Source: a virus
Lineage: Duplodnaviria > Caudoviricetes
DNA length: 64,000 nt
Strand: one strand, 5' to 3'
Virus record (IMG/VR): IMGVR_UViG_3300028800_000090
Span: 2,187-66,186 of that record
Shown here one piece after another: positions 1 through 64,000 of the stretch. A program made the position numbers and the translations under genes. The notes beneath the pieces are model-generated. The model worked only from the letters and a program-made list of their open reading frames with translations, had not been told where the DNA came from and made no database searches. The stretch's first letter is position 1. Every line of letters begins with the position of its first letter.

Positions 1-72
1 CCCGCAACTCAAAAGGAGGTTGTAGAATTGTAGGAGTGCGGCCATCCCGCACGGCACCCGTAGGAGGGTGAC

Positions 73-600
73 ATGCCTAAACGTGTTGTGAGACACGCCG
101 TTGAACAGCCGCAGGATCAGAGTATCCGGCGAATCCCGTTGACGCAAGGCCAACACACGACCGTCGATGCCTCGGACTACGATTGGCTTATGAGGCACAA
201 CTGGCACGCGAGACGGAAGCAGTGGGGCTTTTATGCCACGCGGAATGTCCCCTTGCCGGACGGACGACAGACTACGGTTGACATGCACAGAGAAATACTG
301 GGGTTGAAGTTTGGGGCTACTCCCACTGGCGACCACATCAATCGAGACACATTAGACAACCGGCGGGCGAATCTACGGTTGGCCACGGCTAGCCAGCAGG
401 TGATGAATCAGGGCGTCCGCGTCGATTCTTCTACGGGCTACCGAGGTGTGACGCAGAGAGGCAATAAGTGGCGGGCAAAGATCAACCTCGACGGGAAGCA
501 GATAAGTTTGGGGTATGGATCGACGCCCGAGGAAGTTCATGCGCTCTATCGCGCAGCGGCAGAAAAGTATTTCGGGGAGTACGCCGGCGTGCAGGTGTAA
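73..600 (+). CDS. HNH homing endonuclease with C-terminal AP2 domain
   Basis: MHREIL...GDHINRDTLDNRRANLR (HNH_3-type) followed by S-GYRGV...KWRAKI...LG...EE-HA-Y-AAA-KYFGEYA (AP2); SD GGAGG at 64-68. Confidence 0.93.
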   Translation: MPKRVVRHAVEQPQDQSIRRIPLTQGQHTTVDASDYDWLMRHNWHARRKQWGFYATRNVPLPDGRQTTVDMHREILGLKFGATPTGDHINRDTLDNRRANLRLATASQQVMNQGVRVDSSTGYRGVTQRGNKWRAKINLDGKQISLGYGSTPEEVHALYRAAAEKYFGEYAGVQV

Positions 601-610
601 CATCTGTTAC

Positions 611-1054
611 ATGGCAACTCTCAATCTTCGCGGTATCAGCCAAGAGCTTCACCAGGCATTGAAGGTTCGCGCAGCCGCAGAGTCGGTCTCGATCCAATCC
701 CTTTGCGTGAGGTTCATGTGGCAGGGTCTGGAATACGAGGCCACGGTCGACAAGATGTCGTTTGGCACGGCTGGTCACAACTCAACGCGAGTAGGTGTGG
801 GTTCGCAACCCAAGCCAGCCCCTAAGTCAAGCGGGTTCGAATCCCGCCCATCTGGCCCGGATGGAGGCTCGCTGGTGCGGGAAGGCAGAGCGACTGCCAG
901 GGTAAAGACCGAACGTATCGCCACCGGCGCAGCGGGCAAGGCGCTGGCAAGCCGGGCGGTAAAGGTTCTACTGGAGAAGCGACCGCACCTCAATCCAGTC
1001 TGCCCATCCTGCGGCGCGCTCAACGGGATGCACTTCAGAGGCTGCAAAGCATGA
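611..1054 (+). CDS. Ribbon-helix-helix (Arc/FitA-like) DNA-binding protein with C-terminal Cys/His knuckle
   Basis: ATG 611: MATLNLRGISQELHQALKVRAAAESVSIQSL is a typical RHH N-terminus; C-terminus CPSCG...H..GC. Confidence 0.7.
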   Translation: MATLNLRGISQELHQALKVRAAAESVSIQSLCVRFMWQGLEYEATVDKMSFGTAGHNSTRVGVGSQPKPAPKSSGFESRPSGPDGGSLVREGRATARVKTERIATGAAGKALASRAVKVLLEKRPHLNPVCPSCGALNGMHFRGCKA

Positions 1055-1116
1055 TGTCCTAGCCTGTCCAACTTCTCACCAGACGCACCTAGGCCCTGCC
1101 ACGAGGGGGTTTTAGC

Positions 1117-1503
1117 ATGAAATTGCAGCGCAAGCCTGTAATCCAGCCAATGTGGAACGAACCCGACAACGCCCCGGAAGCGCGGGTGCGGCACCTGGAT
1201 GAGCTCGTGGATATGCGCGCACACGCCAAGCGGCTTGAGCATTGCGAACTGCCGGCAGGCTTCCGATTGGTCACCCCGACCCCGAAACAGGCCTGGGTCG
1301 ACCACCAGATGGTCTGGGTGTTCGTGCTGGGCTGGGCGCCGGTCGACTTGCAGGGCAACCGCTGGTGCGAGGACAAGTATCTGTCGGTCTGCCGGTATCA
1401 CCAGGCCATCCCCGACGAGATCCAGATGGGGTGGGCGATTCAGGACTTCCAGCGCGAACTTGAGTGTGCGGAGGTAGTCAAGCCGCAAAAGCGGGCAGCG
1501 TGA
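1117..1503 (+). CDS. Hypothetical phage protein
   Basis: 128-aa ORF, SD GAGGGGG upstream, GC3-rich codon usage. Confidence 0.7.
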   Translation: MKLQRKPVIQPMWNEPDNAPEARVRHLDELVDMRAHAKRLEHCELPAGFRLVTPTPKQAWVDHQMVWVFVLGWAPVDLQGNRWCEDKYLSVCRYHQAIPDEIQMGWAIQDFQRELECAEVVKPQKRAA

Positions 1504-1694
1504 ACCTCGGAGGCGTGTTGTGGCTTCTGTTCCTGGCGGCATGGGTCGCTCTGCTGGTGCGGGAGTACCGCAAGCGCGTAAACGTGGACGACGAGGAAAC
1601 TGCCCCGAGGAACTCAGCGACCTCAACCGGCGGAGCATCAAGCCCTACTCCCACCTCCAACGGCAGGAACGAAAGGCCGTTCGGGACCGACTGA
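1500..1694 (+). CDS. Small membrane protein
   Basis: GTG overlaps the previous stop (GTGA); hydrophobic LGGVLWLLFLAAWVALLV followed by basic residues. Confidence 0.45.
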   Translation: MNLGGVLWLLFLAAWVALLVREYRKRVNVDDEETAPRNSATSTGGASSPTPTSNGRNERPFGTD

Positions 1695-2065
1695 GGTACA
1701 AGGGCATCAAACCGACGCGCCGGCAGTGGATGACCTGCGTAGTGGTCACAGCGATCGAGATTCCCAGTTGGGCACTCGAGCGTGCGCACCCAAAGATGAG
1801 CCAGTCCGAGCGGCATGTCTGGTTCGCAGGTCGGCCCAGGCGTCCGGCAAAGACGTTGATTGGGCTGGACAGGGATGCAGGTGGAGACCCCGAGGTTGTA
1901 ACGGTCGAGTGGCGGCCGTGCCCGGTATGTGGCCGGATTCTGCTGGCGCTTGAGGCAGAGGACCGGCGTAAGTTGGACGAGACACGCGGGGGTTTGCAGA
2001 TGCCCTGCGGTGCGGAGTGTGGCAGTACCGAGGTGGCACCCAATGCAAAAGCAATGCGCAAGTGA
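1520..2065 (+). CDS. Hypothetical Zn-finger protein (start uncertain; possibly ATG 1730)
   Basis: CPVC...CGAEC motif. Confidence 0.5.
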   Translation: MASVPGGMGRSAGAGVPQARKRGRRGNCPEELSDLNRRSIKPYSHLQRQERKAVRDRLRYKGIKPTRRQWMTCVVVTAIEIPSWALERAHPKMSQSERHVWFAGRPRRPAKTLIGLDRDAGGDPEVVTVEWRPCPVCGRILLALEAEDRRKLDETRGGLQMPCGAECGSTEVAPNAKAMRK

Positions 2066-2306
2066 CAACTGTGAAGAGATGTTCGAGACGATTGGCGCTC
2101 GCAAGTTCTGCGACCTCCACACCCCTGCAAAGAAGAAGGGGAGCGGGAAAGCCAAAAAGGTACAGTCCGACGCACTTGAAGAGGTGACGGTGGTCGGCAT
2201 CGACCTCAGCGAGAAGCAGTTAGACCGTCTCTGGTCAGCTTGCACGATCGAAGAGAAGGGGTTGGCCGTGCAGACCATCCTCGATTACCAACGCACCGAA
2301 GAGTAG
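2043..2306 (+). CDS. Hypothetical protein with Cys/His knuckle
   Basis: ATG 2043 after GAGGTGG; CASDNC...FCDLH. Confidence 0.6.
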   Translation: MQKQCASDNCEEMFETIGARKFCDLHTPAKKKGSGKAKKVQSDALEEVTVVGIDLSEKQLDRLWSACTIEEKGLAVQTILDYQRTEE

Positions 2307-2324
2307 CACCCGGAGGCACTACCG

Positions 2325-2627
2325 ATGGACAACACCGAAGTTGAAGCAACCCGAGGCCCAGCACTGGCCAAGGAAGACCCTCACCCCTACGAGCGCGACG
2401 ATGCGCTGAACGACCGGCTCTACAACGTCAGCCGCAAGGTGGACCGCATCCTGAACCGGGAGTCCGTCGAGAACCATGCGGCCATCCTCGGGTTTATCCA
2501 GGTGTCCGGCCAGCGGCGGGCGCACGAGTACGAGCTCGACAAGCAGAAGACGGCCAATGCCCAGCGTGACGCAGCGATGGAAGCGGCACGCGAGGCGCAG
2601 CGGCAAGCCCGGTTCGGCCCCGGCTAG
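2325..2627 (+). CDS. Hypothetical helical protein
   Basis: SD GGAGG, 100-aa ORF. Confidence 0.7.
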   Translation: MDNTEVEATRGPALAKEDPHPYERDDALNDRLYNVSRKVDRILNRESVENHAAILGFIQVSGQRRAHEYELDKQKTANAQRDAAMEAAREAQRQARFGPG

Positions 2628-2634
2628 GAGACTG

Positions 2635-4173
2635 ATGAAACTAAAGCGGCTTGCGGCGGTTCTGGTAGCGGCACTCACCTTATGCGGCACAGGACTCGCC
2701 CAATTCGCCACCATCACCGGCACGCTGCAAGGCTCGAACGGCATGCCAGCCCAGAACTACATTTTGAGCTTCCAACTTTCGCAGTTTGGGTACGTCGCCG
2801 GAACCGGCGTGGTCTTGAATGTTGGAACTTATTGTGCGACGTCGACCGATGGGAGCGTGGTGGGCGTCCCAAACCCCCTCCAGGCCCCACCGGTCACAAC
2901 TGGCTTTACCGGCACCCTGCCGCCTGCGAACTACTACGTCAAGTTCGCCTTTTACGATGCAGCCGCGCACGTTACGCTGGTCTCCCCTGAACGAGTGATC
3001 AATCTGGGGTCGACGGGCCAGATTCAGGTTGCAGCACCCTTGAGCGGCATGCCCGCCGGCGCCACCGGGATGAAGGTCTACATCTCGACCGCGCCCAACA
3101 CCGAGACGTTGCAGGGCACGTCAGTCGGCTCGGCAGCCTACATCCAGTCCATTCCCCTGGTCACCGGCGCCGCGGTCCCATCGAGCAACACCACCCTCTG
3201 CAAGCAGGTAGCGAACGACGCGATCTGGCCCACCGGGACCGGCTACACGGTTGCGTTGACTGATACAGGCGGCAACACCCTGCCCGGCTACCCGATGATG
3301 TGGCAACTTATGGGCCCGAACACGACCATAGACCTTTCGACCGGCTTGCCCTACTACCACGGCACGGTCTACTTTCCCACGCCGATCCTAGCCAGCCCCC
3401 TCAACCATGCCTTGCAGACGATCTCCGGACCGCTCGGGCTCTCAGGTTATGACCTGAACAACGTGGGAGCAATCGGCGTGGGGACCTCTCTCCCTGCGTG
3501 GCCGATCGATGTTGAGAACGGCCTGATCAATACCAACCTGGGGTACCTGGTCAACGGCGCTGGGCCGCTCAATCACCTCCTGTGCGGGGATGGCACGGAG
3601 TTTGTAGACTGCGCATCGGTTCCCGCGGGCGCGATTTCCGGCCTGTTCTACCAGACGGTGCAGACCAACACGACGCCTGTGACGCAAAGGCAGGCGCTGA
3701 ACTTCTCCCCGCGGTTCAGTCTTACCGATTCAGCGTCACCCTCGCGCACTACCGCAGACCTTGCCACAACCGCTGTGTCCCCTGGCAGTTACACCCGCAC
3801 CAACCTGACCGTCGACGCCTACGGCCGTATCACCGCAGCCTCGAGCAGTTCCAGCAACTTTACCTCGGTGCAGACTGACGTCACCGGATCTCGAGCCTTT
3901 GGGGGAGGTCCGTACACCAATAGCAGCGGGGCACCGCTCGAGGTGGACGGCTGGCTCACGACGACCGCCGGCGGCGCGGATGGCAACATTACCTGCACCA
4001 ATGGGCCATCGACCGGGACGGAGAATCAGGTCTTCCGAAGCAACCCGACAGCCACCGATGCAGGCGGCAACGCGGCCTTTCACCTCCCGGTGCCCTCGAC
4101 TTGGAAATACCAGTGCACCATCACCGGGACTATGAACGGTGTCATAGGCAAGTGGTTCGAAACAACTCACTAA
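2635..4173 (+). CDS. Signal-peptide-bearing tail-fibre-like protein
   Basis: ATG 2635 after AGGAG; MKLKRLAAVLVAALTLCGTGLA|Q; Fn3-like module; fibre repeat PGSYTRTNLTVDAYGRITAAS. Confidence 0.75.
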   Translation: MKLKRLAAVLVAALTLCGTGLAQFATITGTLQGSNGMPAQNYILSFQLSQFGYVAGTGVVLNVGTYCATSTDGSVVGVPNPLQAPPVTTGFTGTLPPANYYVKFAFYDAAAHVTLVSPERVINLGSTGQIQVAAPLSGMPAGATGMKVYISTAPNTETLQGTSVGSAAYIQSIPLVTGAAVPSSNTTLCKQVANDAIWPTGTGYTVALTDTGGNTLPGYPMMWQLMGPNTTIDLSTGLPYYHGTVYFPTPILASPLNHALQTISGPLGLSGYDLNNVGAIGVGTSLPAWPIDVENGLINTNLGYLVNGAGPLNHLLCGDGTEFVDCASVPAGAISGLFYQTVQTNTTPVTQRQALNFSPRFSLTDSASPSRTTADLATTAVSPGSYTRTNLTVDAYGRITAASSSSSNFTSVQTDVTGSRAFGGGPYTNSSGAPLEVDGWLTTTAGGADGNITCTNGPSTGTENQVFRSNPTATDAGGNAAFHLPVPSTWKYQCTITGTMNGVIGKWFETTH

Positions 4174-4199
4174 TCTCAAACCCTCAAGGAGCTTCCACC

Positions 4200-5816
4200 A
4201 TGCGCAATCGCATTCTTGCGTCCATCCTCGGGCTCGTCGGGCTGCTCACGGCTCCGGCAGCCTTCGCCCAGAACTCGGTTAGCCGCACTCCCTTCAATCA
4301 GACGCAGTACTATGCGACCGATTACGCGCAGTGGGCGATCCGCGGCCAGTCGGCAAACACCTACCTGTTCTCCCCTGGCGGGCTATGCAACGCCTCGGCC
4401 TCGGGTGGGCAGTTCTACGTGTTCAACACGAACGCGCCGGTGGCTATCATCGATGCGACCCCGGCAAACTCTGAGATCGTGACGCCCTCGACGGTGACCA
4501 ATACGGGAAGCCAGTGCGGATTCACGGCATCGCCTGCGAACAATCACTACTCCTTCAACGTGATTTCCGGTACGGCTGGCCTGCAGGAAGCGATCAACTC
4601 GATCTCCGTCCTGCCGACCAACTACCCGGCGCTGGTCATCCTGGACCGCAACTTCTTCACGACCGCCGCGTCTCTGCCTGGTGCCCCAACGGGAGGCTCG
4701 ATCGTCGCTTCGGTCACAGGCACGGCTGGCGTTATCCTCGAAGACGTCACCTCGGCGCCGGCGAAGTACTACGCATGGAATGGAACTGCCTATGTCTCGG
4801 TTGGAGCGACTGGTGCCTTTGCAGCGAACTACAAGGTGACGTCGAACACGGTTCTGACGGTTCCTACGGCAGTCTCGACGGCTGCGGCTACCAATGGGCT
4901 ACTCACAGCCTCAGCTACAGGCGGCACCGTCCCGGCCAGCTCAACCTACCGCATGGCGCTGACCTACGTCGACGCAAGCGGCGGTGAGACGCTGATCTCG
5001 GTCGATACGGCCTCGACTGCGACCATCGCCACCAGTGCAGGATCCACCAACTCGATCTCCGTCACTTCGCCGGCAGCTTTGGCTGGGGCGGTGGGGTATC
5101 GGGTTTACCTCTCGGCAGCCAGCGGTGCGGCCGCATCGGAAATCCTCTACACCCCGACCTGCGTCAAGTCGGCGCTGCAAACTCAGTTGCCTGGAGTCTG
5201 CGCGATCGGTTCATCGGCAACGATCACAGCTATTGTGACGGGGACCGCGACTATCCCGGTGGTTTCAACGGCCTACCCGCGCACAGCCGGGGTTGCGTCG
5301 TTCGAATATCCTCCGTTCACAGCCCTTGGCACGGTGGCGTCGACCGCGACGGGTACTTTGGCGGTCATCAACCTGCCTACCGGCTACCTGAACACGCTGG
5401 GTCGCACGCTGACCTTCTGCGGCAACGGGTACGCGACCAACAACAACACGACTGGAACGATTGCGCTCAATATGGTGGTCGCTTCGGTGCCTGGCGTGAC
5501 CTCAATCACTCCATTCACAGCCTCTTACACCACGGCGACGACTACCGCGGTGCAGGTGCCTCTCGACTTCTGCGTGACCACCACAACGGCGGCAACAGGA
5601 ACTACGGGTACTCTCGAGGTGCATGGCTGGGTTACGACTCGGACAGCGACGGCAGCGGCTGGGCAGGCTGGGCAGACGTCGGTGGACAACATCTTTGCGG
5701 TGTCGTCTACGGTTGACCTGACCAAGCAGGATCAGTTGCAGTTCACGATCGTGCCGACCACGACCGGGCTAACGGCTGCGCAGATCCGGCAGTTGACGGT
5801 CCAAGTCAGCAACTAG
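4200..5816 (+). CDS. Signal-peptide-bearing Thr/Ala-rich beta-protein (structural/adhesin-like)
   Basis: ATG 4200 after AAGGAG; MRNRILASILGLVGLLTAPAAFA|Q; N-domain paralogous to the 6181 protein. Confidence 0.8.
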   Translation: MRNRILASILGLVGLLTAPAAFAQNSVSRTPFNQTQYYATDYAQWAIRGQSANTYLFSPGGLCNASASGGQFYVFNTNAPVAIIDATPANSEIVTPSTVTNTGSQCGFTASPANNHYSFNVISGTAGLQEAINSISVLPTNYPALVILDRNFFTTAASLPGAPTGGSIVASVTGTAGVILEDVTSAPAKYYAWNGTAYVSVGATGAFAANYKVTSNTVLTVPTAVSTAAATNGLLTASATGGTVPASSTYRMALTYVDASGGETLISVDTASTATIATSAGSTNSISVTSPAALAGAVGYRVYLSAASGAAASEILYTPTCVKSALQTQLPGVCAIGSSATITAIVTGTATIPVVSTAYPRTAGVASFEYPPFTALGTVASTATGTLAVINLPTGYLNTLGRTLTFCGNGYATNNNTTGTIALNMVVASVPGVTSITPFTASYTTATTTAVQVPLDFCVTTTTAATGTTGTLEVHGWVTTRTATAAAGQAGQTSVDNIFAVSSTVDLTKQDQLQFTIVPTTTGLTAAQIRQLTVQVSN

Positions 5817-5826
5817 CTCACAACCA

Positions 5827-5856
5827 GCCGCGCCCGGCTTTGCCTCCGGGCGCGGC
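5827..5856 (+). terminator. GC-rich hairpin (mRNA stabiliser or weak terminator)
   Basis: GCCGCGCCCGG-8 nt-CCGGGCGCGGC, 11-bp perfect stem, no U-tract. Confidence 0.5.
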
Positions 5857-5877
5857 AGAATTACCGAGGAAATACCC

Positions 5878-6171
5878 ATGAAAAGCATCGCCCTCTTCTT
5901 TGCCCTCAGCCTCTCCGCCTTTGCGCAGTCAGCCCCCAAGCCAGCCCCGACGCCGCCAGCAGTCGCCGCACCCCAACCCCCGCCCACCCTGACCGAGTTG
6001 CAGCAGGCCAAGCTCGAGAACCTGTCGCTGAAGTTCACCCTACTCCAGCAGCAGCAAGCCCAACTGCAAGGCCAGTATCAGGCGCTGATTCAGTCGATCG
6101 TGGCTGAACACCCCGGATTCCAGTGGGATGCGCAGACCTCGCACCTCGTAGCAGTCCCACCGAAGAAGTAA
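5878..6171 (+). CDS. Small secreted coiled-coil protein
   Basis: MKSIALFFALSLSAFA|Q signal peptide, Pro linker, Gln-rich helix. Confidence 0.75.
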   Translation: MKSIALFFALSLSAFAQSAPKPAPTPPAVAAPQPPPTLTELQQAKLENLSLKFTLLQQQQAQLQGQYQALIQSIVAEHPGFQWDAQTSHLVAVPPKK

Positions 6172-6180
6172 AGGACGCCC

Positions 6181-9100
6181 ATGAAGAAGCTGCTCGCTAT
6201 CGCCGTCGTGCTTACCACGCTCGGCCTCCACGCGCAGACTCCCCCTGTCATCGGGCCGGCCAACATCGCCAACACCCTCTATGCCGCGAACTTCGCTGGC
6301 TGGACCGTGCCGATGGGCAACAACGGTCCATTCTCATGGTCCAGCCCGCAGGTTTGCACCTCGGCCAACTCAGGTGGAGTGACGTTCAAGCCTTTTGTGG
6401 TCGGCTCGCCCATCCGGATCAACGACTCGGCCACCCCATCACACAGCGAGAACGTGACGGTTACCGCGGTCTCGATCATTGGGTCCGGCTGCTCAATTAC
6501 GACGTCGACGCCGGCCTTCCCGCACTACAGTTTCTTCCTGAGCTCGGCCACATCCGGGCTGCAAGAGGCTTTGAACTACTCGCTACAGACCTTTGGCACC
6601 ACCAACCCGGCAAGCCTGGTCATCGTGACCCCAGCATTCCTGGGCACGACAAGCACAATCACCTCTTCCGCAGGCTCGGCCGCAATCGGCATCCTGGATG
6701 AACGTGTTGCTTGCCCAATCGCCTACTCATGGTCGGGGAGTGCTTACGTGGGGACTAGCCTCTGTGGCGCTGGTAACGGCATCACCGCACTCACTGGGGA
6801 TGTAACTGCAATGGGGCCAGGCAGCGCGCTAGCAACGCTGGCTTCCACTACGGTCACTCCCGGCAGCTATACAAACGCAGACATTACGGTGGACGCGAAG
6901 GGGAGAATCACAGCCGCGGCAAACGGCGCCAGCAGCGGGGGCACAATCGTTGCCTCCCTGGAGTTTCAGATTCCCTACTACAGCCTCTCGGGGACGCACC
7001 AGACAGTCACCGGAGACCCGAACTTTACGACGGATGGGAACGGCAACGTCACCGCAAAGAGTGGCGTGTACAACGGAACCGGAACCCCTCTTTCAATTCC
7101 TGCAAACGGTACAGTAACGCCCGCAGCAGGGGTGGCTGGGCTGGGCACGGATGATATGGGAAATTGGGTGCGCTCGAACAATGGGGGCGCTCCTTCAATC
7201 ATGGCGGGACTTGATACGTTCGCCGCTCCTCCTGCGATCGGGAACACGACCGGAGCGCCTGAATTGCGCGTCACGGCGACCAATTATCCCTACACCGGGT
7301 CTAACTTCTGGACGGCGCAGACCACGAGGTGCAGCCAAACACTTCTGCCTGATGATCCCGGTGCTGTCGGCGAAGGAAGCATCTGCATCACCATCTCACA
7401 AGACAACAGTTACAACCCCGGATGGATGTATGGATCGCCGGGAACAGGCAGTGACGTTGCAGGTTTTGGGCATGGCACCCTTTCGGTGTTCCCAGTCAAT
7501 AGCTACAGCAATGGCATCGATCAGGGGTTCGGGTTCTACGGAAATTACTTCAAGGCCGGGGATGTGCAGCTTGAGAGCCTTATTGGATATTTCAAACCTG
7601 CGGCTATCGCTGGATCAGATGAAGGCGTCGTTCTGAATCGTTCCGTGATGTCGGAAGTCGATCCTTACACCGGAACAGTTGTCTCGACCACCGATGGAAC
7701 GGGATACAAGAATGTCGTCCTGACATGCACAGCGAACTGCGCCGATATTGGACTGAACTCCCCGCTTATCGACACAACCAGCCCAGTCAGCGATACGGCT
7801 ACCTACGTATCAACGGGCACTTACGGCAACAACATCACCCTGACGACGACCTCAGTAACTTCCTCGATCACTGGAACGCTGGCAGCGGATATTGACGTTC
7901 CACGCACAGTTGGAAATTCTACCGGACGCCTTTCTGCGGGGACGGTGACGATCAACTTCAATGTGACGGGTGGCAGCCCAATCACTACCTCCACAACCTG
8001 TTCGATCATGGGGCCAGCGTTCTTTGAGACAGTGATTCCTTCGGCGGTGGGGAGCCTGGGTGGAGGAGTTCAGTCTGTCACGGCAACCTACCACTACTCA
8101 CACTCAAGCGGCGCGACGTTCTATTGCGGAGGATCGGCAGGGCAATACATCGAAGAAACCGAATACAGTGTGGGCGCGAAGCGGTACGTTGAGAACATCT
8201 ACGGTTCAGTATCCCCACACACTCTTCTCGTCGGGCATCAGATTCCGAACGCAGCGCAGTCGGTCTTTCCAACCACCGGAAGCCATGCGGTGAATATATA
8301 TCCCGGCGGGGAAGTGGTTGGAGTGCTGAATCCTTCGAACTCGACTCCTGACGGAGCCTATCTTGCAGTTGAAATGACGGGTGCCGCATGGACTCCGACC
8401 GACACGGTAGAGAACGTCAACAACATCGCGGCGGGATACGTTTGGGAGTTTTTCGGCGCGGGCGGCTTTCCAATCGACAATCCATTTGCATCTCGCATCG
8501 GACACTTGGACGAATGGACCGGCTATGGCGGAGGCCAGGCCGAAGGTAACGGAGTCTGGGAATTTATCAATTGGAACACGACATCTGGATATTCGGGGGC
8601 TGGGGGAAATGAGAGCGCCCCCTACTTGATTCGCGTCCGTGGCGCTGTTGCCAATGGAATAGCATTTGATTTTCCTCCCCTTATATCTGGCAACAAAGGA
8701 ACAGGCAATGGCGATGGCTATTTACTCTCCATTGCAAATGGTCCTGTCGCAGGAGCGAGCAGTATAGAGGGGATTTTTAGCCAAGGGGATGCGGCGGGAC
8801 AGTTCACCTATGACCACGCAACGAGTAAGTTCAACTTCGCTGCATCTGATTTGACATTGAACGGCAACTCAGTCCTAACCACAGCATCTCCAGTGCTGAC
8901 AGGAACGGGAACCACAGATTGTCTCTCAAAATGGTCCGGTGCCAGTGCGCTAACTGATTCGCACATTTGTGAGTCTGGGGGGAATCTCAACGCCTCGGAG
9001 CAGGTTTCAATTTCCACTTCCACCCCAATCGCTCTTTCGCTGGCAACTTCAGCGACAAACTACTCCGGCATTGCGATTAACAATACCTCTGGAGGCGGCG

Positions 9101-9693
9101 ACTACTGGTGGCTGATTACCCGCGGCTCGAGTGTGTCTGTACCTGGGATTCTGGAATTTTTCGACGTATCGAAGGGATACAGTCTTGCTCAGGACGGGAA
9201 TGGTACTGCTTACGTTCCGTCGATAGGATTCTTGGGGTTCTCAGGCGCTACAAACCCGGCTGATGCTCCTTGCGACACCGGATTTTCGCGTGACTCTGGT
9301 GGTGTGATCGACGTAGGGAATTGTACGGCAGGCAACAAGAGTGGCACGCTGAACGCAGCCAATGTCACCGCCAGCGCAACCGTACAGGGCTTGCAGGTCA
9401 TCGCCACCTCCAACTTCACCGCGACCGCCGCACCTCTGAGCGTGGCGTGCAGCACTTCGGGAAATATTCTGTGGTCTGCGCCTGAACGCGGGGCTTCAGA
9501 TCAGAAAGTGATCATCTACTTCAACGCCTGCCTCGGAACGGCGACGATCACATTTCCGGGGACGTATGCACAGACACCTGGCATCTACCCATCCTCGGCG
9601 ACCACGGCAGGACTGGTAACGACTCTCAGCACCTCCTCAGCAACAGTGACGGGCGCGACCACAACCGGATTCTTATTCTTGGAAGGGTTCTAG
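6181..9693 (+). CDS. Large signal-peptide-bearing tail-fibre/adhesin-like protein
   Basis: MKKLLAIAVVLTTLGLHA|Q; ITALTGDVTA and PGSYTNADITVDAKGRITAAANG fibre motifs; G/S/T-rich, 1170 aa. Confidence 0.8.
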   Translation: MKKLLAIAVVLTTLGLHAQTPPVIGPANIANTLYAANFAGWTVPMGNNGPFSWSSPQVCTSANSGGVTFKPFVVGSPIRINDSATPSHSENVTVTAVSIIGSGCSITTSTPAFPHYSFFLSSATSGLQEALNYSLQTFGTTNPASLVIVTPAFLGTTSTITSSAGSAAIGILDERVACPIAYSWSGSAYVGTSLCGAGNGITALTGDVTAMGPGSALATLASTTVTPGSYTNADITVDAKGRITAAANGASSGGTIVASLEFQIPYYSLSGTHQTVTGDPNFTTDGNGNVTAKSGVYNGTGTPLSIPANGTVTPAAGVAGLGTDDMGNWVRSNNGGAPSIMAGLDTFAAPPAIGNTTGAPELRVTATNYPYTGSNFWTAQTTRCSQTLLPDDPGAVGEGSICITISQDNSYNPGWMYGSPGTGSDVAGFGHGTLSVFPVNSYSNGIDQGFGFYGNYFKAGDVQLESLIGYFKPAAIAGSDEGVVLNRSVMSEVDPYTGTVVSTTDGTGYKNVVLTCTANCADIGLNSPLIDTTSPVSDTATYVSTGTYGNNITLTTTSVTSSITGTLAADIDVPRTVGNSTGRLSAGTVTINFNVTGGSPITTSTTCSIMGPAFFETVIPSAVGSLGGGVQSVTATYHYSHSSGATFYCGGSAGQYIEETEYSVGAKRYVENIYGSVSPHTLLVGHQIPNAAQSVFPTTGSHAVNIYPGGEVVGVLNPSNSTPDGAYLAVEMTGAAWTPTDTVENVNNIAAGYVWEFFGAGGFPIDNPFASRIGHLDEWTGYGGGQAEGNGVWEFINWNTTSGYSGAGGNESAPYLIRVRGAVANGIAFDFPPLISGNKGTGNGDGYLLSIANGPVAGASSIEGIFSQGDAAGQFTYDHATSKFNFAASDLTLNGNSVLTTASPVLTGTGTTDCLSKWSGASALTDSHICESGGNLNASEQVSISTSTPIALSLATSATNYSGIAINNTSGGGDYWWLITRGSSVSVPGILEFFDVSKGYSLAQDGNGTAYVPSIGFLGFSGATNPADAPCDTGFSRDSGGVIDVGNCTAGNKSGTLNAANVTASATVQGLQVIATSNFTATAAPLSVACSTSGNILWSAPERGASDQKVIIYFNACLGTATITFPGTYAQTPGIYPSSATTAGLVTTLSTSSATVTGATTTGFLFLEGF

Positions 9694-12600
9694 TGAGACT
9701 CATCGCCCGCATCCTCGGAACTGCGTTGCTCCTGCTGTACGCGGTGGGCGGGTTTGCGCAGACTGCTGTCGTCCTGCAGCAAGCCCCATCCAGCGGGGAT
9801 GGTGTGTTTGTTGCGACCTTGCCAAGCCACACGGCGGGCGGGATGTCATGCGTTAAGTATTGGGACAACGGCGGCACCCCTCCTCCTGATCCCACAAACA
9901 CCGCGGGCTTTGTATGGACTTCACCGTTGGGATATGCCAATGGGAAGGAGATTTGGTGCGCACCCAAAACCGCCTATGGGTCTGCGGACACGGTGACGGT
10001 TGCATCCAGCGCATACCACGGCCAAATCATCTTCGCCGATTACTCTCTCGTCACAGCCTCGGACGGGAGTGCAACCGACACAGGCAATGGCACGACCCCG
10101 TTGGTCAGCTTTGCGATCAGCGGCAGCAACGACATCGTTATCGCTCTGTGCAGCACAGGCAACGGCGACGGGGTTCCGGGGGCTGGGTACACCGCCTTCA
10201 CAGGGTTTGGGACGGGCTACTTTATAGCAGAGTACGGCACGACCTCAACCGGGCCTGCGGTCGCCACCTGCACCCAGGGCTACGCTAGTTGGAGTATTTA
10301 TGCTCTTGCACTGTCAGCTCCAGGAGGCACACCGACTGCTGCGACTCCAACTTTCTCTCCGGCGGCGGGGACGTATAGTTCTACGCAGTCGGTGGCGATC
10401 TCGACTTCAACCAGTGGGGCGACGATCTGCTACACCTCGGACGGCTCAACACCCACAGCAGATGGGGCAGGCACCTGCACGCATGGAACGACCTACACGA
10501 CGGCTGTATCTGTGGCAACCACCCTGACCCTCAAGGCGATAGCGTCAAAGAGCGGCTATACCGATTCAGGCGTTGCCTCCGCCCTCTACACGATCACTGC
10601 GCCGTCGATTGTAATGACCCCGAACGTGCCTACCTATAACTTCCAAGTCCTGCCGGGTTCGACGCGCCAGATCAGCACGCAGATAGGCAACGGATCGGCT
10701 ACCCCCTGCGGACCGGGCACAACCCCATCCTGCGTGGGAACTGTGGACTGGTCGGTTGTATCGGGAAGCGCGACCTTTACCGACCCAACCCACACCGCAG
10801 TCTCCTCGATCACAGGCGGACTGGCGACGATCCTGGTCAACATCGGCGCCACGACAGGAAGCTGCTCCATCACCGGAAGCGCGATCGGCACTTACGGGGT
10901 TACGTCCACGACGACGGCCACGGTGCGAGCGACTTCCACCGATGATCCCACGCAACACGCTGACTTCCTTTTCAACGTTTGCGCCCAGACCACAACGGTA
11001 ATCGTCGCGCCAGCCTACCAGCAGGCATTCCAAGGGCAGAAGATGACCTTGCAGTCGTGGGTTACTGGAGATACGGACGAAACCGGAACCTGGAGCATCC
11101 TCACCCAGCCCGGAGGCGGGGATGGGGCTTTGGCTGACACCGGCAACCGGGACGCACAATTCTCCGCCACCGTGACGGGACGCTACGTCATCAAGTACAC
11201 GTCGCACTCGGACGCCAGCAAGAATGCAACCGGAATCGTCTATGTCTCGCCCAACCCTCTCCCCAGCTACGCAGTCACCCCACAGGGCACCCAGCCCCGC
11301 GAATGTTACGTCGATCCCGCGCTGACTGGGGGAGATTACGAAGTCGGCCCCGGCCAAGCCTACACGACCATCCAATCGACTCCTGCGGCGAACACTCTGG
11401 CGGCTGGCTCAATCATTCGCATTCATCCCGGCACCTATGCGGAGTATTACCAGATCCACAACTCTGGCACGGCAACTCAGCCAATGATCGTCTGCGGCGT
11501 GGCTGATACGGACGGGACTCTTCCGGTTGTCACAGGAAACAACGCCACCGGGCAGGCGGGAACATCGATCTATGCTGCGGCGGGGTGGGGCGTTCTCTCC
11601 CTCTGGGCAGGTGGTTATGGCAGTGGCACTCCCTATGGGTACTGGCAGGCGGGTTCAGCGGGACCATCCTACGTCTCTATCACTGGCCTGCACGTCATGG
11701 ATGCGACCCCAGCCTTTACTTACACGCAGCCCGGTGGAGTGGCGGCAGGATGCCAAGGCTCTGGGCCGTCCTTGACCACCTGCAACTACATCGTTGGGGC
11801 TTCGGCCATCAACCTGCGTGGCGGGTCGTATATCGACATCGCCGGGGTTGAGATGGACACCGCTACCAACGGCATCTTTACCGCGACGAACACGAACAAC
11901 GGATGGGCTAACGTCACGCAGGAGGTGACAGTAAGTGGCAGCCATATTACGAACTCTGGCTGGGCGACCGACTACACCGAGCACCAAGCTTATCTTCAGA
12001 GCTTCTACATGCTGTTCGAGGGCAATCTGGTAGACAACTACCTCAGCACGGCGGCGGGAAGTGAAATCAAATGGCGCGGACTCGAAGGCATCTTCCGCTA
12101 CAACAATCTTGGCACAGGCCCGCAGCGAGACTTTGATCTCGTTGAAAATCAGGACGGCGGGACGTACATGAATTTCGAGTGGTATCTCAGTAACCCCGGC
12201 CAGACCAACTGCGCTCAATCGCTCTATTGTCTGGGCGACACAGCCGGAGCGAACATCGTTGCTGGCTACCAGGAGTCACAACAGAAAGACTTCGTTTATG
12301 GCAACGCCATCTTCGGAGCCTCCGCCGTCTATCAGATTCATTATGCCGAGGATCACGATTCAGGCATGAGCGACCGCAACGGGACGCTCTACTTCTACTC
12401 GAACACGCTGGACAATGCGCAAGTGGTGTTTGATCAGGGCAGCGGGGGAGGCTACAACCCGATCCTCACCCAGCGATTTGATGCGCGGAATAACATCCTT
12501 TGGCCTTCAGGCACGGTTCCCGGCGTGGCTTTCAACAGGAATGAGATGATCATCCTGAATCCGACCACGAACCTGATGCGGACGAGCAGCTTCTCAATCA

Positions 12601-13256
12601 CTACACCCATCACCGGAGGCAGCTATTCAGGCCACACGGCGAACGGCTGGAACGCGGGATGCGACTACACCTGCTTCTGGCCGCTGACGAACCCGATCAA
12701 TCCGCACCTGTACGGCCTGACGAATGCGAACTATCTCTCGACGGCAACCCAGCCGTACGATGGCACGACGCTGATCCCTCCGGGCGGAAGCGCAGCAATC
12801 GGGGCAGGGACGCCCTTGAGTGGCGTTCTGGCTACAATGCCGGTCCGGTGGCAGTGGAACGTAGCGACGGGCAGCCTGACGCCACGGCTGTACCCTCTGA
12901 CGATTGGGGCGGAGGATCAGGCGGGCAGCACCCCCACGGCAGCCACGCCAACCTTTAGCCCGGTCGCCGGCACCTACACGGGCACACAGAGCGTCACGAC
13001 CTCGACTTCGACCAGCGCGTGCAGTGCGTACCTCTACACCGGAACGACCAACCCGCCGACCGTCAACACGAACACGATCAGCGTTGCGGCCTCCGAGACG
13101 GTCTATTCGTACGTGCACAGCTGCCCAGGGTATCTCGATTCAGCCATAGCTTCGGCTGCCTACACGATTACGGCTCCCAGCAGTCCGCAGCTCACCATAG
13201 GCGGGCATGGGGTGACGATCAATCGCGGGTGCGTCATGACGGTGACGTGCCCATGA
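9693..13256 (+). CDS. Secreted multidomain protein: two Fn3-like (chitobiase C-terminal-type) modules flanking Ig-like and parallel beta-helix (polysaccharide lyase/depolymerase-like) regions
   Basis: GTG start, signal ...YAVGGFA|Q; TAATPTFSPxAGTY twice (~10330, ~12930); DYEVGPGQAYTTIQ...IIRIHPGTYAE, a typical beta-helix N-cap; Asn-rich. Confidence 0.75.
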   Translation: MRLIARILGTALLLLYAVGGFAQTAVVLQQAPSSGDGVFVATLPSHTAGGMSCVKYWDNGGTPPPDPTNTAGFVWTSPLGYANGKEIWCAPKTAYGSADTVTVASSAYHGQIIFADYSLVTASDGSATDTGNGTTPLVSFAISGSNDIVIALCSTGNGDGVPGAGYTAFTGFGTGYFIAEYGTTSTGPAVATCTQGYASWSIYALALSAPGGTPTAATPTFSPAAGTYSSTQSVAISTSTSGATICYTSDGSTPTADGAGTCTHGTTYTTAVSVATTLTLKAIASKSGYTDSGVASALYTITAPSIVMTPNVPTYNFQVLPGSTRQISTQIGNGSATPCGPGTTPSCVGTVDWSVVSGSATFTDPTHTAVSSITGGLATILVNIGATTGSCSITGSAIGTYGVTSTTTATVRATSTDDPTQHADFLFNVCAQTTTVIVAPAYQQAFQGQKMTLQSWVTGDTDETGTWSILTQPGGGDGALADTGNRDAQFSATVTGRYVIKYTSHSDASKNATGIVYVSPNPLPSYAVTPQGTQPRECYVDPALTGGDYEVGPGQAYTTIQSTPAANTLAAGSIIRIHPGTYAEYYQIHNSGTATQPMIVCGVADTDGTLPVVTGNNATGQAGTSIYAAAGWGVLSLWAGGYGSGTPYGYWQAGSAGPSYVSITGLHVMDATPAFTYTQPGGVAAGCQGSGPSLTTCNYIVGASAINLRGGSYIDIAGVEMDTATNGIFTATNTNNGWANVTQEVTVSGSHITNSGWATDYTEHQAYLQSFYMLFEGNLVDNYLSTAAGSEIKWRGLEGIFRYNNLGTGPQRDFDLVENQDGGTYMNFEWYLSNPGQTNCAQSLYCLGDTAGANIVAGYQESQQKDFVYGNAIFGASAVYQIHYAEDHDSGMSDRNGTLYFYSNTLDNAQVVFDQGSGGGYNPILTQRFDARNNILWPSGTVPGVAFNRNEMIILNPTTNLMRTSSFSITTPITGGSYSGHTANGWNAGCDYTCFWPLTNPINPHLYGLTNANYLSTATQPYDGTTLIPPGGSAAIGAGTPLSGVLATMPVRWQWNVATGSLTPRLYPLTIGAEDQAGSTPTAATPTFSPVAGTYTGTQSVTTSTSTSACSAYLYTGTTNPPTVNTNTISVAASETVYSYVHSCPGYLDSAIASAAYTITAPSSPQLTIGGHGVTINRGCVMTVTCP

Positions 13257-13726
13257 ACTTTACAAAAGAACAAACCGAAGCGATGTGCGTCAAGTACGGG
13301 CCCCAGGTCGGACCGCTGCCGGCTGGCGTCGACGGCACTCAACTCTTGTGGGGGATGGTAGGAACCGAATCATCCTTCGGAACCGACTGTACTCCGCGGC
13401 ATGAGCCAGCCTTTGATGTTGGGGGACGGTACGGCAGCAGCCCGGTTATGGTGGCACTTCTGGCGAAGTATGGTCCTGCGGCCGCTTGCTCGTACGGACC
13501 TCTTCAGATCATGCTCTGCAACGCGACGGGAGCATCTCCGCAGGACTTTGATACTCTCGACCAGGCATTTCAATTGACACTACCTTTCCTCAACTCGCGG
13601 CTACGTAGATTCAAGCCGCAGAGTCTTGCGGAGATCGGGGAAATCTGGAACGCAGGCTCTATCCGGCCAGATCCCACTTACGTAGCAAAATTGCAGAGCA
13701 ACTACGTTGTACCAATGGGAGAATAA
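13253..13726 (+). CDS. Endolysin, lysozyme/SLT-like transglycosylase
   Basis: ATG 13253 (ATGA overlap); catalytic 'ESSFG', 'SYGPLQIM', 'WNAG', 'YVAK' motifs. Confidence 0.8.
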   Translation: MNFTKEQTEAMCVKYGPQVGPLPAGVDGTQLLWGMVGTESSFGTDCTPRHEPAFDVGGRYGSSPVMVALLAKYGPAAACSYGPLQIMLCNATGASPQDFDTLDQAFQLTLPFLNSRLRRFKPQSLAEIGEIWNAGSIRPDPTYVAKLQSNYVVPMGE

Positions 13727-13731
13727 GCGAA

Positions 13732-14058
13732 ATGGCGGATTGCGCGGGCTATGATGCACGCTGGCACGAAGACTTGGGGGCACAAGTGGAAAAACACCAC
13801 GAGGCTATCCACGGCAACGGCGACTTAGGACTAAAGACCAGGGTTAGCACAATCGAAACCTACATCGCCGACCGCAAGCACGACCGTATGTGGCTGATGG
13901 GCATTCTGGCGGGGATTCTCGTTCTCCTGGGGCATCAACTCATCAACGACTTCATGGGGCGCTTCCAACTTGTTGCGCCGCAGGTCACGCAGACCTCGAC
14001 CAGCACTGTAACCGATACGACCAGCACGACCAAGACGCAGAAGCCAACAGGGAGGTAG
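13732..14058 (+). CDS. Single-TM membrane protein (holin/lysis-associated)
   Basis: IHGNG-GLKTRV-IE coiled segment, then TM MWLMGILAGILVLLG; follows the endolysin. Confidence 0.6.
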   Translation: MADCAGYDARWHEDLGAQVEKHHEAIHGNGDLGLKTRVSTIETYIADRKHDRMWLMGILAGILVLLGHQLINDFMGRFQLVAPQVTQTSTSTVTDTTSTTKTQKPTGR

Positions 14059-14061
14059 AAG

Positions 14062-14262
14062 ATGAACGACTTGCGTACAGAACTGATCCGTAATCTTGTA
14101 GGCTTCTTCCTCGTTGGCGTCGGCATCACCGTTATCGTCCTCGGTGCGCATTGGCATATGGACGTGCTTATCACCCTCGGAACCGCAACGTTGATCCCCG
14201 CCGCGCTACTCTCATTACAGAGCAAGCACACACCACCATCGGACCCAAACGACCCAAAGTAG
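14062..14262 (+). CDS. Putative holin (2 TM)
   Basis: Two hydrophobic helices, 66 aa, SD GGAGG, lysis context. Confidence 0.6.
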   Translation: MNDLRTELIRNLVGFFLVGVGITVIVLGAHWHMDVLITLGTATLIPAALLSLQSKHTPPSDPNDPK

Positions 14263-14291
14263 CAAGCCCGAAAGGGCAGGAGAGCAACACC

Positions 14292-14693
14292 ATGAACTTC
14301 CTCAAGGCTATCGCCAAGCCGTTCGTCAGCATCTTCCACTTCCTCGCTTCCCCCAAGGGGCAGGCTTTGATCTCCACCGGAGAGGCCATCGTGACCGTCA
14401 TTGATCCTGCACTCGCCCCAATGATCTCCCTCGCAAACTCATGGATGGATAAGGTCTTGACCACTGAGCAGTTGGCTGTGACCGCCGGCCAAGCCACCGG
14501 AACCGGGACACAGAAGGCCGCTCTCGTCATGCAGGCAATGGCGCCGGAGATTGCAAAATACTTCCCGGCCGCAACCGCCGCAGAGATTATGAACGCGAAC
14601 AATGCGATCGTGGCCTTCCTGCAGGCGTTCAGCACGCCCGCGACTCCTGCTGCAACACCAACCCCCGCTCCAGCTCCCGCACCAGCAGGCTAG
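14292..14693 (+). CDS. Amphipathic lysis-region protein (holin-associated)
   Basis: ATG 14292 after AGGAG; 'GTGTQKAALV' resembles the 'G-EK' motif of LL-H-like holins. Confidence 0.5.
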   Translation: MNFLKAIAKPFVSIFHFLASPKGQALISTGEAIVTVIDPALAPMISLANSWMDKVLTTEQLAVTAGQATGTGTQKAALVMQAMAPEIAKYFPAATAAEIMNANNAIVAFLQAFSTPATPAATPTPAPAPAPAG

Positions 14694-14697
14694 ACCG

Positions 14698-15168
14698 ATG
14701 CAGAGCCTAGTCATCCGCTTCATAGATGAGCCAGATTGGGTTAGTCGTGCAATTACCTGGACGACTAACTCTCTCTGGTGTCACACGGAAGCACTCAACC
14801 GTGCCGGCACTGGCTGGACCGGAGCTCATGCAGGACCTGGGGTGGAGACTCGCGCGCTGAACTGGTGCAAGCCATTACGGGAGCGTCGCTACGCCATCCC
14901 TGTATCGGCTAAAGATTACTCGGCGGCGCACGACTTCTTAGAATCACAGTTGGGCATCTATTACGACTACCGCGACATCTTCGGACTACTGATCCACAAG
15001 CGTGTCTGGAGTCCGCAGCGGGTCATATGCTCGCAACTTATGACCGAGTTCATGCAGCACGCGGGACTCCAGCCGCTCAATGTCCTGCCGCAATTCTCGG
15101 CGCTGATTACACCGGAGACCTTGCACCTCTCGCCTATCTTCATCGGGCGGGGCATCTTCCATATTTGA
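14698..15168 (+). CDS. Permuted papain-like (NlpC/P60, YaeF/YiiX-like) enzyme
   Basis: SRAI-W-T-S-WCHTE (His), YDY, ICSQL (Cys) in permuted order, ITPETL. Confidence 0.8.
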   Translation: MQSLVIRFIDEPDWVSRAITWTTNSLWCHTEALNRAGTGWTGAHAGPGVETRALNWCKPLRERRYAIPVSAKDYSAAHDFLESQLGIYYDYRDIFGLLIHKRVWSPQRVICSQLMTEFMQHAGLQPLNVLPQFSALITPETLHLSPIFIGRGIFHI

Positions 15169-15182
15169 TTCGAGGTACAACA

Positions 15183-15737
15183 ATGACCATCCGAAAGATG
15201 ATGTGGTTATGCCTTCTTGCCTGCACGGTTACAGCCTCGGCGCAGTACACGCCAACTGCGTACCTGATGTTCGACGCATCGGGAAACCCATTTCCTGCAG
15301 GCAGTGGGGCGCCGCTAGGCTATATCCCTCCCAGTTTTACCTGCTACACGAACGTGACCGGCAGCGTATTGCCGTGCAACTTCTCAGGAGTGGGCACAAC
15401 TCCTGTTCAAATATCCTCCACTTTTGTAGGCGTGCCTGCTAATTCTCAGGTTCTTCTCTACATCCCCGCAACAGCAACACTAACCATTGCGGCCTCATGT
15501 GCGGGGTCGTACTTTCATGCGCTGGTGGCTGCCACAGGCTCAACTGCGTTTCTAGTAAAAGACCTGACTACCTCTGCCACGCTATGCACTGCGACGTTTG
15601 CCGGAAGCGGAACGGTCGCTACGTGGTCTGGGCCAGGGGGTACAGTTTCTCCGGGTGACGATATTGAGATTGTTGGCCCCGCTTCGGCAGACGCCACGCT
15701 CGCGACTTTGGGAGTAAGTATCTATGCGACTCGCTAA
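15183..15737 (+). CDS. Small signal-peptide-bearing beta-protein
   Basis: MTIRKMMWLCLLACTVTASA|Q; paired cysteines. Confidence 0.7.
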   Translation: MTIRKMMWLCLLACTVTASAQYTPTAYLMFDASGNPFPAGSGAPLGYIPPSFTCYTNVTGSVLPCNFSGVGTTPVQISSTFVGVPANSQVLLYIPATATLTIAASCAGSYFHALVAATGSTAFLVKDLTTSATLCTATFAGSGTVATWSGPGGTVSPGDDIEIVGPASADATLATLGVSIYATR

Positions 15738-18015
15738 ACTCCTGCTCGTGATGCTGTGCCCTACGATGGCGTGGGCGGCGGCATGTCCGACTGGATACAG
15801 CAACCGCGCTGAGTTCGTGGTTCCGTATCAAAGTCTCGCTTCAACGTTGACGAGTTTCCCTGTGTTGCTCGCGTTCAATGGCATCACGACCAGTTTGGAT
15901 GGACTACCGACGACGACATGGTTCAACGTGCCGGGATTGAAAACAAATGTGCTGTCAAGCGGAAACGACATCGTATTCTGTGATGCGGCAACATCAGGAA
16001 ACCTGCTCAACTTCGAGCGGGTGTTCTGGACGAGCACCACCGGGGCGAGCGAGTTCTATGTGAGCCGCACCCTCAGCAACTCTGCGAATACCGCAATCTG
16101 GATGTTCTGGGGCAAGACTTCGGACTCCGACCATTCCTCAGCAGCGGCGGTTTGGAGTGCGGCGAATTACGCCTACGTCAACCATTTCGGCACCAATGGG
16201 TCTCTCTCTGTGGCAGACTCGGCAGGAAACTATACTCCGATAAACCACAGCGGCGTAACTGTCGCGGGCGTCGTTGGGGGTGGAATCAGTTTAGCCACTT
16301 CGCAGTATGTTGATTCCGGAGCGTCAGTCGGGACGCTGGCTGGGAACATCACCGTTGAGTTCTGGTTGAACCCAGAGAATACCTCACAGGCTGCATCCGT
16401 TGTGGATGATCTGGATGGAAGCTTAGTGGGCTATAACACAAACTTTACCAATACTTCTGGCGGTTCTCTCAACCTTTCATATCAGGTCGGAGTGCCGGGA
16501 AACATAAATAACACTAACGCTACAATCCCCTTTGGCCCCCCATGGACCCATGTTTCTGGAACAACTCAAGGCACATCAAATGTTTTGTACTTGAACGGCG
16601 TGTCGGCTGCCACGTTCACACATGCTCTTGCTGCTGGTTCGTCAAATCTAAGTGTGGGGCGTTATACAGGCGGAAATAACTCTTTCTGCACCGCTTGCTA
16701 TGTGGACGAGGTACGCGTATCAAGAACAACAGCCCAGTCCGCTGATTGGGAAAATGCCGTCCACACTACAATTGCCACGCCGAACGGTTTTGCCATCATG
16801 CTCGATGCCTCCACGCCTGCCGGAATGACTTCAGGCGCATACTGCGTTCCCGTTACAGTCGCTCATGCCCAAATCCCAAACACTGATCAGAGCAACTTTC
16901 CCCTCCTGGTGTTTGGCACGTATGGCTGGATGGCGGACACTACCCATAACGGCTTCGCAGTCAACGGAAACGCAGGCCACGATATTCGCTTTTATTCGAA
17001 CAGTGGATGCACCTCATCGCTCGCGTTCCAGCGCGTCTACTGGACGAACACGACAGGCGAGTCGTCGTGGCGAGTTCGTGTTCCGACGCTTTCGCATACA
17101 AGCGACACGACGGTGTACGTGAAAATTGGAAGCTCCGCTGACACTTCCGACCTCTCAACTCTCTGGATGGGGACATATAACTACATCGGCGTATTCAATG
17201 GCGGTTCTCCGGTGAGCCTGAGTTCGTCGGACTCTGGAAGTGGGAATTTAGGTCTAGGCTGCGATGCGCAAGTCCAGTCTATCTATAGCCCAGTCGGGGG
17301 CGGGTTCTACTTCCCAGCCGGGGGCTACTCCTGCGGCTATGCACCTTCGACCACTGGCGAAAACATTGGGCAGTACGGTTATCCGGTAGGCAGCGCAGTC
17401 GGCCATATTCGCATATGGGCCAAAACTATAGCGGCAACGAACAGCGGTGCAGGTGTCAACTTCGTAGGCTATGGCAAGGCTAATAATAACGGTCAGCGCG
17501 GTTTTCAGACCGAGTACAGCGACTCTGCGCAATACACCGGAATGCAGACGCTTACCTTCCCATCGAACCCAGCAGTGACGTTCACACAGTCCACAACCAA
17601 CGTGTCCACTCCATCCTTCTACCTCGACAATAACTGGCACCTGTATGACTTCGACTACCCGACAGCGGCGGGACAACTCAGCACATCGAGCCTCTACATT
17701 GACGGCGTTCTGGCAAGTCCTCCCTACTACTACGCTGGGGCTAACACGACGGTTCTCAACACAGATAACGGAGCCTGCACCGCGACTGGAAGCTGCGGAA
17801 CCGATGTAGCTGAGGTCAGAATCGGCAGGACCGCAGCACACGGTATTGATTACTTTGTTGGCTTGGCCGCGCAGTTTGAGGTCACCAATGTTTCTGAGAG
17901 TTCCGATATGGTCAATGCCCGCTACAACAATGAACGTTTCCCCAACACCTTCTACTCGTTCGGGACTGCATCGCCTTTGTCGTCCGCGCAGCCCATCGTA
18001 ACTGTGATTTTTTGA
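15724..18015 (+). CDS. Secreted DUF2341 + LamG/ConA-like lectin protein (tandem duplication)
   Basis: Signal ...PTMAWA|A; two LTSFPVL...DIVF/DIRF...LxFERVFW repeats; WTHVSGT...LYLNG...VDEVRVS and NNWH...LYIDG LamG motifs. Confidence 0.8.
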   Translation: MRLAKLLLVMLCPTMAWAAACPTGYSNRAEFVVPYQSLASTLTSFPVLLAFNGITTSLDGLPTTTWFNVPGLKTNVLSSGNDIVFCDAATSGNLLNFERVFWTSTTGASEFYVSRTLSNSANTAIWMFWGKTSDSDHSSAAAVWSAANYAYVNHFGTNGSLSVADSAGNYTPINHSGVTVAGVVGGGISLATSQYVDSGASVGTLAGNITVEFWLNPENTSQAASVVDDLDGSLVGYNTNFTNTSGGSLNLSYQVGVPGNINNTNATIPFGPPWTHVSGTTQGTSNVLYLNGVSAATFTHALAAGSSNLSVGRYTGGNNSFCTACYVDEVRVSRTTAQSADWENAVHTTIATPNGFAIMLDASTPAGMTSGAYCVPVTVAHAQIPNTDQSNFPLLVFGTYGWMADTTHNGFAVNGNAGHDIRFYSNSGCTSSLAFQRVYWTNTTGESSWRVRVPTLSHTSDTTVYVKIGSSADTSDLSTLWMGTYNYIGVFNGGSPVSLSSSDSGSGNLGLGCDAQVQSIYSPVGGGFYFPAGGYSCGYAPSTTGENIGQYGYPVGSAVGHIRIWAKTIAATNSGAGVNFVGYGKANNNGQRGFQTEYSDSAQYTGMQTLTFPSNPAVTFTQSTTNVSTPSFYLDNNWHLYDFDYPTAAGQLSTSSLYIDGVLASPPYYYAGANTTVLNTDNGACTATGSCGTDVAEVRIGRTAAHGIDYFVGLAAQFEVTNVSESSDMVNARYNNERFPNTFYSFGTASPLSSAQPIVTVIF

Positions 18016-18072
18016 TATATCTCAACGAACCAAGGCATCCAGTAGCGGAGGAAAGAAAGTAAAGGAGCAATT

Positions 18073-18465
18073 ATGAGCAGACAGGGCGGCGGTAACTTCA
18101 CCAAGACAATCATCGATGTGGGCGCTGCAGGTGCGCCGACCGCCATACTCGCAACCGGCCCGGTGGTTTACTTCGAGATTGAAGAGAGCCAGGAGACGGC
18201 GGCCGGAGCAGCTAACGTTCCGCAGGGGCTGAACTACAAACTACCCAACGATGCCTTTGCGCATAAGATTCCCCTGATCCCCGGGGATGTTGCAGGCATT
18301 GGCGATCGCAAGGCCAGGACCGGAGAGCATGGTGGCGGCTCGATTCTCGGCAATGGAACGAGCTTCATCATCGGACTCGGAGCCACCGCAGCAACGACCA
18401 TCGCCAAGATCGAGTCGCTCACTGCGACCCCAACCAGCGTGATCTTGACGCAGTATTACAGCTAA
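18073..18465 (+). CDS. Hypothetical (likely virion) protein
   Basis: SD AAGGAG; beta-rich 130 aa in the morphogenesis region. Confidence 0.7.
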   Translation: MSRQGGGNFTKTIIDVGAAGAPTAILATGPVVYFEIEESQETAAGAANVPQGLNYKLPNDAFAHKIPLIPGDVAGIGDRKARTGEHGGGSILGNGTSFIIGLGATAATTIAKIESLTATPTSVILTQYYS

Positions 18466-18469
18466 ACGC

Positions 18470-18718
18470 ATGAAATGGCCTTGGATCGTCTCAGGCAACC
18501 GGCACCGCCGGCTGCTCAGGAAGTACCGCGAGTTGAGGAAGGCCAATAAAGCTCTGCTTACCGCGATGGATCCGGTCAATCTGGTCGAGCAGGCTTTGCC
18601 TGACCCAACCTCCGCCGATGCTGAGAAACTGACCGACTACACCGGCAAACTCACCAAAGAAAACCTGAAAGCTATTTTCCGCAGAGAGACGCAGCAGCCG
18701 CGCGTGGGAAGAGGGTAG
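18470..18718 (+). CDS. Hypothetical protein
   Basis: 82-aa ORF abutting the portal start. Confidence 0.6.
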   Translation: MKWPWIVSGNRHRRLLRKYRELRKANKALLTAMDPVNLVEQALPDPTSADAEKLTDYTGKLTKENLKAIFRRETQQPRVGRG

Positions 18719-21250
18719 ATGGACACACAGATGCTCGACGCGGCCACCGCTCCCAGTGCTCCTGAAGAGAAGCAGCCCGCATACTCCGTCGACAATCCCA
18801 TGACGGTAACCGGGGACGAGCAGGTTGCGCAGCAGGGCATCACCGACGACGACAAGAAGAAGCTGGTCGACGTCATCACCGCCTACCGCACCCAGTGGGC
18901 CCCGGACCGGCTGATGCGCTTCGCCAACTGGCAGAAGAACGGGATGTACTACCGCGGCCAGCAGATCATCGAGTGGGACTACCAGTCGAACACCTACGTT
19001 GACGTCATCGCGTGGTTCCGGCAGGAAGGTAAGGCGGCCGCCGGGCAGGAGATTGGGGCAGAGAAGTACATCAACAACATCACCCAGATGCTCGGCACGG
19101 GGTTTGTGGGCACGATGTCCCGCGGCATCCCGCCGACCGTCATCCGGCCTGAGAACGCGCAAATCCTCGCAGACGTCACGACCGCCAAGGCTGCGCAGGA
19201 CGCAATCACGATCATCGAGCGGACGAACCACATTCGGGAGATGGTGCGCGAGCAGAACACTTTGCTCTACCTCTACGGGGTCTATTTCAAGTACACCAGG
19301 TTCGTGTTGGACGGGAACGCCTACGGCTGGGACGAGGATCCGCTGTACGGCGAGATTCAAGTACAGAAGCCCGACCGGATGCGCTGCAAGGCGTGCGGGA
19401 TTGAGACACCTATCACGCAGTTGCCGCAGCAGCAAGACCCGCCCTGCCCGGAATGCCAGGAACCTTTAGGCCCGGGGAACTTCTGGCCCGCGGAGTCCTC
19501 GACCGAGATCGGCTTCCAGGGCATGAAGAAGTCGCCCAAGGGCATGGTGCGCTGGACCGTGCACGGCCCGATGGAGATCGACGTCGACCCCCAGGCCAAG
19601 AGCCTGTGCGACACCCCGCTTCTGGCGTTTGACCAGGAGATTGACATTGGCACGGCCAAGACCACGTTCGTTGCGAACTGGGACAAGATCACCGCCGGAG
19701 CGCAGAACCCCACCAGCCCGAACTCGGACTACGAGCGGTTGCGCCGGAACGACAACTACTCCTACGGATGGGCGTACACGTCCGACGTCGAGAACCAGAG
19801 GCCGACGTACTCGCAAGTCTGGTTGAAGCCGGAAGCCTTCGCGCGCACGGACGACGAAGCATTCTGGCAGAAAATGAAGGGGATTTACCCGCAGGGCTGC
19901 AAGGTCTCGATGATCGGCCCGGAGGTGGTCGAGATTCGCCCGGCAGTGCTCATCAAGGAGTGGTCTTCCTGCAAGCTGCACCAGACGTTTGGAATGTACT
20001 CGCCCTCGATCGCAGACAACGTTGTGCCGTTCAATGAGCGGTTCAACGACACCATGCAGCGAATCGACGACCACATCCAGCGCTGCTCGGCCGGTGTAAT
20101 CCTTGGCGATGCCTCCCGGCTGGATCGCAAGCAGTTGGCCGGCAAGGTGATGGATTCGGGCGTTATCAACTTTGTGAAGACCATGATGGGCGGGCAGAAA
20201 GTCGCTCTCTCGGACATGCTGCACCAGTTCCAGTTCCAGATCGACCAGAACATCATGTCGTACCCGAACATGCTCCTGAACTTTGCGGAGCTCATCTCGG
20301 GAGTGACGCCGCAGACCTTCGGCGCCGGCACGCAGGAGGGGATTGAGACCGCCAAGGGGCAGGCCCAGGCGCTGTCGACTGCGCAGGGAAGGCTGAACAT
20401 CTTCTTCGACAACGAGAAGGAGGAGCACTCGGTAGCTGCGCAGAACGCGATTGAATGCCTGCAGGCCAACATGACCGAGGACATTTACGAGGTCATTCAG
20501 GAGCAGGGTTCGGAGTTCCGCAACCAGTACGTGCACCTTGACGAGATGAAAGGCCGGGTCAAAGTCTACCCGGATCTCGACCAGGGCCTGCCGCAGTCGC
20601 CGGAAGAGGTACGTGCAACCTTCGAGAAGTTGGTCGAGCAGGCCAAGGACAACCCAGTGGTGCAGGAAATCTTCAAGGAGGTTCCGAACCAGCAGGCGGC
20701 GATGGCATCGATCGGGACGCCGGATATGGTTGTCCCCGGCTATGCACAGACGGCAAAGACCGAGCAGGACATCAACACGCTCATGTCCAAGCCGAGCATC
20801 CCAGCAACCGACCCGCGCACCGGCCAGATGAGCATGCAACTCCCTGCCCTGCCCGAGAAGGATGCGACCGACTATCCCGAGCTCTACAAGACGGTCAAGC
20901 TGTTCAAGCAGAAGAACGCCGACTACAAGACCAAGAATCCTCGCGGCTGGGCGCAGCTCACCCAGTACGTCGAGGCTGCCAAGCAGATGGAGATGGAAGA
21001 GGCAATCGAGAAGACCAAGCGCATGCAGCAGGTTCACCAGGCAGGGGCTCCGCCGTCTCCAGAGTCCAATCCTGCCGTCCAGCAGGCGCAGCAGTTACTC
21101 CTTCAGGACGCCGCAGACGAAGTAACGAACCTGACCCGCATCAGTCATATGCCTCCGCTTGGACCTTCTGGATCGATGGCCGCACAGGTGTCCGCAGGTT
21201 CCAAAATTTTGTCGGCAGCATTAGACGCACAGAAGCAGTCAGCAGCATAA
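18719..21250 (+). CDS. Portal protein (P22-like) with Zn-ribbon insertion
   Basis: 843 aa; YYRGQQ, 'GPMEIDVDPQAKSL', 'ELISGVT...G...ETAKG', long helical Q-rich C-terminus; position before scaffold and capsid. Confidence 0.85.
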   Translation: MDTQMLDAATAPSAPEEKQPAYSVDNPMTVTGDEQVAQQGITDDDKKKLVDVITAYRTQWAPDRLMRFANWQKNGMYYRGQQIIEWDYQSNTYVDVIAWFRQEGKAAAGQEIGAEKYINNITQMLGTGFVGTMSRGIPPTVIRPENAQILADVTTAKAAQDAITIIERTNHIREMVREQNTLLYLYGVYFKYTRFVLDGNAYGWDEDPLYGEIQVQKPDRMRCKACGIETPITQLPQQQDPPCPECQEPLGPGNFWPAESSTEIGFQGMKKSPKGMVRWTVHGPMEIDVDPQAKSLCDTPLLAFDQEIDIGTAKTTFVANWDKITAGAQNPTSPNSDYERLRRNDNYSYGWAYTSDVENQRPTYSQVWLKPEAFARTDDEAFWQKMKGIYPQGCKVSMIGPEVVEIRPAVLIKEWSSCKLHQTFGMYSPSIADNVVPFNERFNDTMQRIDDHIQRCSAGVILGDASRLDRKQLAGKVMDSGVINFVKTMMGGQKVALSDMLHQFQFQIDQNIMSYPNMLLNFAELISGVTPQTFGAGTQEGIETAKGQAQALSTAQGRLNIFFDNEKEEHSVAAQNAIECLQANMTEDIYEVIQEQGSEFRNQYVHLDEMKGRVKVYPDLDQGLPQSPEEVRATFEKLVEQAKDNPVVQEIFKEVPNQQAAMASIGTPDMVVPGYAQTAKTEQDINTLMSKPSIPATDPRTGQMSMQLPALPEKDATDYPELYKTVKLFKQKNADYKTKNPRGWAQLTQYVEAAKQMEMEEAIEKTKRMQQVHQAGAPPSPESNPAVQQAQQLLLQDAADEVTNLTRISHMPPLGPSGSMAAQVSAGSKILSAALDAQKQSAA

Positions 21251-21259
21251 ACTTTATCC

Positions 21260-21979
21260 ATGCCATACGGTGTCATTTATTGCCTCACAAATCTCGCTAA
21301 TGGAAAGTTCTACATCGGGCAGACCTCGCAGGCTCCGACACTGCGGCTGTATCAGCATTTCAAAGATGCCGAGCGCAAAACGGGACCCCTGCAAGCCGCG
21401 CTACGAAAATATGGGAGGGATGGCTTCTCGTTCGAAGTTCTTTCTGAGGCTGATAGTGCTGACGACCTAAACCGACTTGAAACACTCTGGATACTGAGCA
21501 CGAATGCTAATATCCGCGGGATCGGATACAACTGCGATAGCGGGGGAACTAGTAAGACGGCAAATGCGGAGACGCGAGAGAAATTGCGAGTAGCTCATTT
21601 AGGGAAAAAGCAGGGGCCTGAACAAATTGCCAAGCGTGTTATGTCTATGAAAGGGAAGAAACGTTCCGGGGTTGCCTTACAAAATCTTGTGAATGGTGCC
21701 CGTAAGCGCAGTGCCCAACTAACCCCAGAGCAGCGCTCCGCAATGGCGGACAGGTTCAGACTTTTCGCAACGGGCAGAGAGCCTCCTAACAAAGGCAAGA
21801 AGGGCATTCAGACGCCATGGAACAAGGGAATTCCGATGTCCGAAGAGATGAAATCTCGTCAGAGTGCCCTGCGTAAAGGAGTGAGTTTGAGTCCTGAGCA
21901 CAAGGCTCGCATCTCGGCTGCGATGAAAGGTAAAATGCCGACAGTGAATTTGAGACGCAAAGCAGCTACCGCAGCATAA
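21260..21979 (+). CDS. GIY-YIG homing endonuclease with NUMOD3 repeats
   Basis: GVIYCLTNLANGKFYIGQT...R...GYN; ETREKLR-AHLGKK, PWNKG, SPEHKARIS. Confidence 0.92.
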   Translation: MPYGVIYCLTNLANGKFYIGQTSQAPTLRLYQHFKDAERKTGPLQAALRKYGRDGFSFEVLSEADSADDLNRLETLWILSTNANIRGIGYNCDSGGTSKTANAETREKLRVAHLGKKQGPEQIAKRVMSMKGKKRSGVALQNLVNGARKRSAQLTPEQRSAMADRFRLFATGREPPNKGKKGIQTPWNKGIPMSEEMKSRQSALRKGVSLSPEHKARISAAMKGKMPTVNLRRKAATAA

Positions 21980-21989
21980 GGAGTCCCAC

Positions 21990-22574
21990 ATGAAACACAG
22001 AGATTTCGTAGTTCTCGTGCGCGGCGAAGAGGAGATAAATGCTCTCGTCGCTTCCTCGCACGTCGTCACCACCCCAGCAACACAAACCGTTCCTGCGTTC
22101 GATACGGAGCACCTGACGCTGGTGTTCATTGAACCTTCCGGTGCAGGGCAGACCACCGGCGAAGGACTGCGCAACTCGATCAAGGTGCAGATCGATGTGC
22201 CTCCGGTGGATGTGGGCAAGCACTTCGGATGGAAGGAAGTGGACGATGCCGAGCCACAGGTGGACCAGACCGCTTTCGACTCCGCGATTGCGTGGCGCGA
22301 GTACGCAGCGAAGCTCGAAACTGTTGTAATTACTGATGGCCATCCAATCGGACGCATAGCCTCTGATGAAACCCGCACAGAACCGCCTACGGCAAGCTAT
22401 TGCCCAGTGATGACGATCAGCCGAGAACCGGTGCCCGCCGAGCAAGTATCCGTCGCGACAGCGGATTCCGCACCTTCCGAGCCTGAAGTGATGCAGCCGG
22501 ACCCCGCCGTAGTCGAAGCTGCACAGCCTGTCGTCGAGGCTGATCCTGCCGTCACGGAAGCCGCTGCAAGCTAG
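21990..22574 (+). CDS. Hypothetical acidic protein
   Basis: SD AAGGAG; 194 aa. Confidence 0.7.
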   Translation: MKHRDFVVLVRGEEEINALVASSHVVTTPATQTVPAFDTEHLTLVFIEPSGAGQTTGEGLRNSIKVQIDVPPVDVGKHFGWKEVDDAEPQVDQTAFDSAIAWREYAAKLETVVITDGHPIGRIASDETRTEPPTASYCPVMTISREPVPAEQVSVATADSAPSEPEVMQPDPAVVEAAQPVVEADPAVTEAAAS

Positions 22575-22599
22575 TCTCACAAACACGTTTACTGCACAA

Positions 22600-22630
22600 A
22601 CGGGTCACCTTCGGGTGGCCCGTACTTTTT
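22600..22630 (+). terminator. Rho-independent terminator
   Basis: ACGGGTCACC-TTCG-GGTGGCCCGT then ACTTTTT; C(UUCG)G loop. Confidence 0.8.
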
Positions 22631-22646
22631 GCCCCGAGGTCATACC

Positions 22647-24299
22647 ATGCCAGAAGGAACTGCCGTAGCTGCACCGCCCGCCGCCGCACCTGTTGCCGCG
22701 CCCGCTGCTTCCGCCCCCGTCTCTGCCCCGGTTTCTACCCCTGCCGCAGAACCAGCCGCTCCAGTCGTCGCCACGCCCGGCCAGAGCGAGGCTCCCCCCG
22801 CCGCGGCCGCTGCTGCCGCCGAGCCTTCCGCCGCAGCCGCTACAGCCGACGCCCCCAAGCGGGAAGACTTCCCCATGGACGCTGGAGGCATCGAGCAGTT
22901 CCTGAAGGCCCGCAACGCCTGGGAGGAAGAGCACCCGGACGGCACGGTACTGACCACCGGAGACGAAGTCATTGATCCTGATGCCCCGGCTGCCGAAGCC
23001 GCTGCCGCCGCAGAAGCGGAGGACAAACCAGCCGCAGAGGCAGACAAGCCCGCAGACGCCAAGCCTGCGGAAGTCGACGCACCGACACCGGCAGCGCTGG
23101 CCAAGATTCTCGAAGACAACCCGGACCTGAAGACGGCGCTGGAGGCTTCCCCCGAGGCAAAGGGCGCTATCTGGTCGATGGCGCGGCAGAACGCCAAAGC
23201 CGCTCCAGTCCTCGAAATCTTCCCGAATGTAGAGGCTGCCAAGTTCGCGCAGACCAACGCCAACGATTTTGTCACGCTGAAGACCGCTTTCACCCTGGCC
23301 GACTCGCCGGAGAAGATTGCCAGCGCATCCGACCTGTTCCTCGAGCAGTTCAAGGTGGTGGACGACAAGGGCGCACCGGTGCTCGACGCAAAGGGCAATC
23401 CAACCTACGGCGATGACCTCGAGCTTTTCACGAACCACATGACGACGCGCAACATCTCGGCGCGCATCGATGTGCTCAAGGAGAAGATCACCGCCAACCA
23501 GTTCACCACCGAAGAGGGCAAGGACAACGCAGAGCAGGCTCTTTCTGCACTGGAGTTTGGGCTTGCGTACCTCGAAGCTGGCGATGCGGACGAACTGGAC
23601 AAGCCCAACCTCGACGGTTTGACCCCCGAGCAAAAGGCATGGCAGGAGCGCGAGCAGAAGAAGATCACCGATGAAAAGGAGCGCCTTGGGATCAAAGACA
23701 AGCAGATGTCGAAGCAGCAGGTTGCCGCGGCGCGCGAAGCCAACCGCACCGAGTACCGGAAGCAGTTTGGCGGATCGGTCGGAAAGTATCTCGGCAACTA
23801 CCTGAAACAGAAGGAAGAGGCAGGCGTAGCCATTCCGAGACTTCTGGTCACGATGACGGATAAGTCCGGTCTTTCCCTGTTCGCAAAGACTGCGCTCGAC
23901 CGGCTGAACGACAAGCTCGAGAGCATGCCCACGGTCCGGTCGAACTCTGCAACGTTCGAGATGAACGCCATCAACGAGGAAGGGCTGAAAGCCCGGCTGA
24001 AGTACGGTGACGACCTCAAGGACGAATACCTGCCCACCATCATCGATGACCTGCTGAGGGAGGCAGGCGTGACCCTGAAGGATGAGGCAGACGACAAGAT
24101 TGCGAGCCGTGACGCGCGGCGCGCAGATGCACGGACTGAGCCGGCGGGTGGTTTGCCGTCCAGCCCGCGGCACATGAGCGATGAGCAGTTGATGAAGGAA
24201 GCGTACAAGAACGTCGACACCAAGTTCCCCGGCATCGATGGTGCTCAACGCATGCAGAAAGCACTTATGGAGCGCGACCGGCTACAGAGCGGACGCTAA
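22647..24299 (+). CDS. Capsid scaffolding protein
   Basis: Ala/Pro-rich N-terminus, acidic helical body, directly upstream of the capsid gene. Confidence 0.75.
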   Translation: MPEGTAVAAPPAAAPVAAPAASAPVSAPVSTPAAEPAAPVVATPGQSEAPPAAAAAAAEPSAAAATADAPKREDFPMDAGGIEQFLKARNAWEEEHPDGTVLTTGDEVIDPDAPAAEAAAAAEAEDKPAAEADKPADAKPAEVDAPTPAALAKILEDNPDLKTALEASPEAKGAIWSMARQNAKAAPVLEIFPNVEAAKFAQTNANDFVTLKTAFTLADSPEKIASASDLFLEQFKVVDDKGAPVLDAKGNPTYGDDLELFTNHMTTRNISARIDVLKEKITANQFTTEEGKDNAEQALSALEFGLAYLEAGDADELDKPNLDGLTPEQKAWQEREQKKITDEKERLGIKDKQMSKQQVAAAREANRTEYRKQFGGSVGKYLGNYLKQKEEAGVAIPRLLVTMTDKSGLSLFAKTALDRLNDKLESMPTVRSNSATFEMNAINEEGLKARLKYGDDLKDEYLPTIIDDLLREAGVTLKDEADDKIASRDARRADARTEPAGGLPSSPRHMSDEQLMKEAYKNVDTKFPGIDGAQRMQKALMERDRLQSGR

Positions 24300-24474
24300 C
24301 TCGGACTCTTCCCACTGTGTATCCGCCTACCAGGGGCGTTAGGGGACAAAAGAGAACGAAGCAGCGCGAGCGACAAGCCAGAACGCCCACCCAGGCCGCA
24401 CAGCTAACTCCTGTTGCGAAACCGCGGGAAGTACCATACACGGCTGCCCCTTATAAGGCGGCAAGGACAAACAC

Positions 24475-25776
24475 ATGTCAGAGCCCAATTATGGCGCAGC
24501 CGCACAGCAAACCGTGCTGATGCTGCAGAAGGTCAACAAAGACGTCCAGCTCGTCGAATCCCTCGACACCGGCCTCGACAAGATGTTTAGCTCGGTCGGT
24601 CCCGGCGACGAGATCGGCTTGCAGAACTACCGTCTTCCCCTGCAGTTGGAAGTCGGCGGCATCGGCGGGTACTACAACCCGGACGGCGGCACCTATCCCC
24701 AGGGAGCTGCAGCCCAGTACGACCAGATGATCCTGGCGCCTCAGCCCATCATCCTGGCGTTCACCGTGACCGAACTTGCGCGGCGCATCTCGAAGGCCGG
24801 CATGGACGTCACCGTGAAGAACTGGGTGGCGAAGATGATTGCGGACGCCAAGAAGAAGGCTTCGCACTTCCGCAACGCATACCTGCAGGACTACAACAAC
24901 GGCCTCCTGGCAACGGTCGATGCGACCTACGCCGGCGGCGGCTCCACAACCGTCCCCCTGGCCTCGAACCCCTTCGGCGGCCGTCTCATCAACCGCGGCG
25001 ATCAGTTGCAGGCGACCGACGCGAACTTCAACGTCATCGGCACCGTCAACGTGCTCGACATCCAGAAGAACGGAATCGGCACGCCTGACGTCATGACGAT
25101 CGACATCTGCCCCGCAGGACTGGCGATCGGCTACCAGTTCATCCCGTTCGGCCTTGCTTCCGGCAACCCCATCGCCATCAATGGACTGAAGTACCTCGTC
25201 AGCCCGTCCGTGACTGGGGAACTCTGCGGCATCGCGCGCGCGAACTCCTACGTGCAGGCTCCTGCATGGAACGCCAACAACGCCTTCTTGACCAACGCCG
25301 GCACGGAGATTTTCCTTGCTCGCATGGAACAGGCCCTTGGCGCTGACCGCTTCGCTTCCGGCGCGGCCAACAACAAGTGGTACGGGCACCAGGCGCAGTG
25401 GACCAGCGTCAAAATCCTCGGCTTCGGGAAAATGGTCTATTTCTCGAATGACGGCAAGACGATGGACTTCGACATCGCCGGGTCGACCAAGGGCAAGCGC
25501 ATGCTGGCAGGTTGCGAGTACACGTCGGATTCGATGGCGTCGATTGCAGACCTGTACTTCCTCGACAAGAGCACTCTGAAGCGGGTTCGTTACCCCGACT
25601 CCGAGAAGTTCCTGCCCGGGCCGCTCGAGGGCATGTTCTGGCCGCGTATGTCCGGGGGACTCTGGTCCTCGCAGTCGGACATCCTGTACCAGGACTCGAC
25701 AAATTACACCGTGAATAACCCATTTGCAAACGGCGTGATGTCGAATTTGTCTATCCAGCCTGGTTTCTCGAACTAA
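24475..25776 (+). CDS. Major capsid protein (HK97 fold)
   Basis: 433 aa, strongest codon bias in the region, position after scaffold; 'INGLKYLV...G-LCGIARA' motif. Confidence 0.8.
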   Translation: MSEPNYGAAAQQTVLMLQKVNKDVQLVESLDTGLDKMFSSVGPGDEIGLQNYRLPLQLEVGGIGGYYNPDGGTYPQGAAAQYDQMILAPQPIILAFTVTELARRISKAGMDVTVKNWVAKMIADAKKKASHFRNAYLQDYNNGLLATVDATYAGGGSTTVPLASNPFGGRLINRGDQLQATDANFNVIGTVNVLDIQKNGIGTPDVMTIDICPAGLAIGYQFIPFGLASGNPIAINGLKYLVSPSVTGELCGIARANSYVQAPAWNANNAFLTNAGTEIFLARMEQALGADRFASGAANNKWYGHQAQWTSVKILGFGKMVYFSNDGKTMDFDIAGSTKGKRMLAGCEYTSDSMASIADLYFLDKSTLKRVRYPDSEKFLPGPLEGMFWPRMSGGLWSSQSDILYQDSTNYTVNNPFANGVMSNLSIQPGFSN

Positions 25777-25792
25777 ATCAACAACTTACAGT

Positions 25793-26404
25793 TCATGGGG
25801 TGGAGTCAACTCGATCCACCCATGAATTTCCCACGCAGACGCTCCAAACCGTATGAGTTGAGATTTCGTAGAGCCTCGCGATATCAGTACGCCGCATCCC
25901 TTGGGCGTCAAGGTCTCGGATAGCCCTAGCTCTCTCTCTGGAGAGTTTCATGCTTCGACGTCGTTCATTATTGATTCTCGGGGTGACGGGTTCGTTATGG
26001 TCTGGATTGACGCATGGAGGCTGGAAACAAAGATGGTCAAGGTCAAGGCCTTCTGGAATTGGCCCTTTAGCTTGCTCGTAGAACCAGCGATGCGCAGGCT
26101 GGCTCTTGCCGTCACGACTGATTTTCCCGTACCCCATATGGTCGCGGTGCCATTGCCATATCCAGCATGGGGTCTTGTAGCCGCAGTCCTCGACGATGTA
26201 CTGAGGAGTTTTCGGTCGAAGGCGATGGTGCTGTATCCACCGAACTGGATACCCAAGCAAAGTATTGTCGCGTTTCGACGTAGATTTCGCCAACGGAGTC
26301 TTTTCTCCGCAGTCGCACCAGCAAAGACCAGAGGGATTCGGCTGGTCGGTTATAGCGCGTTCACGAGTCTTTGCGTAGGGTCCGTACTTGGGTCTCTGTG
26401 GCAT
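25793..26404 (-). CDS. HNH homing endonuclease with N-terminal Cys motif and C-terminal HTH
   Basis: ATG 26404 after GAGAGGA; GLCWCDCGEKT; CWIWQ...GYG...AHRWFYE...GPIPEGLDLDHLC...CVNPDH; DIARLYEIS. Confidence 0.9.
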   Translation of the reverse strand: MPQRPKYGPYAKTRERAITDQPNPSGLCWCDCGEKTPLAKSTSKRDNTLLGYPVRWIQHHRLRPKTPQYIVEDCGYKTPCWIWQWHRDHMGYGKISRDGKSQPAHRWFYEQAKGPIPEGLDLDHLCFQPPCVNPDHNEPVTPRINNERRRSMKLSRERARAIRDLDAQGMRRTDIARLYEISTHTVWSVCVGNSWVDRVDSTP

Positions 26405-26507
26405 CTTTGATCCTCTCAAGGTAGGACGGCAGCGGAGTCCTTGAGTTCTCCGCCACCTAACGCCGGGTAATTAGTCCGTCGCCCTTTACTGCACCACCAG
26501 AATACCA
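26405..26507 (-). promoter_or_regulatory. Extended -10 promoter and pseudoknotted leader of the HNH gene
   Basis: TG-G-TATTCT (26507-26499); 10-bp stem whose loop CTCAAGG complements CCTTGAG at the SD. Confidence 0.55.
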
Positions 26508-26519
26508 GAGGTTTTACCG

Positions 26520-27236
26520 ATGCAGATTGATTCCGCCGACCTCCGCACCCCCTCCGCAGTCCGCACCGAACTTGGCCGGTATGGAGGTCTGAACCCGTAC
26601 AACCGCGCTAACTGGCGCATCGTGCTGGCCGAGGACCGCAGAGAACTCCGCGGGGGAGTCTTCAAGACGATGCCTTCAGGCGACGTCAAAAGTTTCGAGT
26701 TTGAGCCGGTTCTGATCAACGGAAAACGGGTTTATCGCATGCACCACACGGAAGTCAAGCCTGAGAAGATAGTTACCGGCTTTCAGGAGGTGCCTAAATA
26801 TCCGGTGAAGGGTTGGATACTCGAGCGCTGGTTTCCTGCGAGCAAGAAGGGCATGGGCAAGGCGGAGTGGGAGGCGGTGAAGTCGTCGGACGGCATTACC
26901 CCGATGATGGGCCCGTACCCGACCGAAGGCTTTTACTTCATGCTGGCGGGACCGTTTTCGCGCATCCCCGAGATGGAGGACCTGAAGAACGCCATTTCGA
27001 TGCACATCCGGGCGGAGGAAGCGCAGCCGGCGAGCTACCAGCAGATGCTACTCGAAGAAATCAACGGAGACGAGGAAGAGAAGGCCAAGGCCTACGCGAA
27101 AGCGATGGAGGAACTTGGGCACTTCTACGAGTCCGAGGTTGAGCCGGTGATGCGAGGAACGAGTCTCGGCGCCGGACGTATCCGCAACGAACTTGCAGAG
27201 TCAGTAGGCGACCGCAGCCACCACGGAGTCGCTTAG
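26520..27236 (+). CDS. Hypothetical morphogenesis-region protein
   Basis: 238-aa ORF; GG-NPY...WRIV, WILERW motifs. Confidence 0.75.
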   Translation: MQIDSADLRTPSAVRTELGRYGGLNPYNRANWRIVLAEDRRELRGGVFKTMPSGDVKSFEFEPVLINGKRVYRMHHTEVKPEKIVTGFQEVPKYPVKGWILERWFPASKKGMGKAEWEAVKSSDGITPMMGPYPTEGFYFMLAGPFSRIPEMEDLKNAISMHIRAEEAQPASYQQMLLEEINGDEEEKAKAYAKAMEELGHFYESEVEPVMRGTSLGAGRIRNELAESVGDRSHHGVA

Positions 27237-27269
27237 GCACTACCACGGCAGTACCCACAGCACTACCCA
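27236..27269 (+). repeat. Three imperfect tandem ~12-bp repeats (RGCASTACC)
   Basis: GGCACTACCAC / GGCAGTACCCAC / AGCACTACCCA, immediately before SD AAGGAG. Confidence 0.6.
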
Positions 27270-27283
27270 AGGAGAAAACACCG

Positions 27284-28291
27284 ATGTTCGAAAACGAGCC
27301 AATCTCACAGGAATCCCAAGGACTTGCCAGCGTCTCTGAGCAGGCGCGCGCCGCTATCCGCACCGTCACCATGGGCGCAGGCATGCAGCGTTTGACCGTA
27401 CAGCGCCAGTCCGCATACATGGACCTCAAGAACTCCGGGCGCCTCAAAGCTGCGACGGTGATCAACTTCAACCCAATCAGCCTGAAGGTGCACGACGGGC
27501 ATGTGCCGTGGCGAATCCCTGCGGGGACGGACGAGAACAAGAAGGGCGTCAAGGTGCCTTACGGCAAACTGATGTACGAGGCGTCCTACTTCACCGTGCG
27601 TGAGCCTGCCTTTGTGCCCTGGATCGAGGACGTCAAGAAGCCGGCAGCCGACGACGAGAACGCGGCGGGCATCTACAAGCCGGTGTTCCTGTTGCCGATC
27701 GAGCTTTTGAACCAGTTCCGCATCGAGTACACCGACCCCAGCCGCAACATGACCGGAGGCGTGCTCGTAATCGAAGGCGACATCCACTCCTTCACCAAGA
27801 GTAAGGGCATGATCCGGGTACCGAAGACTCTGCGTCTGCCGGATGGGACGATCAGCTATTCATCGGAGGAAAAGTCGCTCACCGAGGAGCTTGCTGCCTG
27901 CCTGGATATGCAGAAAACCCGCTGCGAGTTCATGATCCAGCAGGGCGACGAGTACAACCAGAACGAGCAGGAGCGCAAGAACATCACCCCGGTCCACCGT
28001 GCCTGGTACAAGTTTGCCATGACGATGGGCTGGAAGACGAAGGAAGCGGCGTGGATGAGCGCGACGATGGAGCCGGAGGAGACTTGCGTAGGCTGCGGCA
28101 AGGGCGTTCCCCCGACTGCTGCTTTCTTCTGCGAGTGCGGACGTCCTTTCAATCCGCTGGCTGCGTTCCTGGCCGGTGAGAACGTTCCAGAGTCGTATCT
28201 GTTTGCGCTGCAAGGCACAGACCTCGATAAGGCGCTGGGCGAGATGGACCGGCGCGCGAAGATTCGCGCGAAGTTCCAGCCCAAAGCGTAG
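27284..28291 (+). CDS. Hypothetical protein with C-terminal Zn ribbon
   Basis: SD AAGGAG; CVGCG...FCECG. Confidence 0.8.
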   Translation: MFENEPISQESQGLASVSEQARAAIRTVTMGAGMQRLTVQRQSAYMDLKNSGRLKAATVINFNPISLKVHDGHVPWRIPAGTDENKKGVKVPYGKLMYEASYFTVREPAFVPWIEDVKKPAADDENAAGIYKPVFLLPIELLNQFRIEYTDPSRNMTGGVLVIEGDIHSFTKSKGMIRVPKTLRLPDGTISYSSEEKSLTEELAACLDMQKTRCEFMIQQGDEYNQNEQERKNITPVHRAWYKFAMTMGWKTKEAAWMSATMEPEETCVGCGKGVPPTAAFFCECGRPFNPLAAFLAGENVPESYLFALQGTDLDKALGEMDRRAKIRAKFQPKA

Positions 28292-28304
28292 GTAGGAGGG
28301 CGTC

Positions 28305-29036
28305 ATCGACAACACTCTGCTGGCCGTCAAGAAGAAGGTAAGGTCGCTCGTCGGGGATCCGATGGCTGACTTTACCACCGATGCCTATCTGACTCCCATG
28401 ATCAACATCGTCTATGAAGCACAGACGACGAAACTCATGGCAGACACAGATAGCTCGTTTGACGACTGGGTCTTTGACGTCCCTGCCGTGCCTCTGGGAA
28501 CAACAAACCTGCGGCAGTACCAGTCCTCGCAGATGCCGACACCGAACGGGAATGTGGCGGGGCCGCTCTGCGGTCTCGTCACCCCCTCAATCATCGAGTG
28601 GAAGCAGGTTGGGCAGCCGGACCAGAACTACGTGGAGGCCGGTCGCGTGGGCAAGCTGCCGAACGTCTCTCCGGCGGCTCCGCAGAACATCTTCCAGATG
28701 CAGTGGGAGTGGCGCGACATGGTCATCTACCTGGTGCCCATGACGTTCCCTGTGGACCTGCGGGTGCGTGGGGAGTTCTCGCCACCGTCTCTGGTCAAAG
28801 ACACGGATGAGTTGATCGTGCATCCCAGAATGGGGACGGCAACAGCCTTTGGAGTCGGTGCGCTGATCGGTGCAGAGCGCAAGAACCAGGGCTGGATCGA
28901 CTCGTATACCCCTTCGGCCGCAGACGTTCTAGGGGACATTTCGAACCTGCTGACCAAGGGCGAGCAGGGTGTGACTACTCGCATTGGGCGGTACGGCGGC
29001 AACCGCAGTGGATATGGTCGCGGCAACGGATATTAG
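28305..29036 (+). CDS. Head-tail adaptor / tail tubular protein A-like (probable ATC start)
   Basis: SD AGGAGG then in-frame ATC giving (M)DNTLLAVKKKVRSLVGD, an adaptor-like N-terminus; 'IYLVP', 'D-LIVHP'. Confidence 0.65.
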   Translation: MDNTLLAVKKKVRSLVGDPMADFTTDAYLTPMINIVYEAQTTKLMADTDSSFDDWVFDVPAVPLGTTNLRQYQSSQMPTPNGNVAGPLCGLVTPSIIEWKQVGQPDQNYVEAGRVGKLPNVSPAAPQNIFQMQWEWRDMVIYLVPMTFPVDLRVRGEFSPPSLVKDTDELIVHPRMGTATAFGVGALIGAERKNQGWIDSYTPSAADVLGDISNLLTKGEQGVTTRIGRYGGNRSGYGRGNGY

Positions 29037-29067
29037 CTTCTAACCTCAACAATTCAAGGAGAATGAA

Positions 29068-29439
29068 ATGGCAAAGCTGCTTCTAACCGCTCTCAAACTG
29101 GTGCAGGCTCCGGGGCCGGACAACCGGCTCTACGTCAAGGCTGCAACCGCAGACAACGTGTATGTGACGGGTGGCGTAGCGCTCGACCTCTCCCCGGGCA
29201 AGATCACTGACCCGAATGCGCTGGGCGTTGTAGGCCCGTCGCAGGTTCCGGTCGTGACCCCAGGCGTCTTCACCGAATCGCTCGGCGGGTACAACGCAGC
29301 TGTGGTGCCGACTACCGGAGGACTCAGCGGCTACAAGCTTCAGTACTGGACTTCCGGAGGCACAGAGCTTGGCGCTGGAGCGTATCCTGCGGCGATCTCG
29401 GGCGGAAACCTCGTGCTTGAAATCCCGTACGAGTCGTAG
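29068..29439 (+). CDS. Small virion (decoration-like) protein
   Basis: SD AAGGAG; 'YVTGGVALD', 'GTELGAGAYP'. Confidence 0.7.
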   Translation: MAKLLLTALKLVQAPGPDNRLYVKAATADNVYVTGGVALDLSPGKITDPNALGVVGPSQVPVVTPGVFTESLGGYNAAVVPTTGGLSGYKLQYWTSGGTELGAGAYPAAISGGNLVLEIPYES

Positions 29440-29498
29440 GGTATACTCGGTTCACCATTCGAGTAAGGCAATTCGGCGCATCGCTCGCGGCATGACCG

Positions 29499-29528
29499 TT
29501 GACTGATGCGCCAGATTTTTGCTACATT
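29499..29528 (+). promoter_or_regulatory. Sigma70-like promoter for the ncRNA
   Basis: TTGACT (29499-29504), 18-nt spacer ending TGc, TACATT (29523-29528). Confidence 0.7.
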
Positions 29529-29534
29529 GTTGCA

Positions 29535-30020
29535 AGTCGTGACAAGCGTTCCGTGAGGATATGGCTTGGTTCTCTCTGTAATGGGGGTAGCGACACAAGG
29601 TTATACATCGGGCAGCCGCAGTGGGTGTGCATACCTGCTGACCAACGGTTGAGGTATCTGGGCACAGTAACCCGATAGGGTGCCTGTCTGAGTGAGACGG
29701 AACAAGCCCAAGGCGGGAGGGGCAATTCTCACAACCCGCACTTGATTTTGCAGTGGCAGACATCGGCGCGACATGGGATATAAATGCTCGGGAGACGTGC
29801 TCGGGTATCCGCCCCCACGATGGACGCTTTCACAGGCTTAGGCCACTGCAAGTAACATTCCACCGACAGAGCAGTAGCCGTCCCCCAGGGCCCAGTAAGC
29901 CACAGTTTGCAACTGAGATCGTGCCGTACTCGGGAGTGGCCCAAGGAGAAGTGAGGTACAGGGGTTGCTCGCACATGAGCGCAGCAAAAGGGAGGGGCCT
30001 TCGGGCTCCTCCTTTCATTT
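29535..30020 (+). ncRNA. Large structured non-coding RNA (~485 nt), family not recognised
   Basis: No credible ORF; own promoter and terminator; many nested helices including a 10-bp perfect TTGCAGTGGC/GCCACTGCAA, 5'-3' closing helix, GCAA tetraloop, several AGTA motifs. Confidence 0.75.
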
Positions 30021-30021
30021 T
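29987..30021 (+). terminator. Rho-independent terminator
   Basis: AAAGGGAGGGGCC-TTCG-GGCTCCTCCTTT-CATTTT. Confidence 0.85.
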
Positions 30022-30136
30022 GACGTAGCGCGAGTTTCTGTCGCTTCCTCGCGCTGGTGGTGCACCGAAGGAGAGCGACGTCAGGTGCCCAGCACGGCCC
30101 CCAGAGATGGGGGCCTTACCTTTTGAGGGTGAACGA

Positions 30137-33100
30137 TTGGCCAACTTTGCAGGGCAGCCCAGCATCTTTTCGAGATTCCTGGGCTACATGGACGAGGACG
30201 ACCCGACCAATCTTCCCTCCGGGGTAGCCTCGCTTGCCCGCAATACCGACTTCACGTACACCTCCGCCAAGACCCGCGCGGGCGTGAACCTCACCATGCA
30301 GGGCGTCAACAAAAGCCCCATCACCGGCTTGTTCGGTCTCGTCTACACTCCCCAGACCGATGCGCCTGCGGACGTGATGTTCCAGTTGCCAACCATCTTC
30401 GACAAGACTGGAACATTGCAGTACGAGTCCCCACTGGGCACGGGCCGGATGAATCGCTACCCACTGACCTCCCTGTTCACTCCCCCAGCAAACGCTCATG
30501 CGCTTGGGTCACAGGCCTACAACCGGCTCTACGCTTCATTTTCAAATCTGATCAATCCACTCGCCCGCTGCGGAGTGATCGACCTCAAGACCAAGAACGT
30601 TGACCCCTACGGGCAGAAGCCTTTCGGGTGGGCATGGATTACGAATACGCAGTGCCTGGTCGGGGAGATGGCAACCCCGTCGGAGATTCAGAACGGCTCA
30701 ACCGTCTCAGTCGGAAACGGGCACACCTACCGCTGCATCGTCGCCGGGACCACCGGAGCAACCCAACCTATCTGGCCGCTGACTGAAGGCGGGATCGTCG
30801 TCGACGGCACGGTGCACTGGCAGGAACTGACGATGGTTCTCGCCAACCGCATCCCCCAACCCGACGCTCCAGCGCTCACGCGCGACCCCGGTGCAGGAGC
30901 TTTTGCAGCCGGCCAGGACGTCTACATCATCATCACGCTCCTGAATCCCCAGGGCGAGACCATCGCCTCGATCGCTTCCGTGCTGGTCGATACCGACCTG
31001 AACGATGCGGTCGACGTTGCCATTCCTGCGCTGGCGAGCTTCCCCAGTTGGGTGCAGGGACTGGTTGCTCCGTACGAAGTCACCGGCGCCAACGTCTACG
31101 AGATGGATGTGGCGACCGGTGCAGAGCCTCCGCCGCTGACCGAGTACCAGCGGGTTGCGGGCAGCCCCTTTGCGCTTGGGGCAACCTTAGTCGTCACCGA
31201 TACCGCAACTTCCGGCATCTTCCCCCCGACCCGCAACAGCGCGCGCATCACGCCGGGCATGATTCCAAACCCCGTAGTTGCTCCGGTGCTCACGCGGGAT
31301 GCTTTGGGAGGCGCTTTCCCCGCCGGCCGCGACGTGTGGGTGCGGCAGACGTACACGAATGCGACAGGGGAAACGCTCCTCGGGCCTTCGAACTCCATCA
31401 TCGACACCCAGGCCAACGATGCGGTGCAGGTGACAGTCCAAGGGCTGACGGGCTACACTCTCACCGGGGTAAACCTCTATGAGGCCGATGTCGCTACCGG
31501 AGAAGTGGAGCCGGATCCAACTCAGTATGCACTTGTGGGCTCTTTCCAGCCAGGCGCAACCGCAACGATCACTGCCTCGGCTTCGGGGCCACCTGCACCC
31601 ATTACGAATACGACTGGGACGGGCGGCAACATTGTTGCTGACACGGAGATGGGTGGGCTAAATGACACTCAGGGATACCGATACGCTGTCTGTTCCTTCC
31701 AAAACCGCAACGGCTCAAACTCTGGCATCACTTCGGGTTCGGTTATCCAGTACATCGTCGACGAAGACGGTTGGGAGCTTGCTGTCTTCAATGTCGCTGT
31801 CGGCCCCCTCAACATATCCAAACGGCTCATCGGCTTTGCTGTCGCAGACGGAGTGCCAGCCGGACCCTTCGGTTACATCAGTCAGTCTCAAATATCAGAC
31901 GGTATTCAGGTGCTTGCCAGCGTCATCAACGATAACGTCACGACGCAAACGGTAGTCAACTTCACCGACGATCAACTCCTAGCGGCCATCGCCGCCGGCG
32001 ACCAGCTCACCAGCTATTTCGACACCATCTGGCCTTTGCCGTGCGTCGACCTCTACTACTCCCCCTCGACCAACCGATTCTTCCAGACCGGGATGCCGGG
32101 GTTTGCTTCCAGCCACTTTGTCTCGCAGGCAGGGGACGCAGAGACGTACCAGGGTTCGACTTGTGACATCCAGGTAGGGCAGGATGACGGCGAGCGCTGC
32201 ATCTGCGTCCGAGAGTTCACCAACGGAACCATTTTCTCGCTGCGGGAGCGCTCGGGCTTCATCATCACTCCAAGTTCGGCGAACCCGATTCTCTGGAACG
32301 TGCAGAGGCAGTGGTCAAAGGTTGGCCCATGCGGTCCGCGGGCGGTCGACGTCGCCGGGAACTTCCTCATCTTTGTGCACCGTTCGGGTATCTATCGATA
32401 CGAGCAGGGCCAGCCGGAACTGCTTACGAAGGAAATTCCCTACTTCTGGCAGACGATCAACTGGGCGGCGCAGCAGACCATTTGGCTGGAGATCGATGAG
32501 GAGAAGCGCATCGTGCGTTGCGGGTTGCCGGTGAACGGCAGTGCGGTGCCTAACGTCGAACTGACCATCTCCTATGTCGAAGGGTGGGCGTATCCCATTC
32601 ATTTCTCGACCTATTCGGGCAAGATGATCGCGGTGGACGCCTGCCGCAAGATCAGCATCAACGACATCGCGGCGAACTGCGCCGGGCGGATTGAACGGGC
32701 TTTGCCGCCTCCTCCTGATCCGCCGCAAGGGGTTACAGGCATCGAGCAGACCGGTGGGGACTTCTACCAGTCGCAGTTCGTGTACGGCTCGAGCGCTGCG
32801 GACGGGACGGTGCAGGCCATCACCCCCGGAATCTACTCGGACAATCAGGCTGGGATCGATTGGCACTACCGCACAGTGTCGACGCAGCAGATGCAGGCGC
32901 TTTCGAAGTGCGAAGGGCTGAACCTGAACGCAAGGGGCGAGGGATCGATCAATGCCACTTTCCTCTCAGGCAGGGATATGCTCACCGACTGGACGCCGGG
33001 CGCACCAACGACCAGGGCAGTGAAACTCAGGCCTTTCGACCTCAACCCCGGACAAAGTGCAGGGATTTCAAGGAATTGCGAGTCGAGGGTCAATGAGCAC

Positions 33101-33211
33101 TGGATGTGTGAACTGGATAACGGAAAAGTACCCGGAGCATGGTGCGAGCTCAAGACCTTGATCGTCTACACCATCCCGATGTATGGAGCCAGGGACGGAA
33201 GTGAAGGATGA
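30137..33211 (+). CDS. Tail protein, P22 gp10 / T7 tubular protein B-like, with inserted Fn3-like repeats
   Basis: TTG start after GAGGGTG; N-terminal 'FLG...DPTNLP...SLARN'; C-terminal 'GQDDGE', 'KVGPCGPRAV', 'GIYRY', 'W-TINW'; position before the ejection genes. Confidence 0.75.
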   Translation: MANFAGQPSIFSRFLGYMDEDDPTNLPSGVASLARNTDFTYTSAKTRAGVNLTMQGVNKSPITGLFGLVYTPQTDAPADVMFQLPTIFDKTGTLQYESPLGTGRMNRYPLTSLFTPPANAHALGSQAYNRLYASFSNLINPLARCGVIDLKTKNVDPYGQKPFGWAWITNTQCLVGEMATPSEIQNGSTVSVGNGHTYRCIVAGTTGATQPIWPLTEGGIVVDGTVHWQELTMVLANRIPQPDAPALTRDPGAGAFAAGQDVYIIITLLNPQGETIASIASVLVDTDLNDAVDVAIPALASFPSWVQGLVAPYEVTGANVYEMDVATGAEPPPLTEYQRVAGSPFALGATLVVTDTATSGIFPPTRNSARITPGMIPNPVVAPVLTRDALGGAFPAGRDVWVRQTYTNATGETLLGPSNSIIDTQANDAVQVTVQGLTGYTLTGVNLYEADVATGEVEPDPTQYALVGSFQPGATATITASASGPPAPITNTTGTGGNIVADTEMGGLNDTQGYRYAVCSFQNRNGSNSGITSGSVIQYIVDEDGWELAVFNVAVGPLNISKRLIGFAVADGVPAGPFGYISQSQISDGIQVLASVINDNVTTQTVVNFTDDQLLAAIAAGDQLTSYFDTIWPLPCVDLYYSPSTNRFFQTGMPGFASSHFVSQAGDAETYQGSTCDIQVGQDDGERCICVREFTNGTIFSLRERSGFIITPSSANPILWNVQRQWSKVGPCGPRAVDVAGNFLIFVHRSGIYRYEQGQPELLTKEIPYFWQTINWAAQQTIWLEIDEEKRIVRCGLPVNGSAVPNVELTISYVEGWAYPIHFSTYSGKMIAVDACRKISINDIAANCAGRIERALPPPPDPPQGVTGIEQTGGDFYQSQFVYGSSAADGTVQAITPGIYSDNQAGIDWHYRTVSTQQMQALSKCEGLNLNARGEGSINATFLSGRDMLTDWTPGAPTTRAVKLRPFDLNPGQSAGISRNCESRVNEHWMCELDNGKVPGAWCELKTLIVYTIPMYGARDGSEG

Positions 33212-34293
33212 GCACCATCAACCAGGGCACGATCAACAACGCGGCCGCAGGCGACAAAGAGGCCATGCGTGTCCTGCTCAACGCTTTCGCTGCGCAGTTC
33301 TTGGCTGGTGCGCAGGCCGGGGGACCTTCCTTACTCGAACCGACCAGCGGGGGCAAGACCCTTACTCCAACGACCGCCGCGCCGCCGGCGCCGCCGTTCA
33401 CCGTCTCCGGCAAGAATGGAGTCTTCAGCTTCGCCATCACCCCGCAGAAAGCACCGTTCCGGTCCACACTCTACTTCGAAGTCACGTATTCCGAGAGTTC
33501 GAACTTTGGCAACGCCTCGGGCCTGCCGCTGACGCCGTCGACCAACTTCACCTTCCCGCTGCCCGGCGCCGTGCTCTACTTCCGCATCCGGGCAACGTAT
33601 GACGGGGCAAACTTCAGCGCCTACCGTCCTTCGGCGGGGAATCCGGCGGTCTCCGCAGGCTTGCAGTCGAGCGCAGCAACGTCGAATGCAACCGCTTTGA
33701 ATATCACCAATTACGCGCTTTGCGATGCAGTACCGGTGGGGGGAACGCAGAATGTCCGGGTGTACGGTGCTGCGGGCCCGCAGACGATGTGGCCAGCAGT
33801 CAAGGGGGAGAAGGAAACGATTCTTCCCTCCGCGACGATCATCAACTCCGTACTCGGGTCGAAGCCCTTTGTGGCATGGGATCCAGAGACAGAGCAGTTT
33901 GTGGTGAGGGACACGCTCCCCCAGGTCTTTGCAGACAATCTAGTACCAGTCGGGCAGGTGGGCACTCCGGAAGGGGGAGTGGTCACAGAACCAACCGTCA
34001 CGGCCAACGTGGTGGCGGGCGGCATCACGAGCTACACCGTCACTGCGCCAGGGGCCAATCTGTCCGCACCAGTCACTTTGACGATCACCGACGCAACCGG
34101 GTCGGGGGCAGTTCCGGGTCCGCAAACCATCGTCGCAGGGCAGCTTACTGCGGTGGCGCCGGGGTTGCCCGGTAGCCTCTACACCGCGCCGACGGTTGCG
34201 GTGAGCGGCGGCAGGGCACCGGGTTCGCCGGGCGGGGGAACGATTGTCGGCAATAACGGTGGCAGATACCTAGCCAACGAGGGGAATCCATAA
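33208..34293 (+). CDS. Tail-associated structural protein
   Basis: ATGA overlap; Fn3-like 'LYFRIRATYDG' and G/T-rich C-terminus. Confidence 0.65.
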   Translation: MSTINQGTINNAAAGDKEAMRVLLNAFAAQFLAGAQAGGPSLLEPTSGGKTLTPTTAAPPAPPFTVSGKNGVFSFAITPQKAPFRSTLYFEVTYSESSNFGNASGLPLTPSTNFTFPLPGAVLYFRIRATYDGANFSAYRPSAGNPAVSAGLQSSAATSNATALNITNYALCDAVPVGGTQNVRVYGAAGPQTMWPAVKGEKETILPSATIINSVLGSKPFVAWDPETEQFVVRDTLPQVFADNLVPVGQVGTPEGGVVTEPTVTANVVAGGITSYTVTAPGANLSAPVTLTITDATGSGAVPGPQTIVAGQLTAVAPGLPGSLYTAPTVAVSGGRAPGSPGGGTIVGNNGGRYLANEGNP

Positions 34294-34557
34294 ATGTGGA
34301 AGAAAAGGCACGAGATAGTCGACACCCGGACGAAGATGCATGTGATCACTCTCCACGAGCCGGACTCGGGAGCCGAGCACAAATTGCAGATCATGATTGG
34401 GCACGACTCCTGTCCGCACTGCGGGCACATCACGCTGAAGGATGGCATCGATGCGGCCCAGCATGTAGCCAACGAGTTAGCCCTGCTCAACCAGAGCCAT
34501 GCGGCGATGAAGGAGCACGCTGAGAGACACCGTGCACCGCTAAGGAAAGCGCAGTGA
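34294..34557 (+). CDS. Hypothetical protein (CxxC)
   Basis: 87 aa, CPHCG. Confidence 0.6.
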   Translation: MWKKRHEIVDTRTKMHVITLHEPDSGAEHKLQIMIGHDSCPHCGHITLKDGIDAAQHVANELALLNQSHAAMKEHAERHRAPLRKAQ

Positions 34558-34994
34558 CCACCATCCGAGTAGCACGACATTCGGACTGGCCGCTGATTCA
34601 GGAGTTCCACAAAGAACAGAACCGCCAGCAGCAGACCAACTACGCGCTGCCCAGACTATTCTCCCCCGACGGGTCATTCGCTCCGAACATTGCCATGGCC
34701 TTCATGGTCGAGCGGAATGGTAAACCAGTTCAGAGCTTCTACTTCGAACTGGTCCCAGAGGTTTGCTTCGCCGGCTGCGACCCGAAGGCAACCGCTTACG
34801 CGCGCCGCGAGATCGATCGCATCGCCTTCGGACTGAGGGCCATGGGGTTTACCGGGATCAACTGCAAGGTGCCCGAGCATGTTGCTGAATCGATTCGCAC
34901 GCCGCTCGAGCATGCAGGGTTTGACGAGGATCAGAAGATAACGCACTTTTTCAAAGACTTACGGCTACCTAAGCCGGAGGGGGAAGACCATTGA
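34554..34994 (+). CDS. GNAT-like protein (podovirus position before the ejection proteins)
   Basis: IRVARHSDW...I; 'LEHAGF' C-terminal GNAT-like motif; synteny. Confidence 0.6.
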   Translation: MTTIRVARHSDWPLIQEFHKEQNRQQQTNYALPRLFSPDGSFAPNIAMAFMVERNGKPVQSFYFELVPEVCFAGCDPKATAYARREIDRIAFGLRAMGFTGINCKVPEHVAESIRTPLEHAGFDEDQKITHFFKDLRLPKPEGEDH

Positions 34995-35575
34995 GCCGCT
35001 CACAGCAATCCCAAGTTTTAGCGACTGCCCAAGCAAACAGCGGTGCCGACCAGACCACTGCGCAGAACGCACAGCAGGCGGAAGTTGCGGACATCGGCAA
35101 CTACGAGAAGCAGTTGAGCCAGTACGCCGCGGACAACCCATACAAGGCAGGTGGGGAGTACGACACGGCAACGGACTCGAAGCTCTCAGGCGTTGCGGAC
35201 GTGGGTTCCTCGGCTATCGCCAATCAGCTTGCGACCCAGGCCAAGCGCACCGGCGAGAACGCTACCGCGGCAAACGCTACGGCGGCGGAGGTAGCGCGCG
35301 CGAATGAGCGCGAACTGGCCGCGGGCGAGGCTGGCGCGACTCAGACCCGCATCGGGGACGAGGCGAACTACAACGCCGGAGTCTTGCAGGATACGGCGGC
35401 GCCAGTGGCGATGGAAGCTGGAGTCGCTAATCCTGCGCTATCAGCTTCAAACTCTGCGCTGGGGATCGGCGGGGACGCAGCGAAGACGCCAGGGTTCTGG
35501 GACAGTCTCGGAACGAGCTTTGCCCAACAGTTAGGGAAGACCGCCGGCGGCGGCAACATCGGAAAACAGGGATAG
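34991..35575 (+). CDS. DNA ejection / internal virion protein (P22 gp7-like)
   Basis: TTG start after GGAGGGGG; A/Q/N/G-rich; 'PGFWDSLG'. Confidence 0.65.
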   Translation: MSRSQQSQVLATAQANSGADQTTAQNAQQAEVADIGNYEKQLSQYAADNPYKAGGEYDTATDSKLSGVADVGSSAIANQLATQAKRTGENATAANATAAEVARANERELAAGEAGATQTRIGDEANYNAGVLQDTAAPVAMEAGVANPALSASNSALGIGGDAAKTPGFWDSLGTSFAQQLGKTAGGGNIGKQG

Positions 35576-35584
35576 GGGAGACAA

Positions 35585-37102
35585 ATGGCGGATGAAATGT
35601 ATGCAGACCTCCTCGACGCACTCAGCCCGGTTTCGAAGGCTGGGATGGACCCGGACGAAGCGGCCGCAGACCGCGCAGGCACCATGGCCAAACTTCTGGG
35701 GCCGGACGACACTCCGAAGCCGAAGTGGTACGAGCAGGATCAAGAGGTTGCACAGAATGATGTCCCGCCACGGCCAGGGACGAGCCAGAACGGGAATCCT
35801 TTACCTCCCGGCTTGCAGAGTCGCCAGGCACCGCAGGACGCGCCCGCCACTGATCCTACGCCCGCCGTTCCCGCAGGAGTGACGCCCACCGGCACAGCCA
35901 CCAAGCCCGATCTCGCGGCAGGGAATGCGGCGACCATCGGGCTGATGCAGTCGGACTACGCGCGCGCCTCCCAGGATGTGCAGAACGAAGCCGCGCAGCC
36001 GGACGAGGCTACCGTATTGGCTCCGCTCGAACGCCAGCGCGTCAATGCGCAGGCACGGCAGGTGGAGCTTCAGACCCCCTACGGGCCCGACGGAAAGACC
36101 TTGCCCGAGTACAAGCCGAGCTTTGGGCAGAGACTTATGCGCGGAGTCGAGGGTTTTGCGGGCGGGGGAGTTCTCGGAGCCATTGACCCGAAGGTGGGCG
36201 GCGCGCAGCCTTACGGCGCACCAAACAAGGAGTACGGCATCGACCAGGCGCAAGCCGCAGGACGAGTTGCCGGGGCGGACCAGCAGTTGAAGAATGCGCA
36301 GGACAACTGGAAAGCCACGTCTGACCGGCTGAAGCAGATTGCGCAGGAGCGGCGAGCGCTGGCGACCACAGGCAAAGATACGACCAGTTCCAGCATCGCG
36401 CAGCAGGACCAGCCGAACAAGGACAAGCAGGCCCAGGCCGACTTACTTCGCGCGCAGAACGAAGGACGCCCGAAGACGCTGGATGATGCCATTGCGCAAT
36501 TCAACGCCGAGACTGATCCAGCCAAGAAGGCGCAACTCGGTCAAACCGTGAAGGATATGACGGATGCGGCGATGAAGTTGAAACCGCCGCGTCAACCGGG
36601 AGAGCAGCCAAGCGTCGGACTGGCAGAGTTCGGCGCCTATCGCGCTGCACGCCAGAAGGAGACCGGCAAACCTCTATCGTCTGACGATGTGCTCAACTTC
36701 ATCCACAAGACAGACCCCAATGCACCGGACGAGGTTGGGTCGATTGTGGCGCAGGCCATGGATGCGAAGGAGAAGTTTGCAAACCAGTGGACTCCGAACG
36801 ATGACGGAACATATAAATCTGTCGATCCAATGAATCTAAAGACGCTTACGGGTCCGGAGTTCCAGACGCAGATTGACAAGATTGGTCGTTCTGACCCGAA
36901 CGTGAAGCTTGCCAAGAAGGGCTACACGATCGATGCGACCGGGAATCTGGTGCCGACTCATACCGGACCAGCCGCACAGGCAAAAACTCCGTTCGTCCCC
37001 AAAACTCCGCGCCCCCCTGGCGCCACCGGTACGGCACTCGTGGATGGAAAGCGGCACTGGGTCAACGCTCAAACGCATAAGGTTCTCGGGTTGGCAGAAT
37101 GA
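35585..37102 (+). CDS. DNA ejection / internal virion protein
   Basis: Q/A/P-rich; 'KPSFGQRLMRGVEGFAGGG' hydrophobic hairpin; synteny. Confidence 0.7.
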   Translation: MADEMYADLLDALSPVSKAGMDPDEAAADRAGTMAKLLGPDDTPKPKWYEQDQEVAQNDVPPRPGTSQNGNPLPPGLQSRQAPQDAPATDPTPAVPAGVTPTGTATKPDLAAGNAATIGLMQSDYARASQDVQNEAAQPDEATVLAPLERQRVNAQARQVELQTPYGPDGKTLPEYKPSFGQRLMRGVEGFAGGGVLGAIDPKVGGAQPYGAPNKEYGIDQAQAAGRVAGADQQLKNAQDNWKATSDRLKQIAQERRALATTGKDTTSSSIAQQDQPNKDKQAQADLLRAQNEGRPKTLDDAIAQFNAETDPAKKAQLGQTVKDMTDAAMKLKPPRQPGEQPSVGLAEFGAYRAARQKETGKPLSSDDVLNFIHKTDPNAPDEVGSIVAQAMDAKEKFANQWTPNDDGTYKSVDPMNLKTLTGPEFQTQIDKIGRSDPNVKLAKKGYTIDATGNLVPTHTGPAAQAKTPFVPKTPRPPGATGTALVDGKRHWVNAQTHKVLGLAE

Positions 37103-40100
37103 TCGATGGTGCTGTAGCGGAACCGCCCTCTGGGGCAAGTGTGGATTGGGGCACGTATGAGCCAACTCCCAGCCAGTCTGCCAAACCTGCGGCCGGAGTC
37201 GATTGGAGCAGTTATCAGGATGAGCCCTCCGCCACCCCAACCCCACCCCCCGTAACCCCGCAGAGCATTCAGGAAGACAACGCGGACACGGCGAACTCAC
37301 CGACCCCCCCGCCTGTAGGGGTGAGTGGTCCACCGGTGGGCATGCGGCAGTCTGGCCCCCCAGCCTTCGCCCCTCCAGGTATCGGAGACGGACCGGCGGT
37401 CCCTTCCGCCGGCGCCCCGCAGCGGATCATTTCAACCATGCCGCGCGAGACCGTTGCGGGAACCCTTCAGTATCGGTCCGAACCTCCGGTCCCCATGCAT
37501 CACGAACAGACCGAGGGAGAGGCTATACGTGAAGCGCTATCCCATCCCATTGAAACCCTGACTGGAGCAGACCTTCCTTCGCAGCAGGAGGAAAAACAAG
37601 AGATGCTGGAGCGTGGGGCGAGCGAGACCGGAGACCCATTCCTCGCTACCGCTGTCAATATTCAGCAGTCTACGCAGCAACCCCTATTCAACCTCAGCGG
37701 TTCGAAGACATTTCAAGGCATCCTCGATCCCAAAAGTAAAAATATATTCTCGCGCGTAATCACCGGGGGCACCAAGGGCATCGAGGCACTATCTTCCCCC
37801 GACAACATTGGACTGCTCGCCGGGATGTACTTTGCTCCCGAGGAAGCTGGGCAACTCATCTCTGCCGTGTTTTCTGCACAGATGGCGCAAGGGGCAGGAT
37901 CAGAAGGCGTTCAGACTCTACGCGCTGCACATAGGGGAGATTACGGAGAGGCGGCAGAGCGCGGCGCCAATGCCCTTATAAGCGCTGCCTTTGCTGCTCA
38001 ATCTGGGAAGCATGCGATGGGGATCGAGTCCAGCCCATCTTTCAGAGAATCAGCCGGGCAGGGTCTGGAAGAGGGTGTGCGGCAGGCGACCGGAGCAAAG
38101 GGTCCGTGGGCAGATTACCAACCGATAGCGCCCGTTGCGCAGCCCAAGCAGCAGGTCGCACCCCAGGACACATCCCGCACCTTCACCGCGCCAGCCAACG
38201 CCGCTCGCCAAGCGGGGGTGAAGTTCGACACAGGCCCATTCGACTTCGACAAGTTCGACGCAGCCAAGAAGGGCGCCGTGCAGGGTTCGACCGATGGCGC
38301 CGCGATCCGTGCCTCTGCCGAGCAGCAGCACCCCACCCTCAAGGCCACTGTTCAAGGCGCAATCGCAGGCATCCCCGGTGCTGAACTGGAAGGCTCTCGC
38401 GTCAAGAGTGCCGAGTCGATGCAGACGAAAGCCGAGCGGGGGACTGCATTCGAGGGCATGAAGGACGTTCTCGGGCTGCGCATCTCGGTGGACTCCCCTC
38501 AAACTGGCAAACTGGTTGAGCAGGCCATCAAGCAGTCCCATCCGGTAGTCGGGGAAGAACCTCTCGACGCCAACGGGTTGAAGGGGCAGCAGCTATTCGT
38601 GCGCTCTGGCAAGCCCGGCGAGGCGCTGCAGGTTGCAGAGATTCAGATTCTGCCCAAGCCGCAAGTCGATGTGCTGGACAAGACGACCCCCATCTACGAG
38701 CAGCAGAAGGAAGCGGAGGCAGCGGGCGACGACAAAGCAGCGGAGGCACACAGCGACAAGGCGACCGAGATCCACGAAACTGCGCTGACCGGCGAGCTAC
38801 CCACGAAGTACGAGTTCGGCAGCACCCAGGCGAACCTGCCGGCGAGCTCGGACGCAGCCAAAGCCGTCGGGGACATGCAGTCGCGCATCCCAGATACGGA
38901 CTTGGCGGGTGACGGCAAGGATCTCGACAAATTCCACGTCACCGTGCGCTATGGGCTGAAGAGCGGCATCACGCCAGAACTGCGCAAGTTCATCGAATCG
39001 CAGGAACCTTTCGAGGCTTCGCTCGGTGCAACGACCAGCTTCCCCCCCAAGCCCGGAGCCGAAGCTTCGCCCATCATTGCCCCAGTGGAGTCGCCGGAAC
39101 TGCACAAACTGAACGCAGCGATCGAGAAGGCTGGGGACTTCCACCCGTCCGACTACCCCGACTACCGACCTCATGTAACTGTCGCGTTCGTGAAGCCAGA
39201 CCTTGCAGACAAGTACACCGGCATGACGGACGCCAAGGGCAAGACGTTTCCGATTGACAGCATTGCCATCTCAGACCAGAATGGCAAGCACACCGAGATT
39301 CCGCTGTTAGGTGGAAAATCCAAAGAGGGAAAGGAGACTGCGGAAACTTCCGGCTCCACGCAAGCCGGAAAAGAGCCAGTGGGGGGTAGAGCCGACGAAA
39401 CTCTCCCCCCCACCGAAAACCATACAACCCCGCGGACTGTTCCCGAGCCCGGGGCAACGAGTCCAGCAGTACCTAAGTCAGAGGCAGCGCAGCCCCAAGA
39501 GGTTGCCCCAAAACTCACCAAAGGCTCACAAGTCACTCTGCCCGACGGCCGCACAGGGACTTTACGCTGGACGCTAGGCAAGGATGCGCGCGTAGAGCTT
39601 GCGGACAAAGCGAAGACCCGGTGGGATGGCAAGCTGGCAGACCTCAAGCCTGCGGAAGCACCGCCGATTGGCAAGCCGCTAAATACCCGCATCGAGCAGA
39701 TCAAGCAGGCCGTAGCCGATGGCACGCCCGTAAAGATATTTACGGCGCGCGCTGACGATCCGAGAGTGCCCATCTTCCTCAAGGAAAATGGCCTTGGCGA
39801 ACTGCCTGTCACGAACATCAAAGGGCACGACTTTGGTGGCCTGATCGACAACATCGTCAACGTTCCGACCAATTCAGACAAGCCGTTCGATATGCCTAAG
39901 ATTCCAGCGGGGAAGACCCTTTACGTTGATCTCGACGGGACTCTCGCAAAAGAAGGAGGCACAGATGCAACCCCTAAGCCTACAGAAGCAGAAGGTAGCA
40001 AAGCCCCCGTCAAAGCCGCAGCAGAACCTGAGCGCGGCGCTGGCAAAGTGGAAGGGCAAGCGAAAGAAGCCAGTGCCCCCCAAAGCGACCTAGCCCAGAA

Positions 40101-43100
40101 GCGGGAGAAGTTCAAAGCTGGCAAGGGCACGAAGGCGGAGCGCGAGACTGCACAGCGCATGCAGGAACTGGCCGAACACTTTACCCCCGGCAACGTCATC
40201 CACTCTGCCTACTGGCGCGACTACGATAAGGTGCTGGCATTCACTCCTGCGACGACAGAACACAACTGGTCCGTCAAGGTGATCCACAGCGATAAGGAAG
40301 GAAACCCGCTCCCCGACGCAGACCCGCGTAACCACTCGACCTACCCGGATAAGGGCGATGTGATCGTGAAGCGCGGCGAGAAGCAGGCACCGCCAACCCC
40401 CGACGAACCCGCCACCTTCGTCCGCAAGAGCCTCCAGACAGGCAAGGAAGAGACGTTTACGCTGCCAGGTGCGCAGACGACGATCAGCCGACCCGCAGAG
40501 ATTCGTGAGGCGAGTGACCAGACGCTCGCGGAAGCAGCGAAGAAGTGGGCGAAGGCGACCCTTGAGGGAGGCGGCGACAGCGATGCAGCGGGCAAGATTC
40601 TTGGGGAGATTGAGGCCGAGCAGAGCCGACGCGAGGCTAAGGGCCGGGTAGTTCCCATCGAGGATGCCAGAGCGCCCAAGCCGAAGATTCCCCAGATCCC
40701 AGCAATGGCAGGCATGACGCCGCTCGGCGTGAAACCTGTTGCCGAAACCCCTGCAAAGGAGGACAATACTGCACATGGCGACCGCGACCAGAACGGTGGA
40801 CGTACCCCCAGCGGAGGACGCGCGCCTGCCGATCTACCAGGCGAAGATCGAGACGCAGTGGGAGCAGCACCTGCCCGACAAGGTGAAGGCGCTGAAGGCA
40901 AAGGGAACCTTCGACCAGGAAGTGAAAGCGACGGCGCTCCAGTGCGTTCAACTCCTTCAGGAGTATCAGAAGCGGGGGTTGGGTCCGGACATGGGGCGGG
41001 AAGCGGCACAGGGCTTGATAATTCCCCCGCAGGACCAGTAGCAGAAAAGGCTGTCAAGGCGGCCAGCAAGACTCCGAAACTCAACAAAGACTGGTACACC
41101 CACCCTGACGACTGGGAACCTCCATCCGGCATCATGGGCAAGCTCGATGCGAACATGGAAGCGCTCCGCATCCTGCGCAACATCGAGAAGTTTCCCCGCC
41201 TCGCCACCCCCGAAGAACAGGCTGCGCTCGCCAACTTTGTTGGTTGGGGCGCACTGCCTAACGTCTTTGCTCCGTGGCGCGTCGGCTACTCAGAACGTCC
41301 GCGGTGGGAGAAGGCGAACGACGAACTCCATACCCTCCTGAACGAAGAAGAGTATGCGGCCGCAAGCCGGTCGACCCAGAACGCGCACTACACCTCCCCT
41401 GAACTCGTGCGCTATATGTGGGACTTGATGAAGCGGTTCGGCTTCAAAGGTGGAAGCGTTATCGAGCCGTCGATGGGTTCGGGCAACTTCTTCGGACTCA
41501 TGCCGAAGGCTTTGCGTGCCAACGTAGAAGCGGTGGGTAACGAGATGGACCCGGTAACTGCGGGCATCGCCAAACTACTTTACCCCGGCGCCACCATCTT
41601 CAACAAAGACTTCGTGCAGTTGATCCTGCCCGACAACTCCCTCGACCTCGCCATCTCGAACGTTCCATTCGGCGCAAAGGTCTACGACCCGAAGATGCCG
41701 AAGCTCAATGCGGGCGTGCATGACTACTTCTTCGTGAAGTCGCTGGACAAGGTTCGTCCGGGTGGCGTGGTCGCATTCATTACGTCGACCGGAACAATGG
41801 ACAAGCAGAACGGCAACATTCGGGACATCATTGCTTCGAAGGCCGACCTCATCGGTGCAATTCGCATCCCCTCCGGCGCGTTCAAGAAGAACGCTGGCAC
41901 CGACGTTACCACCGATCTGGTCATTCTCCAGAAGCGTGCGCCTGGGCAGGAACCGAAAGGACCGCAGTGGTCCAAGGTTGTCGACATCCAGGTTCCGGGC
42001 AGGGACAAAGGTACTATTGCCACCGTCAAGATCAACGAGTATTTCCACGACAACCCCGAGATGATGCTGGGCACCGGGGGTGTCAGCGAGATGTACGGGC
42101 GCGATGGCTCGTTTGCGCTCTACCCGCACGAGGGCCAGGACTTCACGCAACTCCTCGAGGACGCCAAGCGTTCATTGCCTCGCGGCATCATGCTTGCCGA
42201 CGACAAACCTCTCGGTGTAGACCGAGCATCTACCGCGGCAGAGTTTGCCAAAGACAGCCAGCCTGAGGGTAGTTTCGCCATCGACAGCAAGGGCGTGCTC
42301 AAGCAGGTGGTCGACGGCAAGCTCCAGGCACCCCCGGTAGTCGAGAACGCAGACGGCACCAAGAGCCCAGCCAAAGTTGAGCGCATCAAGCAGATGGTCG
42401 GTCTGCGCGATAACCTCAATGGTTTGCTTGCCTCCATGACGGAACTGCCCGACGACGAGCCGAGCAACGCCGAGATTGCCAAGCAGCGCAACGAACTCAA
42501 GAAGGAGTACGACAAGTTCGTCAAGCGCAACGGCATCCTGAACGCTCCGGCCAACCGCATCTTCGATGACGACCCACATTTCCCCCGGCTGCTGGCGCTC
42601 GAAAACTACGACTCTGCCAAGCGTGTAGCGACGCCGGCGCAAATCTTTACCCAGCGCACCATCTTCCCCCGCGCTGAACTTACCAGCCTTTCGCCGGATC
42701 CACACGACGCGCTCTACCAGGTGCTCGCCGAGCGCGGCAGACCGGACATTGGCTTCATGGCGCGGCTGCAAGGTAAAGAGCCAGCCGAAGTTGCGAAAGG
42801 GCTACTCAAAGACGGGTTGATCTTCCGCGACCCGCACAGCGGCGACTACGAGATGAAGGAGAAGTACCTCTCGGGCTACGTCCGCGACAAACTGGACGAG
42901 GCCAAAGCCGCCGTCGCGCAGGGTTCGAAGGAGTACCAGGCCAACGTCGATGCGCTTGAGAAGGTTATCCCCGATACCGTGCCGATCGCCAAGATTGAGG
43001 TAAAGCTCGGCGCAACGTGGATTCCCCTCCCGGCGTTCAGCGACTTTATCAGCGATGTGCTCAAAGCCAACGGGCGCGTAACGAATGATGGCGGCATCTG

Positions 43101-46100
43101 GAAAGTCTCGAACCTTGCTAACACCCCAGAGGTATCGAGCACCTACGGCACGCCCGCCGCTTCCGCCGACTGGATTCTTGAGCAATCCCTCAACCAGCGG
43201 GAGATGAAGATCACCTACAAGGATTCAGACGGCGTAGTCCACGTCGATCCTCAAGCCACTCTGCTTGCTCGCCAGAAGCAACAGAAGCTGCGCGAGGCGT
43301 TCAACCAGTGGGCAGCCGACTCGAAGAAGTGGGGGCCGGTCCTCGAAAAGGCGTTCAACTACGCCTACAACAACATCGTCCTCCCATCCCGCGACGGTTC
43401 GCACCTGACGTTCCCGGGTATGAATGCCTCGGTAGACCTCCGTCCGCACCAGAAGGATGCGGTCTGGATGGTGATTCAGGAGGGCCGCGGGCTGCTGGCG
43501 CACGTCGTAGGTGCTGGTAAGACCTTCGAGATTGCCGCCTCGATCATGGAAGGCCGGCGCATCGGGGCGTTCCGTAAGCCCATGTTGGCCGTGCCGAACC
43601 ATCTTGTCGACCAGTGGCGCTCCGAGTTCATGCACCTCTACCCTGGCGCCAAGTTGCTAGTTCCGACCAAGGGAGACTTCGATTCGAAGAATCGGCAGCG
43701 TCTGATGGCGAAGATTGCGACCGGCGACTACGACGCTGTAATCCTAGCTCACTCGCAGTTCAACCTCATGGACATCTCCCCCGAGCGCCAGATGAAGACG
43801 CTGCAGGGCCAGATGGACGAACTCGTCGAGACGATCCGTGCGATGAAGGGCAACCGGGACGACGAGCGCACTGTCAAGCAGATGGAGAAGTCGAAGGAGC
43901 AACTCCGCACCCGCATGGCGAAGTTGCAGGATATGAAGGCTGACAAGGCTATCAGTTTCGACGAGACTGGGGTCGACGCTCTGTTCATCGACGAGGCTCA
44001 CGCCTACAAGAACCTGATGTATTACACCAAGATGCAGAGGGTCGCCGGACTCTCGCAGGGAGACTCGAAGCGCGCGACCCGGCTGCTGATGAAGACACAG
44101 TACCTCCAGGACCAGAACGGTGGGCGCGGCGTGGTCTTTGCAACCGGAACGCCTATCCAGAACACGATGGCCGAGCAGTACACGATGACGAAGTACGTTG
44201 CCCCCGACGTGCTGGAGCGGGCTGGAATCAAATACTTCGACGACTGGGCTGCCAACTTCGGGGCCGTGCAGACGAAAAATGAACTGGCCGCGGATGGGTC
44301 GAGCATCAAGGCGCGGTCGAAGTTTTCACGCTTTACCAACGTGCCTGAACTCATGCAGATGTTCCGCTCCTTCACCGATATCAAGACGGCGAAGATGCTG
44401 AACCTGCCCACTCCTAAGCTCGAAGGCGGCAAGCCCCAGGCCAACTATGTGCAGCCGAGCGAAACCCTGATGGAGTACGTGAAGACGCTGGTTCACCGGG
44501 CCAAGAACATGCCGAAAGACCCGCGTGTCGACAACATGCTCAAGGTGGTTTCGGATGGCCGGAAGGCTGCGCTCGATATGCGGCTGGTTGATCCAGACGT
44601 AAAGGATGACCCGGACTCGAAGATCAACCAGGTAGTCGAGGATGTGCTGCGCGAGTGGAAGGCGGGCAAAGCTGACAAACTGACGCAGCTCGTCTTCCTC
44701 GATATGTACCGCGCGCTGGACTACCCACCTTCGACCCGCAACCCACTCGACGACTCGGAGATCATCGGACGGCCAACTGAGCGCCTGAACCTCTACAACG
44801 ATATGCGCTCGAAGTGGATTCGTGCCGGCATCCCTGCCGACCAGATCGCCATCATCGGGGACTACGACACGGACGTAAAGAAGAACGCTCTCTTTGCCGC
44901 GGTCAACAATGGCGACATTCGCATCCTCATGGGCTCAACCGAGAAGATGGGCGCGGGCATGAACGTACAGCGTCGTCTCAAGGTGCTGCACCACGTTGAC
45001 CTGCCATGGCGTCCCGGAGACCTTGCGCAGCGCACCGGCCGCATCGAGCGCCAAGGAAACACAAACGCCGAAGTGAGCGTCAAGTATTGGCTGACGCAGC
45101 GGTCTTTCGACACCTACATGCTCAATACGCTCGTGACCAAGGCCGAGTTTATTGAGCAACTTATGTCGGGCACGTTCAAGGGCCGGTCTATCGAAGACCT
45201 CGATTCAACTGTCTCGATGAACTTGCAGGACATGATGGTTGCGACCTCCGGCAACCCAGACATCAAACTCAAGTACGACCTTGAGATGGAGAAAGATCAG
45301 TTACAGGCGCTGGAGCGCGGGCACCGCCAGGAAATGCGTGAGAACGGCTTTCGCGCGCAGAACGCCAGCGACCGTGCATCGAGGATGTCAGGGCAGATCG
45401 TCGTCGAGAAGAAGGCTCTGGCCAAGTATCAGGCGGTCAAAGGGGAGGATGGCAAGGGATTCTCTCTCGACGTGGACGGCAAGAAGTTCACTGTGCGCAA
45501 GGATGCGTTTGAGTATCTCGACGCGATGAAGGTGCCGCAAGCTAACTTCTACCTCACCCTAAACGGCATCGGAGTTTCGGTAAAGACGTTCTCTGAGGCA
45601 CGCAACCAGGCGGTGCTCGAATACCAACTGGAGTACGAGGGCACCGAGCGCACTCCCCCGGAACAATCGATGGCTTCGCTGGGCCGGTCCATCGATGCAC
45701 GGCTTGGCAATCTGAGCGACACCATCGAGAGCAACGAGTTCTCCGTCAAGACCAACAAGGCTGATGCCGAGAAGTATTCGAAGATGACCGACTTGCCGTT
45801 TGCCGAGGCCAAGCGCCTTGCGGACGTGAAGAAGGAAATCGACGAGGTAGACAAGCGGCTCGGCATGAAGGACGAGCCTCCGAAGGACGAGGTGACTGCA
45901 GACATCGCAGACGAGGATGGCGAGGCAGATCAAGAAGTAGGCGACCAAGATCAAGAAGACTCAGCTACCCTCAAGCCGAACAAGGCCGCGGAGGAGCGCG
46001 CAGCCAAACTCGGCTCTACCTTCTCCTCCGGCCTTGACCCCACCCTCTTCAAGGAGTTGTTCCCCGACATTGCGCAGCGTGTCTCCGACTGGATCGACAA

Positions 46101-48591
46101 CCCCGAGACCAACGCCGACCGCATGAAGGCGACGATCCGCGAAACTCGCGGCACGATGGACCGGCGCGTTGCCGTCGTCATGCACAAGCTCGCTGACTCC
46201 CGCAAAGAGTGGTCGAAGCGCTCCCGCGAAGACTCGATGAAGTTCTGGAACGCCGTCGAAGATGGCAACGTAGCCTCGCTCGACCCGAAGGATCAGGCGC
46301 TCGCCAACCTGTTCAAAGGTGCTTTTGACAAGATGCGTGGGCAGATTCAGCAACTCAAGCCCGAAGCCCTGCGCAACTACATCGAGAACTACTTCCCGCA
46401 CCTCTGGGAGCGCCAGTCCGATGCGCACTCCGTAGTCTCCCGGCTGATGAACGGCAAGCGTCCCCTGCAGGGCAAGGCCAGCTTCCTGAAGAAGCGCACC
46501 ATCCCCACCATGCAGGATGGCATCGACCTTGGATTCAAGCCGAAGACGTGGAACCCGGTCGAGTCCTTCCTGACGAAGTACGCTGAAATGGCCCAGTTCC
46601 TGATGGCGCACCAGACCATTGCGGTGATGAAGGCGGAGGGCAATGCCAAGTTCGTGCGCCTGGGTGCCCAGCCTCCTGATGGTTGGCAGCAGTTTGACGA
46701 CCGCTTTGCCTCCGTCTACCGGCATGCCAACATCCTCGACGAGGACAAGGTAGAAGACAACACCTTCGACAAGACCTACGTGGGTGGCAGCAAGCCCATC
46801 CCCTCGATCGCCGTTGAGGACCTGCCCACCTACGGCGCCACCGTTCTGGTCGGGCACTACTACGGTCCCCCGGATGCGGTGAAGGTTTTCAACAACTTCG
46901 TCAGCCGCGGGCTCGCCGGCCGTTCGGGAATCTACGACACGCTGAACTGGATGAACCAGAACCTCAACGCTCTCCAGTTGGGCATCTCCGCCTTCCACGC
47001 GACGACCACGACCATCAACGCGGCAGCGTCGGACATTGCGCTGGGCCTCGAACAACTCTTCCGCGGCGAGCCTCTGAAGGCTGGCGCCAGCTTCCTCAAA
47101 GCCCCGGCGACGGTGATCAACAGCTTCCGCAACGGCTCTAAACTGATGGAAGCGTACCTCTCCCCAGGGAGCATGGCCAAGCTCACCGAAGAGGCGCGCG
47201 CCATCGCGCAAGCCGGCGGCCGCATCCAGCAGAACACCCTCGAACTCCGCCCTATCGCCCAGATTGCGAACGCATGGCGCAACGGAGAAGTCTGGGAGGG
47301 CGTCAAGAAGGTGCCCGGCGCCCTGCTCCAGGCGTCCATCTACCCGGTGCTGAACTGGTACGTGCCTCGCATCAAGCTCGGAGCCTTCTACCAGATGGCC
47401 CACGACGTTCTCGACCAGGCGCAAAAGAACAACTGGCCCAGAGAGAAGACCCGAGCTATGATGCAGCGGGCGTGGGACTCGGTAGACGATCGCTTCGGAC
47501 AGGTGGTCTACGACAACTTCTTCTGGAACAAGGCGACTCGGGACGTGCTCCAGGTCACCAACCGCGCAGTCGGCTGGAACTTCGGCAGCCTCCGGACCTA
47601 CGCCGGCGCCGCCGAGGATACCGCGCGCGCCGCAGGAAAGGCCGCAGCGGGCGAGAAGCCAGAAGTTACCCCGCGCATGGCCTTCGCCTTCGCCTCCTTC
47701 ATGGTGGCAGGACTCATCGGGGCCCTACTGACGAAGCTCTGGACCGGCAAGAACCCTCAGACGTGGAAGGACTACCTCTATCCGACCACTGCGGACGGAA
47801 CACGCCACAATATCCCCGGGTACCCCGGCCAGGTGGTCTCCATGCTGCACGCTCCAGTGCAGACGACCGTCAACAAGATGGCACCTATCTGGGGCCTGAT
47901 GTGGGATGCCGTGCAGAACCGCGACTTCTACGGCACCGAGATCCGGCACAAGGACGATCCGGTGATGAAGCAACTCCTGCAGTTTGGGACGTGGGCCTCC
48001 GAGCAGGCTATTCCGTTCTCGTTCTCTGGCGGGGCCAAGTTGCTCGAGAAGCGCGGCGCGGAGGATACCCTCGCAGGCCTGTGGCATGCAGCAAAGCAGA
48101 ACCCCGGAGACGTACTGCTCGGGCAACTGGGTTTCCAGCCGTCCGCAGCCTTCATTCAAAACGACTCAGCGCTGAACCTTGCACACGAATACTCGCTGTC
48201 CAACCGCACCCCTGGAACTCGAACCAAGGAACAGGCGGAGCACTCAAAAGCGCTGGCTGCGGTAGAGCAGATGTACCGAACGGGCAAAGTTGATCGTGCT
48301 GCGATTGACCGCTTGCGCAAGGAAGGCAAACTCCCCGGCAACTCTGTGTCTCGGGCGGCCATGGAGTCGCGCTTCCCGGCCATCGTTACTGCATCGCGCA
48401 GCCTGTCGATCGAGCAAATCCTGAACGTCTTCGAAAAGGCGACACCCGAGGAGCAGAAGCAACTGCGTCCGTATGTCGAGCGCAAGTCTGCGCAGATCGA
48501 CGACATCCCCGACCCGGAGCGCAGACAGCAAGTCAATGACGCTTTCAACGCCGCCATGGGAACGAACCACACCCTGCGCGCTGCACGATGA
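37099..48591 (+). CDS. Giant DarB-like polyvalent ejection protein (RelA/SpoT-like, 2H phosphoesterase, permuted HAD, N6-adenine MTase, SNF2 helicase, helical C-terminus)
   Basis: RVKS..S..K / DVLGLRI / EIQI; HVTV twice; VKIFTAR...DLDGTLA; NAHYT, EPSMGSGNF, SNVPF; LRPHQ, AHVVGAGKT, DEAH, TGTPIQN, GAGMNVQ, QRTGRIERQGN. Confidence 0.92.
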   Translation: MIDGAVAEPPSGASVDWGTYEPTPSQSAKPAAGVDWSSYQDEPSATPTPPPVTPQSIQEDNADTANSPTPPPVGVSGPPVGMRQSGPPAFAPPGIGDGPAVPSAGAPQRIISTMPRETVAGTLQYRSEPPVPMHHEQTEGEAIREALSHPIETLTGADLPSQQEEKQEMLERGASETGDPFLATAVNIQQSTQQPLFNLSGSKTFQGILDPKSKNIFSRVITGGTKGIEALSSPDNIGLLAGMYFAPEEAGQLISAVFSAQMAQGAGSEGVQTLRAAHRGDYGEAAERGANALISAAFAAQSGKHAMGIESSPSFRESAGQGLEEGVRQATGAKGPWADYQPIAPVAQPKQQVAPQDTSRTFTAPANAARQAGVKFDTGPFDFDKFDAAKKGAVQGSTDGAAIRASAEQQHPTLKATVQGAIAGIPGAELEGSRVKSAESMQTKAERGTAFEGMKDVLGLRISVDSPQTGKLVEQAIKQSHPVVGEEPLDANGLKGQQLFVRSGKPGEALQVAEIQILPKPQVDVLDKTTPIYEQQKEAEAAGDDKAAEAHSDKATEIHETALTGELPTKYEFGSTQANLPASSDAAKAVGDMQSRIPDTDLAGDGKDLDKFHVTVRYGLKSGITPELRKFIESQEPFEASLGATTSFPPKPGAEASPIIAPVESPELHKLNAAIEKAGDFHPSDYPDYRPHVTVAFVKPDLADKYTGMTDAKGKTFPIDSIAISDQNGKHTEIPLLGGKSKEGKETAETSGSTQAGKEPVGGRADETLPPTENHTTPRTVPEPGATSPAVPKSEAAQPQEVAPKLTKGSQVTLPDGRTGTLRWTLGKDARVELADKAKTRWDGKLADLKPAEAPPIGKPLNTRIEQIKQAVADGTPVKIFTARADDPRVPIFLKENGLGELPVTNIKGHDFGGLIDNIVNVPTNSDKPFDMPKIPAGKTLYVDLDGTLAKEGGTDATPKPTEAEGSKAPVKAAAEPERGAGKVEGQAKEASAPQSDLAQKREKFKAGKGTKAERETAQRMQELAEHFTPGNVIHSAYWRDYDKVLAFTPATTEHNWSVKVIHSDKEGNPLPDADPRNHSTYPDKGDVIVKRGEKQAPPTPDEPATFVRKSLQTGKEETFTLPGAQTTISRPAEIREASDQTLAEAAKKWAKATLEGGGDSDAAGKILGEIEAEQSRREAKGRVVPIEDARAPKPKIPQIPAMAGMTPLGVKPVAETPAKEDNTAHGDRDQNGGRTPSGGRAPADLPGEDRDAVGAAPARQGEGAEGKGNLRPGSESDGAPVRSTPSGVSEAGVGSGHGAGSGTGLDNSPAGPVAEKAVKAASKTPKLNKDWYTHPDDWEPPSGIMGKLDANMEALRILRNIEKFPRLATPEEQAALANFVGWGALPNVFAPWRVGYSERPRWEKANDELHTLLNEEEYAAASRSTQNAHYTSPELVRYMWDLMKRFGFKGGSVIEPSMGSGNFFGLMPKALRANVEAVGNEMDPVTAGIAKLLYPGATIFNKDFVQLILPDNSLDLAISNVPFGAKVYDPKMPKLNAGVHDYFFVKSLDKVRPGGVVAFITSTGTMDKQNGNIRDIIASKADLIGAIRIPSGAFKKNAGTDVTTDLVILQKRAPGQEPKGPQWSKVVDIQVPGRDKGTIATVKINEYFHDNPEMMLGTGGVSEMYGRDGSFALYPHEGQDFTQLLEDAKRSLPRGIMLADDKPLGVDRASTAAEFAKDSQPEGSFAIDSKGVLKQVVDGKLQAPPVVENADGTKSPAKVERIKQMVGLRDNLNGLLASMTELPDDEPSNAEIAKQRNELKKEYDKFVKRNGILNAPANRIFDDDPHFPRLLALENYDSAKRVATPAQIFTQRTIFPRAELTSLSPDPHDALYQVLAERGRPDIGFMARLQGKEPAEVAKGLLKDGLIFRDPHSGDYEMKEKYLSGYVRDKLDEAKAAVAQGSKEYQANVDALEKVIPDTVPIAKIEVKLGATWIPLPAFSDFISDVLKANGRVTNDGGIWKVSNLANTPEVSSTYGTPAASADWILEQSLNQREMKITYKDSDGVVHVDPQATLLARQKQQKLREAFNQWAADSKKWGPVLEKAFNYAYNNIVLPSRDGSHLTFPGMNASVDLRPHQKDAVWMVIQEGRGLLAHVVGAGKTFEIAASIMEGRRIGAFRKPMLAVPNHLVDQWRSEFMHLYPGAKLLVPTKGDFDSKNRQRLMAKIATGDYDAVILAHSQFNLMDISPERQMKTLQGQMDELVETIRAMKGNRDDERTVKQMEKSKEQLRTRMAKLQDMKADKAISFDETGVDALFIDEAHAYKNLMYYTKMQRVAGLSQGDSKRATRLLMKTQYLQDQNGGRGVVFATGTPIQNTMAEQYTMTKYVAPDVLERAGIKYFDDWAANFGAVQTKNELAADGSSIKARSKFSRFTNVPELMQMFRSFTDIKTAKMLNLPTPKLEGGKPQANYVQPSETLMEYVKTLVHRAKNMPKDPRVDNMLKVVSDGRKAALDMRLVDPDVKDDPDSKINQVVEDVLREWKAGKADKLTQLVFLDMYRALDYPPSTRNPLDDSEIIGRPTERLNLYNDMRSKWIRAGIPADQIAIIGDYDTDVKKNALFAAVNNGDIRILMGSTEKMGAGMNVQRRLKVLHHVDLPWRPGDLAQRTGRIERQGNTNAEVSVKYWLTQRSFDTYMLNTLVTKAEFIEQLMSGTFKGRSIEDLDSTVSMNLQDMMVATSGNPDIKLKYDLEMEKDQLQALERGHRQEMRENGFRAQNASDRASRMSGQIVVEKKALAKYQAVKGEDGKGFSLDVDGKKFTVRKDAFEYLDAMKVPQANFYLTLNGIGVSVKTFSEARNQAVLEYQLEYEGTERTPPEQSMASLGRSIDARLGNLSDTIESNEFSVKTNKADAEKYSKMTDLPFAEAKRLADVKKEIDEVDKRLGMKDEPPKDEVTADIADEDGEADQEVGDQDQEDSATLKPNKAAEERAAKLGSTFSSGLDPTLFKELFPDIAQRVSDWIDNPETNADRMKATIRETRGTMDRRVAVVMHKLADSRKEWSKRSREDSMKFWNAVEDGNVASLDPKDQALANLFKGAFDKMRGQIQQLKPEALRNYIENYFPHLWERQSDAHSVVSRLMNGKRPLQGKASFLKKRTIPTMQDGIDLGFKPKTWNPVESFLTKYAEMAQFLMAHQTIAVMKAEGNAKFVRLGAQPPDGWQQFDDRFASVYRHANILDEDKVEDNTFDKTYVGGSKPIPSIAVEDLPTYGATVLVGHYYGPPDAVKVFNNFVSRGLAGRSGIYDTLNWMNQNLNALQLGISAFHATTTTINAAASDIALGLEQLFRGEPLKAGASFLKAPATVINSFRNGSKLMEAYLSPGSMAKLTEEARAIAQAGGRIQQNTLELRPIAQIANAWRNGEVWEGVKKVPGALLQASIYPVLNWYVPRIKLGAFYQMAHDVLDQAQKNNWPREKTRAMMQRAWDSVDDRFGQVVYDNFFWNKATRDVLQVTNRAVGWNFGSLRTYAGAAEDTARAAGKAAAGEKPEVTPRMAFAFASFMVAGLIGALLTKLWTGKNPQTWKDYLYPTTADGTRHNIPGYPGQVVSMLHAPVQTTVNKMAPIWGLMWDAVQNRDFYGTEIRHKDDPVMKQLLQFGTWASEQAIPFSFSGGAKLLEKRGAEDTLAGLWHAAKQNPGDVLLGQLGFQPSAAFIQNDSALNLAHEYSLSNRTPGTRTKEQAEHSKALAAVEQMYRTGKVDRAAIDRLRKEGKLPGNSVSRAAMESRFPAIVTASRSLSIEQILNVFEKATPEEQKQLRPYVERKSAQIDDIPDPERRQQVNDAFNAAMGTNHTLRAAR
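39965..40093 (+). CDS. Possible overprinted 42-aa basic peptide (+1 frame inside the giant ORF)
   Basis: AAGGAGG-5 nt-ATG; MQPLSLQKQKVAKPPSKPQQNLSAALAKWKGKRKKPVPPKAT. Confidence 0.3.
   Translation: MQPLSLQKQKVAKPPSKPQQNLSAALAKWKGKRKKPVPPKAT
40775..41041 (+). CDS. Overprinted 88-aa helical protein (TnpV/DUF1896-like) nested in the +1 frame of the giant ORF
   Basis: AAGGAGG upstream; protein-like QWEQHLPDKVKALKAKG...REAAQGLII while the host frame reads as G/R/A/P low complexity. Confidence 0.65.
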   Translation: MATATRTVDVPPAEDARLPIYQAKIETQWEQHLPDKVKALKAKGTFDQEVKATALQCVQLLQEYQKRGLGPDMGREAAQGLIIPPQDQ

Positions 48592-48616
48592 ACTACCTCA
48601 AGGAGTACCCCCAGCT

Positions 48617-49132
48617 ATGCCCAGAGCAAAACTCAAAGACCTCGTAGGAGAGGCTGATCTTCCGCCCGCACGCCAGGTGCAGGCGTTCATCTCGAAGTAT
48701 GTGCACGGTGGGCGAGACCTCGAGCGCGCAGCCTGCCTTGCGAAGTTAGACCCGAAGCTCGGCAAGAAGCTCTATCTGGTGCCGAAGATTCGAGAGAGCA
48801 TCGATCGGCAGATTGCGATGATCGAGTTTGAGCAGGCCAAGCTCACGGCGAAGGCTACCATGCTTGGGGTCGAACTGATTGACTCCGCAGTGGTTGAGTC
48901 GCTGACCCGAAAGAAGGACAGGCTGCAGCCGGAGATTGTGCGCATCGCCTACGGCAGAGTCGGGCTGATCCGCGACGGTGAGTTCTACGTGGCACCGGAC
49001 CCCAGCCAGAACAAGAACGCACCGAGCATCTACCAGGCCGCGCAAACCTCAATGCGCCGGACGGTCACCGAAGAGGTCACGCATACGCAGGTTGTGGTGA
49101 CTGACCCCATCTTCAGCGTGAAAGAATACTGA
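48617..49132 (+). CDS. Terminase small subunit
   Basis: ATG after AAGGAG; QAF-SKY...RAA-LA...GKKL...PKI-ESI HTH pattern; directly before TerL. Confidence 0.7.
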   Translation: MPRAKLKDLVGEADLPPARQVQAFISKYVHGGRDLERAACLAKLDPKLGKKLYLVPKIRESIDRQIAMIEFEQAKLTAKATMLGVELIDSAVVESLTRKKDRLQPEIVRIAYGRVGLIRDGEFYVAPDPSQNKNAPSIYQAAQTSMRRTVTEEVTHTQVVVTDPIFSVKEY

Positions 49133-50727
49133 TGGCACTCCTGCCCTGGATTCCTCCCGAGGAAGGAGTCAACCCGGTATGGTGGCCCCTCAAGCCCGAG
49201 CATTCTGACAAATCCCCGCAGCGCACCGGCCTCGAATCGCCAGCAACCCTCTTGCTGTACGGGGGCGGGTCAGGCGGAGGCAAATCGGATTGGCTGGTTG
49301 CCGACGCTGCGCAGGAAGTCTCGAATCCCAACTTCCGCGGCCTGCTGATTCGCAAGTCGTTCGTCGAGATGAACAACATCATCGATCGAATGAAGGCCAT
49401 CTACAGACCCCTGGGTGGACGGTCGACGGATAAGGACCGCATGTGGCGCTTCCCCTCCGGCGCGCAGATCCGGCTCGGGTATATGTCGTCCGATGCGGAC
49501 GTCGAGAATTATCAGGGCACCCCATTTAGCTGGCTGGGCGTCGATGAGGCAGGAAACCACGTCGAGTCTCGTATCCGCCGTCTCCTCCCCTGGCTGGCCA
49601 GCACAGACCCCACGCTCAGAGTCCGAGCACGGTTCACAGCCAACCCCGGCGGAGTCGGCGCTGACTGGCTCATGCGTTTGTTTCTCAGGGACAAGTGCCC
49701 CATCTGCCATCCCGAGGAATCGGTCGAGGGCGGTGCAGTCTACGCGGGCAAGAAACTTACCTGGTCGGACGGGCGCCCGCTCGACGAACTGGGTAAGTGG
49801 ACGGTTAGCTTTATCCCGGCACTGGTCGGGGATAACCCCCTCTACGGCGCGGATAAGGTTGCAGCTCTCCGCACGCAGGAAGCGGCGATTGCCGAGATGC
49901 TCCTAAAGGGCTGCTGGTGCCGCTTGGCTGGGCGGTACTTCTCCTTCATGCGTCCTGAGTTGAATCTGCCTTTGGCGGAGTACCCTGCCGAGTGGTGGAA
50001 CACCTACGTGATTGCCACAGACTACGGCTTTGGCGAGTCGTGGGCCGCGGCGGGGCTGTTCTACATCACCGAGCCCACCTCAGCCTACCCAAGCGGCCGA
50101 GCGTTTCAGATTGGCGAGTATGTCGGATTGGACGAGGAGACGGGGGAGAAGCCGGGCTCAGAAGACTTTGCCCGCCAAATCCTCGAACGGTTCGTCGACT
50201 CAGGCGAAGGCCGACGCACGTATGCCATGGCCATCTGTGACCCTGCAACGGACGGGCACACGGGTAACGGCCGCTCCAACATGGAGATCATGGCCGAGGT
50301 CTTTGCCGAGCGCGGCATCCCCGTCATGGGCGCGCACAAGGACCGCATCGCCAACTTCCAGAACCTCTACCGCATGCTCAAGAAGGGGCAGGTGGTCATC
50401 ACCGATGCGTGCCCAGCAACGTTCAAGTCGATGAATACCAGGATGCACGATCCTGCGCGCCCAGGGGACATCAAGAAGATCAAAGGCAATAGCCTGGATG
50501 ACCTAGCCGATATGTTGAGTTACTTCGCAAACACCTACTTCACTGGCGATGCAAAGCCCAAAGAAGCGGAGCGCGCAGAGAAGATGCAGGCCATGATCGC
50601 GTCCGGCCTGGACGAGCACAGCCTTGGCATGAACTCTTTGCGCATGATGATGCAGGCGCAGAACGAGCCGGATGAGGATGCACCGATCAGGATTACGGGC
50701 GTGGGGCGGAGGAGACTGGGGCGGTGA
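49132..50727 (+). CDS. terL: Terminase large subunit
   Basis: LYGGGSGGGKS (Walker A), GVDEA (Walker B), TANPGG, ATDYG and DDLAD nuclease motifs. Confidence 0.95.
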   Translation: MALLPWIPPEEGVNPVWWPLKPEHSDKSPQRTGLESPATLLLYGGGSGGGKSDWLVADAAQEVSNPNFRGLLIRKSFVEMNNIIDRMKAIYRPLGGRSTDKDRMWRFPSGAQIRLGYMSSDADVENYQGTPFSWLGVDEAGNHVESRIRRLLPWLASTDPTLRVRARFTANPGGVGADWLMRLFLRDKCPICHPEESVEGGAVYAGKKLTWSDGRPLDELGKWTVSFIPALVGDNPLYGADKVAALRTQEAAIAEMLLKGCWCRLAGRYFSFMRPELNLPLAEYPAEWWNTYVIATDYGFGESWAAAGLFYITEPTSAYPSGRAFQIGEYVGLDEETGEKPGSEDFARQILERFVDSGEGRRTYAMAICDPATDGHTGNGRSNMEIMAEVFAERGIPVMGAHKDRIANFQNLYRMLKKGQVVITDACPATFKSMNTRMHDPARPGDIKKIKGNSLDDLADMLSYFANTYFTGDAKPKEAERAEKMQAMIASGLDEHSLGMNSLRMMMQAQNEPDEDAPIRITGVGRRRLGR

Positions 50728-50848
50728 GTGTGAAGGTGATCTTGAAAACCTTCCGTAGTCCGCACGTCCTGCACACGTAAGTGTCTTGGAATAGAGGATC
50801 GTCGGGCCGGATAACCTGTATCCAATCGTGAACGATGCACTCGCTCAT
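50693..50848 (-). CDS. Small Cys/His protein
   Basis: MSECIVHDW...VCRTCG; ATGA coupling with the upstream gene. Confidence 0.5.
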   Translation of the reverse strand: MSECIVHDWIQVIRPDDPLFQDTYVCRTCGLRKVFKITFTLTAPVSSAPRP

Positions 50849-51204
50849 GGGAGTTTCACTCTGCCGTTGACAATAGGCCCATGCTTCTCGCGGTCGTACT
50901 CCACTGTAGGTTCTGGCTTCATTGTCCCGTCGTGATTGAACCGGTTGGCGTCGAGCATCTGCATGAACTCGATAGAGTGCTGGACGGCCTTGCATCCGCG
51001 AGCCTCGAACAGATTCCAGTGCTCAGACTGTCGGGCGCACTGGATAGCAGCGTTCTTGGCAGCCTCGAATCCGGCACGGAAGGCATCGTCATAGTCCTCT
51101 GCGCGCACCCACTCCTTCTCAAACTCAAAGGGCTTCGAGGTATTGCCAAGGATGCTTACGTTCCCATCCTGCACGCGGAACTTTACGCGGTCTACGTGGC
51201 TCAT
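50845..51204 (-). CDS. Hypothetical protein
   Basis: 119 aa, translationally coupled; 'WVRAEDY' motif. Confidence 0.65.
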   Translation of the reverse strand: MSHVDRVKFRVQDGNVSILGNTSKPFEFEKEWVRAEDYDDAFRAGFEAAKNAAIQCARQSEHWNLFEARGCKAVQHSIEFMQMLDANRFNHDGTMKPEPTVEYDREKHGPIVNGRVKLP

Positions 51205-51695
51205 CGCTCCCCCTTGAGGTACTTGATCGCAGCCGAATACTTCGCCAGCAGGCGTAGGTAGGTTTCCTTGGGCAACTTCGAAAGCCGCTCTGGATTCATG
51301 TTGTCGTGCAGGTCGGCCAGCTTGATCTTTCTCGCCAGCGGATTCTCTGAGACGCAGCGGATGTAGTCTTCATACGGCTCGCCCTTGCAGTGACACAGCG
51401 CTTCGCAGCATCGCAGGACCTCGGGCGGAAACTCCTTCTCAATTATTCGCGCATAGGCACCTGGGTCGCTCGTATCCTCAAGCACGTCGTGCAGGAGCGC
51501 GCATACCTTCTCTTGCGGAGTTTCCACAGCGTCAGCCACCCGGGCGAGGTGAAACATATAAGACTCGCCGCTTTTGTCCTGCTGCAGCGCATGGACCTCA
51601 ACGGCGATTCTCCACGCCTTCGCCAGCATGATCTGATCAACCTCGGCGCCGAACTCACGGGTTGCGATGCTGCGAATGCTTTCCAGTTCGCTCAA
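51201..51695 (-). CDS. HD-domain small alarmone hydrolase (Mesh1/SAH-like)
   Basis: H..Q-DKSG-SY-FHL-RVA, ALLHDVLEDT, IKLADLHDN. Confidence 0.88.
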   Translation of the reverse strand: MSELESIRSIATREFGAEVDQIMLAKAWRIAVEVHALQQDKSGESYMFHLARVADAVETPQEKVCALLHDVLEDTSDPGAYARIIEKEFPPEVLRCCEALCHCKGEPYEDYIRCVSENPLARKIKLADLHDNMNPERLSKLPKETYLRLLAKYSAAIKYLKGER

Positions 51696-51865
51696 AATAG
51701 GTCTCCAGACTTGGGTATTTCAGGTTTCGTTTTAGGAAGGGGTTTAGATTGGCAGACTTTGCAATGCATGGGCCTGCCGTCCGCAATCGCATGAGGCGTA
51801 GGCTTGCCGCATTTCGTGCACCAGATTGACGCCTCGACTACATTCCTCGTGAAGAAGTGCCGCAT
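51692..51865 (-). CDS. 57-aa Zn-finger protein
   Basis: SD GGAGG; MRHFFTRNVVEASIWCTKCG...HCKVC; below the ORF-track cutoff. Confidence 0.6.
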   Translation of the reverse strand: MRHFFTRNVVEASIWCTKCGKPTPHAIADGRPMHCKVCQSKPLPKTKPEIPKSGDLF

Positions 51866-51873
51866 GGTGCCTC

Positions 51874-53265
51874 CTAGTAGGGGATACGCTCTTGTGTTGG
51901 CCCATCCGGTTCTGTGTCGTCGATCCAGGCGAGGATACTGCCCGCATACTTGACGTGGCAGGTGCCTATCTGCCCTTCCCGGTTCTTGGCGAGGATCATC
52001 TCGCCTTTGCCTTTTAGGTTGCTGTCGTCCTTGTCGAACAATTCCGGCCGATGCAGGAACGCGACTAAATCGGCGTGGTTCTTGAGCTTGCCAGATCCCG
52101 CAATGTCGGTAATTCTTGGCCGCGGGTCTTGCCGCTTCGCGCCTTCCTGTGTCATCTGAACTACCAGAATGACCGGCACATCGAGTTCCTCAGCCATCAG
52201 TTTGGCGAGAAGTCCTTGCTTGCCGATGCGTTCCTCGGTGCTGGAGTTGCGCCAGAGTCGCATCACGTCGCTCTCGTCGATGTGGCTCAACTGGTCCAGA
52301 ACAATCAGGTCCAGCCCTGTAGGGTGCCCTTCGCGCATGAGCTTCCGTTTCAGGGCATAGCACCTGGCCTTGATCTGCGTCATCGTCAGGTAGGCATCGT
52401 CCATGTAGAGCGGCGCCGCCTTGATCTGGTCGATCTGATCCACCAGTTCGGCACGTTGGTAGGCGGTCAGGTCGTTGTCGCGGATTGAGCGATAGGGGAC
52501 GCGGGCGGTTGAAGACGCCATGCGCCGGATAGCCGATTTCTTCTTTTGTTCGAACGGGAAGAATGCGCATACCTTGCCCTGCACGACTGAGACGTTGTGG
52601 ACGGCGTTGCACACCCAGGCTGTCTTTCCTGTCATCGCCATGGCCGCGAGGATCATCAACTCCTGCCGCTGCAGTCCCCCGGTAAACTTGTCGAACTGCG
52701 TCCAGCCAAGTTTCAGCCCGTCGAGGGTCGCCATCTGGTTCAGCACGGTATCTGAGTCACCCTGCGAGGCCAGATATTCGCCGGCGGTCGCCATGGGCGT
52801 GCTGTCAGAAGACTCCAGCAGCCCCTTCCTGCTTTCAATAGCAGCCTCCAGGAGCGCCTGCGGGTCTTGGGAGGGGTCTGAGGCTCGCTGCTGGTCCTCG
52901 TACGCCAGCGCAGCCAGCCTGCGGGCCAGCGCCTTGTCCTTTATGACACGCACGTACCGGGAAACGTCCGGCTTCCCAGGCACGTCGTTCTCAAGTTGGA
53001 TCACGTAGCCCAGCCCACCTACGGAGTCCAGTTCTGACGTCTTGCGCAACTGGTCGCAGACGGTCTGGTAGTCGATGCCTGCCTTGGCTTCGTGGAGTTT
53101 CGAGATTGCGCGGTAGATGCGCTTATGGGAGTCGAGGAAGAACTCAGAGACTTCGAGCGTGCTCACGGCGTCCGCTACGGCGTCTGGGTGCAAGAGGCAT
53201 GATCCAAGTAGGGCACGCTCGATCTCTGGTGCGGCGGGTAGCGTCAGGTCTTGAGGCTCTTGCAT
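51874..53265 (-). CDS. dnaB: Replicative DNA helicase
   Basis: N-terminal ERALLG...FFLDSHKRIY; Walker A AAMAMTGKT; LIVLDQL; RPRITDIAGSG; AKNREGQIG. Confidence 0.95.
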   Translation of the reverse strand: MQEPQDLTLPAAPEIERALLGSCLLHPDAVADAVSTLEVSEFFLDSHKRIYRAISKLHEAKAGIDYQTVCDQLRKTSELDSVGGLGYVIQLENDVPGKPDVSRYVRVIKDKALARRLAALAYEDQQRASDPSQDPQALLEAAIESRKGLLESSDSTPMATAGEYLASQGDSDTVLNQMATLDGLKLGWTQFDKFTGGLQRQELMILAAMAMTGKTAWVCNAVHNVSVVQGKVCAFFPFEQKKKSAIRRMASSTARVPYRSIRDNDLTAYQRAELVDQIDQIKAAPLYMDDAYLTMTQIKARCYALKRKLMREGHPTGLDLIVLDQLSHIDESDVMRLWRNSSTEERIGKQGLLAKLMAEELDVPVILVVQMTQEGAKRQDPRPRITDIAGSGKLKNHADLVAFLHRPELFDKDDSNLKGKGEMILAKNREGQIGTCHVKYAGSILAWIDDTEPDGPTQERIPY

Positions 53266-53315
53266 AGAAGAGGGGTGCCCGGATAAGCCGTCCGGGCTCG
53301 GGTGGGAGGGCTGCC

Positions 53316-53918
53316 TTACATCAACTGGAGGTTCTTTTTGGCGTTGGCGGTTGCTGCACGTTCTTCCCGGCGCTTCCGTTGGCGCACCTGCTCGTCGTCC
53401 TCTTCGGGTTCTTCCTTGAGGGCTTCGTCTGCGTCAACCTCGCCGGTCTCGTCCGCATCCTCTTCGGGTGCGTCGGTTACTTCGTAGGTGGAATCGAACT
53501 CTTCGGCCGCCATCTGTCCGCACCACCGCAACAGGTCAGTCGAGAACTGCGCAACCATCTGGAACTTGACCACCGTACTCGGGTCGTCCTCGCTCGCCAT
53601 GTTCTCAACGGTGAAGTGCGAGAGCTTTGCCTTCGGCGCCTCGATCGGCGTTGGCCCAAAGAGCAACTGATCGGACATGATGACGTTGCAGTAGTCGATG
53701 GTCTGCGTGCACTTCACGACCTCGCCATTCTTCATCACGAAGTCGCGCGCATCCGCCAGCCATTCAGGAAAGCCTGTCAACTTCTGCCCGGTGATCGGCA
53801 TGGTGCAGAGAATCTTCAGCCGCTTCTGCTTCGTGGGTGCCTTACCTACAAGGCCAGCATACGACCGGATGGTGATGCGCCGGATCGTCTTGGGGGTGAA
53901 CCAGAGTCTAGGTGCCAT
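53316..53918 (-). CDS. Hypothetical protein with acidic C-terminus
   Basis: 200 aa, SD GAGG. Confidence 0.7.
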   Translation of the reverse strand: MAPRLWFTPKTIRRITIRSYAGLVGKAPTKQKRLKILCTMPITGQKLTGFPEWLADARDFVMKNGEVVKCTQTIDYCNVIMSDQLLFGPTPIEAPKAKLSHFTVENMASEDDPSTVVKFQMVAQFSTDLLRWCGQMAAEEFDSTYEVTDAPEEDADETGEVDADEALKEEPEEDDEQVRQRKRREERAATANAKKNLQLM

Positions 53919-53945
53919 TGTCTTACCTCGGTATTGCAGATTGTG

Positions 53946-54374
53946 CTACCAGTCGTCTAGTGCTGCTACGGTGGGCATCGGCAAGTCTAACAACGACAAC
54001 TGCCCGAGTGCCCGAATAAATATCTCTGTGCGGGGGTTCTCGCGGTCCCTCGCCTTGAATGCATGCAAGACCATCACTTTGTGGTCCGAGTCGATCGCCT
54101 CAGCCTTCACCAGCGCATCAAGTACACACTTCGCGTAGTTGTCGACATCCCCGCGTTCGTTCGGCCCCTGGTAGACCACGTAAGCTATCTCGTACGCATC
54201 GGCCGGCAGACGGCGCCCATCGTTGTACGCTGCTACCGTGCGCCACCAGGTCTTAGCCTCCTTCGCAGGGTAGGCGATCACCTGAGGCTTGCCGTGCATC
54301 GTGGCTACGCGGTAGCACATGTAGTGGTTCTGGCTCGGCGGGGTGAGGGGCACGATCAATTTCAATGCGCTCAT
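53946..54374 (-). CDS. rusA: RusA-like Holliday junction resolvase
   Basis: PPSQN, GDVDNYAKCVLDAL, IDSDHKV, PRTEI. Confidence 0.88.
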   Translation of the reverse strand: MSALKLIVPLTPPSQNHYMCYRVATMHGKPQVIAYPAKEAKTWWRTVAAYNDGRRLPADAYEIAYVVYQGPNERGDVDNYAKCVLDALVKAEAIDSDHKVMVLHAFKARDRENPRTEIFIRALGQLSLLDLPMPTVAALDDW

Positions 54375-54928
54375 GGCTGGCTTCCAGGCTTCTGGGCGTT
54401 GAGGATGGCCCCTTCAGTTATAGATAATGCCGCTCGTCCCATCGCGCCAGTTCCAGGGAACAAGTCCACTACCTCATCCCCGATCTGCACATTCAGCAGC
54501 TCGAGTATCCAGCGGCAGACCTTCTCAGGCTTAGCTCCGACCAACCCTTTCTTGAGTGTGATCGGCTCCACGATAAAGTCCTTCGGCGTCGTCTGCTTTC
54601 CGTTTTTCTCAGGTGGGGCGTGCTTATGGCCGTTGCTGGGATTCCTACCTCCACAGAAGATGATCGGTTCCCACGCATAGCAGGGCCGGACGCCCTTTTT
54701 GAAAGCGCAGAACGATTTGCACCACACAGCTATTCGCACTCCTGCTGGAAGCATTGGCATGATGATCGCCAAGGACGGAGCTGACGCCGATAGCGCCCAT
54801 CCATCGGGAAACTCACGGCAAAGTCGAGCAATCAACTCCGCATGGTCAACCTCAGCGCAGAGAGGATCGTGCGAATAGTGACGCTTTGCTTGCCCAATAT
54901 AGGGCGGATCTGCATAGGCAAACTTCAC
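54371..54928 (-). CDS. Amino (N6/N4) DNA methyltransferase
   Basis: GTG after GGAGGGG; ADPPY; KPEKV...VVDLFPGTG. Confidence 0.85.
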   Translation of the reverse strand: MKFAYADPPYIGQAKRHYSHDPLCAEVDHAELIARLCREFPDGWALSASAPSLAIIMPMLPAGVRIAVWCKSFCAFKKGVRPCYAWEPIIFCGGRNPSNGHKHAPPEKNGKQTTPKDFIVEPITLKKGLVGAKPEKVCRWILELLNVQIGDEVVDLFPGTGAMGRAALSITEGAILNAQKPGSQP

Positions 54929-54999
54929 TGTTTCCCCTCCAACTCCGCAATCCTTCCCCGTAGGGCCGCTGGGGCACATGAATATCTGACGTTCGTTCT

Positions 55000-55308
55000 T
55001 CACCGCAAACGCGACAAGAATCTGTGCTCGTATGGTTGCCGTCTATGAAGACGTGTTTGCGACCATCGAAAGCGGCCTGGATGTTTTCTTGTTCCTTGCT
55101 CTTCTTGTGCGGCAACAGGAAGGCGGCTGGCTGCTAACCCCCATGCCTTCGATTCCGAGTGTTGGCTCGGTTCGATGATATTTGCATATCCCGGCCTATC
55201 GGCATCATCCCCGTAGACTACGTTCCATTTGCCGCGAATTATCTGCACGCACCGCGCATCCGGCCACACTTCCAACACTCTCTCTTTCGCTGTCTTATCT
55301 GCTGTCAT
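55000..55308 (-). CDS. Hypothetical protein
   Basis: MTADKTAKERVLEVWPDA...ESKAW motif; SD GGAGG. Confidence 0.5.
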   Translation of the reverse strand: MTADKTAKERVLEVWPDARCVQIIRGKWNVVYGDDADRPGYANIIEPSQHSESKAWGLAASRLPVAAQEEQGTRKHPGRFRWSQTRLHRRQPYEHRFLSRLR

Positions 55309-55921
55309 CGGTTGAGTCCTCCCCGTTTGCAAATAGCCTTGGGCTTTCCTGTTCGTCGTAGATTCGTTTTCGCATCCACGAATACCGGCTGAGGCCAGTT
55401 CCATCAATCGAATCCGCACCTAGTTCCTCGAAATATTCAAACCGAGCCGGAGTATTTACGCGCCCTGCATGAACCCACTTGCCAAGGATCTTTGCGGCTC
55501 TAACTACGTCCGCAGCCGCCTTGCTCAACTTCCACGCCGTGCTGCCGCCAACGAACACAGCTGCGACACCATCCCACGGAATATGCATATCCTCAAGGCC
55601 GTCTTGAGCAACCAGTGCGATAGGCCATGCGGTCAACTTGTACCGCCATAGGTCGAAGCATTCTAGCGTCCTCCGGGCACTCGCTACCACGTCCGGCACG
55701 GCGACGAATCGGCAGAGGTGACGCCGGGGAAACTCCCGCTCCAACAGGGAAATGAACGCATCCGTACGGAATCCTGAGAACCCGCCATTGTCGATGCAGA
55801 AGTGCTCATCTGGGCGCTGTGGCGTAAATCGAGTGAGCGGAGTCAGCAACTGCTCGACCTTGCACCCAATCTCGCGCTCGGCCTCGTCTAAGTTGTGACT
55901 CGTATCCAGCATGGCAATCAC
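55295..55921 (-). CDS. TGT/DpdA-like TIM-barrel protein (putative base-modification transglycosylase)
   Basis: IDNGGF, VPDVV, VAQDG, FVGGST-WK, HAGRVN, ADSIDG motifs. Confidence 0.65.
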   Translation of the reverse strand: MIAMLDTSHNLDEAEREIGCKVEQLLTPLTRFTPQRPDEHFCIDNGGFSGFRTDAFISLLEREFPRRHLCRFVAVPDVVASARRTLECFDLWRYKLTAWPIALVAQDGLEDMHIPWDGVAAVFVGGSTAWKLSKAAADVVRAAKILGKWVHAGRVNTPARFEYFEELGADSIDGTGLSRYSWMRKRIYDEQESPRLFANGEDSTDDSR

Positions 55922-55947
55922 GCTTTCGATTCCTCTCTCGCCATCTC

Positions 55948-56184
55948 TCACTCCACTTCTGCCCGGATTTGGGCCAACAGCATGTCAAGCGGGAGGTACC
56001 CATGTGCGGTTGCCTTCCTGTGGCCCTCCCACCTTGCGGCTCGTAGACAGAATCTACCGTTTTCAAGGTGGAAGCATGGAGGGCCACCGTTAGCGATTAC
56101 CTGCCCCCAATCTGCGCCACTAGCGGCGGCAAGCCAAGCATCCATTTTCTTCTTCCTCACGGCTCTCTCGCGGGCATCAGTCAT
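55948..56184 (-). CDS. Hypothetical protein
   Basis: 78 aa, coupled. Confidence 0.55.
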   Translation of the reverse strand: MTDARERAVRKKKMDAWLAAASGADWGQVIANGGPPCFHLENGRFCLRAARWEGHRKATAHGYLPLDMLLAQIRAEVE

Positions 56185-56368
56185 TGCGCGGTAACCTCGC
56201 TTTCTTAGCCTCTTCCTTCGTGTGGAACACCCTGCAACCCGGATAGCAGTCCCACCAGAGCTGCCCGTCCAGTGTGTACCCCTCGCCGTTTGGATAGAAA
56301 GGGTGACGATCCGGATGATAATGCCGTTCGCGTACCTTGGCGGGAGTGACTTTGTGGAGGTCCTTCAC
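56177..56368 (-). CDS. Hypothetical protein
   Basis: 63 aa; 'VFHTKEEA' motif. Confidence 0.55.
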   Translation of the reverse strand: MKDLHKVTPAKVRERHYHPDRHPFYPNGEGYTLDGQLWWDCYPGCRVFHTKEEAKKARLPRND

Positions 56369-56514
56369 CCATACATTCTGGCCCCGCTTGAAACGGAATA
56401 TTCCACGCGGCAGCGTGCTCTGAGTGGCTTGCCGTTTTTCATGAGGACATACATAACAGGCTGAAGTTCAATTCCTGCGTGGGCATTAGTTACGGCTCTC
56501 TCGCGGGGGGTCAT
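56365..56514 (-). CDS. 49-aa hypothetical protein
   Basis: MTPRERAV...; start and stop overlap both neighbours. Confidence 0.45.
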   Translation of the reverse strand: MTPRERAVTNAHAGIELQPVMYVLMKNGKPLRARCRVEYSVSSGARMYG

Positions 56515-56729
56515 GGGTGGGACTCCGGTTTGCCTAATGACATCGTGACCACGTTTTCACCTCGCGGAACCGCTTGTGTAGGGGACTCAACAACGCGCCT
56601 AATTGCATCACAAAAATTCATAGCCTCAAGATCGTTCATTGCGCAGTTGAACCCGTTGAGTTTATTACCGAAGCAAATCAGGACAGGGCCAGCGATGCTC
56701 CTTTGGACGCTTACCGTGATTCGGCTCAT
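56511..56729 (-). CDS. Hypothetical protein
   Basis: 72 aa, SD GAGG, coupled. Confidence 0.55.
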   Translation of the reverse strand: MSRITVSVQRSIAGPVLICFGNKLNGFNCAMNDLEAMNFCDAIRRVVESPTQAVPRGENVVTMSLGKPESHP

Positions 56730-56887
56730 CCTCTACCTCCATTTCGTTCAAATCGGGAAAGCAATTCCCACCAGATCGCCGCTCCTGCTATCAGCATCGC
56801 TGCAAACCATTGATAGTCAGGCGTTTTGATTGCACAGTACAAAAACATCAATATAAGCGCGCGACAGATAAGCGTTCTCGGCATCTC
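56726..56887 (-). CDS. Small 2-TM membrane protein
   Basis: MPRTLICRALILMFLY...WFAAMLIAGAAIWW; SD GGAGG. Confidence 0.5.
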   Translation of the reverse strand, partial: EMPRTLICRALILMFLYCAIKTPDYQWFAAMLIAGAAIWWELLSRFERNGGRG

Positions 56888-57164
56888 ACTTACCTCCATT
56901 CGTTGCGGACAGGAAAGCGGCGATCTTTCCTCTAGACTTGCCCTTTGGCATGTATCCCTGTTTCTCAAGAAGGGCGTCCAATTCGCGCAGCAACTCAATC
57001 GCGGTGGTCAGGTCGCATTGGAGGTCGATGGCGAGTTTGGTCATCCCGCTAACGTACGCGCTGGTAAGCCACTCCGCCATGATCCCCGGCAGGAAGTCTC
57101 CGGACTTGATTCCGGCCTCCCTTACAATCTCCGCCGCTGCTTTGCGTTCCTCTGGTGTGCTCAC
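56886..57164 (-). CDS. Hypothetical protein
   Basis: GTG after AAGGAG; MSTPEERKAAAEIV. Confidence 0.55.
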   Translation of the reverse strand: MSTPEERKAAAEIVREAGIKSGDFLPGIMAEWLTSAYVSGMTKLAIDLQCDLTTAIELLRELDALLEKQGYMPKGKSRGKIAAFLSATNGGK

Positions 57165-57520
57165 GGCTTCTCCTTGGTTGCGGGCTTGGGGATGGGCTTG
57201 TACCAGCAGTCCATGTAGAACGACCCTCCATAGCGCACCTGAGAACAGTGCACTGGACGCGGCCCCGCATACTGGAACGTCAGTAAGTGGCAAGCCTTGA
57301 GGATGGCGTCATAGGGCGCACCATCATGGCACTGGCTGGTAGTAGTCGTAAATCGGTAGTATTGCCACACGACTCCATTGAGGTCTGACGTGATCCATCC
57401 CTGAGTCGGCGTCACATCAACAGGCGCAGGACTCGCCGCCTTCTCTGGTTGCTTGGCTGTCTGCCCCAGCATCACTCCACTCAGCACCAGTGCGGCCCAC
57501 GGTAAGGATAGGGGTTTCAT
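57161..57520 (-). CDS. Small secreted Cys-containing protein
   Basis: MKPLSLPWAALVLSGVMLG|Q signal; four Cys. Confidence 0.6.
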   Translation of the reverse strand: MKPLSLPWAALVLSGVMLGQTAKQPEKAASPAPVDVTPTQGWITSDLNGVVWQYYRFTTTTSQCHDGAPYDAILKACHLLTFQYAGPRPVHCSQVRYGGSFYMDCWYKPIPKPATKEKP

Positions 57521-57756
57521 TCGACGATCCTCCCCATATGCTCACAGACGCAGGGAATGCCGCCCTGGTTGGTGCAGAGGCCAATTTCCCGATAGTTCAA
57601 GACGCGCATCCCTCGAACACAACCGCACTCGTCCTGCGGAAACGCGAGATCGCGCATAACTCCGTCTGTCCATATCGCGGTTCCTTCAAACGCTTTGTAC
57701 GGGCAATGCGTAACTTCAAACTGCATCGCCTTTTCTGGTGGAATAAACGGGCTCAT
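57517..57756 (-). CDS. Small Cys-rich protein
   Basis: ATG after GGAGGGAG; CGC...C...PCVC. Confidence 0.55.
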   Translation of the reverse strand: MSPFIPPEKAMQFEVTHCPYKAFEGTAIWTDGVMRDLAFPQDECGCVRGMRVLNYREIGLCTNQGGIPCVCEHMGRIVE

Positions 57757-57758
57757 CT

Positions 57759-58097
57759 CTACTCCCTCCCCTTCACTGCCAAAATGTCGGGCTTGCGACC
57801 CTTCCGGTGCATCTCTACGATGTGACATTGGAAACATCCGCCCGCCAGGTTAGCCCTACCCCACCCATGAACGCGCTTGGCCCTGAGGTGAACCAAGTGC
57901 CAGCGAATACGCACGTTGCCCTCGGACGGGTAGACTCGATTGTTGGGTGGGTGCGCCAGGTTCAACTCGCATCGGCCTCCTGTCTCGGCGTAGACCTGCG
58001 CACGGATCGCGGACTTCTCTGCCTTTGTGGGCTGGCCGCGGCGTGTGCCTGGGCGTATCTTGCGCACTGCAGTTCGGCGGATCACATCGGCCCCCAC
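57759..58097 (-). CDS. HNH-like Zn-binding protein
   Basis: IRAQVYAETGGRCE...H...G...NL-GGCFQCH. Confidence 0.65.
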   Translation of the reverse strand: MGADVIRRTAVRKIRPGTRRGQPTKAEKSAIRAQVYAETGGRCELNLAHPPNNRVYPSEGNVRIRWHLVHLRAKRVHGWGRANLAGGCFQCHIVEMHRKGRKPDILAVKGRE

Positions 58098-58242
58098 GGA
58101 ACCTCTGGATGCTTCGCCCGGAACTTGACGCGCACTGCACGGACCTCGGCGGTCAGTTTGTCTGCCATGCGCTGCGCACGCTCAAACGAGAACGGCGCCA
58201 CCAGAACGACGGCGATAAAGCGCAGGGATAGGAGAAAGAGGT

Positions 58243-59025
58243 TCATTTGCGCGCCCAGGCTGGCAAGTCTCGATCGGTGATTATCAGGTCGGGGTCTACA
58301 TCCTCCACCGACTTGCGAAGTTGCTCCTTGAACTTCGGGGTCTGCATTTGCTCCCGAACCTGCTCAGGATTGCCGCAGCGGGCGAGTAGTTTCTGCACCA
58401 CGGTCTCCGTCTCTTCGAGAAACCGCTCAACTCCATGTTCGATTTCCCCGATGCGCTTCTCGTCTCGGTAGATGCGGGGCGGGGTGAACAGTTGCAACTC
58501 CGGGTAGTTCTCGATGCGAGGGTCGTAACTGACAAAATCATTCCACTCGCGCTCCCAGCACACAATCTGCGTGAGGCACTGATCCTTGTGCTCCTCGGGA
58601 ACGACGCCCTCCATCATCCACTCGACATGGGTGACGGTGTTCGGGCACTTCGCTTCGAATGTCCCATCGGTGCCTATCAACCCGTCAGGCGATGCCGCCA
58701 GGAGGTCAATCCTGGGATGGGTAGCGATGCCCACCTTCGAGTCCCGGCCGGCACAAGTCTCGACTTCGTTGCCGGAATGGATCTCGTAAGCCGCGCGAGC
58801 GTACTTCTCGTTGTCGGTGCCCCAGATCATTGCATCCGAAACGAAGTGATCGACGGAAAACCCAGTCAGGCGCTCGCAGACAATCTCGATCATGTACCGC
58901 TTGCGCTTCATAGTCGGCGTGCCCTTCTGGGTCAAGTCCATCACATCCTTGACGCGGGATGCAGTTACGCGGCCTACACGAAACGCCAACCACTCTGGAG
59001 TCTGCTGCTGAATCTGGTGGATCAT
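58243..59025 (-). CDS. YqaJ / lambda-exonuclease family recombination nuclease
   Basis: QQTPEWLAFRVGRVTAS, WGTDNE, ASPDGL, EAKCP, FVSYDPR. Confidence 0.93.
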   Translation of the reverse strand: MIHQIQQQTPEWLAFRVGRVTASRVKDVMDLTQKGTPTMKRKRYMIEIVCERLTGFSVDHFVSDAMIWGTDNEKYARAAYEIHSGNEVETCAGRDSKVGIATHPRIDLLAASPDGLIGTDGTFEAKCPNTVTHVEWMMEGVVPEEHKDQCLTQIVCWEREWNDFVSYDPRIENYPELQLFTPPRIYRDEKRIGEIEHGVERFLEETETVVQKLLARCGNPEQVREQMQTPKFKEQLRKSVEDVDPDLIITDRDLPAWARK

Positions 59026-59034
59026 GGCCTGCTC

Positions 59035-60141
59035 CTAGTAGTTGATCTTGGTGTGCGCAATGAGGTTATTGGCGAGGTCGGCGGTGATGTTGCCAGCCAT
59101 CTCAATACTGAGTCCGCGCTCGATGAGACTGTTCTTGACCTCCCGGTGAATCTTGGCGCAGTGCCGCTTGCTGGCCTCACGCTTCTCGGTGGCGGCTTCC
59201 TCGGCCTTGAGTGCATCCTCGTGGATCTTCTTCTGCGCAGCAGTGGCACGCTCCCGCTCGGCAATGACGGCCGCATCATAGGCTTGCTTCGCTTTGACCG
59301 CCTTCTCCTCGGCTTCCTTCTCGCGGACTGCAGCCATCCGCTCAGATTCGACCCGCTGGGCCTCTGCCTGCTTCGCTTTGGCCTCCGCCTCAGCCTTCTC
59401 CAACTCGACGCGCTCAACGGCATTCCGTGCGACCTGCGCAGCCGCTTCCTCGCGTTGCTTGGCCTCCGCCTCGGCTTTCTCCTTCGCCTCGCGTGCAATG
59501 TGCTCCTCGCGCTCCTGCTGGTCACGCTTGGCCTGTTCTGCACGCAGCCGGGTCAACTCCTCCTGCTCGGCGTCGTACTTCTCCCGCTTGGCGATGGCGT
59601 CTTTGATCTGCCGGATCGTCACTGTCACGGTGGCGACTGCACGCGAATGGAACTCCTGCCAGTCGTAGGTGCTTGCCATGATGGCCGCAAGGCGGCTGTG
59701 CGCCATGCCTACGTCCCACACTGGATTGTTCCAGTTCAACTCGCAGACCGCGCCGGCGTCGACCAGTTCTTTGAGCGCAGCCTCATGGTTGGCGACGCGC
59801 TCCTTCTCTGCGTTCTCCCAGTCGGTTAGAGGCTTGCGTACTTCCTCCTGCAACTTCTCAAGCTCATCCCAGATGCGCCCGCCCTCGGAGTCGATGACCT
59901 TCAGGCGCTCTTTCTCGCCCGCAACCAACTTCTTGCGCTGCGAGTCGATGAACGTCTTCGACTTCGCCACCTTGTAGGCAAGCGATGCCAGAGCCTTGCG
60001 GTTAGCGTCGGTTGAGATGTCGAGGCAGGCAGCTTCTCGGCGTACCTCGGCACAGATGCGCTCGAGGATGGGGTCCAGCGTGCCGGGCTTGAACAGTTCC
60101 GCCGGGGTGATGGTTTCGATGCGTGCCAGTTCCGTCGTCAT
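59035..60141 (-). CDS. Conserved phage coiled-coil protein of recombination modules
   Basis: DISTDANRKALASLAYKVAKSKTFID...VRKPLTDWE; E/A/K-rich. Confidence 0.8.
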   Translation of the reverse strand: MTTELARIETITPAELFKPGTLDPILERICAEVRREAACLDISTDANRKALASLAYKVAKSKTFIDSQRKKLVAGEKERLKVIDSEGGRIWDELEKLQEEVRKPLTDWENAEKERVANHEAALKELVDAGAVCELNWNNPVWDVGMAHSRLAAIMASTYDWQEFHSRAVATVTVTIRQIKDAIAKREKYDAEQEELTRLRAEQAKRDQQEREEHIAREAKEKAEAEAKQREEAAAQVARNAVERVELEKAEAEAKAKQAEAQRVESERMAAVREKEAEEKAVKAKQAYDAAVIAERERATAAQKKIHEDALKAEEAATEKREASKRHCAKIHREVKNSLIERGLSIEMAGNITADLANNLIAHTKINY

Positions 60142-60953
60142 GCCGCTTCCTCCTGCAACTCAGCCTTGCGCTTCTCGTAGGCGGCAAGGATCGTATTCAT
60201 TGCGTGCTTGTCGTTGAGCTTCTGGGCGGCCTTGTAGTTGCCTGCGTAGATGGTCTTCAACTCTTCCCGAGTCGCTGCGGCACCAATGTTATCGCAGGCG
60301 GCAACCAGTTCCTCATCGGCCATCGTGGGTTTCGGTTTGGGGCCGGCCGCGTTGCCATCGTCGTCGAGGTTGCCTTCCTCAGTCGCTGCGAGTCCGCACG
60401 CGCTCTCAAACGTGCATGCCTTGAGGTAGGTGATCGTCGATTTGATCTGCTGAATGGGGTTCTTCGCGCCCGACCCATCCGGCGCCGCCGTCATGGACAC
60501 ACTCTTCGAGTGCCCCTGGGAGTGGGTGATGGTGCAGGTGACAGTGACCACGCCGGTAGCCGATTGCGCGATGTCCCAGCCCGCACTCAGTCCGTTCTGG
60601 CTAAGGAAGGGGGTTACAGTCTTCACCAGATTGCCCAGCGAAGTGTACCGAGCCACCTTCTGCGCAGTTGTGTACTGGCTGTTGACCATATCCTTGGTCA
60701 CAACCACGTTGCACGCCTTGAACGCGCTCATCGCCGCAACAAAGGCTTTCTCAGCATCCTTAGCCTCGATGCGGTCCTTGAGGTCGAGGAGTTGGTTGAT
60801 CTGCTCGATGCTGGCCCCGCGCTCAACGGCCGCCTGGATCATGGACATTGGGGTTGCAGGGACAAGTTCAGTGGGCTGGACGGTTGCCAGTGCTGCGCCA
60901 CCCTCCCCTGACTCAATGAGTTTCTGATTGCCGCTGGTGCGTTGCATTGCCAT
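60138..60953 (-). CDS. erf: ERF-family single-strand annealing protein
   Basis: YTSL, H-QGH, KNPIQQIKSTITY, GLA...DDDGN. Confidence 0.88.
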   Translation of the reverse strand: MAMQRTSGNQKLIESGEGGAALATVQPTELVPATPMSMIQAAVERGASIEQINQLLDLKDRIEAKDAEKAFVAAMSAFKACNVVVTKDMVNSQYTTAQKVARYTSLGNLVKTVTPFLSQNGLSAGWDIAQSATGVVTVTCTITHSQGHSKSVSMTAAPDGSGAKNPIQQIKSTITYLKACTFESACGLAATEEGNLDDDGNAAGPKPKPTMADEELVAACDNIGAAATREELKTIYAGNYKAAQKLNDKHAMNTILAAYEKRKAELQEEAA

Positions 60954-61092
60954 GGGTGAGGCTCCTTGTATTGCCGAGGGTGCTACTTGACGAAACAAAT
61001 ACTGCTGGGGGCCACCATACGTGGGGCCGGATAGGTGATAAATCCCAGCAGTTCGAGTGGCAGAGTGAAGTGCGGCGATATGCGGAGCTTGC

Positions 61093-61242
61093 TCACTTCG
61101 CTCCATTCGGCGGGAAGAGACGGAAGCGCACTTCCGCTGACAGGTTCCGGCCGTTTGCTGCGCCGGTTCGTTTCAACTCCTCGCGCTCCTCCTTCGAGAA
61201 GCGCACCGAAACTTGATTCAAGACTGGTTTCTTTATTGCCAT
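61093..61242 (-). CDS. 49-aa Arc-like ribbon-helix-helix regulator
   Basis: MAIKKPVLNQVSVRFSKEEREELKRTGAANGRNLSAEVRFRL; purine-rich SD; below the ORF-track cutoff. Confidence 0.75.
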   Translation of the reverse strand: MAIKKPVLNQVSVRFSKEEREELKRTGAANGRNLSAEVRFRLFPPNGAK

Positions 61243-61260
61243 GGATATTCCCTTCCTTTA

Positions 61261-61434
61261 CTAACGGTTTTTGAGTACAGACTGCATGCGCTTCTCTTCG
61301 TTCCTGCGGTCCAGGTAGAAGCGGATTGCATCCCGGCTTACGCACACGATCACCACAAGGGCGATCCCCATGCAGCCGAGCGTAATCACCCAGCGTGCAA
61401 ACTCAGCGAGAAACTGCGGATCCATCTCAGGCAT
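61261..61434 (-). CDS. Small single-TM protein
   Basis: WVITLGCMGIALVVIVCV; SD GGAGG. Confidence 0.55.
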   Translation of the reverse strand: MPEMDPQFLAEFARWVITLGCMGIALVVIVCVSRDAIRFYLDRRNEEKRMQSVLKNR

Positions 61435-61678
61435 TTGAAGCCTCCACTTCATCGCAAATCTGCTTTATGTTGTAGGCGAACCACGCATCGACCAGCAGCT
61501 CACGGAACGCCCAGTACTCCAAACTGGACTGGTGCCCGGCCAGTTCGATCGACATCTCCACCACATCCTCATAGGTCTCGCACTTGGTGGCAGCTTCAGC
61601 CGCAAGTGCCTTATTGTGGGCCTGCGCTTCTGCGGGTGGGAGCTTGATGAGGGTCTGTGTGACTGTGTAGTTTTTCAC
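61427..61678 (-). CDS. Hypothetical protein
   Basis: GTG after GGAGG; 83 aa. Confidence 0.6.
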   Translation of the reverse strand: MKNYTVTQTLIKLPPAEAQAHNKALAAEAATKCETYEDVVEMSIELAGHQSSLEYWAFRELLVDAWFAYNIKQICDEVEASNA

Positions 61679-61845
61679 TGTGTTACCTCCCGGTTCGGCA
61701 AACCTTTCACAATCTGCTCCAGCCGTGCCCGCGCCTCATCCAGCACGCGGCCGGCATCCAGCGCATACTCATCTGCCCCACGCTTGCCCAACTCCGCAAG
61801 CCGGACAGCCTCATACGCTTGGCGTACCTGCTCGTCGTGGCTCAT
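61675..61845 (-). CDS. 56-aa hypothetical protein
   Basis: MSHDEQVRQAYEAV...; coupled to both neighbours. Confidence 0.5.
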   Translation of the reverse strand: MSHDEQVRQAYEAVRLAELGKRGADEYALDAGRVLDEARARLEQIVKGLPNREVTQ

Positions 61846-62045
61846 GCGCTCCGCTTCCAGTCGCCTGTTGCCAGGTCCATTGAATCGTTCGCGGAAGCCA
61901 TCTTGCGGTCAGGCTCAACCAGGGGATATGCCATTGGCCGGCACTCCGGGCAAGACTTCGCAACCTGCTGGTAGCCGGCGAGGGAACGCCTGTCGGGGGT
62001 TCGCACAAGTACGATCCGGGTGTTGCCGCAACGCTTGCAATCCAT
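61842..62045 (-). CDS. First early gene, Zn-ribbon protein
   Basis: SD GGAGG; CKRC...CPEC; 'DRKMASAND'. Confidence 0.6.
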   Translation of the reverse strand: MDCKRCGNTRIVLVRTPDRRSLAGYQQVAKSCPECRPMAYPLVEPDRKMASANDSMDLATGDWKRSA

Positions 62046-62072
62046 AGATGGGCCTCCAGTCGTGCAAAACAT

Positions 62073-62101
62073 ACAATACACCCTCGCGCACTCTCCTGCA
62101 A
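62073..62101 (-). promoter_or_regulatory. Leftward sigma70-like promoter of the early operon
   Basis: TTGCAG-17-TATTGT on the minus strand. Confidence 0.6.
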
Positions 62102-62114
62102 TACATAAAATACT

Positions 62115-62144
62115 TTGACATTTCCACAGGATGCAGCGTAGTTT
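62115..62144 (+). promoter_or_regulatory. Rightward sigma70-like promoter
   Basis: TTGACA-18-TAGTTT; ATG 7 nt downstream. Confidence 0.65.
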
Positions 62145-62151
62145 CAATTTC

Positions 62152-62382
62152 ATGGCACGAACTGGACGACCGCTTGGCCCCGAACGTCTCTACGCTGCAG
62201 AATTGGGCATCACACCCCGGCGCCTTCGTAGATTGGGAGGGTATAAACACCTGAAAAGCCTTACTGGTGATGCACTTGCCTGCCTGCTCAAGCCTGCCAA
62301 CTACGGTAACTCGAAGACCATAGCAGAGGGTGGTTTAGCTGCACGAGGGATGGGGCAACGCCGTGTCAAGAAAAAGTTTTAG
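62152..62382 (+). CDS. Small basic DNA-binding-like protein (Cro-like position), probably leaderless
   Basis: MARTGRP...YAAELGITPRRLRRL HTH-like. Confidence 0.6.
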   Translation: MARTGRPLGPERLYAAELGITPRRLRRLGGYKHLKSLTGDALACLLKPANYGNSKTIAEGGLAARGMGQRRVKKKF

Positions 62383-62437
62383 TAACATTCTTGATTCTGG
62401 ATGTATGTGCATTTTTGCACATTTCCACAGAAAAAGT

Positions 62438-62467
62438 TTGACGCAGCGGGGGTTCTGCGCCTATGGT
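62438..62467 (+). promoter_or_regulatory. Second rightward promoter (replication genes)
   Basis: TTGACG-18-TATGGT. Confidence 0.5.
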
Positions 62468-62579
62468 TGGAATCCTGTGCCGCCAAGGTATAGCCTCTTC
62501 GTCCTGCAGACGGAGTTGAAGCGCGAGACGAGCGGGTGACGGTCACACTCCACCTGATCCCGCCTCCGCGCAGTTTGGA

Positions 62580-63596
62580 GTGAGTGTGGCAGTGATCGAC
62601 CCGGATGGCCTATTTCATGGCGAGCGATTAGCAGCTTGCAGTGATATGGCCCAACTCTATTGGCCCCGCTTCTTCATCGCCTCGAATGGCTACGCTAGGC
62701 TAGAACTATCTTATTCTGCAATGATTTCAAAAATATTCGGAAGCCTTCGGAAACCTCCGGAAGCGGATGAGGTTTGGGCTGTATTCGAAGAGTATGCGAA
62801 GAACTGCCTGGCGGTGCTCTACGAGCATGAGGGCGTGTGGTGGGCGCAATTCGACACGTCGCAGAAGTATCTACCCAGATTCAAGACGGTGCGCGACGAA
62901 AAGAGCCCAACTCCACCGTCAGGAATGATGGAAAGGCACCGCGTGGCATATTTGGCATGGAAAGCGTCTAACTCACTTGCAAATGAGTCATTTCGTAAAT
63001 CCTCGGCAGATTTCGGAACATTTCTGCAGGGGAGGGGTGGGGTTGGTATAGGGGAAGGTATAGGGGATGGGGTAGGGAAGAAACCTTCTCGCGCAAAGAA
63101 ACCGCGCGAGGTGCCCACTAAGACTGAACAGGCAAAGAGTCGGCACTCTGAGTTCAAAGGCGCTCTTGGGGAGTACTGGCAAGCCAAGAACCCCGGCGTG
63201 GAGATGCCCTGGGGGCCGGCTGAGGGCCGCAACCTCGAGATGTGGCTGCGTGAGTCACCGCAGACCACGGTGGAGCAATTCAAGGGGTTTCTGCGCAACA
63301 GGTTCCGCTCTGAGGTGAACCATGCGGAGCGACCGAGCCGGTGGATCAGTGGCATCACCAGCTACGCGGCAGGTCCCCTGAACAAGTTCAAGCAACCAAT
63401 GGCAAATGGAGGCAGTAACGGCAATGGAAAACCCAACCGATCCGAAGAAATCGCAAACTCAACTCTCGAAGTCCTCGCCCGCCGCGGAATTGTGGCTACT
63501 CAGCCGGATAGCGGAGTCCGAACTATTGACGCAAGGCCCGAGCTTGACGCCGGACGCCCGCGAACTGATGCTCTCGCTCTGGTCCGAAACCTATGA
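62580..63596 (+). CDS. Phage replication initiator (O-like)
   Basis: N-terminal winged-helix-like 'ACSDMAQLYW...SNGYAR', GxGxG linker, C-terminal helical domain; followed by a loader-like gene. Confidence 0.7.
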   Translation: MSVAVIDPDGLFHGERLAACSDMAQLYWPRFFIASNGYARLELSYSAMISKIFGSLRKPPEADEVWAVFEEYAKNCLAVLYEHEGVWWAQFDTSQKYLPRFKTVRDEKSPTPPSGMMERHRVAYLAWKASNSLANESFRKSSADFGTFLQGRGGVGIGEGIGDGVGKKPSRAKKPREVPTKTEQAKSRHSEFKGALGEYWQAKNPGVEMPWGPAEGRNLEMWLRESPQTTVEQFKGFLRNRFRSEVNHAERPSRWISGITSYAAGPLNKFKQPMANGGSNGNGKPNRSEEIANSTLEVLARRGIVATQPDSGVRTIDARPELDAGRPRTDALALVRNL

Positions 63597-64000
63597 GGCG
63601 ATTGGGCAAGTGAGGTTCGAGGACGCCTTTCGCAATGCACTGGCGTCGACCACCTTCCGCGTGAGTATTGCCGAGATACGCCGCTTCGCTGGCCTGCGTG
63701 TGGATCCGCCGAAGGAGTTGGAAGCGCGTGCAGCGATGCGCTGGCTGATCGACCACATGCGCTACCACGGCAAGAAGTTCCGCAGCGCCTGGGCGAGCAA
63801 AGATGGCAAGCGGTGCATGCTGGCTGGGGGAGACCGTCCGAAGGACGCGGACCAGAACGCGACCCTGATCCCCTCTCCGGACCTGCCTGAGTCCACAGAG
63901 CGCACGCTGGCGGAGATTGGGTTCGGCAGCTTGCAGGCTGGGCTGGACTTCGTGTGGGGGCATCCTGGGATCGATAGCGTGCGGCCGAGTTATGAGTTCG
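63424..64000 (+). CDS. Helicase loader / P-like replication protein (partial, runs off the window)
   Basis: ATG after GGAGG; LSLW...F-DAF-NAL...TFRVSIAEIRR motif; overlaps the initiator end. Confidence 0.6.
   Translation, partial: MENPTDPKKSQTQLSKSSPAAELWLLSRIAESELLTQGPSLTPDARELMLSLWSETYEAIGQVRFEDAFRNALASTTFRVSIAEIRRFAGLRVDPPKELEARAAMRWLIDHMRYHGKKFRSAWASKDGKRCMLAGGDRPKDADQNATLIPSPDLPESTERTLAEIGFGSLQAGLDFVWGHPGIDSVRPSYEF

Follow-up and report, generated by a model that had tools for sequence, protein, structure and literature searches.

This 66-kb genome (66,186 bp) of a short-tailed phage of soil Acidobacteria appears to encode seven Sec substrates that are exported and folded in the periplasm, three of which would be receptor-binding fibres that meet the particle after membrane breach or lysis. 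We give this reading a probability of roughly 0.55. The seven genes lie at 2635-18015 of the window, the 64,000-nucleotide stretch that was analysed (Table 1). The next large gene past this module encodes the portal protein and opens a conserved block of cytoplasmic structural genes. The host belongs to the Acidobacteriaceae, as established by a syntenic prophage in which the signal-less structural genes are kept one for one and the leader-bearing genes vary in number and in their C-termini.

Table 1. Features of the leader-bearing module and of the structural genes discussed in the text
Position	Strand	Feature	Remarks
2635..4173	+	512-aa leader-bearing fibre-like protein	conserved first gene of module
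3769..3843	+	fibre motif in 2635	SPGSYTRTNLTVDAYGRITAA (= TAVSPGSYTRTNLTVDAYGRITAAS); phrog_38058 tail fiber protein, E 1.1e-6; phrog_7389, 0.019
4200..5816	+	538-aa leader-bearing protein	shared N-terminal domain and lectin-like C-terminus
5878..6171	+	97-aa leader-bearing protein	Pro-rich linker, Gln-rich predicted coiled coil, no Cys
6181..9693	+	1170-aa leader-bearing protein	N-terminal domain as in 4200, fibre motif, 16 Cys
6847..6927	+	fibre motif in 6181	TPGSYTNADITVDAKGRITAA (= TTVTPGSYTNADITVDAKGRITAAANG); phrog_29288, 3.9e-7; phrog_38058, 5.9e-6; phrog_7389, 4.2e-4
9693..13256	+	1187-aa leader-bearing protein	GTG start overlapping 6181 stop; 22 Cys
13253..13726	+	157-aa signal-less protein	putative lytic-transglycosylase-type endolysin
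13732..14058	+	108-aa protein, holin- or spanin-like	one TM segment (~53-72)
14062..14262	+	66-aa protein, holin-like	two hydrophobic segments
14292..14693	+	133-aa protein in lysis block	
14698..15168	+	156-aa protein	matches phrog_1128
15183..15737	+	184-aa leader-bearing protein	4 Cys; phrog_11585, 8.7e-9; phrog_7049 tail fiber, 0.0033
15724..18015	+	763-aa leader-bearing protein	LamG and DUF2341; 10 mature Cys
18719..21250	+	P22-type portal protein	feature score 0.98; TM 0.61-0.75 to portal clusters
30107..33211	+	1034-aa signal-less conserved structural protein	carbohydrate-binding-like segment at 177-240
33208..34293		signal-less structural protein	

Leader peptides of the module

Leaders were sought in all six frames of the genome with a heuristic of our own for n-, h- and c-regions, not with SignalP. 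It flagged 52 start positions, the strong ones within real coding frames being the seven starts named in the original prediction. All seven of these + strand genes encode canonical Sec/signal-peptidase-I leaders, with a net charge of +1 to +3 in the n-region, an h-region of 10-16 residues (mean Kyte-Doolittle value 1.99-2.49), Ala at -1 and Gly, Ala or Leu at -3. The predicted leaders are 16-23 residues long, and none of the seven contains a twin arginine. Cleavage had been expected mostly before Gln, and Gln is at +1 in six of the seven predicted sites (the exception is 15724, AWA/AAC), although the heuristic's choice of site is crude, placing Gln at +1 in 68 of 87 cases with a Gln bonus and in 33 of 97 without it. 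A Shine-Dalgarno-like motif lies ahead of six of the leader genes; the start of 9693 instead overlaps the upstream stop. The leader genes are clustered: all seven are among the 12 genes of the module, and none is among the other 27 of the 39 + strand genes listed (hypergeometric, 5.1e-5).

These N-termini might instead be uncleaved signal anchors or lipoprotein anchors that tether the proteins to the inner or outer membrane, followed by SAR-like release upon holin-induced loss of the membrane potential or by display on cells or vesicles, but we regard this as unlikely. A Cys does occur within the h-region of 2635 (LTLCGTG) and the motif AAAC near the junction of 15724, and SAR endolysins are treated as phage proteins with releasable N-terminal anchors in PMC6116005. 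The seven sequences nevertheless have Ala at -1 and a small residue or Leu at -3, the mature start that comes next is conserved, their short h-regions are rich in Leu, Ile, Val and Phe, and no junction matches the lipobox [LVI][ASTVI][GAS]C. SAR domains are long, Gly/Ala-rich segments, unlike these h-regions. Moreover, the leader Cys of 2635 is missing from many homologues, and the number of Cys is even in 15 of 15 full-length relatives of 15724 when counted from the AxA site.

Conservation of leaders and cysteine parity

A survey of related phages, suggested in the original prediction, found the leader feature to be conserved. Across 45 related IMG/VR loci, leaders were called in 87 of the 129 ORFs of at least 200 aa downstream of the 2635-family gene, versus 5 of 99 elsewhere. 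Among 120 listed homologues of 2635, 84 have a recognisable mature start; of these, 76 have a hydrophobic leader and 70 have Gln next to a small residue at the junction. The remaining 36 fall outside the pattern and were left unscored. The N-terminal domain shared by 4200 and 6181 defines a family of 914 cluster representatives (E<=1e-3); in the best 150 of the 914 it lies no more than ~40 residues from the N-terminus, with a hydrophobic leader in 143. All 16 near-full-length relatives of 15724 likewise have one. The leader sequences drift freely across homologues while the n/h/c architecture and the AxA/Q junction are kept, which indicates leaders of a working type. At +1, Gln is the commonest residue in the related loci, and in a small sample of host ORFs it ranks second (6 of 36).

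The paired cysteines that had been noted are also borne out, as the mature counts are all even (2635, 6; 4200, 6; 5878, 0; 6181, 16; 9693, 22; 15183, 4; 15724, 10). In the related loci, 82 of 92 distinct leader-bearing ORFs have an even number of mature Cys, compared with 61 of 125 other ORFs, with P-values (binomial 3e-15, Fisher 2e-10) that overstate significance because related ORFs are not independent. There are invariant Cys pairs as well, C67/C189 in the 2635 family and C63/C106. So marked a bias points to disulfide-bonded exported proteins, as expected for an oxidising compartment. Export is thus strongly supported in silico by the canonical leaders, their conservation and the even-Cys bias.

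The same data bear on the idea that the leaders are unused, with Sec saturated or shut off late in infection, the tail assembled in the cytoplasm and the N-terminus serving another purpose such as membrane contact at infection. Such a scheme would keep to the textbook assembly route. It is nonetheless very improbable given the Cys bias and the invariant pairs, the drift of leaders around a constant architecture, and the standing of Gln at +1 among the host ORFs.

Fibre-like proteins

The original prediction assigned the receptor-binding apparatus to the module as a whole. For 2635, 4200 and 6181 this is supported by the fibre motif, the folds of the head domains, and the combination of a conserved N-terminus with swapped C-termini; the case for 9693, 15183 and 15724, which are without the shared N-domain, is weaker. 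The phage fibre repeat was correctly placed in 2635 and 6181, and PHROG tail-fibre families match both segments; Pfam gave no match to either. The leader of 2635 comprises residues 1-22 (nt 2635-2700) and the mature protein starts with QFATITGT. It is followed by N-terminal beta-sandwiches, a low-confidence middle that contains the motif, and a C1q/TNF-like head at residues 407-512, with fold matches to BclA (Z 8.7) and XepA (Z 8.4).

In 4200 the N-domain covers residues ~33-205 and has two invariant Cys, and the C-terminal domain (364-538) is legume-lectin/galectin-like, matching lectins at Z 8.2-8.8 over ~150 aligned residues. The 6181 protein has a long, variable C-terminal part. Modularity is apparent from pairwise alignments: 402 of 406 pairs align over the first 230 residues, and in only 47 of the 402 does the alignment reach past residue 260. 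Of 81 host-family genomes sampled, just 3 contain the N-domain; its phage specificity and location at or near the N-terminus make it resemble a docking module. It resembles tailspike N-termini weakly, with a single PDB row on the domain, 7w1c (Z 7.2 over 75 residues). A Gp53-like_C tail-fibre domain is present in one family member (P0008), and among the BFVD matches, in rows that give no ranges, are the capsule depolymerase of KP34 (E 5.7e-7) and the tail spike of phi15 (E 2.4e-5). At the sequence level, no membership of the candidates in named tailspike families was found.

Other leader-bearing proteins

The 9693 product is probably a glycan-degrading enzyme. Pfam gives only CHB_HEX_C_1/Fn3_assoc, and the CHB_HEX_C domain spans residues 223-295. 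On Mb-scale contigs, Acidobacteriaceae genomes encode proteins that begin with a leader and the core and share 50-66% identity with the core of 9693 (~300-1100); relative to these the phage copy has ~280 extra N-terminal residues. As to a virion role for 9693, the likeness of the core to Acidobacteria proteins fits a borrowed secreted enzyme no less than a tailspike. LamG/DUF2341 or beta-helix domains had been proposed for others of the proteins; the former are present in 15724 (Laminin_G_3 at 4.2e-12, DUF2341 at 1.8e-7), whereas a beta-helix in 9693 appears only through PF13229 in one distant homologue. The 15724 family was found only on contigs of at most 62 kb. Phage-family matches of 15183 fall in its C-terminal part, and the one to a tail-fibre family (phrog_7049) is weak. 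For 5878, a periplasmic helper is our guess.

Lysis genes and signal-less structural proteins

A lysis cassette was said to sit inside the cluster. The 66-aa protein with two TM segments, the 108-aa protein with one and the prophage synteny support this, and the putative endolysin is not named by HMM or PDB searches. The product of 13253-13726 gave no HMM or PDB sequence match, and we regard it as a candidate endolysin from its SLT-like ES, GPLQI and WNAG motifs. In the syntenic prophage (L001) this slot is occupied by a PG_binding_3/GH108 gene, and the protein in the slot of 14698..15168, equivalent by position and not by alignment, has a weak Peptidase_C92 match.

The claim that the window has no signal-less long fibre gene was too strong, since 30107-33211 and 33208-34293 encode signal-less structural proteins, the first with a small carbohydrate-binding-like segment. 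The homologue of this 1034-aa protein in the prophage is 46% identical, and the protein is possibly a tail hub or nozzle or, again possibly, a signal-less adhesin. If it were the true adhesin, this would speak against the fibre reading.

That protein is central to another explanation, which is tentative but deserves attention: the leader-bearing proteins are exported yet never join the virion, acting as secreted or periplasmic effectors, and a signal-less tail protein such as 30107-33211 is the adhesin. As free depolymerases or lectins they could strip or mask the host exopolysaccharide or receptor, leading to easier release, progeny not stuck to debris, and superinfection exclusion; alternatively, they could remodel the surface of a lysogen. 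The 9693 core is close to Acidobacteria proteins that start with leader and core, LamG/DUF2341 and lectin folds are in keeping with soluble, glycan-binding proteins, and the carbohydrate-binding-like segment is part of a conserved signal-less protein. Leader-bearing morons (lom, cor, llp) are known in tail regions and also count in favour. In PMC10367356, Q-rule leader genes of Porphyromonas gingivalis prophages, of unknown function, are taken as outer-membrane modifiers, and PMC7949094 presents WceF, an enzyme with a tailspike fold that bacteria export. On the other hand, the block takes up 15 kb of the 66-kb genome (~13 kb in the lytic isolate Tunturi 1), a large outlay if it is non-structural, and no genes of the lineage other than the leader-bearing ones are hypervariable, modular and fibre-motif-bearing. 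The phage-specific N-domain is placed like a docking module, the conservation of the 30107 homologue is unlike that of a host-range determinant, and counterparts in phage phi18:3 (see below) are annotated from virion MS/MS.

Comparison with known systems

Podovirus tailspikes and fibres (P22 gp9, KP34 depolymerase, phi15 tail spike) combine an N-terminal particle-binding part with an exchangeable C-terminal part for receptor binding or depolymerisation; they lack signal peptides, and their assembly is cytoplasmic. The candidates resemble them in being late genes that adjoin lysis genes, in a short-tailed phage whose portal is of the P22 type, and in having a conserved N-terminus, swapped C-termini, glycan-binding or -cutting heads and a PHROG tail-fibre motif. 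They differ in that every candidate has a predicted cleavable leader and an even number of Cys. Coat proteins of filamentous phages (pIII and pVIII of Ff) are synthesised with leaders, and their assembly takes place outside the cytoplasm, but these phages belong to another virus realm, lack a cytoplasmic capsid, and are extruded through the envelope without lysis. We found no published description of exported tail fibres of tailed phages.

The Cellulophaga phages phi18:3 (gp085-gp087) and phi46:3 (gp079-gp083), cultured podoviruses of Bacteroidota in the Pachyviridae (GenBank KC821620, KC821622), also have consecutive large genes directly upstream of the lysis genes whose products carry leaders with Gln at +1; one protein of the set is of the pectate-lyase type in relatives. 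The phi18:3 GenBank record calls gp085-gp087 'structural protein' from experimental MS/MS proteomics, which could include co-purifying non-virion proteins. This record is the best outside support for joining of the virion, which we infer. These phages differ in host phylum and in having few Cys (0-4), and for three window proteins there was no tblastn match in the phage collection and no similarity to phi18:3 or phi46:3 was detected.

Tunturiibacter phage Tunturi 1 (PP887698; PMC11924767) is a cultured podovirus of the same morphotype class and, as here, has an Acidobacteriaceae host. Between a tail gene and the lysis genes are leader-bearing genes for large, Cys-rich proteins, gp12, gp13, gp14 ('tail spike'), gp16 and gp17 ('virion structural'), with 20, 10, 21, 2 and 32 Cys when counted over the entire proteins. 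Over the first 50 kb compared, it is unrelated in sequence except for an HNH gene and a CHB_HEX_C-like segment. Signal peptides are not mentioned in the Tunturi 1 paper (0 occurrences), and the sections consulted report no virion proteomics (PMC11924767).

Late proteins of tailed phages that use host Sec and work outside the cytoplasm are described in PMC6116005: exported endolysins (Lys44 of Oenococcus phage fOg44) and SAR endolysins (P1 Lyz type). These are lysis enzymes and not virion or receptor-binding proteins, and the putative endolysin here is leaderless. The preference for Gln at +1 recalls the Q-rule of Bacteroidetes, in which Gln at +1 of signal-peptidase-I substrates is cyclised to pyroglutamate (PMC5837995). 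Pyroglutamate is a feature of the Q-rule; the host here is not a member of the Bacteroidota, and Acidobacteria are not mentioned in that paper.

Proposed assembly route

In the favoured reading, the seven Sec/signal-peptidase-I substrates would be exported late in infection to the periplasm of the host, where removal of the leader would mostly expose Gln and the proteins would fold with disulfide bonds. The 2635, 4200 and 6181 products would be modular fibres that combine a conserved, phage-specific N-terminal part with exchangeable glycan-binding heads. The 9693 product would be a glycan-degrading enzyme akin to secreted enzymes of the host with a phage-specific N-terminal extension, and 15724 and 15183 may be further glycan-binding accessories. 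Since the head, portal and tail core have no leader and would be built in the cytoplasm, the exported proteins could meet the particle only once products of the neighbouring holin and endolysin genes breach the inner membrane, or after lysis. Dilution and the short time window after membrane breach count against such late docking. Some of the exported proteins, most of all 9693, may work as free enzymes, either in addition or exclusively. Most likely, the fibre-like and sugar-binding host-recognition proteins of this phage fold outside the cytoplasm, the compartment in which the rest of the particle is built.

Signal peptides of the fibre-like block

Leaders (Sec signal peptides cleaved by signal peptidase I) were called with a purpose-written heuristic for n-, h- and c-regions, which was applied to every ATG, GTG and TTG in ORFs of at least 60 aa in all six frames of the genome. 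The heuristic flagged 52 start positions in the genome. The strong ones within real coding frames are the seven plus-strand starts named in the original prediction; most of the others are weak calls or come from antisense or overlapping frames. A type I leader has a positively charged n-region, an uninterrupted h-region of about 7-15 residues, and small uncharged residues at -1 and -3 (the AxA rule). All seven proteins have an n-region with a net charge of +1 to +3, an h-region of 10-16 residues with a mean Kyte-Doolittle value of 1.99-2.49, and alanine at -1, while position -3 is occupied by alanine (four leaders), glycine (two) or leucine (one). Glutamine is found at +1 in six of the seven leaders (2635, 4200, 5878, 6181, 9693 and 15183). 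A Shine-Dalgarno-like motif lies ahead of each start, and the GTG of 9693 overlaps the stop codon of 6181. With these canonical features over six frames, all seven of the signal-peptide starts were borne out.

The leaders are confined to one part of the window, as all seven occur within the 12 genes of the block at 2635-18015 and none among the other 27 listed plus-strand genes (hypergeometric P = 5.1e-5). The only other candidate outside the block is a 119-aa ORF whose N-terminus (MKPLSLPWAALVLSG...) is weakly signal-peptide-like.

Other types of N-terminal signal fit the seven proteins poorly. A Tat signal is ruled out, as the twin-arginine (RR) motif is absent from all seven leaders. The lipobox [LVI][ASTVI][GAS]C recognized by signal peptidase II was found by eye at none of the seven junctions, and the AAAC located two residues beyond the AxA site of 15724 makes a poor lipobox. 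A SAR domain is a weakly hydrophobic, Gly/Ala/Ser-rich N-terminal transmembrane segment without a cleavage site; the h-regions here contain only 0-6 Gly, Ala or Ser among their 10-16 residues together with 4-8 Leu, Ile, Val or Phe, and an AxA site is present in all seven.

Features of the window discussed in the text (empty cells, no value reported)
Feature	Position	Strand	Remarks
HNH endonuclease	73-600	+	left end of the window
181-aa basic, Cys-containing protein	1520-2065	+	conserved in 11-13 related loci, immediately 5' of the 2635-family gene
Block with leader-bearing genes	2635-18015		leader-bearing genes start at 2635, 4200, 5878, 6181, 9693, 15183 and 15724
Fibre motif in 2635	3769-3843	+	
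Fibre motif in 6181	6847-6927	+	
P22-type portal	18719-21250		feature score 0.98; structure TM 0.61-0.75 to portal clusters
GIY-YIG homing endonuclease	21260-21979	+	immediately 3' of the portal gene
335-aa protein	27284-28291	+	C-terminal CxxC...CxC zinc-ribbon-like motif, unusual within the structural gene block; homologue in the syntenic prophage
Signal-less structural protein	30107-33211	+	1034 aa, 16 Cys, no leader
DarB-like protein, 3830 aa	37099-48591	+	phrog_10089 at E 0
Large terminase (TerL)	49132-50727		
119-aa ORF	57520 downward	-	early region
DnaB, RusA, YqaJ-type exonuclease, Erf		-	

Conservation, locus context and cysteine parity

Three independent lines of evidence indicate that the seven leaders are real: the feature is conserved, recurs in the same locus context and is accompanied by a bias in cysteine parity. 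Relatives of the first gene of the block, 2635, numbered 187 at E<=1e-3 among 8000 candidates scored, and 120 of these were listed. Leader sequences in the family diverge freely, but the start of the mature protein is conserved (consensus QYVTLTGTLQSSNG.PA). Among the 84 listed proteins with a recognised mature start, a hydrophobic leader precedes it in 76, and 70 have a small residue followed by Gln at the junction. The other 36 of the 120 were left unscored since they have a different start or are truncated; some of them, such as P0086 and P0090, visibly end the leader in AYG, followed by GTV. A search with the alignment of the N-terminal domain common to 4200 and 6181 (the N-domain) yielded 914 cluster representatives at E<=1e-3. 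The 150 best, which are proteins of 196-1869 aa, have the domain at their N-terminus or no more than about 40 residues from it, and 143 of them have a hydrophobic leader. A hydrophobic leader is likewise present in all 16 near-full-length relatives of 15724.

Locus context was sampled in 45 IMG/VR loci, each with a 2635-family gene. Leaders were called in 87 of 129 ORFs of at least 200 aa downstream on the same strand, compared with 5 of 99 elsewhere in these loci. At the same strict threshold the 2635-family gene itself was leader-positive in 27 of the 45, several of the others being cut by a contig end or sub-threshold. Leaders thus recur well beyond the window, in the 45 loci and in the 2635, N-domain and 15724 families.

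Proteins that acquire disulfides in an oxidising compartment are known to favour even numbers of cysteines. The mature forms of the seven proteins have 6, 6, 0, 16, 22, 4 and 10 cysteines. Even counts also prevail in the related loci, where they were found for 82 of the 92 distinct leader-bearing ORFs that contain any Cys, compared with 61 of the 125 remaining ORFs (binomial 3e-15; Fisher 2e-10). Kinship among the ORFs makes both P-values smaller than they should be, yet the difference is a large one. Invariant Cys pairs occur in both family alignments, C67/C189 in the 2635 family and C63/C106 in the N-domain.

Fibre-like and glycan-binding architecture

Whole proteins 2635, 4200 and 6181 matched nothing in Pfam or PHROG at E<=0.01. 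The two fibre-motif stretches read as claimed: they are unrecognised by Pfam, but as 57-aa segments they match two PHROG tail-fibre families, phrog_38058 (named 'tail fiber protein'; E values 1.1e-6 and 5.9e-6) and phrog_7389 (E values 0.019 and 4.2e-4). The predicted structure of 2635 (56 sequences, mean pLDDT 79.6) has confident N-terminal beta-sandwich domains over residues 23-240, a poorly modelled region at residues 242-340, and then the fibre motif. The C-terminal jelly roll (residues 407-512) resembles BclA (Z 8.7, rmsd 3.0, 97 aligned), XepA (Z 8.4), C1q and TNF-family heads and Bdellovibrio fibre tips, all with Z values that are middling by the tool's scale. Heads of the C1q/TNF type are usually trimers. 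The head is swapped within the 2635 family; one member (P0008) bears the Pfam tail-fibre domain Gp53-like_C (2.7e-8).

The 4200 model (mean pLDDT 70.2) is confident in the N-domain (residues 33-205), and its C-terminal domain (residues 364-538) resembles legume lectins and galectins (Z 8.2-8.8, about 150 aligned, with 105 chains at Z>=8). The PDB structure lists for 4200 were filled by this lectin-like domain and barely covered the N-domain. Against predicted viral structures, 4200 matched the KP34 capsule depolymerase (E 5.7e-7, 173 columns), the phi15 tail spike (2.4e-5), a pectate-lyase protein, tail-fibre entries and many uncharacterised phage proteins, in each case without the matched domain being given in the output. 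Foldseek searches of the PDB with the full-length 2635 and 4200 models gave only weak multi-domain matches (TM <= 0.19 by query).

The N-domain family has the layout of fibres and tailspikes, a conserved N-terminal part joined to an exchangeable C-terminal part. When 29 distinct members of at least 450 aa were compared pairwise, the first 230 residues aligned in 402 of the 406 pairs; of those 402, only 47 showed any alignment past residue 260. The N-domain was found in three of 81 sampled host-family genomes, one of them being the syntenic prophage described below, and by its sequence distribution it is phage-specific.

The remaining proteins are more varied. Protein 9693 has a chitobiase C-terminal domain (Pfam), and its core shares 50-66% identity with many proteins encoded by Acidobacteria contigs as long as 4 Mb. 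Some of these proteins are named chitobiase/beta-hexosaminidase C-terminal domain-containing proteins. These relatives begin with a leader followed directly by the core, while the phage protein has about 280 extra residues between the two; 9693 looks host-derived. The LamG and DUF2341 domains of the original prediction were recovered with Pfam in 15724 (Laminin_G_3 at 46.9 bits against a cut-off of 27.6, DUF2341 at 32 bits against a cut-off of 23.4), and the family of this protein was seen only on contigs of <=62 kb. Protein 15183 has a weak tail-fibre match in PHROG (phrog_7049 at 0.0033), and 5878 is a small Pro-rich coiled-coil protein with no Cys.

The phage and its host

The window lies on a single-contig virus record of 66,186 bp, of which it comprises bases 2187-66186. 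TerL is only 26-29% identical to terminases of marine podophages, and a TerL scan of IMG/VR gave no match. A sequence search of 50,697 records of cultured phages returned no match for 2635, 6181 or the portal, and PDB sequence searches with 18719 (the portal), 24475, 30107, 13253 and 14698 gave nothing usable. With a P22-type portal, a distant TerL and three proteins that are unmatched in the phage records, the phage is deep-branching and probably short-tailed. A membrane-containing virion is disfavoured by TerL, the P22-type portal and the podovirus-like gene set.

The 3830-aa protein is DarB-like, which rules out an N4-like virion RNA polymerase. It has SNF2, ResIII and Helicase_C domains, and residues 622-727 form a domain resembling a 2'-5' RNA ligase; a weak match to Acb1 falls under Pfam's cut-off. 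The protein contains zero cysteines and has no counterpart in the syntenic prophage. The 181-aa protein encoded upstream of the block could be a late regulator of the module.

Protein 2635 has a single match among 185,579 species genomes, on a contig of an Acidobacteriaceae MAG which also encodes a TerL homologue (41% identity). The contig carries a prophage that is syntenic with the window gene for gene, and bacterial genes (SMC, sigma factor) lie upstream of it. The prophage order is a 2635-family gene, two N-domain genes, lysis genes, the portal, and then homologues of 22629, 24475, 26520, 27284, 28362, 30107, 33208, 34294, 34991 and TerL. At positions 11293-15831 of this prophage locus (L001) is a gene for a 1512-aa N-domain protein with a long basic extension ahead of its leader; it was uncalled by the heuristic, and its start is uncertain.

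Lysis genes and a signal-less candidate

Between 9693 and 15183 are five signal-less genes, which encode a 157-aa protein (13253), a 108-aa protein with one transmembrane segment, a 66-aa protein with two, and two others. Neither profile searches nor the PDB sequence search put a name to the 157-aa protein, in which we read what we take to be lytic-transglycosylase motifs. The same slot in the syntenic prophage encodes PG_binding_3 and GH108 domains (4.7e-8 and 0.0012) with a weak Peptidase_C92 match. Gene position thus gives good support for a lysis block within the module, in keeping with the lysis cassette that had been placed within the cluster.

The accompanying claim, that the window holds no signal-less fibre candidate, was too strong. 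In the product of 30107-33211, residues 177-240 resemble a small carbohydrate-binding module. Further matches of this segment are to a head-decoration PHROG and to a Bacillus phage PK1 beta-helix protein. An Atlas search with 30107 gave no named family; the protein is possibly a tail hub with a sugar-binding module. Its homologue in the syntenic prophage is 46% identical, while the leader-bearing genes differ between the two in number and C-termini. On sequence comparison, such conservation would be expected of a tail hub and such variation of host-range determinants.

Comparison with known systems

Assembly of tailed phages is, in textbook accounts, wholly cytoplasmic. The tailspikes and fibres of podoviruses are the closest working analogues of the seven proteins, which differ from them in their leaders and paired cysteines. 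The usual tail fibre or tailspike has no signal peptide and assembles in the cytoplasm, and leaders on all the candidates are the point of difference here. Leader-bearing genes known from phage tail regions include the morons lom of lambda, cor of phi80 and N15, and llp of T5, which we take to be small outer-membrane proteins or lipoproteins without fibre-like parts. The block does not match this type: five of the seven proteins are large (512-1187 aa), with fibre motifs or with heads of lectin or C1q-like type, which leaves 5878 (97 aa) and 15183 (184 aa) as the small ones.

The feature is real and general well beyond the window. In Tunturi 1, a cultured Acidobacteria podovirus unrelated in sequence to the window phage, leaders occur on gp12, gp13, gp14 ('tail spike'), gp16 and gp17 ('virion structural'), whose genes sit between a tail gene and lysis genes. 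Because a phage unrelated in sequence has the same leader layout, the comparison points to the leader-bearing block as a host-linked strategy rather than a quirk of one family. Cellulophaga phage phi18:3 has three leader-bearing proteins in the same position, which its record annotates as structural from MS/MS, and phi46:3 has five such genes. Signal peptides go unmentioned in the Tunturi paper (PMC11924767).

In passages of a review, Sec-exported and SAR endolysins are the only late tailed-phage proteins described as using Sec (PMC6116005). Prophages of P. gingivalis have five Q-rule leader genes without an assigned function, which the study describing them read as outer-membrane modifiers (PMC10367356). 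Gln at +1 in six of the seven leaders matches the Q-rule substrates of Bacteroidetes, but the Q-rule concerns Bacteroidota hosts whereas the syntenic prophage resides in an Acidobacteriaceae MAG; the Q-rule paper has no mention of Acidobacteria (PMC5837995). A Q-rule-like pattern thus occurs in an Acidobacteriaceae phage, outside Bacteroidota. A small host sample, 36 heuristic-positive ORFs from 230 kb of which many encode membrane proteins, had Gln at +1 in six, which ranks it second in frequency there; the sample is too small to establish a host Q-rule. Full-text literature searches, together with passages of PMC6116005, PMC10367356, PMC5837995, PMC11924767 and PMC5723332, turned up no account of tailed-phage fibres or spikes that bear leaders.

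Export and assembly

The most likely fate of all seven proteins, as predicted from their sequences, is Sec export, leader cleavage and oxidative folding (probability about 0.9), for which the cysteine bias and the conserved leaders speak indirectly. That the exported proteins then join the particle is plausible by analogy. In favour of joining, the leader-bearing genes are the lineage's only modular, fibre-motif and glycan-binding genes, the shared N-domain behaves like a docking module, the outlay is 15 kb of a 66-kb genome, and Tunturi 1 and phi18:3 have leader-bearing proteins that are annotated as structural; against it, 9693 looks host-derived. Alternatively, the proteins could be free exported enzymes, in which case a quarter of the genome would serve remodelling of the host glycan coat, which is also unusual for a lytic-type podovirus.

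For joining to occur, particles and fibres would have to meet. If lysis proceeds as in the lambda model, the holin would open large lesions in the inner membrane, and cytoplasmic particles and periplasmic fibres would mix under a still-closed outer membrane before lysis. It is tentatively proposed, at somewhat short of even odds, that in tailed phages of Acidobacteria (and, by the look of the cultured Cellulophaga phages, of Bacteroidota) the head and tail core are made in the cytoplasm, while the whole host-recognition set is Sec-exported, disulfide-bonded and probably pyroglutamate-capped in the periplasm, and docks only after the holin has opened the inner membrane. The proposal is directly testable, because cultured phage-host pairs, Tunturi 1 with Tunturiibacter and phi18:3 with Cellulophaga, share the feature.

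If assembly by export and late docking is correct, it would constitute a second, so far undescribed assembly route in Caudoviricetes. With receptor-binding gear exported and disulfide-bonded before docking, the last assembly step would take place during or after the membrane breach, lysis timing would be tied to virion completion, and the fibres would gain extracellular-grade stability. Pipelines that count a signal peptide against a virion role would mislabel such fibres, and the usual cytoplasmic expression systems could not yield them in functional form. Host range would then depend on the Sec, signal-peptidase and Dsb systems of the host.

What the first reader, a model, noticed from the sequence alone, without database searches (positions are those of the whole stretch)
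29499..30021. Stand-alone ~485-nt structured RNA gene inside the virion morphogenesis operon
Seen: a ~690-bp gap with no credible ORF between two structural genes. It holds a near-consensus promoter (TTGACT-18-TACATT with TG extension), a predicted start near 29535 and a strong UUCG terminator. Helices found by eye: 5'/3' closing GCGTTC-c-GTG (29546-55) with CAT-GAGCGC (29974-82); GGCTTG 29563/CAAGCC 29703, enclosing ATCGGG/CCCGAT, TGTGC/GCACA, ATACCT/AGGTAT and CTGTCT/AGACGG; GCGGG/CCCGC capped by a GCAA tetraloop; a perfect 10-bp TTGCAGTGGC 29748/GCCACTGCAA 29842, enclosing CATCG/CGATG and GGATA/TATCC; GAGCAG/TTGCTC, GGGCC/GGCCC and CAGTT/AACTG. Four AGTA motifs are possible loop-E modules. 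I see no tmRNA, RNase P, or group I/II intron signatures. Known: phages carry large ncRNAs such as GOLLD, ROOL and phi29 pRNA. Inference: this may be a new large phage RNA class acting in packaging, assembly, anti-defence sponging or antitermination.
Basis: partly seen in the sequence, partly recalled or inferred. Interest (0 to 1): 0.92.

Follow-up and report, generated by a model that had tools for sequence, protein, structure and literature searches.

The report
Orphan noncoding cassette beside CyVA-1 RNA
A roughly 700-base stretch without genes was inserted between two virion genes of an uncultivated soil phage; it looks like a small self-contained RNA unit next to a known small RNA, but the elaborate fold proposed for it is no better than chance.

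Summary
The gap is real: 697 nt (29440-30136) with no credible gene. It lies between a 123-aa gene and a 1024-aa virion gene that starts at TTG 30137. It is an insertion. In 32 related loci the same two genes lie 4-300 nt apart, and none shares sequence with the insert.

The stated motifs are present: a promoter-like site (29499-29528, TG-extended), a strong hairpin terminator (29988-30021) and all 14 helices. The helices are what chance gives. The body (29535-29985) folds worse than 94 of 100 shuffles (z +1.42). Counts of complementary 5-mers and 6-mers equal shuffle counts.

I found no homologue of the body anywhere I searched, so covariation cannot be tested. I also found no protein remnant.

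A CyVA-1 small RNA (Rfam RF02965) starts at 30022, directly after the terminator. One relative (L042) carries a permuted tmRNA gene in the same slot.

Best reading (0.45): a lineage-specific promoter-terminator cassette with RNA cargo in a variable RNA-gene slot. A new large structured RNA class is unsupported (about 0.1).

This scan has noted CyVA-1 relatives in other phages before, but nothing resembling the 485-nt body.

The parts
29068..29439 (+). Upstream flanking gene (123 aa, no family). In relatives it abuts the big virion gene.
   Evidence: ORF list. The exact protein is in the public protein collection, with a 92%-identical relative. Codon-position GC is 0.67/0.49/0.70, typical of this phage's genes.
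29440..29530 (+). Left edge of the insert. It holds two hairpins. The second (about 29467-29523) includes the 8-bp inverted repeat GGCGCATC/GATGCGCC, which flanks the -35 box and runs into a T5 tract. It may be a terminator for the head genes or an operator (inference).
   Evidence: Fold: -35.2 kcal/mol, z -3.80, 0 of 200 shuffles fold as well. The inverted repeat is I2.
29499..29528 (+). Promoter-like site TTGACT-18-TACATT with a TG extension. The predicted start is near A29534/29535.
   Evidence: Consensus scans score it 9 of 12 with TG. Site counts in the region are at chance level, so this is suggestive only.
29535..29985 (+). Body of the proposed RNA: 451 nt, 57.4% GC, non-coding, no homologue found, no excess folding stability.
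   Evidence: Folding. Coding tests. Homologue searches. GC.
29988..30021 (+). Intrinsic terminator t1: a 12-bp G+C-rich stem, a UUCG loop, then UUUCAUUUU.
   Evidence: Fold: -21.5 kcal/mol, z -4.02. Similar 28-40-nt sequences occur in a sample of 401 Acidobacteriota genomes; 15 of the 22 matched places fall on this hairpin.
30022..30098 (+). CyVA-1 small RNA motif (Rfam RF02965). Loop 1 (GUCGCU) is complementary to loop 2 (AGCGAC).
   Evidence: cmscan gives 43.0 bits against a gathering score of 41.4, E 2.2e-6 for the whole window and 3.4e-8 for the 1-kb search.
30096..30125 (+). Second terminator-like hairpin t2: GGCCCCCAGAGATGGGGGCC followed by TTACCTTTTG.
   Evidence: Terminator scan. The fold of 30090-30136 has z -3.68.
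30116..30139 (+). Small hairpin that pairs with the Shine-Dalgarno sequence GAGGGTGA, followed by the TTG start codon (30137) of the big virion gene.
   Evidence: Fold. Start codon fixed by alignment of the N-termini of relatives.
30137..33211 (+). Downstream flanking gene (1024 aa from TTG). It served as the anchor for finding relatives.
   Evidence: Five viral and 30 metagenome relatives at 41-56% identity. One weak PHROG hit, head decoration, to 42 residues.

Best explanation
The 697-nt gap is a lineage-specific insertion into a variable intergenic slot of the virion-gene operon of an uncultivated 66-kb phage. It is built like an autonomous, moron-type transcription cassette whose cargo is RNA, not protein.

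The likely mechanism, step by step:
1. A TG-extended sigma-70-like promoter (29499-29528) starts a transcript near 29535.
2. Most transcripts end at the strong terminator t1 (30021), giving an RNA of about 487 nt.
3. Read-through transcripts add the CyVA-1 small RNA (30022-30098) and end at t2 (about 30125).
4. The phage's late transcription must cross t1 and t2 to reach the 18 kb of downstream virion genes. It is therefore probably terminator-resistant, and that would be why such RNA cassettes are tolerated in this slot.

What is shown: the insertion, the non-coding nature, the sequence motifs, the CyVA-1 match, and an RNA gene in the same slot of a relative.

What is inferred: that the promoter fires, that a discrete 487-nt RNA exists, and that it has a function. 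If it acts, I expect a largely unstructured, base-pairing or precursor RNA expressed together with CyVA-1, not a large ornate fold.
For: Insertion:
- In 32 related loci that include the upstream flank, the homologous genes lie 4-300 nt apart. Twenty-six of the 32 are 112 nt apart or less, and none exceeds 300 nt.
- The closest relative (L039, 56% identity) has a 4-nt gap.
- None shares nucleotide similarity with the insert.
- Five related viral records, searched whole, lack both the body and CyVA-1.

Non-coding:
- 0 of 8 gap ORFs are in the 15-billion-protein collection, while both flanking proteins are.
- Codon-position GC is flat and codon scores match off-frame controls.
- The 103-aa and 91-aa ORFs have no homologues.
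- The 81-aa ORF gives only 3 hits, all to tandem-repeat junk translations.
- Pfam and PHROGs give 0 families at E<=5 for the 10 longest of 17 stop-to-stop frames.
- There is no credible Shine-Dalgarno plus start codon.

Cassette signals:
- Promoter-like site with a TG extension.
- Terminators t1 and t2, with z about -4.

RNA-gene slot:
- L042 carries a permuted tmRNA in the same slot (RF04321, 87.7 bits against a gathering score of 47; ARAGORN also calls it). Its terminator abuts the start of the big gene.
- CyVA-1 lies here.

Cassette-type insertions and in-line terminators occur elsewhere in this operon:
- GIY-YIG and HNH homing endonuclease genes.
- A strong sense-strand terminator at 22600-22623.

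Literature: morons are defined as extra DNA relative to related phages, with their own promoter and terminator, first described in a tail operon (PMC3594210, passages read). Small-RNA genes occupy moron sites in lambdoid prophages (PMC4104026, passages read).
Against: - There is no expression evidence of any kind.
- Promoter-like sites occur at chance frequency in this genome (5 found against 5.6 +/- 2.7 expected in 20 kb; 4 against 5.3 +/- 2.2). The promoter call therefore rests on position, orientation and the TG extension alone.
- The body has no homologue and no sign of selection. Copies in four further metagenome runs are identical, so they say nothing.
- GC of the body (57.4%) is within 1 SD of the genome (59.1 +/- 3.3%), so the compositional hallmark of a moron is missing.
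- No integrase or resolvase was found, so expression from a prophage, the classic rationale for morons, may not apply.
- The body is less stable than its shuffles (z +1.42). That is unusual for a functional stand-alone RNA and equally compatible with junk.
Confidence: 0.45

Rival explanations
1. One reading: a new class of large (about 485 nt), highly structured phage RNA, comparable to GOLLD or ROOL, with the multi-domain fold drawn by eye.
For: - The stretch is non-coding, has promoter-like and terminator signals, and has no Rfam match.
- It sits in an RNA-gene slot.
- It contains a perfect 10-bp helix at 29748/29842.
Against: - z -0.20 with the terminator and +1.42 without it.
- The three proposed domains score z -0.83, -1.27 and +0.69.
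- Helix counts equal shuffle counts. A 10-bp inverted repeat occurs in 9% of shuffles, and four AGTA motifs in 5%.
- The proposed fold is about 25 kcal/mol worse than the MFE.
- A known structured RNA from the same slot, the L042 tmRNA, gives z -1.45 as a control.
- No second member was found, so it is not yet a class.
Confidence: 0.1
2. A cis-acting leader. In this view 29499-29528 is the promoter of the downstream tail and ejection genes, and the 487-nt RNA is the terminated leader. It would be a by-product, like the short RNA made between lambda PR' and tR' (recalled knowledge). Expression of the operon would need antitermination at t1 and t2, and CyVA-1 and the hairpin that masks the Shine-Dalgarno sequence would be part of the leader.
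For: - The hairpin-plus-U-tract at 29467-29523 could end the head-gene transcripts.
- No other promoter-like site lies between t2 and the TTG start.
- Two terminators and a hairpin that masks the Shine-Dalgarno sequence directly precede the gene.
- An inverted repeat flanks the -35 box, as an operator would.
Against: - Of the 32 relatives, 26 have 112 nt or less between these genes, so they need no such control region.
- In L042 the same position holds a tmRNA gene, which is clearly not a leader.
- A 450-nt leader with no structure or conservation has no evident role.
- No antiterminator gene was identified (not searched for specifically).
Confidence: 0.15
3. A functionless remnant. The body would be decayed or captured DNA, for example a dead homing-endonuclease gene or other mobile cargo that arrived together with CyVA-1 and the terminators. 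The promoter-like site would be fortuitous.
For: - The operon already holds two free-standing homing endonuclease genes with the same flat codon-position GC as the gap.
- The body looks like random sequence by folding and by helix statistics.
- It is an orphan in every search.
- Promoter-like sites occur at chance density.
- There is a marginal terminal inverted repeat near both ends: GTTCACC at 29450, GGTGAAC at 30128, plus GTAAGGC; P about 0.05-0.13.
Against: - No protein-family trace at E<=5 in the 10 longest frames.
- No similarity to this phage's own HNH protein.
- No similarity to 646 translated frames from the relatives' slots; the best is 22 bits, which is chance level.
- The TG-extended promoter, the correct orientation and a strong terminator at a sensible distance together make a coherent unit.
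Confidence: 0.22
4. A hidden small protein gene, or a gene read with a recoded stop codon, lies in the gap.
For: - Open frames of 91-128 codons exist.
- Reading TAG as Q joins the 91-aa frame to the big gene.
Against: - Open frames of this length are expected at 57% GC.
- There is no Shine-Dalgarno sequence with proper spacing, no homologue and no family.
- Gene callers called none of them.
- Flanking genes need no recoding, and relatives start the big gene at the residue matching TTG 30137.
Confidence: 0.03

Closest known systems
Phage morons: independent promoter-terminator units inserted between late genes, for example HK97 gene 15 in the tail operon (PMC3594210, passages read)
   Same: It is extra DNA between two genes that are adjacent in related phages. 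It lies inside the virion-gene operon. It has its own promoter-like site and a strong terminator in the sense direction.
   Different: The cargo is non-coding. GC does not deviate from the genome. No integrase was found, so prophage expression is doubtful. The promoter is untested.
Small-RNA genes at moron sites of lambdoid prophages: the anti-sRNAs AsxR and AgvB (PMC4104026, passages read)
   Same: Non-coding RNA cargo carried in an insertion-tolerant site downstream of, or within, antiterminated late transcription.
   Different: Those RNAs are 51-60 nt, Hfq-bound and experimentally shown. This one is about 487 nt, unverified, and in an unrelated soil phage.
Phage-borne RNA genes of known families in the same slot or beside it: the permuted tmRNA in L042 (RF04321) and CyVA-1 (RF02965; Weinberg et al. 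2017, PMC5737381, passages read)
   Same: They occupy the same intergenic slot and orientation, and a terminator abuts the start of the big gene. CyVA-1 is physically contiguous with the element.
   Different: The 451-nt body matches neither family nor any other Rfam model. Its resemblance to CyVA-1 is at chance level (P 0.39). The upstream regions of CyVA-1 copies in cyanobacteria and Acidobacteriota show no similarity to it.
GOLLD and ROOL large phage-associated RNAs (PMC5737381, passage read)
   Same: Large size, a phage context and closeness to other RNA genes.
   Different: Those are defined by conserved, covarying multi-stem structures in many genomes. Here there is no homologue, no Rfam match and no excess stability.
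The lambda PR'-tR' terminated leader, known as 6S RNA (recalled, not checked in a paper here)
   Same: A promoter followed by a terminator upstream of late genes, which would give a discrete short RNA unless antiterminated.
   Different: It lies in the middle of the virion operon, is absent from relatives, is about 2.5 times longer, and no Q-like factor was identified.

Membership tests
Any Rfam 15 family, for the body 29499-30021 | Covariance-model score at or above the family's gathering score | tested here: not met
   The gathering scan of the whole window finds only CyVA-1 at 30022-30098. At E<=10 on 29300-30300 the only overlaps are sub-threshold: NoRC pRNA on the minus strand (24.1 bits against 34), mir-483 and MH_s15.
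tmRNA, standard or permuted | A tRNA-like domain with T-arm and CCA end, a tag reading frame, and a model match | tested here: not met
   ARAGORN finds 0 genes in the window and no tmRNA model matches at E<=10. The same tools find the tmRNA in L042.
Large structured ncRNA of the GOLLD/ROOL type | A conserved multi-helix structure supported by covariation among homologues | not testable with these tools
   No homologue was found in any search.
Large structured ncRNA of the GOLLD/ROOL type | Folding stability or helix content above that of shuffled sequence (supporting, not defining) | tested here: not met
   z +1.42 for the body. Domains score -0.83, -1.27 and +0.69. Counts of 5-mer and 6-mer pairs equal shuffle counts.
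Moron | Extra DNA between genes that are adjacent in related phages | tested here: met
   The gap is 697 nt here against 4-300 nt in 32 related loci.
Moron | Its own promoter | tested here: inconclusive
   There is a 9-of-12 match with a TG extension in the right place and orientation, but such sites occur at chance density. There is no expression data.
Moron | Its own factor-independent terminator | tested here: met
   A 12-bp G+C-rich stem plus a U-tract at 29988-30021, z -4.02. This is sequence-level evidence only.
Moron | GC content different from the surrounding genes | tested here: not met
   57.4% against 59.7-60.0% in the flanks, and a genome mean of 59.1 +/- 3.3% in 451-nt windows.
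Moron | Expressed from the repressed prophage and encoding a protein useful to the host | tested here: not met
   The cargo is non-coding. No integrase or resolvase was found in the 66-kb record. Expression itself cannot be tested here.
CyVA-1 (RF02965), for the adjacent 30022-30098 only | Model score above the gathering score, with the conserved loop-2 core | tested here: met
   43.0 bits against 41.4. The loop-2 core CGAAGGAGAGCGACGUCAG is identical to that of cyanobacterial copies.

The most novel reading that the evidence does not exclude
The roughly 487-nt transcript is a real, functional long non-coding RNA of a family so far seen in only one phage lineage. It would be made as a two-part module with the CyVA-1 small RNA through partial read-through of t1. 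It would act in trans during infection, for example as a base-pairing sponge or partner of CyVA-1. Its segment at 29586-29598 is complementary to CyVA-1 loop 1 at 11 of 13 positions. It would occupy an RNA-cargo slot of the virion operon that other members of this phage group fill with a tmRNA.
Probability: 0.1. Interest if true: 0.65.

Novelty: new member of a known kind. Interest (0 to 1): 0.3.

Why it matters
If the cassette is transcribed, it would be an example of a virulent-looking soil phage carrying long non-coding cargo in the middle of its virion operon. It would sit beside a CyVA-1 RNA, whose function is still unknown. It would also mark an insertion-tolerant RNA-gene slot, since a relative has a tmRNA there. 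That slot could help find more phage RNAs and give a handle on CyVA-1 biology.

As it stands, the main value of this check is negative. The detailed fold and the 'new large RNA class' claim rest on helices that random sequence of this composition supplies in equal number, so the high first-stage score is not warranted.

Tried and rejected
Homologue hunts that found nothing for the body:
- blastn against GenBank phages and plasmids.
- blastn and nhmmer against 5 viral and 30 metagenome relatives.
- A whole-record search of 5 related viral contigs.
- 401 Acidobacteriota genomes, where only matches of 40 nt or less appeared and 15 of 22 fell on the terminator.
- 1200 nt upstream and 600 nt downstream of 38 CyVA-1 copies in genomes.
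- Three loci with weaker CyVA-1 matches.
- An IMG/VR scan for the 10-bp helix pair, which gave 3 unrelated contigs.
- This scan's own index.

CyVA-1 pattern scans of IMG/VR:
- 32 stretches matched the loop-2 core. All were chance or coding matches and none had the flanking helix.
- The loop-1 pattern gave 0 stretches.

Sequencing runs:
- No RNA holder was listed.
- The four DNA runs I laid contain identical contig pieces, with no variants and no joints. This says nothing about expression or selection.

Ideas considered and rejected:
- Degenerate CyVA-1 copies inside the body: the local alignment score has P 0.39.
- A DGR template or an antisense regulator of phage genes: there are only 18-19-nt chance matches elsewhere in the window.
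- ToxI-like or CRISPR-like repeats: there are no tandem repeats.
- A decayed copy of a gene that relatives carry in the slot: 646 translated frames give 22 bits at best.
- A remnant of the phage's HNH gene: no match.
- Recoded stop codons.
- A terminal inverted repeat as a sign of a mobile element: marginal, P 0.05-0.13.

Other limits:
- A promoter for the L042 tmRNA seen by eye (TTGAGT-18-TAGAGT, TG-extended) was not listed by the scan, so I do not use it as support.
- My expansion of the name CyVA is recalled, not checked.
Full report
**What the window is.**
The window is bases 2187-66186 of a 66,186-bp IMG/VR virus record that CheckV rates as complete. It has no relative in GenBank phages: blastn of the gap finds nothing. 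tblastn of the big protein finds only a 64-residue beta-helix match in a Bacillus phage. Genes from about 18 kb to 48.6 kb all run on the + strand. The replication genes (DnaB, YqaJ, ERF) lie on the other arm. No integrase or resolvase was found.

**The gap and its borders.**
The 123-aa gene ends at 29439. The next ORF is listed from ATG 30107. Relatives, however, start at M/V/L-ANFSGQP, which corresponds to TTG 30137 preceded by GAGGGTGA. The gene-free gap is therefore 29440-30136, or 697 nt.

**It is an insertion.**
I collected relatives of the big protein: 5 viral loci at 42-45% identity and 30 metagenome loci at 41-56%. Thirty-two of them include upstream sequence. In these the distance from the last upstream ORF of 90 aa or more to the big gene is 4-300 nt. 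Twenty-six are 112 nt or less and six are 187-300 nt. The closest relatives have 4 nt (L039) and 36 nt (L060). None shows nucleotide similarity to the gap by blastn or nhmmer. Five related viral records, searched whole, lack both the body and CyVA-1.

The slot is variable in the relatives:
- L002, L043 and L048 carry a small zinc-ribbon-like frame.
- L003, L040 and L068 carry long hairpins made of CAGTGGT-type repeats.
- L042 carries a permuted two-piece tmRNA gene. It scores 87.7 bits on RF04321 (gathering score 47) and ARAGORN calls it at L042:2702-3011. Its terminator abuts the Shine-Dalgarno sequence and GTG start of the big gene.

- The scan finds the promoter-like site TTGACT-18-TACATT with TG.
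- The UUCG hairpin at 29988-30021 is very strong: -21.5 kcal/mol, z -4.02.
- All 14 helix pairs are at the stated coordinates and can pair.

- Rfam finds CyVA-1 (RF02965) at 30022-30098, starting at the base after the terminator's U-tract. It scores 43.0 bits against a gathering score of 41.4, with E 2.2e-6 for the window.
- A second terminator-like hairpin lies at 30096-30125. After it comes a small hairpin that pairs with the Shine-Dalgarno sequence.
- The left edge (29440-29530) also folds strongly, with z -3.80. Its second hairpin ends in a U5 tract and overlaps the -35 box and the spacer.

**Is the body structured? The tests say no more than chance.**
- The whole proposed RNA has z -0.20. 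The opposite strand has z +0.39.
- Without the terminator the body has z +1.42, and 94 of 100 shuffles fold at least as well.
- Eleven 120-nt windows across the body give z -0.57 to +1.41. Windows over the left edge, t1, CyVA-1 and t2 reach -1.6 to -2.8.
- As a control, the tmRNA from the same slot in L042 gives z -1.45.
- The body has 102 complementary 5-mer pairs and 27 6-mer pairs. Dinucleotide shuffles have 103.4 +/- 12.4 and 25.8 +/- 6.6.
- The perfect 10-bp helix is matched or beaten in 9% of shuffles. Four AGTA motifs occur in 5%.

Thermodynamics cannot disprove a structure, but nothing here supports one.

**Is it coding? The tests say no.**
- None of the 8 gap ORFs is in the 15-billion-protein collection, whereas both flanking proteins are.
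- Codon-position GC is flat and codon scores equal those of off-frame controls. The phage's two homing endonuclease genes are equally flat, though, so I also ran homology searches.
- The 103-aa and 91-aa ORFs have no homologues.
- The 81-aa ORF hits only three tandem-repeat junk translations.
- Four ORFs and the 10 longest of 17 stop-to-stop frames match no Pfam or PHROG family, even at E<=5.
- No start codon has a well-spaced Shine-Dalgarno sequence.
- Frames from the relatives' slots do not match the gap.
- Recoding TGA or TAG gives nothing convincing.

**Does it travel with CyVA-1? No.**
A genome-collection scan for the CyVA-1 loop-2 core gave 78 matches in 75 loci. Thirty-eight have the flanking helix, and almost all of those are from filamentous cyanobacteria. 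Their flanks show no similarity to the body. Among 151 sampled Acidobacteriota genomes, one has a CyVA-1 above threshold (47.6 bits, next to a tRNA gene). None of 151 genomes sampled from the phylum of a Verrucomicrobiia MAG does. Again there is no similarity to the body. Resemblances between the body and CyVA-1 (CCCAAGGAGA, AGCGAC) are at chance level, with P 0.39.

**Reading.**
The architecture is that of a self-contained cassette dropped into an insertion-tolerant slot: promoter-like site, about 487 nt, strong terminator, then CyVA-1 and a second terminator. This matches the definition of a moron in three respects: extra DNA relative to related phages, its own promoter, and its own terminator. 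The first moron described also lay in a tail operon (PMC3594210, passages read). It fails the definition on deviant GC and on protein cargo. Small-RNA genes at moron sites have precedent (PMC4104026, passages read).

The same operon holds other cassette-like insertions: a GIY-YIG gene at 21260-21979 and an HNH gene at 25793-26419. It also holds another in-line terminator at 22600-22623. In L042 a tmRNA terminator sits immediately before the big gene. I infer that late transcription in this phage group crosses intrinsic terminators, which would make the slot safe for RNA cassettes. This is inference; no antiterminator was identified.

My confidences are:
- about 0.45 for a transcribed RNA cassette
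- 0.22 for a functionless remnant
- 0.15 for a cis-acting leader
- 0.03 for a hidden coding gene

**Limits.**
- There is no expression data. No RNA run was listed, and the laid DNA contigs are identical.
- Close relatives exist in the protein collection (P0002 at 92% identity, P0005 at 99.8%). This is the most direct missing test.
- Earlier notes of this scan report CyVA-1 relatives in many phages, some beside tmRNA or tRNA genes. They agree with the idea of an RNA-cargo slot. They are unchecked AI notes, and I did not test them beyond the Rfam match here.

Noticed in passing
L042:2702-3011 (metagenome relative): A permuted two-piece tmRNA gene sits in the same intergenic slot of a related phage (50% identity in the big protein). 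It scores 87.7 bits on RF04321, and ARAGORN gives the tag peptide GTPLEAYPLAA*. Its terminator abuts the Shine-Dalgarno sequence and GTG start of the big gene.
   Followed up: partly
window 30022-30098: A CyVA-1 (RF02965) small RNA lies directly after terminator t1. Loop 1 (GUCGCU) is complementary to loop 2 (AGCGAC). A copy in an Acidobacteriota genome (G157:C92:6358-6436, 47.6 bits) has ACGGU and ACCGU at the same places, which is a compensatory change supporting a loop-loop contact.
   Followed up: partly
L072-L141 (cyanobacterial genome loci): In filamentous cyanobacteria, CyVA-1 is only the 5' part of a conserved unit of about 200 nt. Twenty to forty nt downstream comes a hairpin, GTGGAG-TTTTTGTCGCTTC-CTCCAC, whose loop is nearly identical to loop 1 of the phage copy. 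A further conserved block follows: CCAAnGGGnGACTAAACTCCCCATCAGAGCGGTC..AGGTAGTAAAC. Copies occur in tandem in L080, L125 and L135 and lie next to unrelated housekeeping genes.
   Followed up: partly
window 21260-21979 (+) and 25793-26419 (-): Two free-standing homing endonuclease genes lie inside the virion-gene module. One is GIY-YIG (E 9.5e-10). The other is HNH_3 plus a helix-turn-helix (E 2e-7). Both have flat codon-position GC, unlike the surrounding genes.
   Followed up: partly
window 22600-22623 (+): Another strong sense-strand intrinsic terminator lies inside the long + strand operon, just before the 556-aa gene. It has a 10-bp stem with 7 G-C pairs, followed by ACTTTTTGCC. This suggests that late transcription reads through terminators.
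   Followed up: no
window 30107-30139: The 1034-aa ORF listed from ATG 30107 most likely starts at TTG 30137. Relatives begin M/V/L-ANFSGQP, and L039 also uses TTG. The ATG lies inside the t2 hairpin.
   Followed up: yes
window 29440-29530: Two stable hairpins lie right after the stop codon of the 123-aa gene (z -3.80). The second contains the inverted repeat GGCGCATC/GATGCGCC, which brackets the -35 box and ends in T5. It may be a terminator for the head genes or an operator.
   Followed up: partly
window 29450-29469 and 30113-30134: There is an imperfect terminal inverted repeat near both ends of the insert: GTTCACC...GTAAGGC on the left, against GCCTTAC...GGTGAAC on the right. It is marginal against random pairs, with P 0.05 for 40-nt ends and 0.13 for 60-nt ends.
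   Followed up: yes
L002/L043, L048; L003, L040, L068 (the slot in relatives): Other relatives fill the slot differently. Some have a short zinc-ribbon-like frame (C..C...CPIC..WHHGH). Others have long hairpins built from CAGTGGT/CAGTGAT heptamer repeats.
   Followed up: no
window 29986-30022 against Acidobacteriota genomes: Sequences of 28-40 nt that are 83-93% identical to terminator t1 occur in a sample of 401 Acidobacteriota genomes. Nineteen genomes matched at E<=0.01, and 15 of the 22 matched places fall on this hairpin. No other phylum was searched as a control, so this is at most a weak hint at the host.
   Followed up: no
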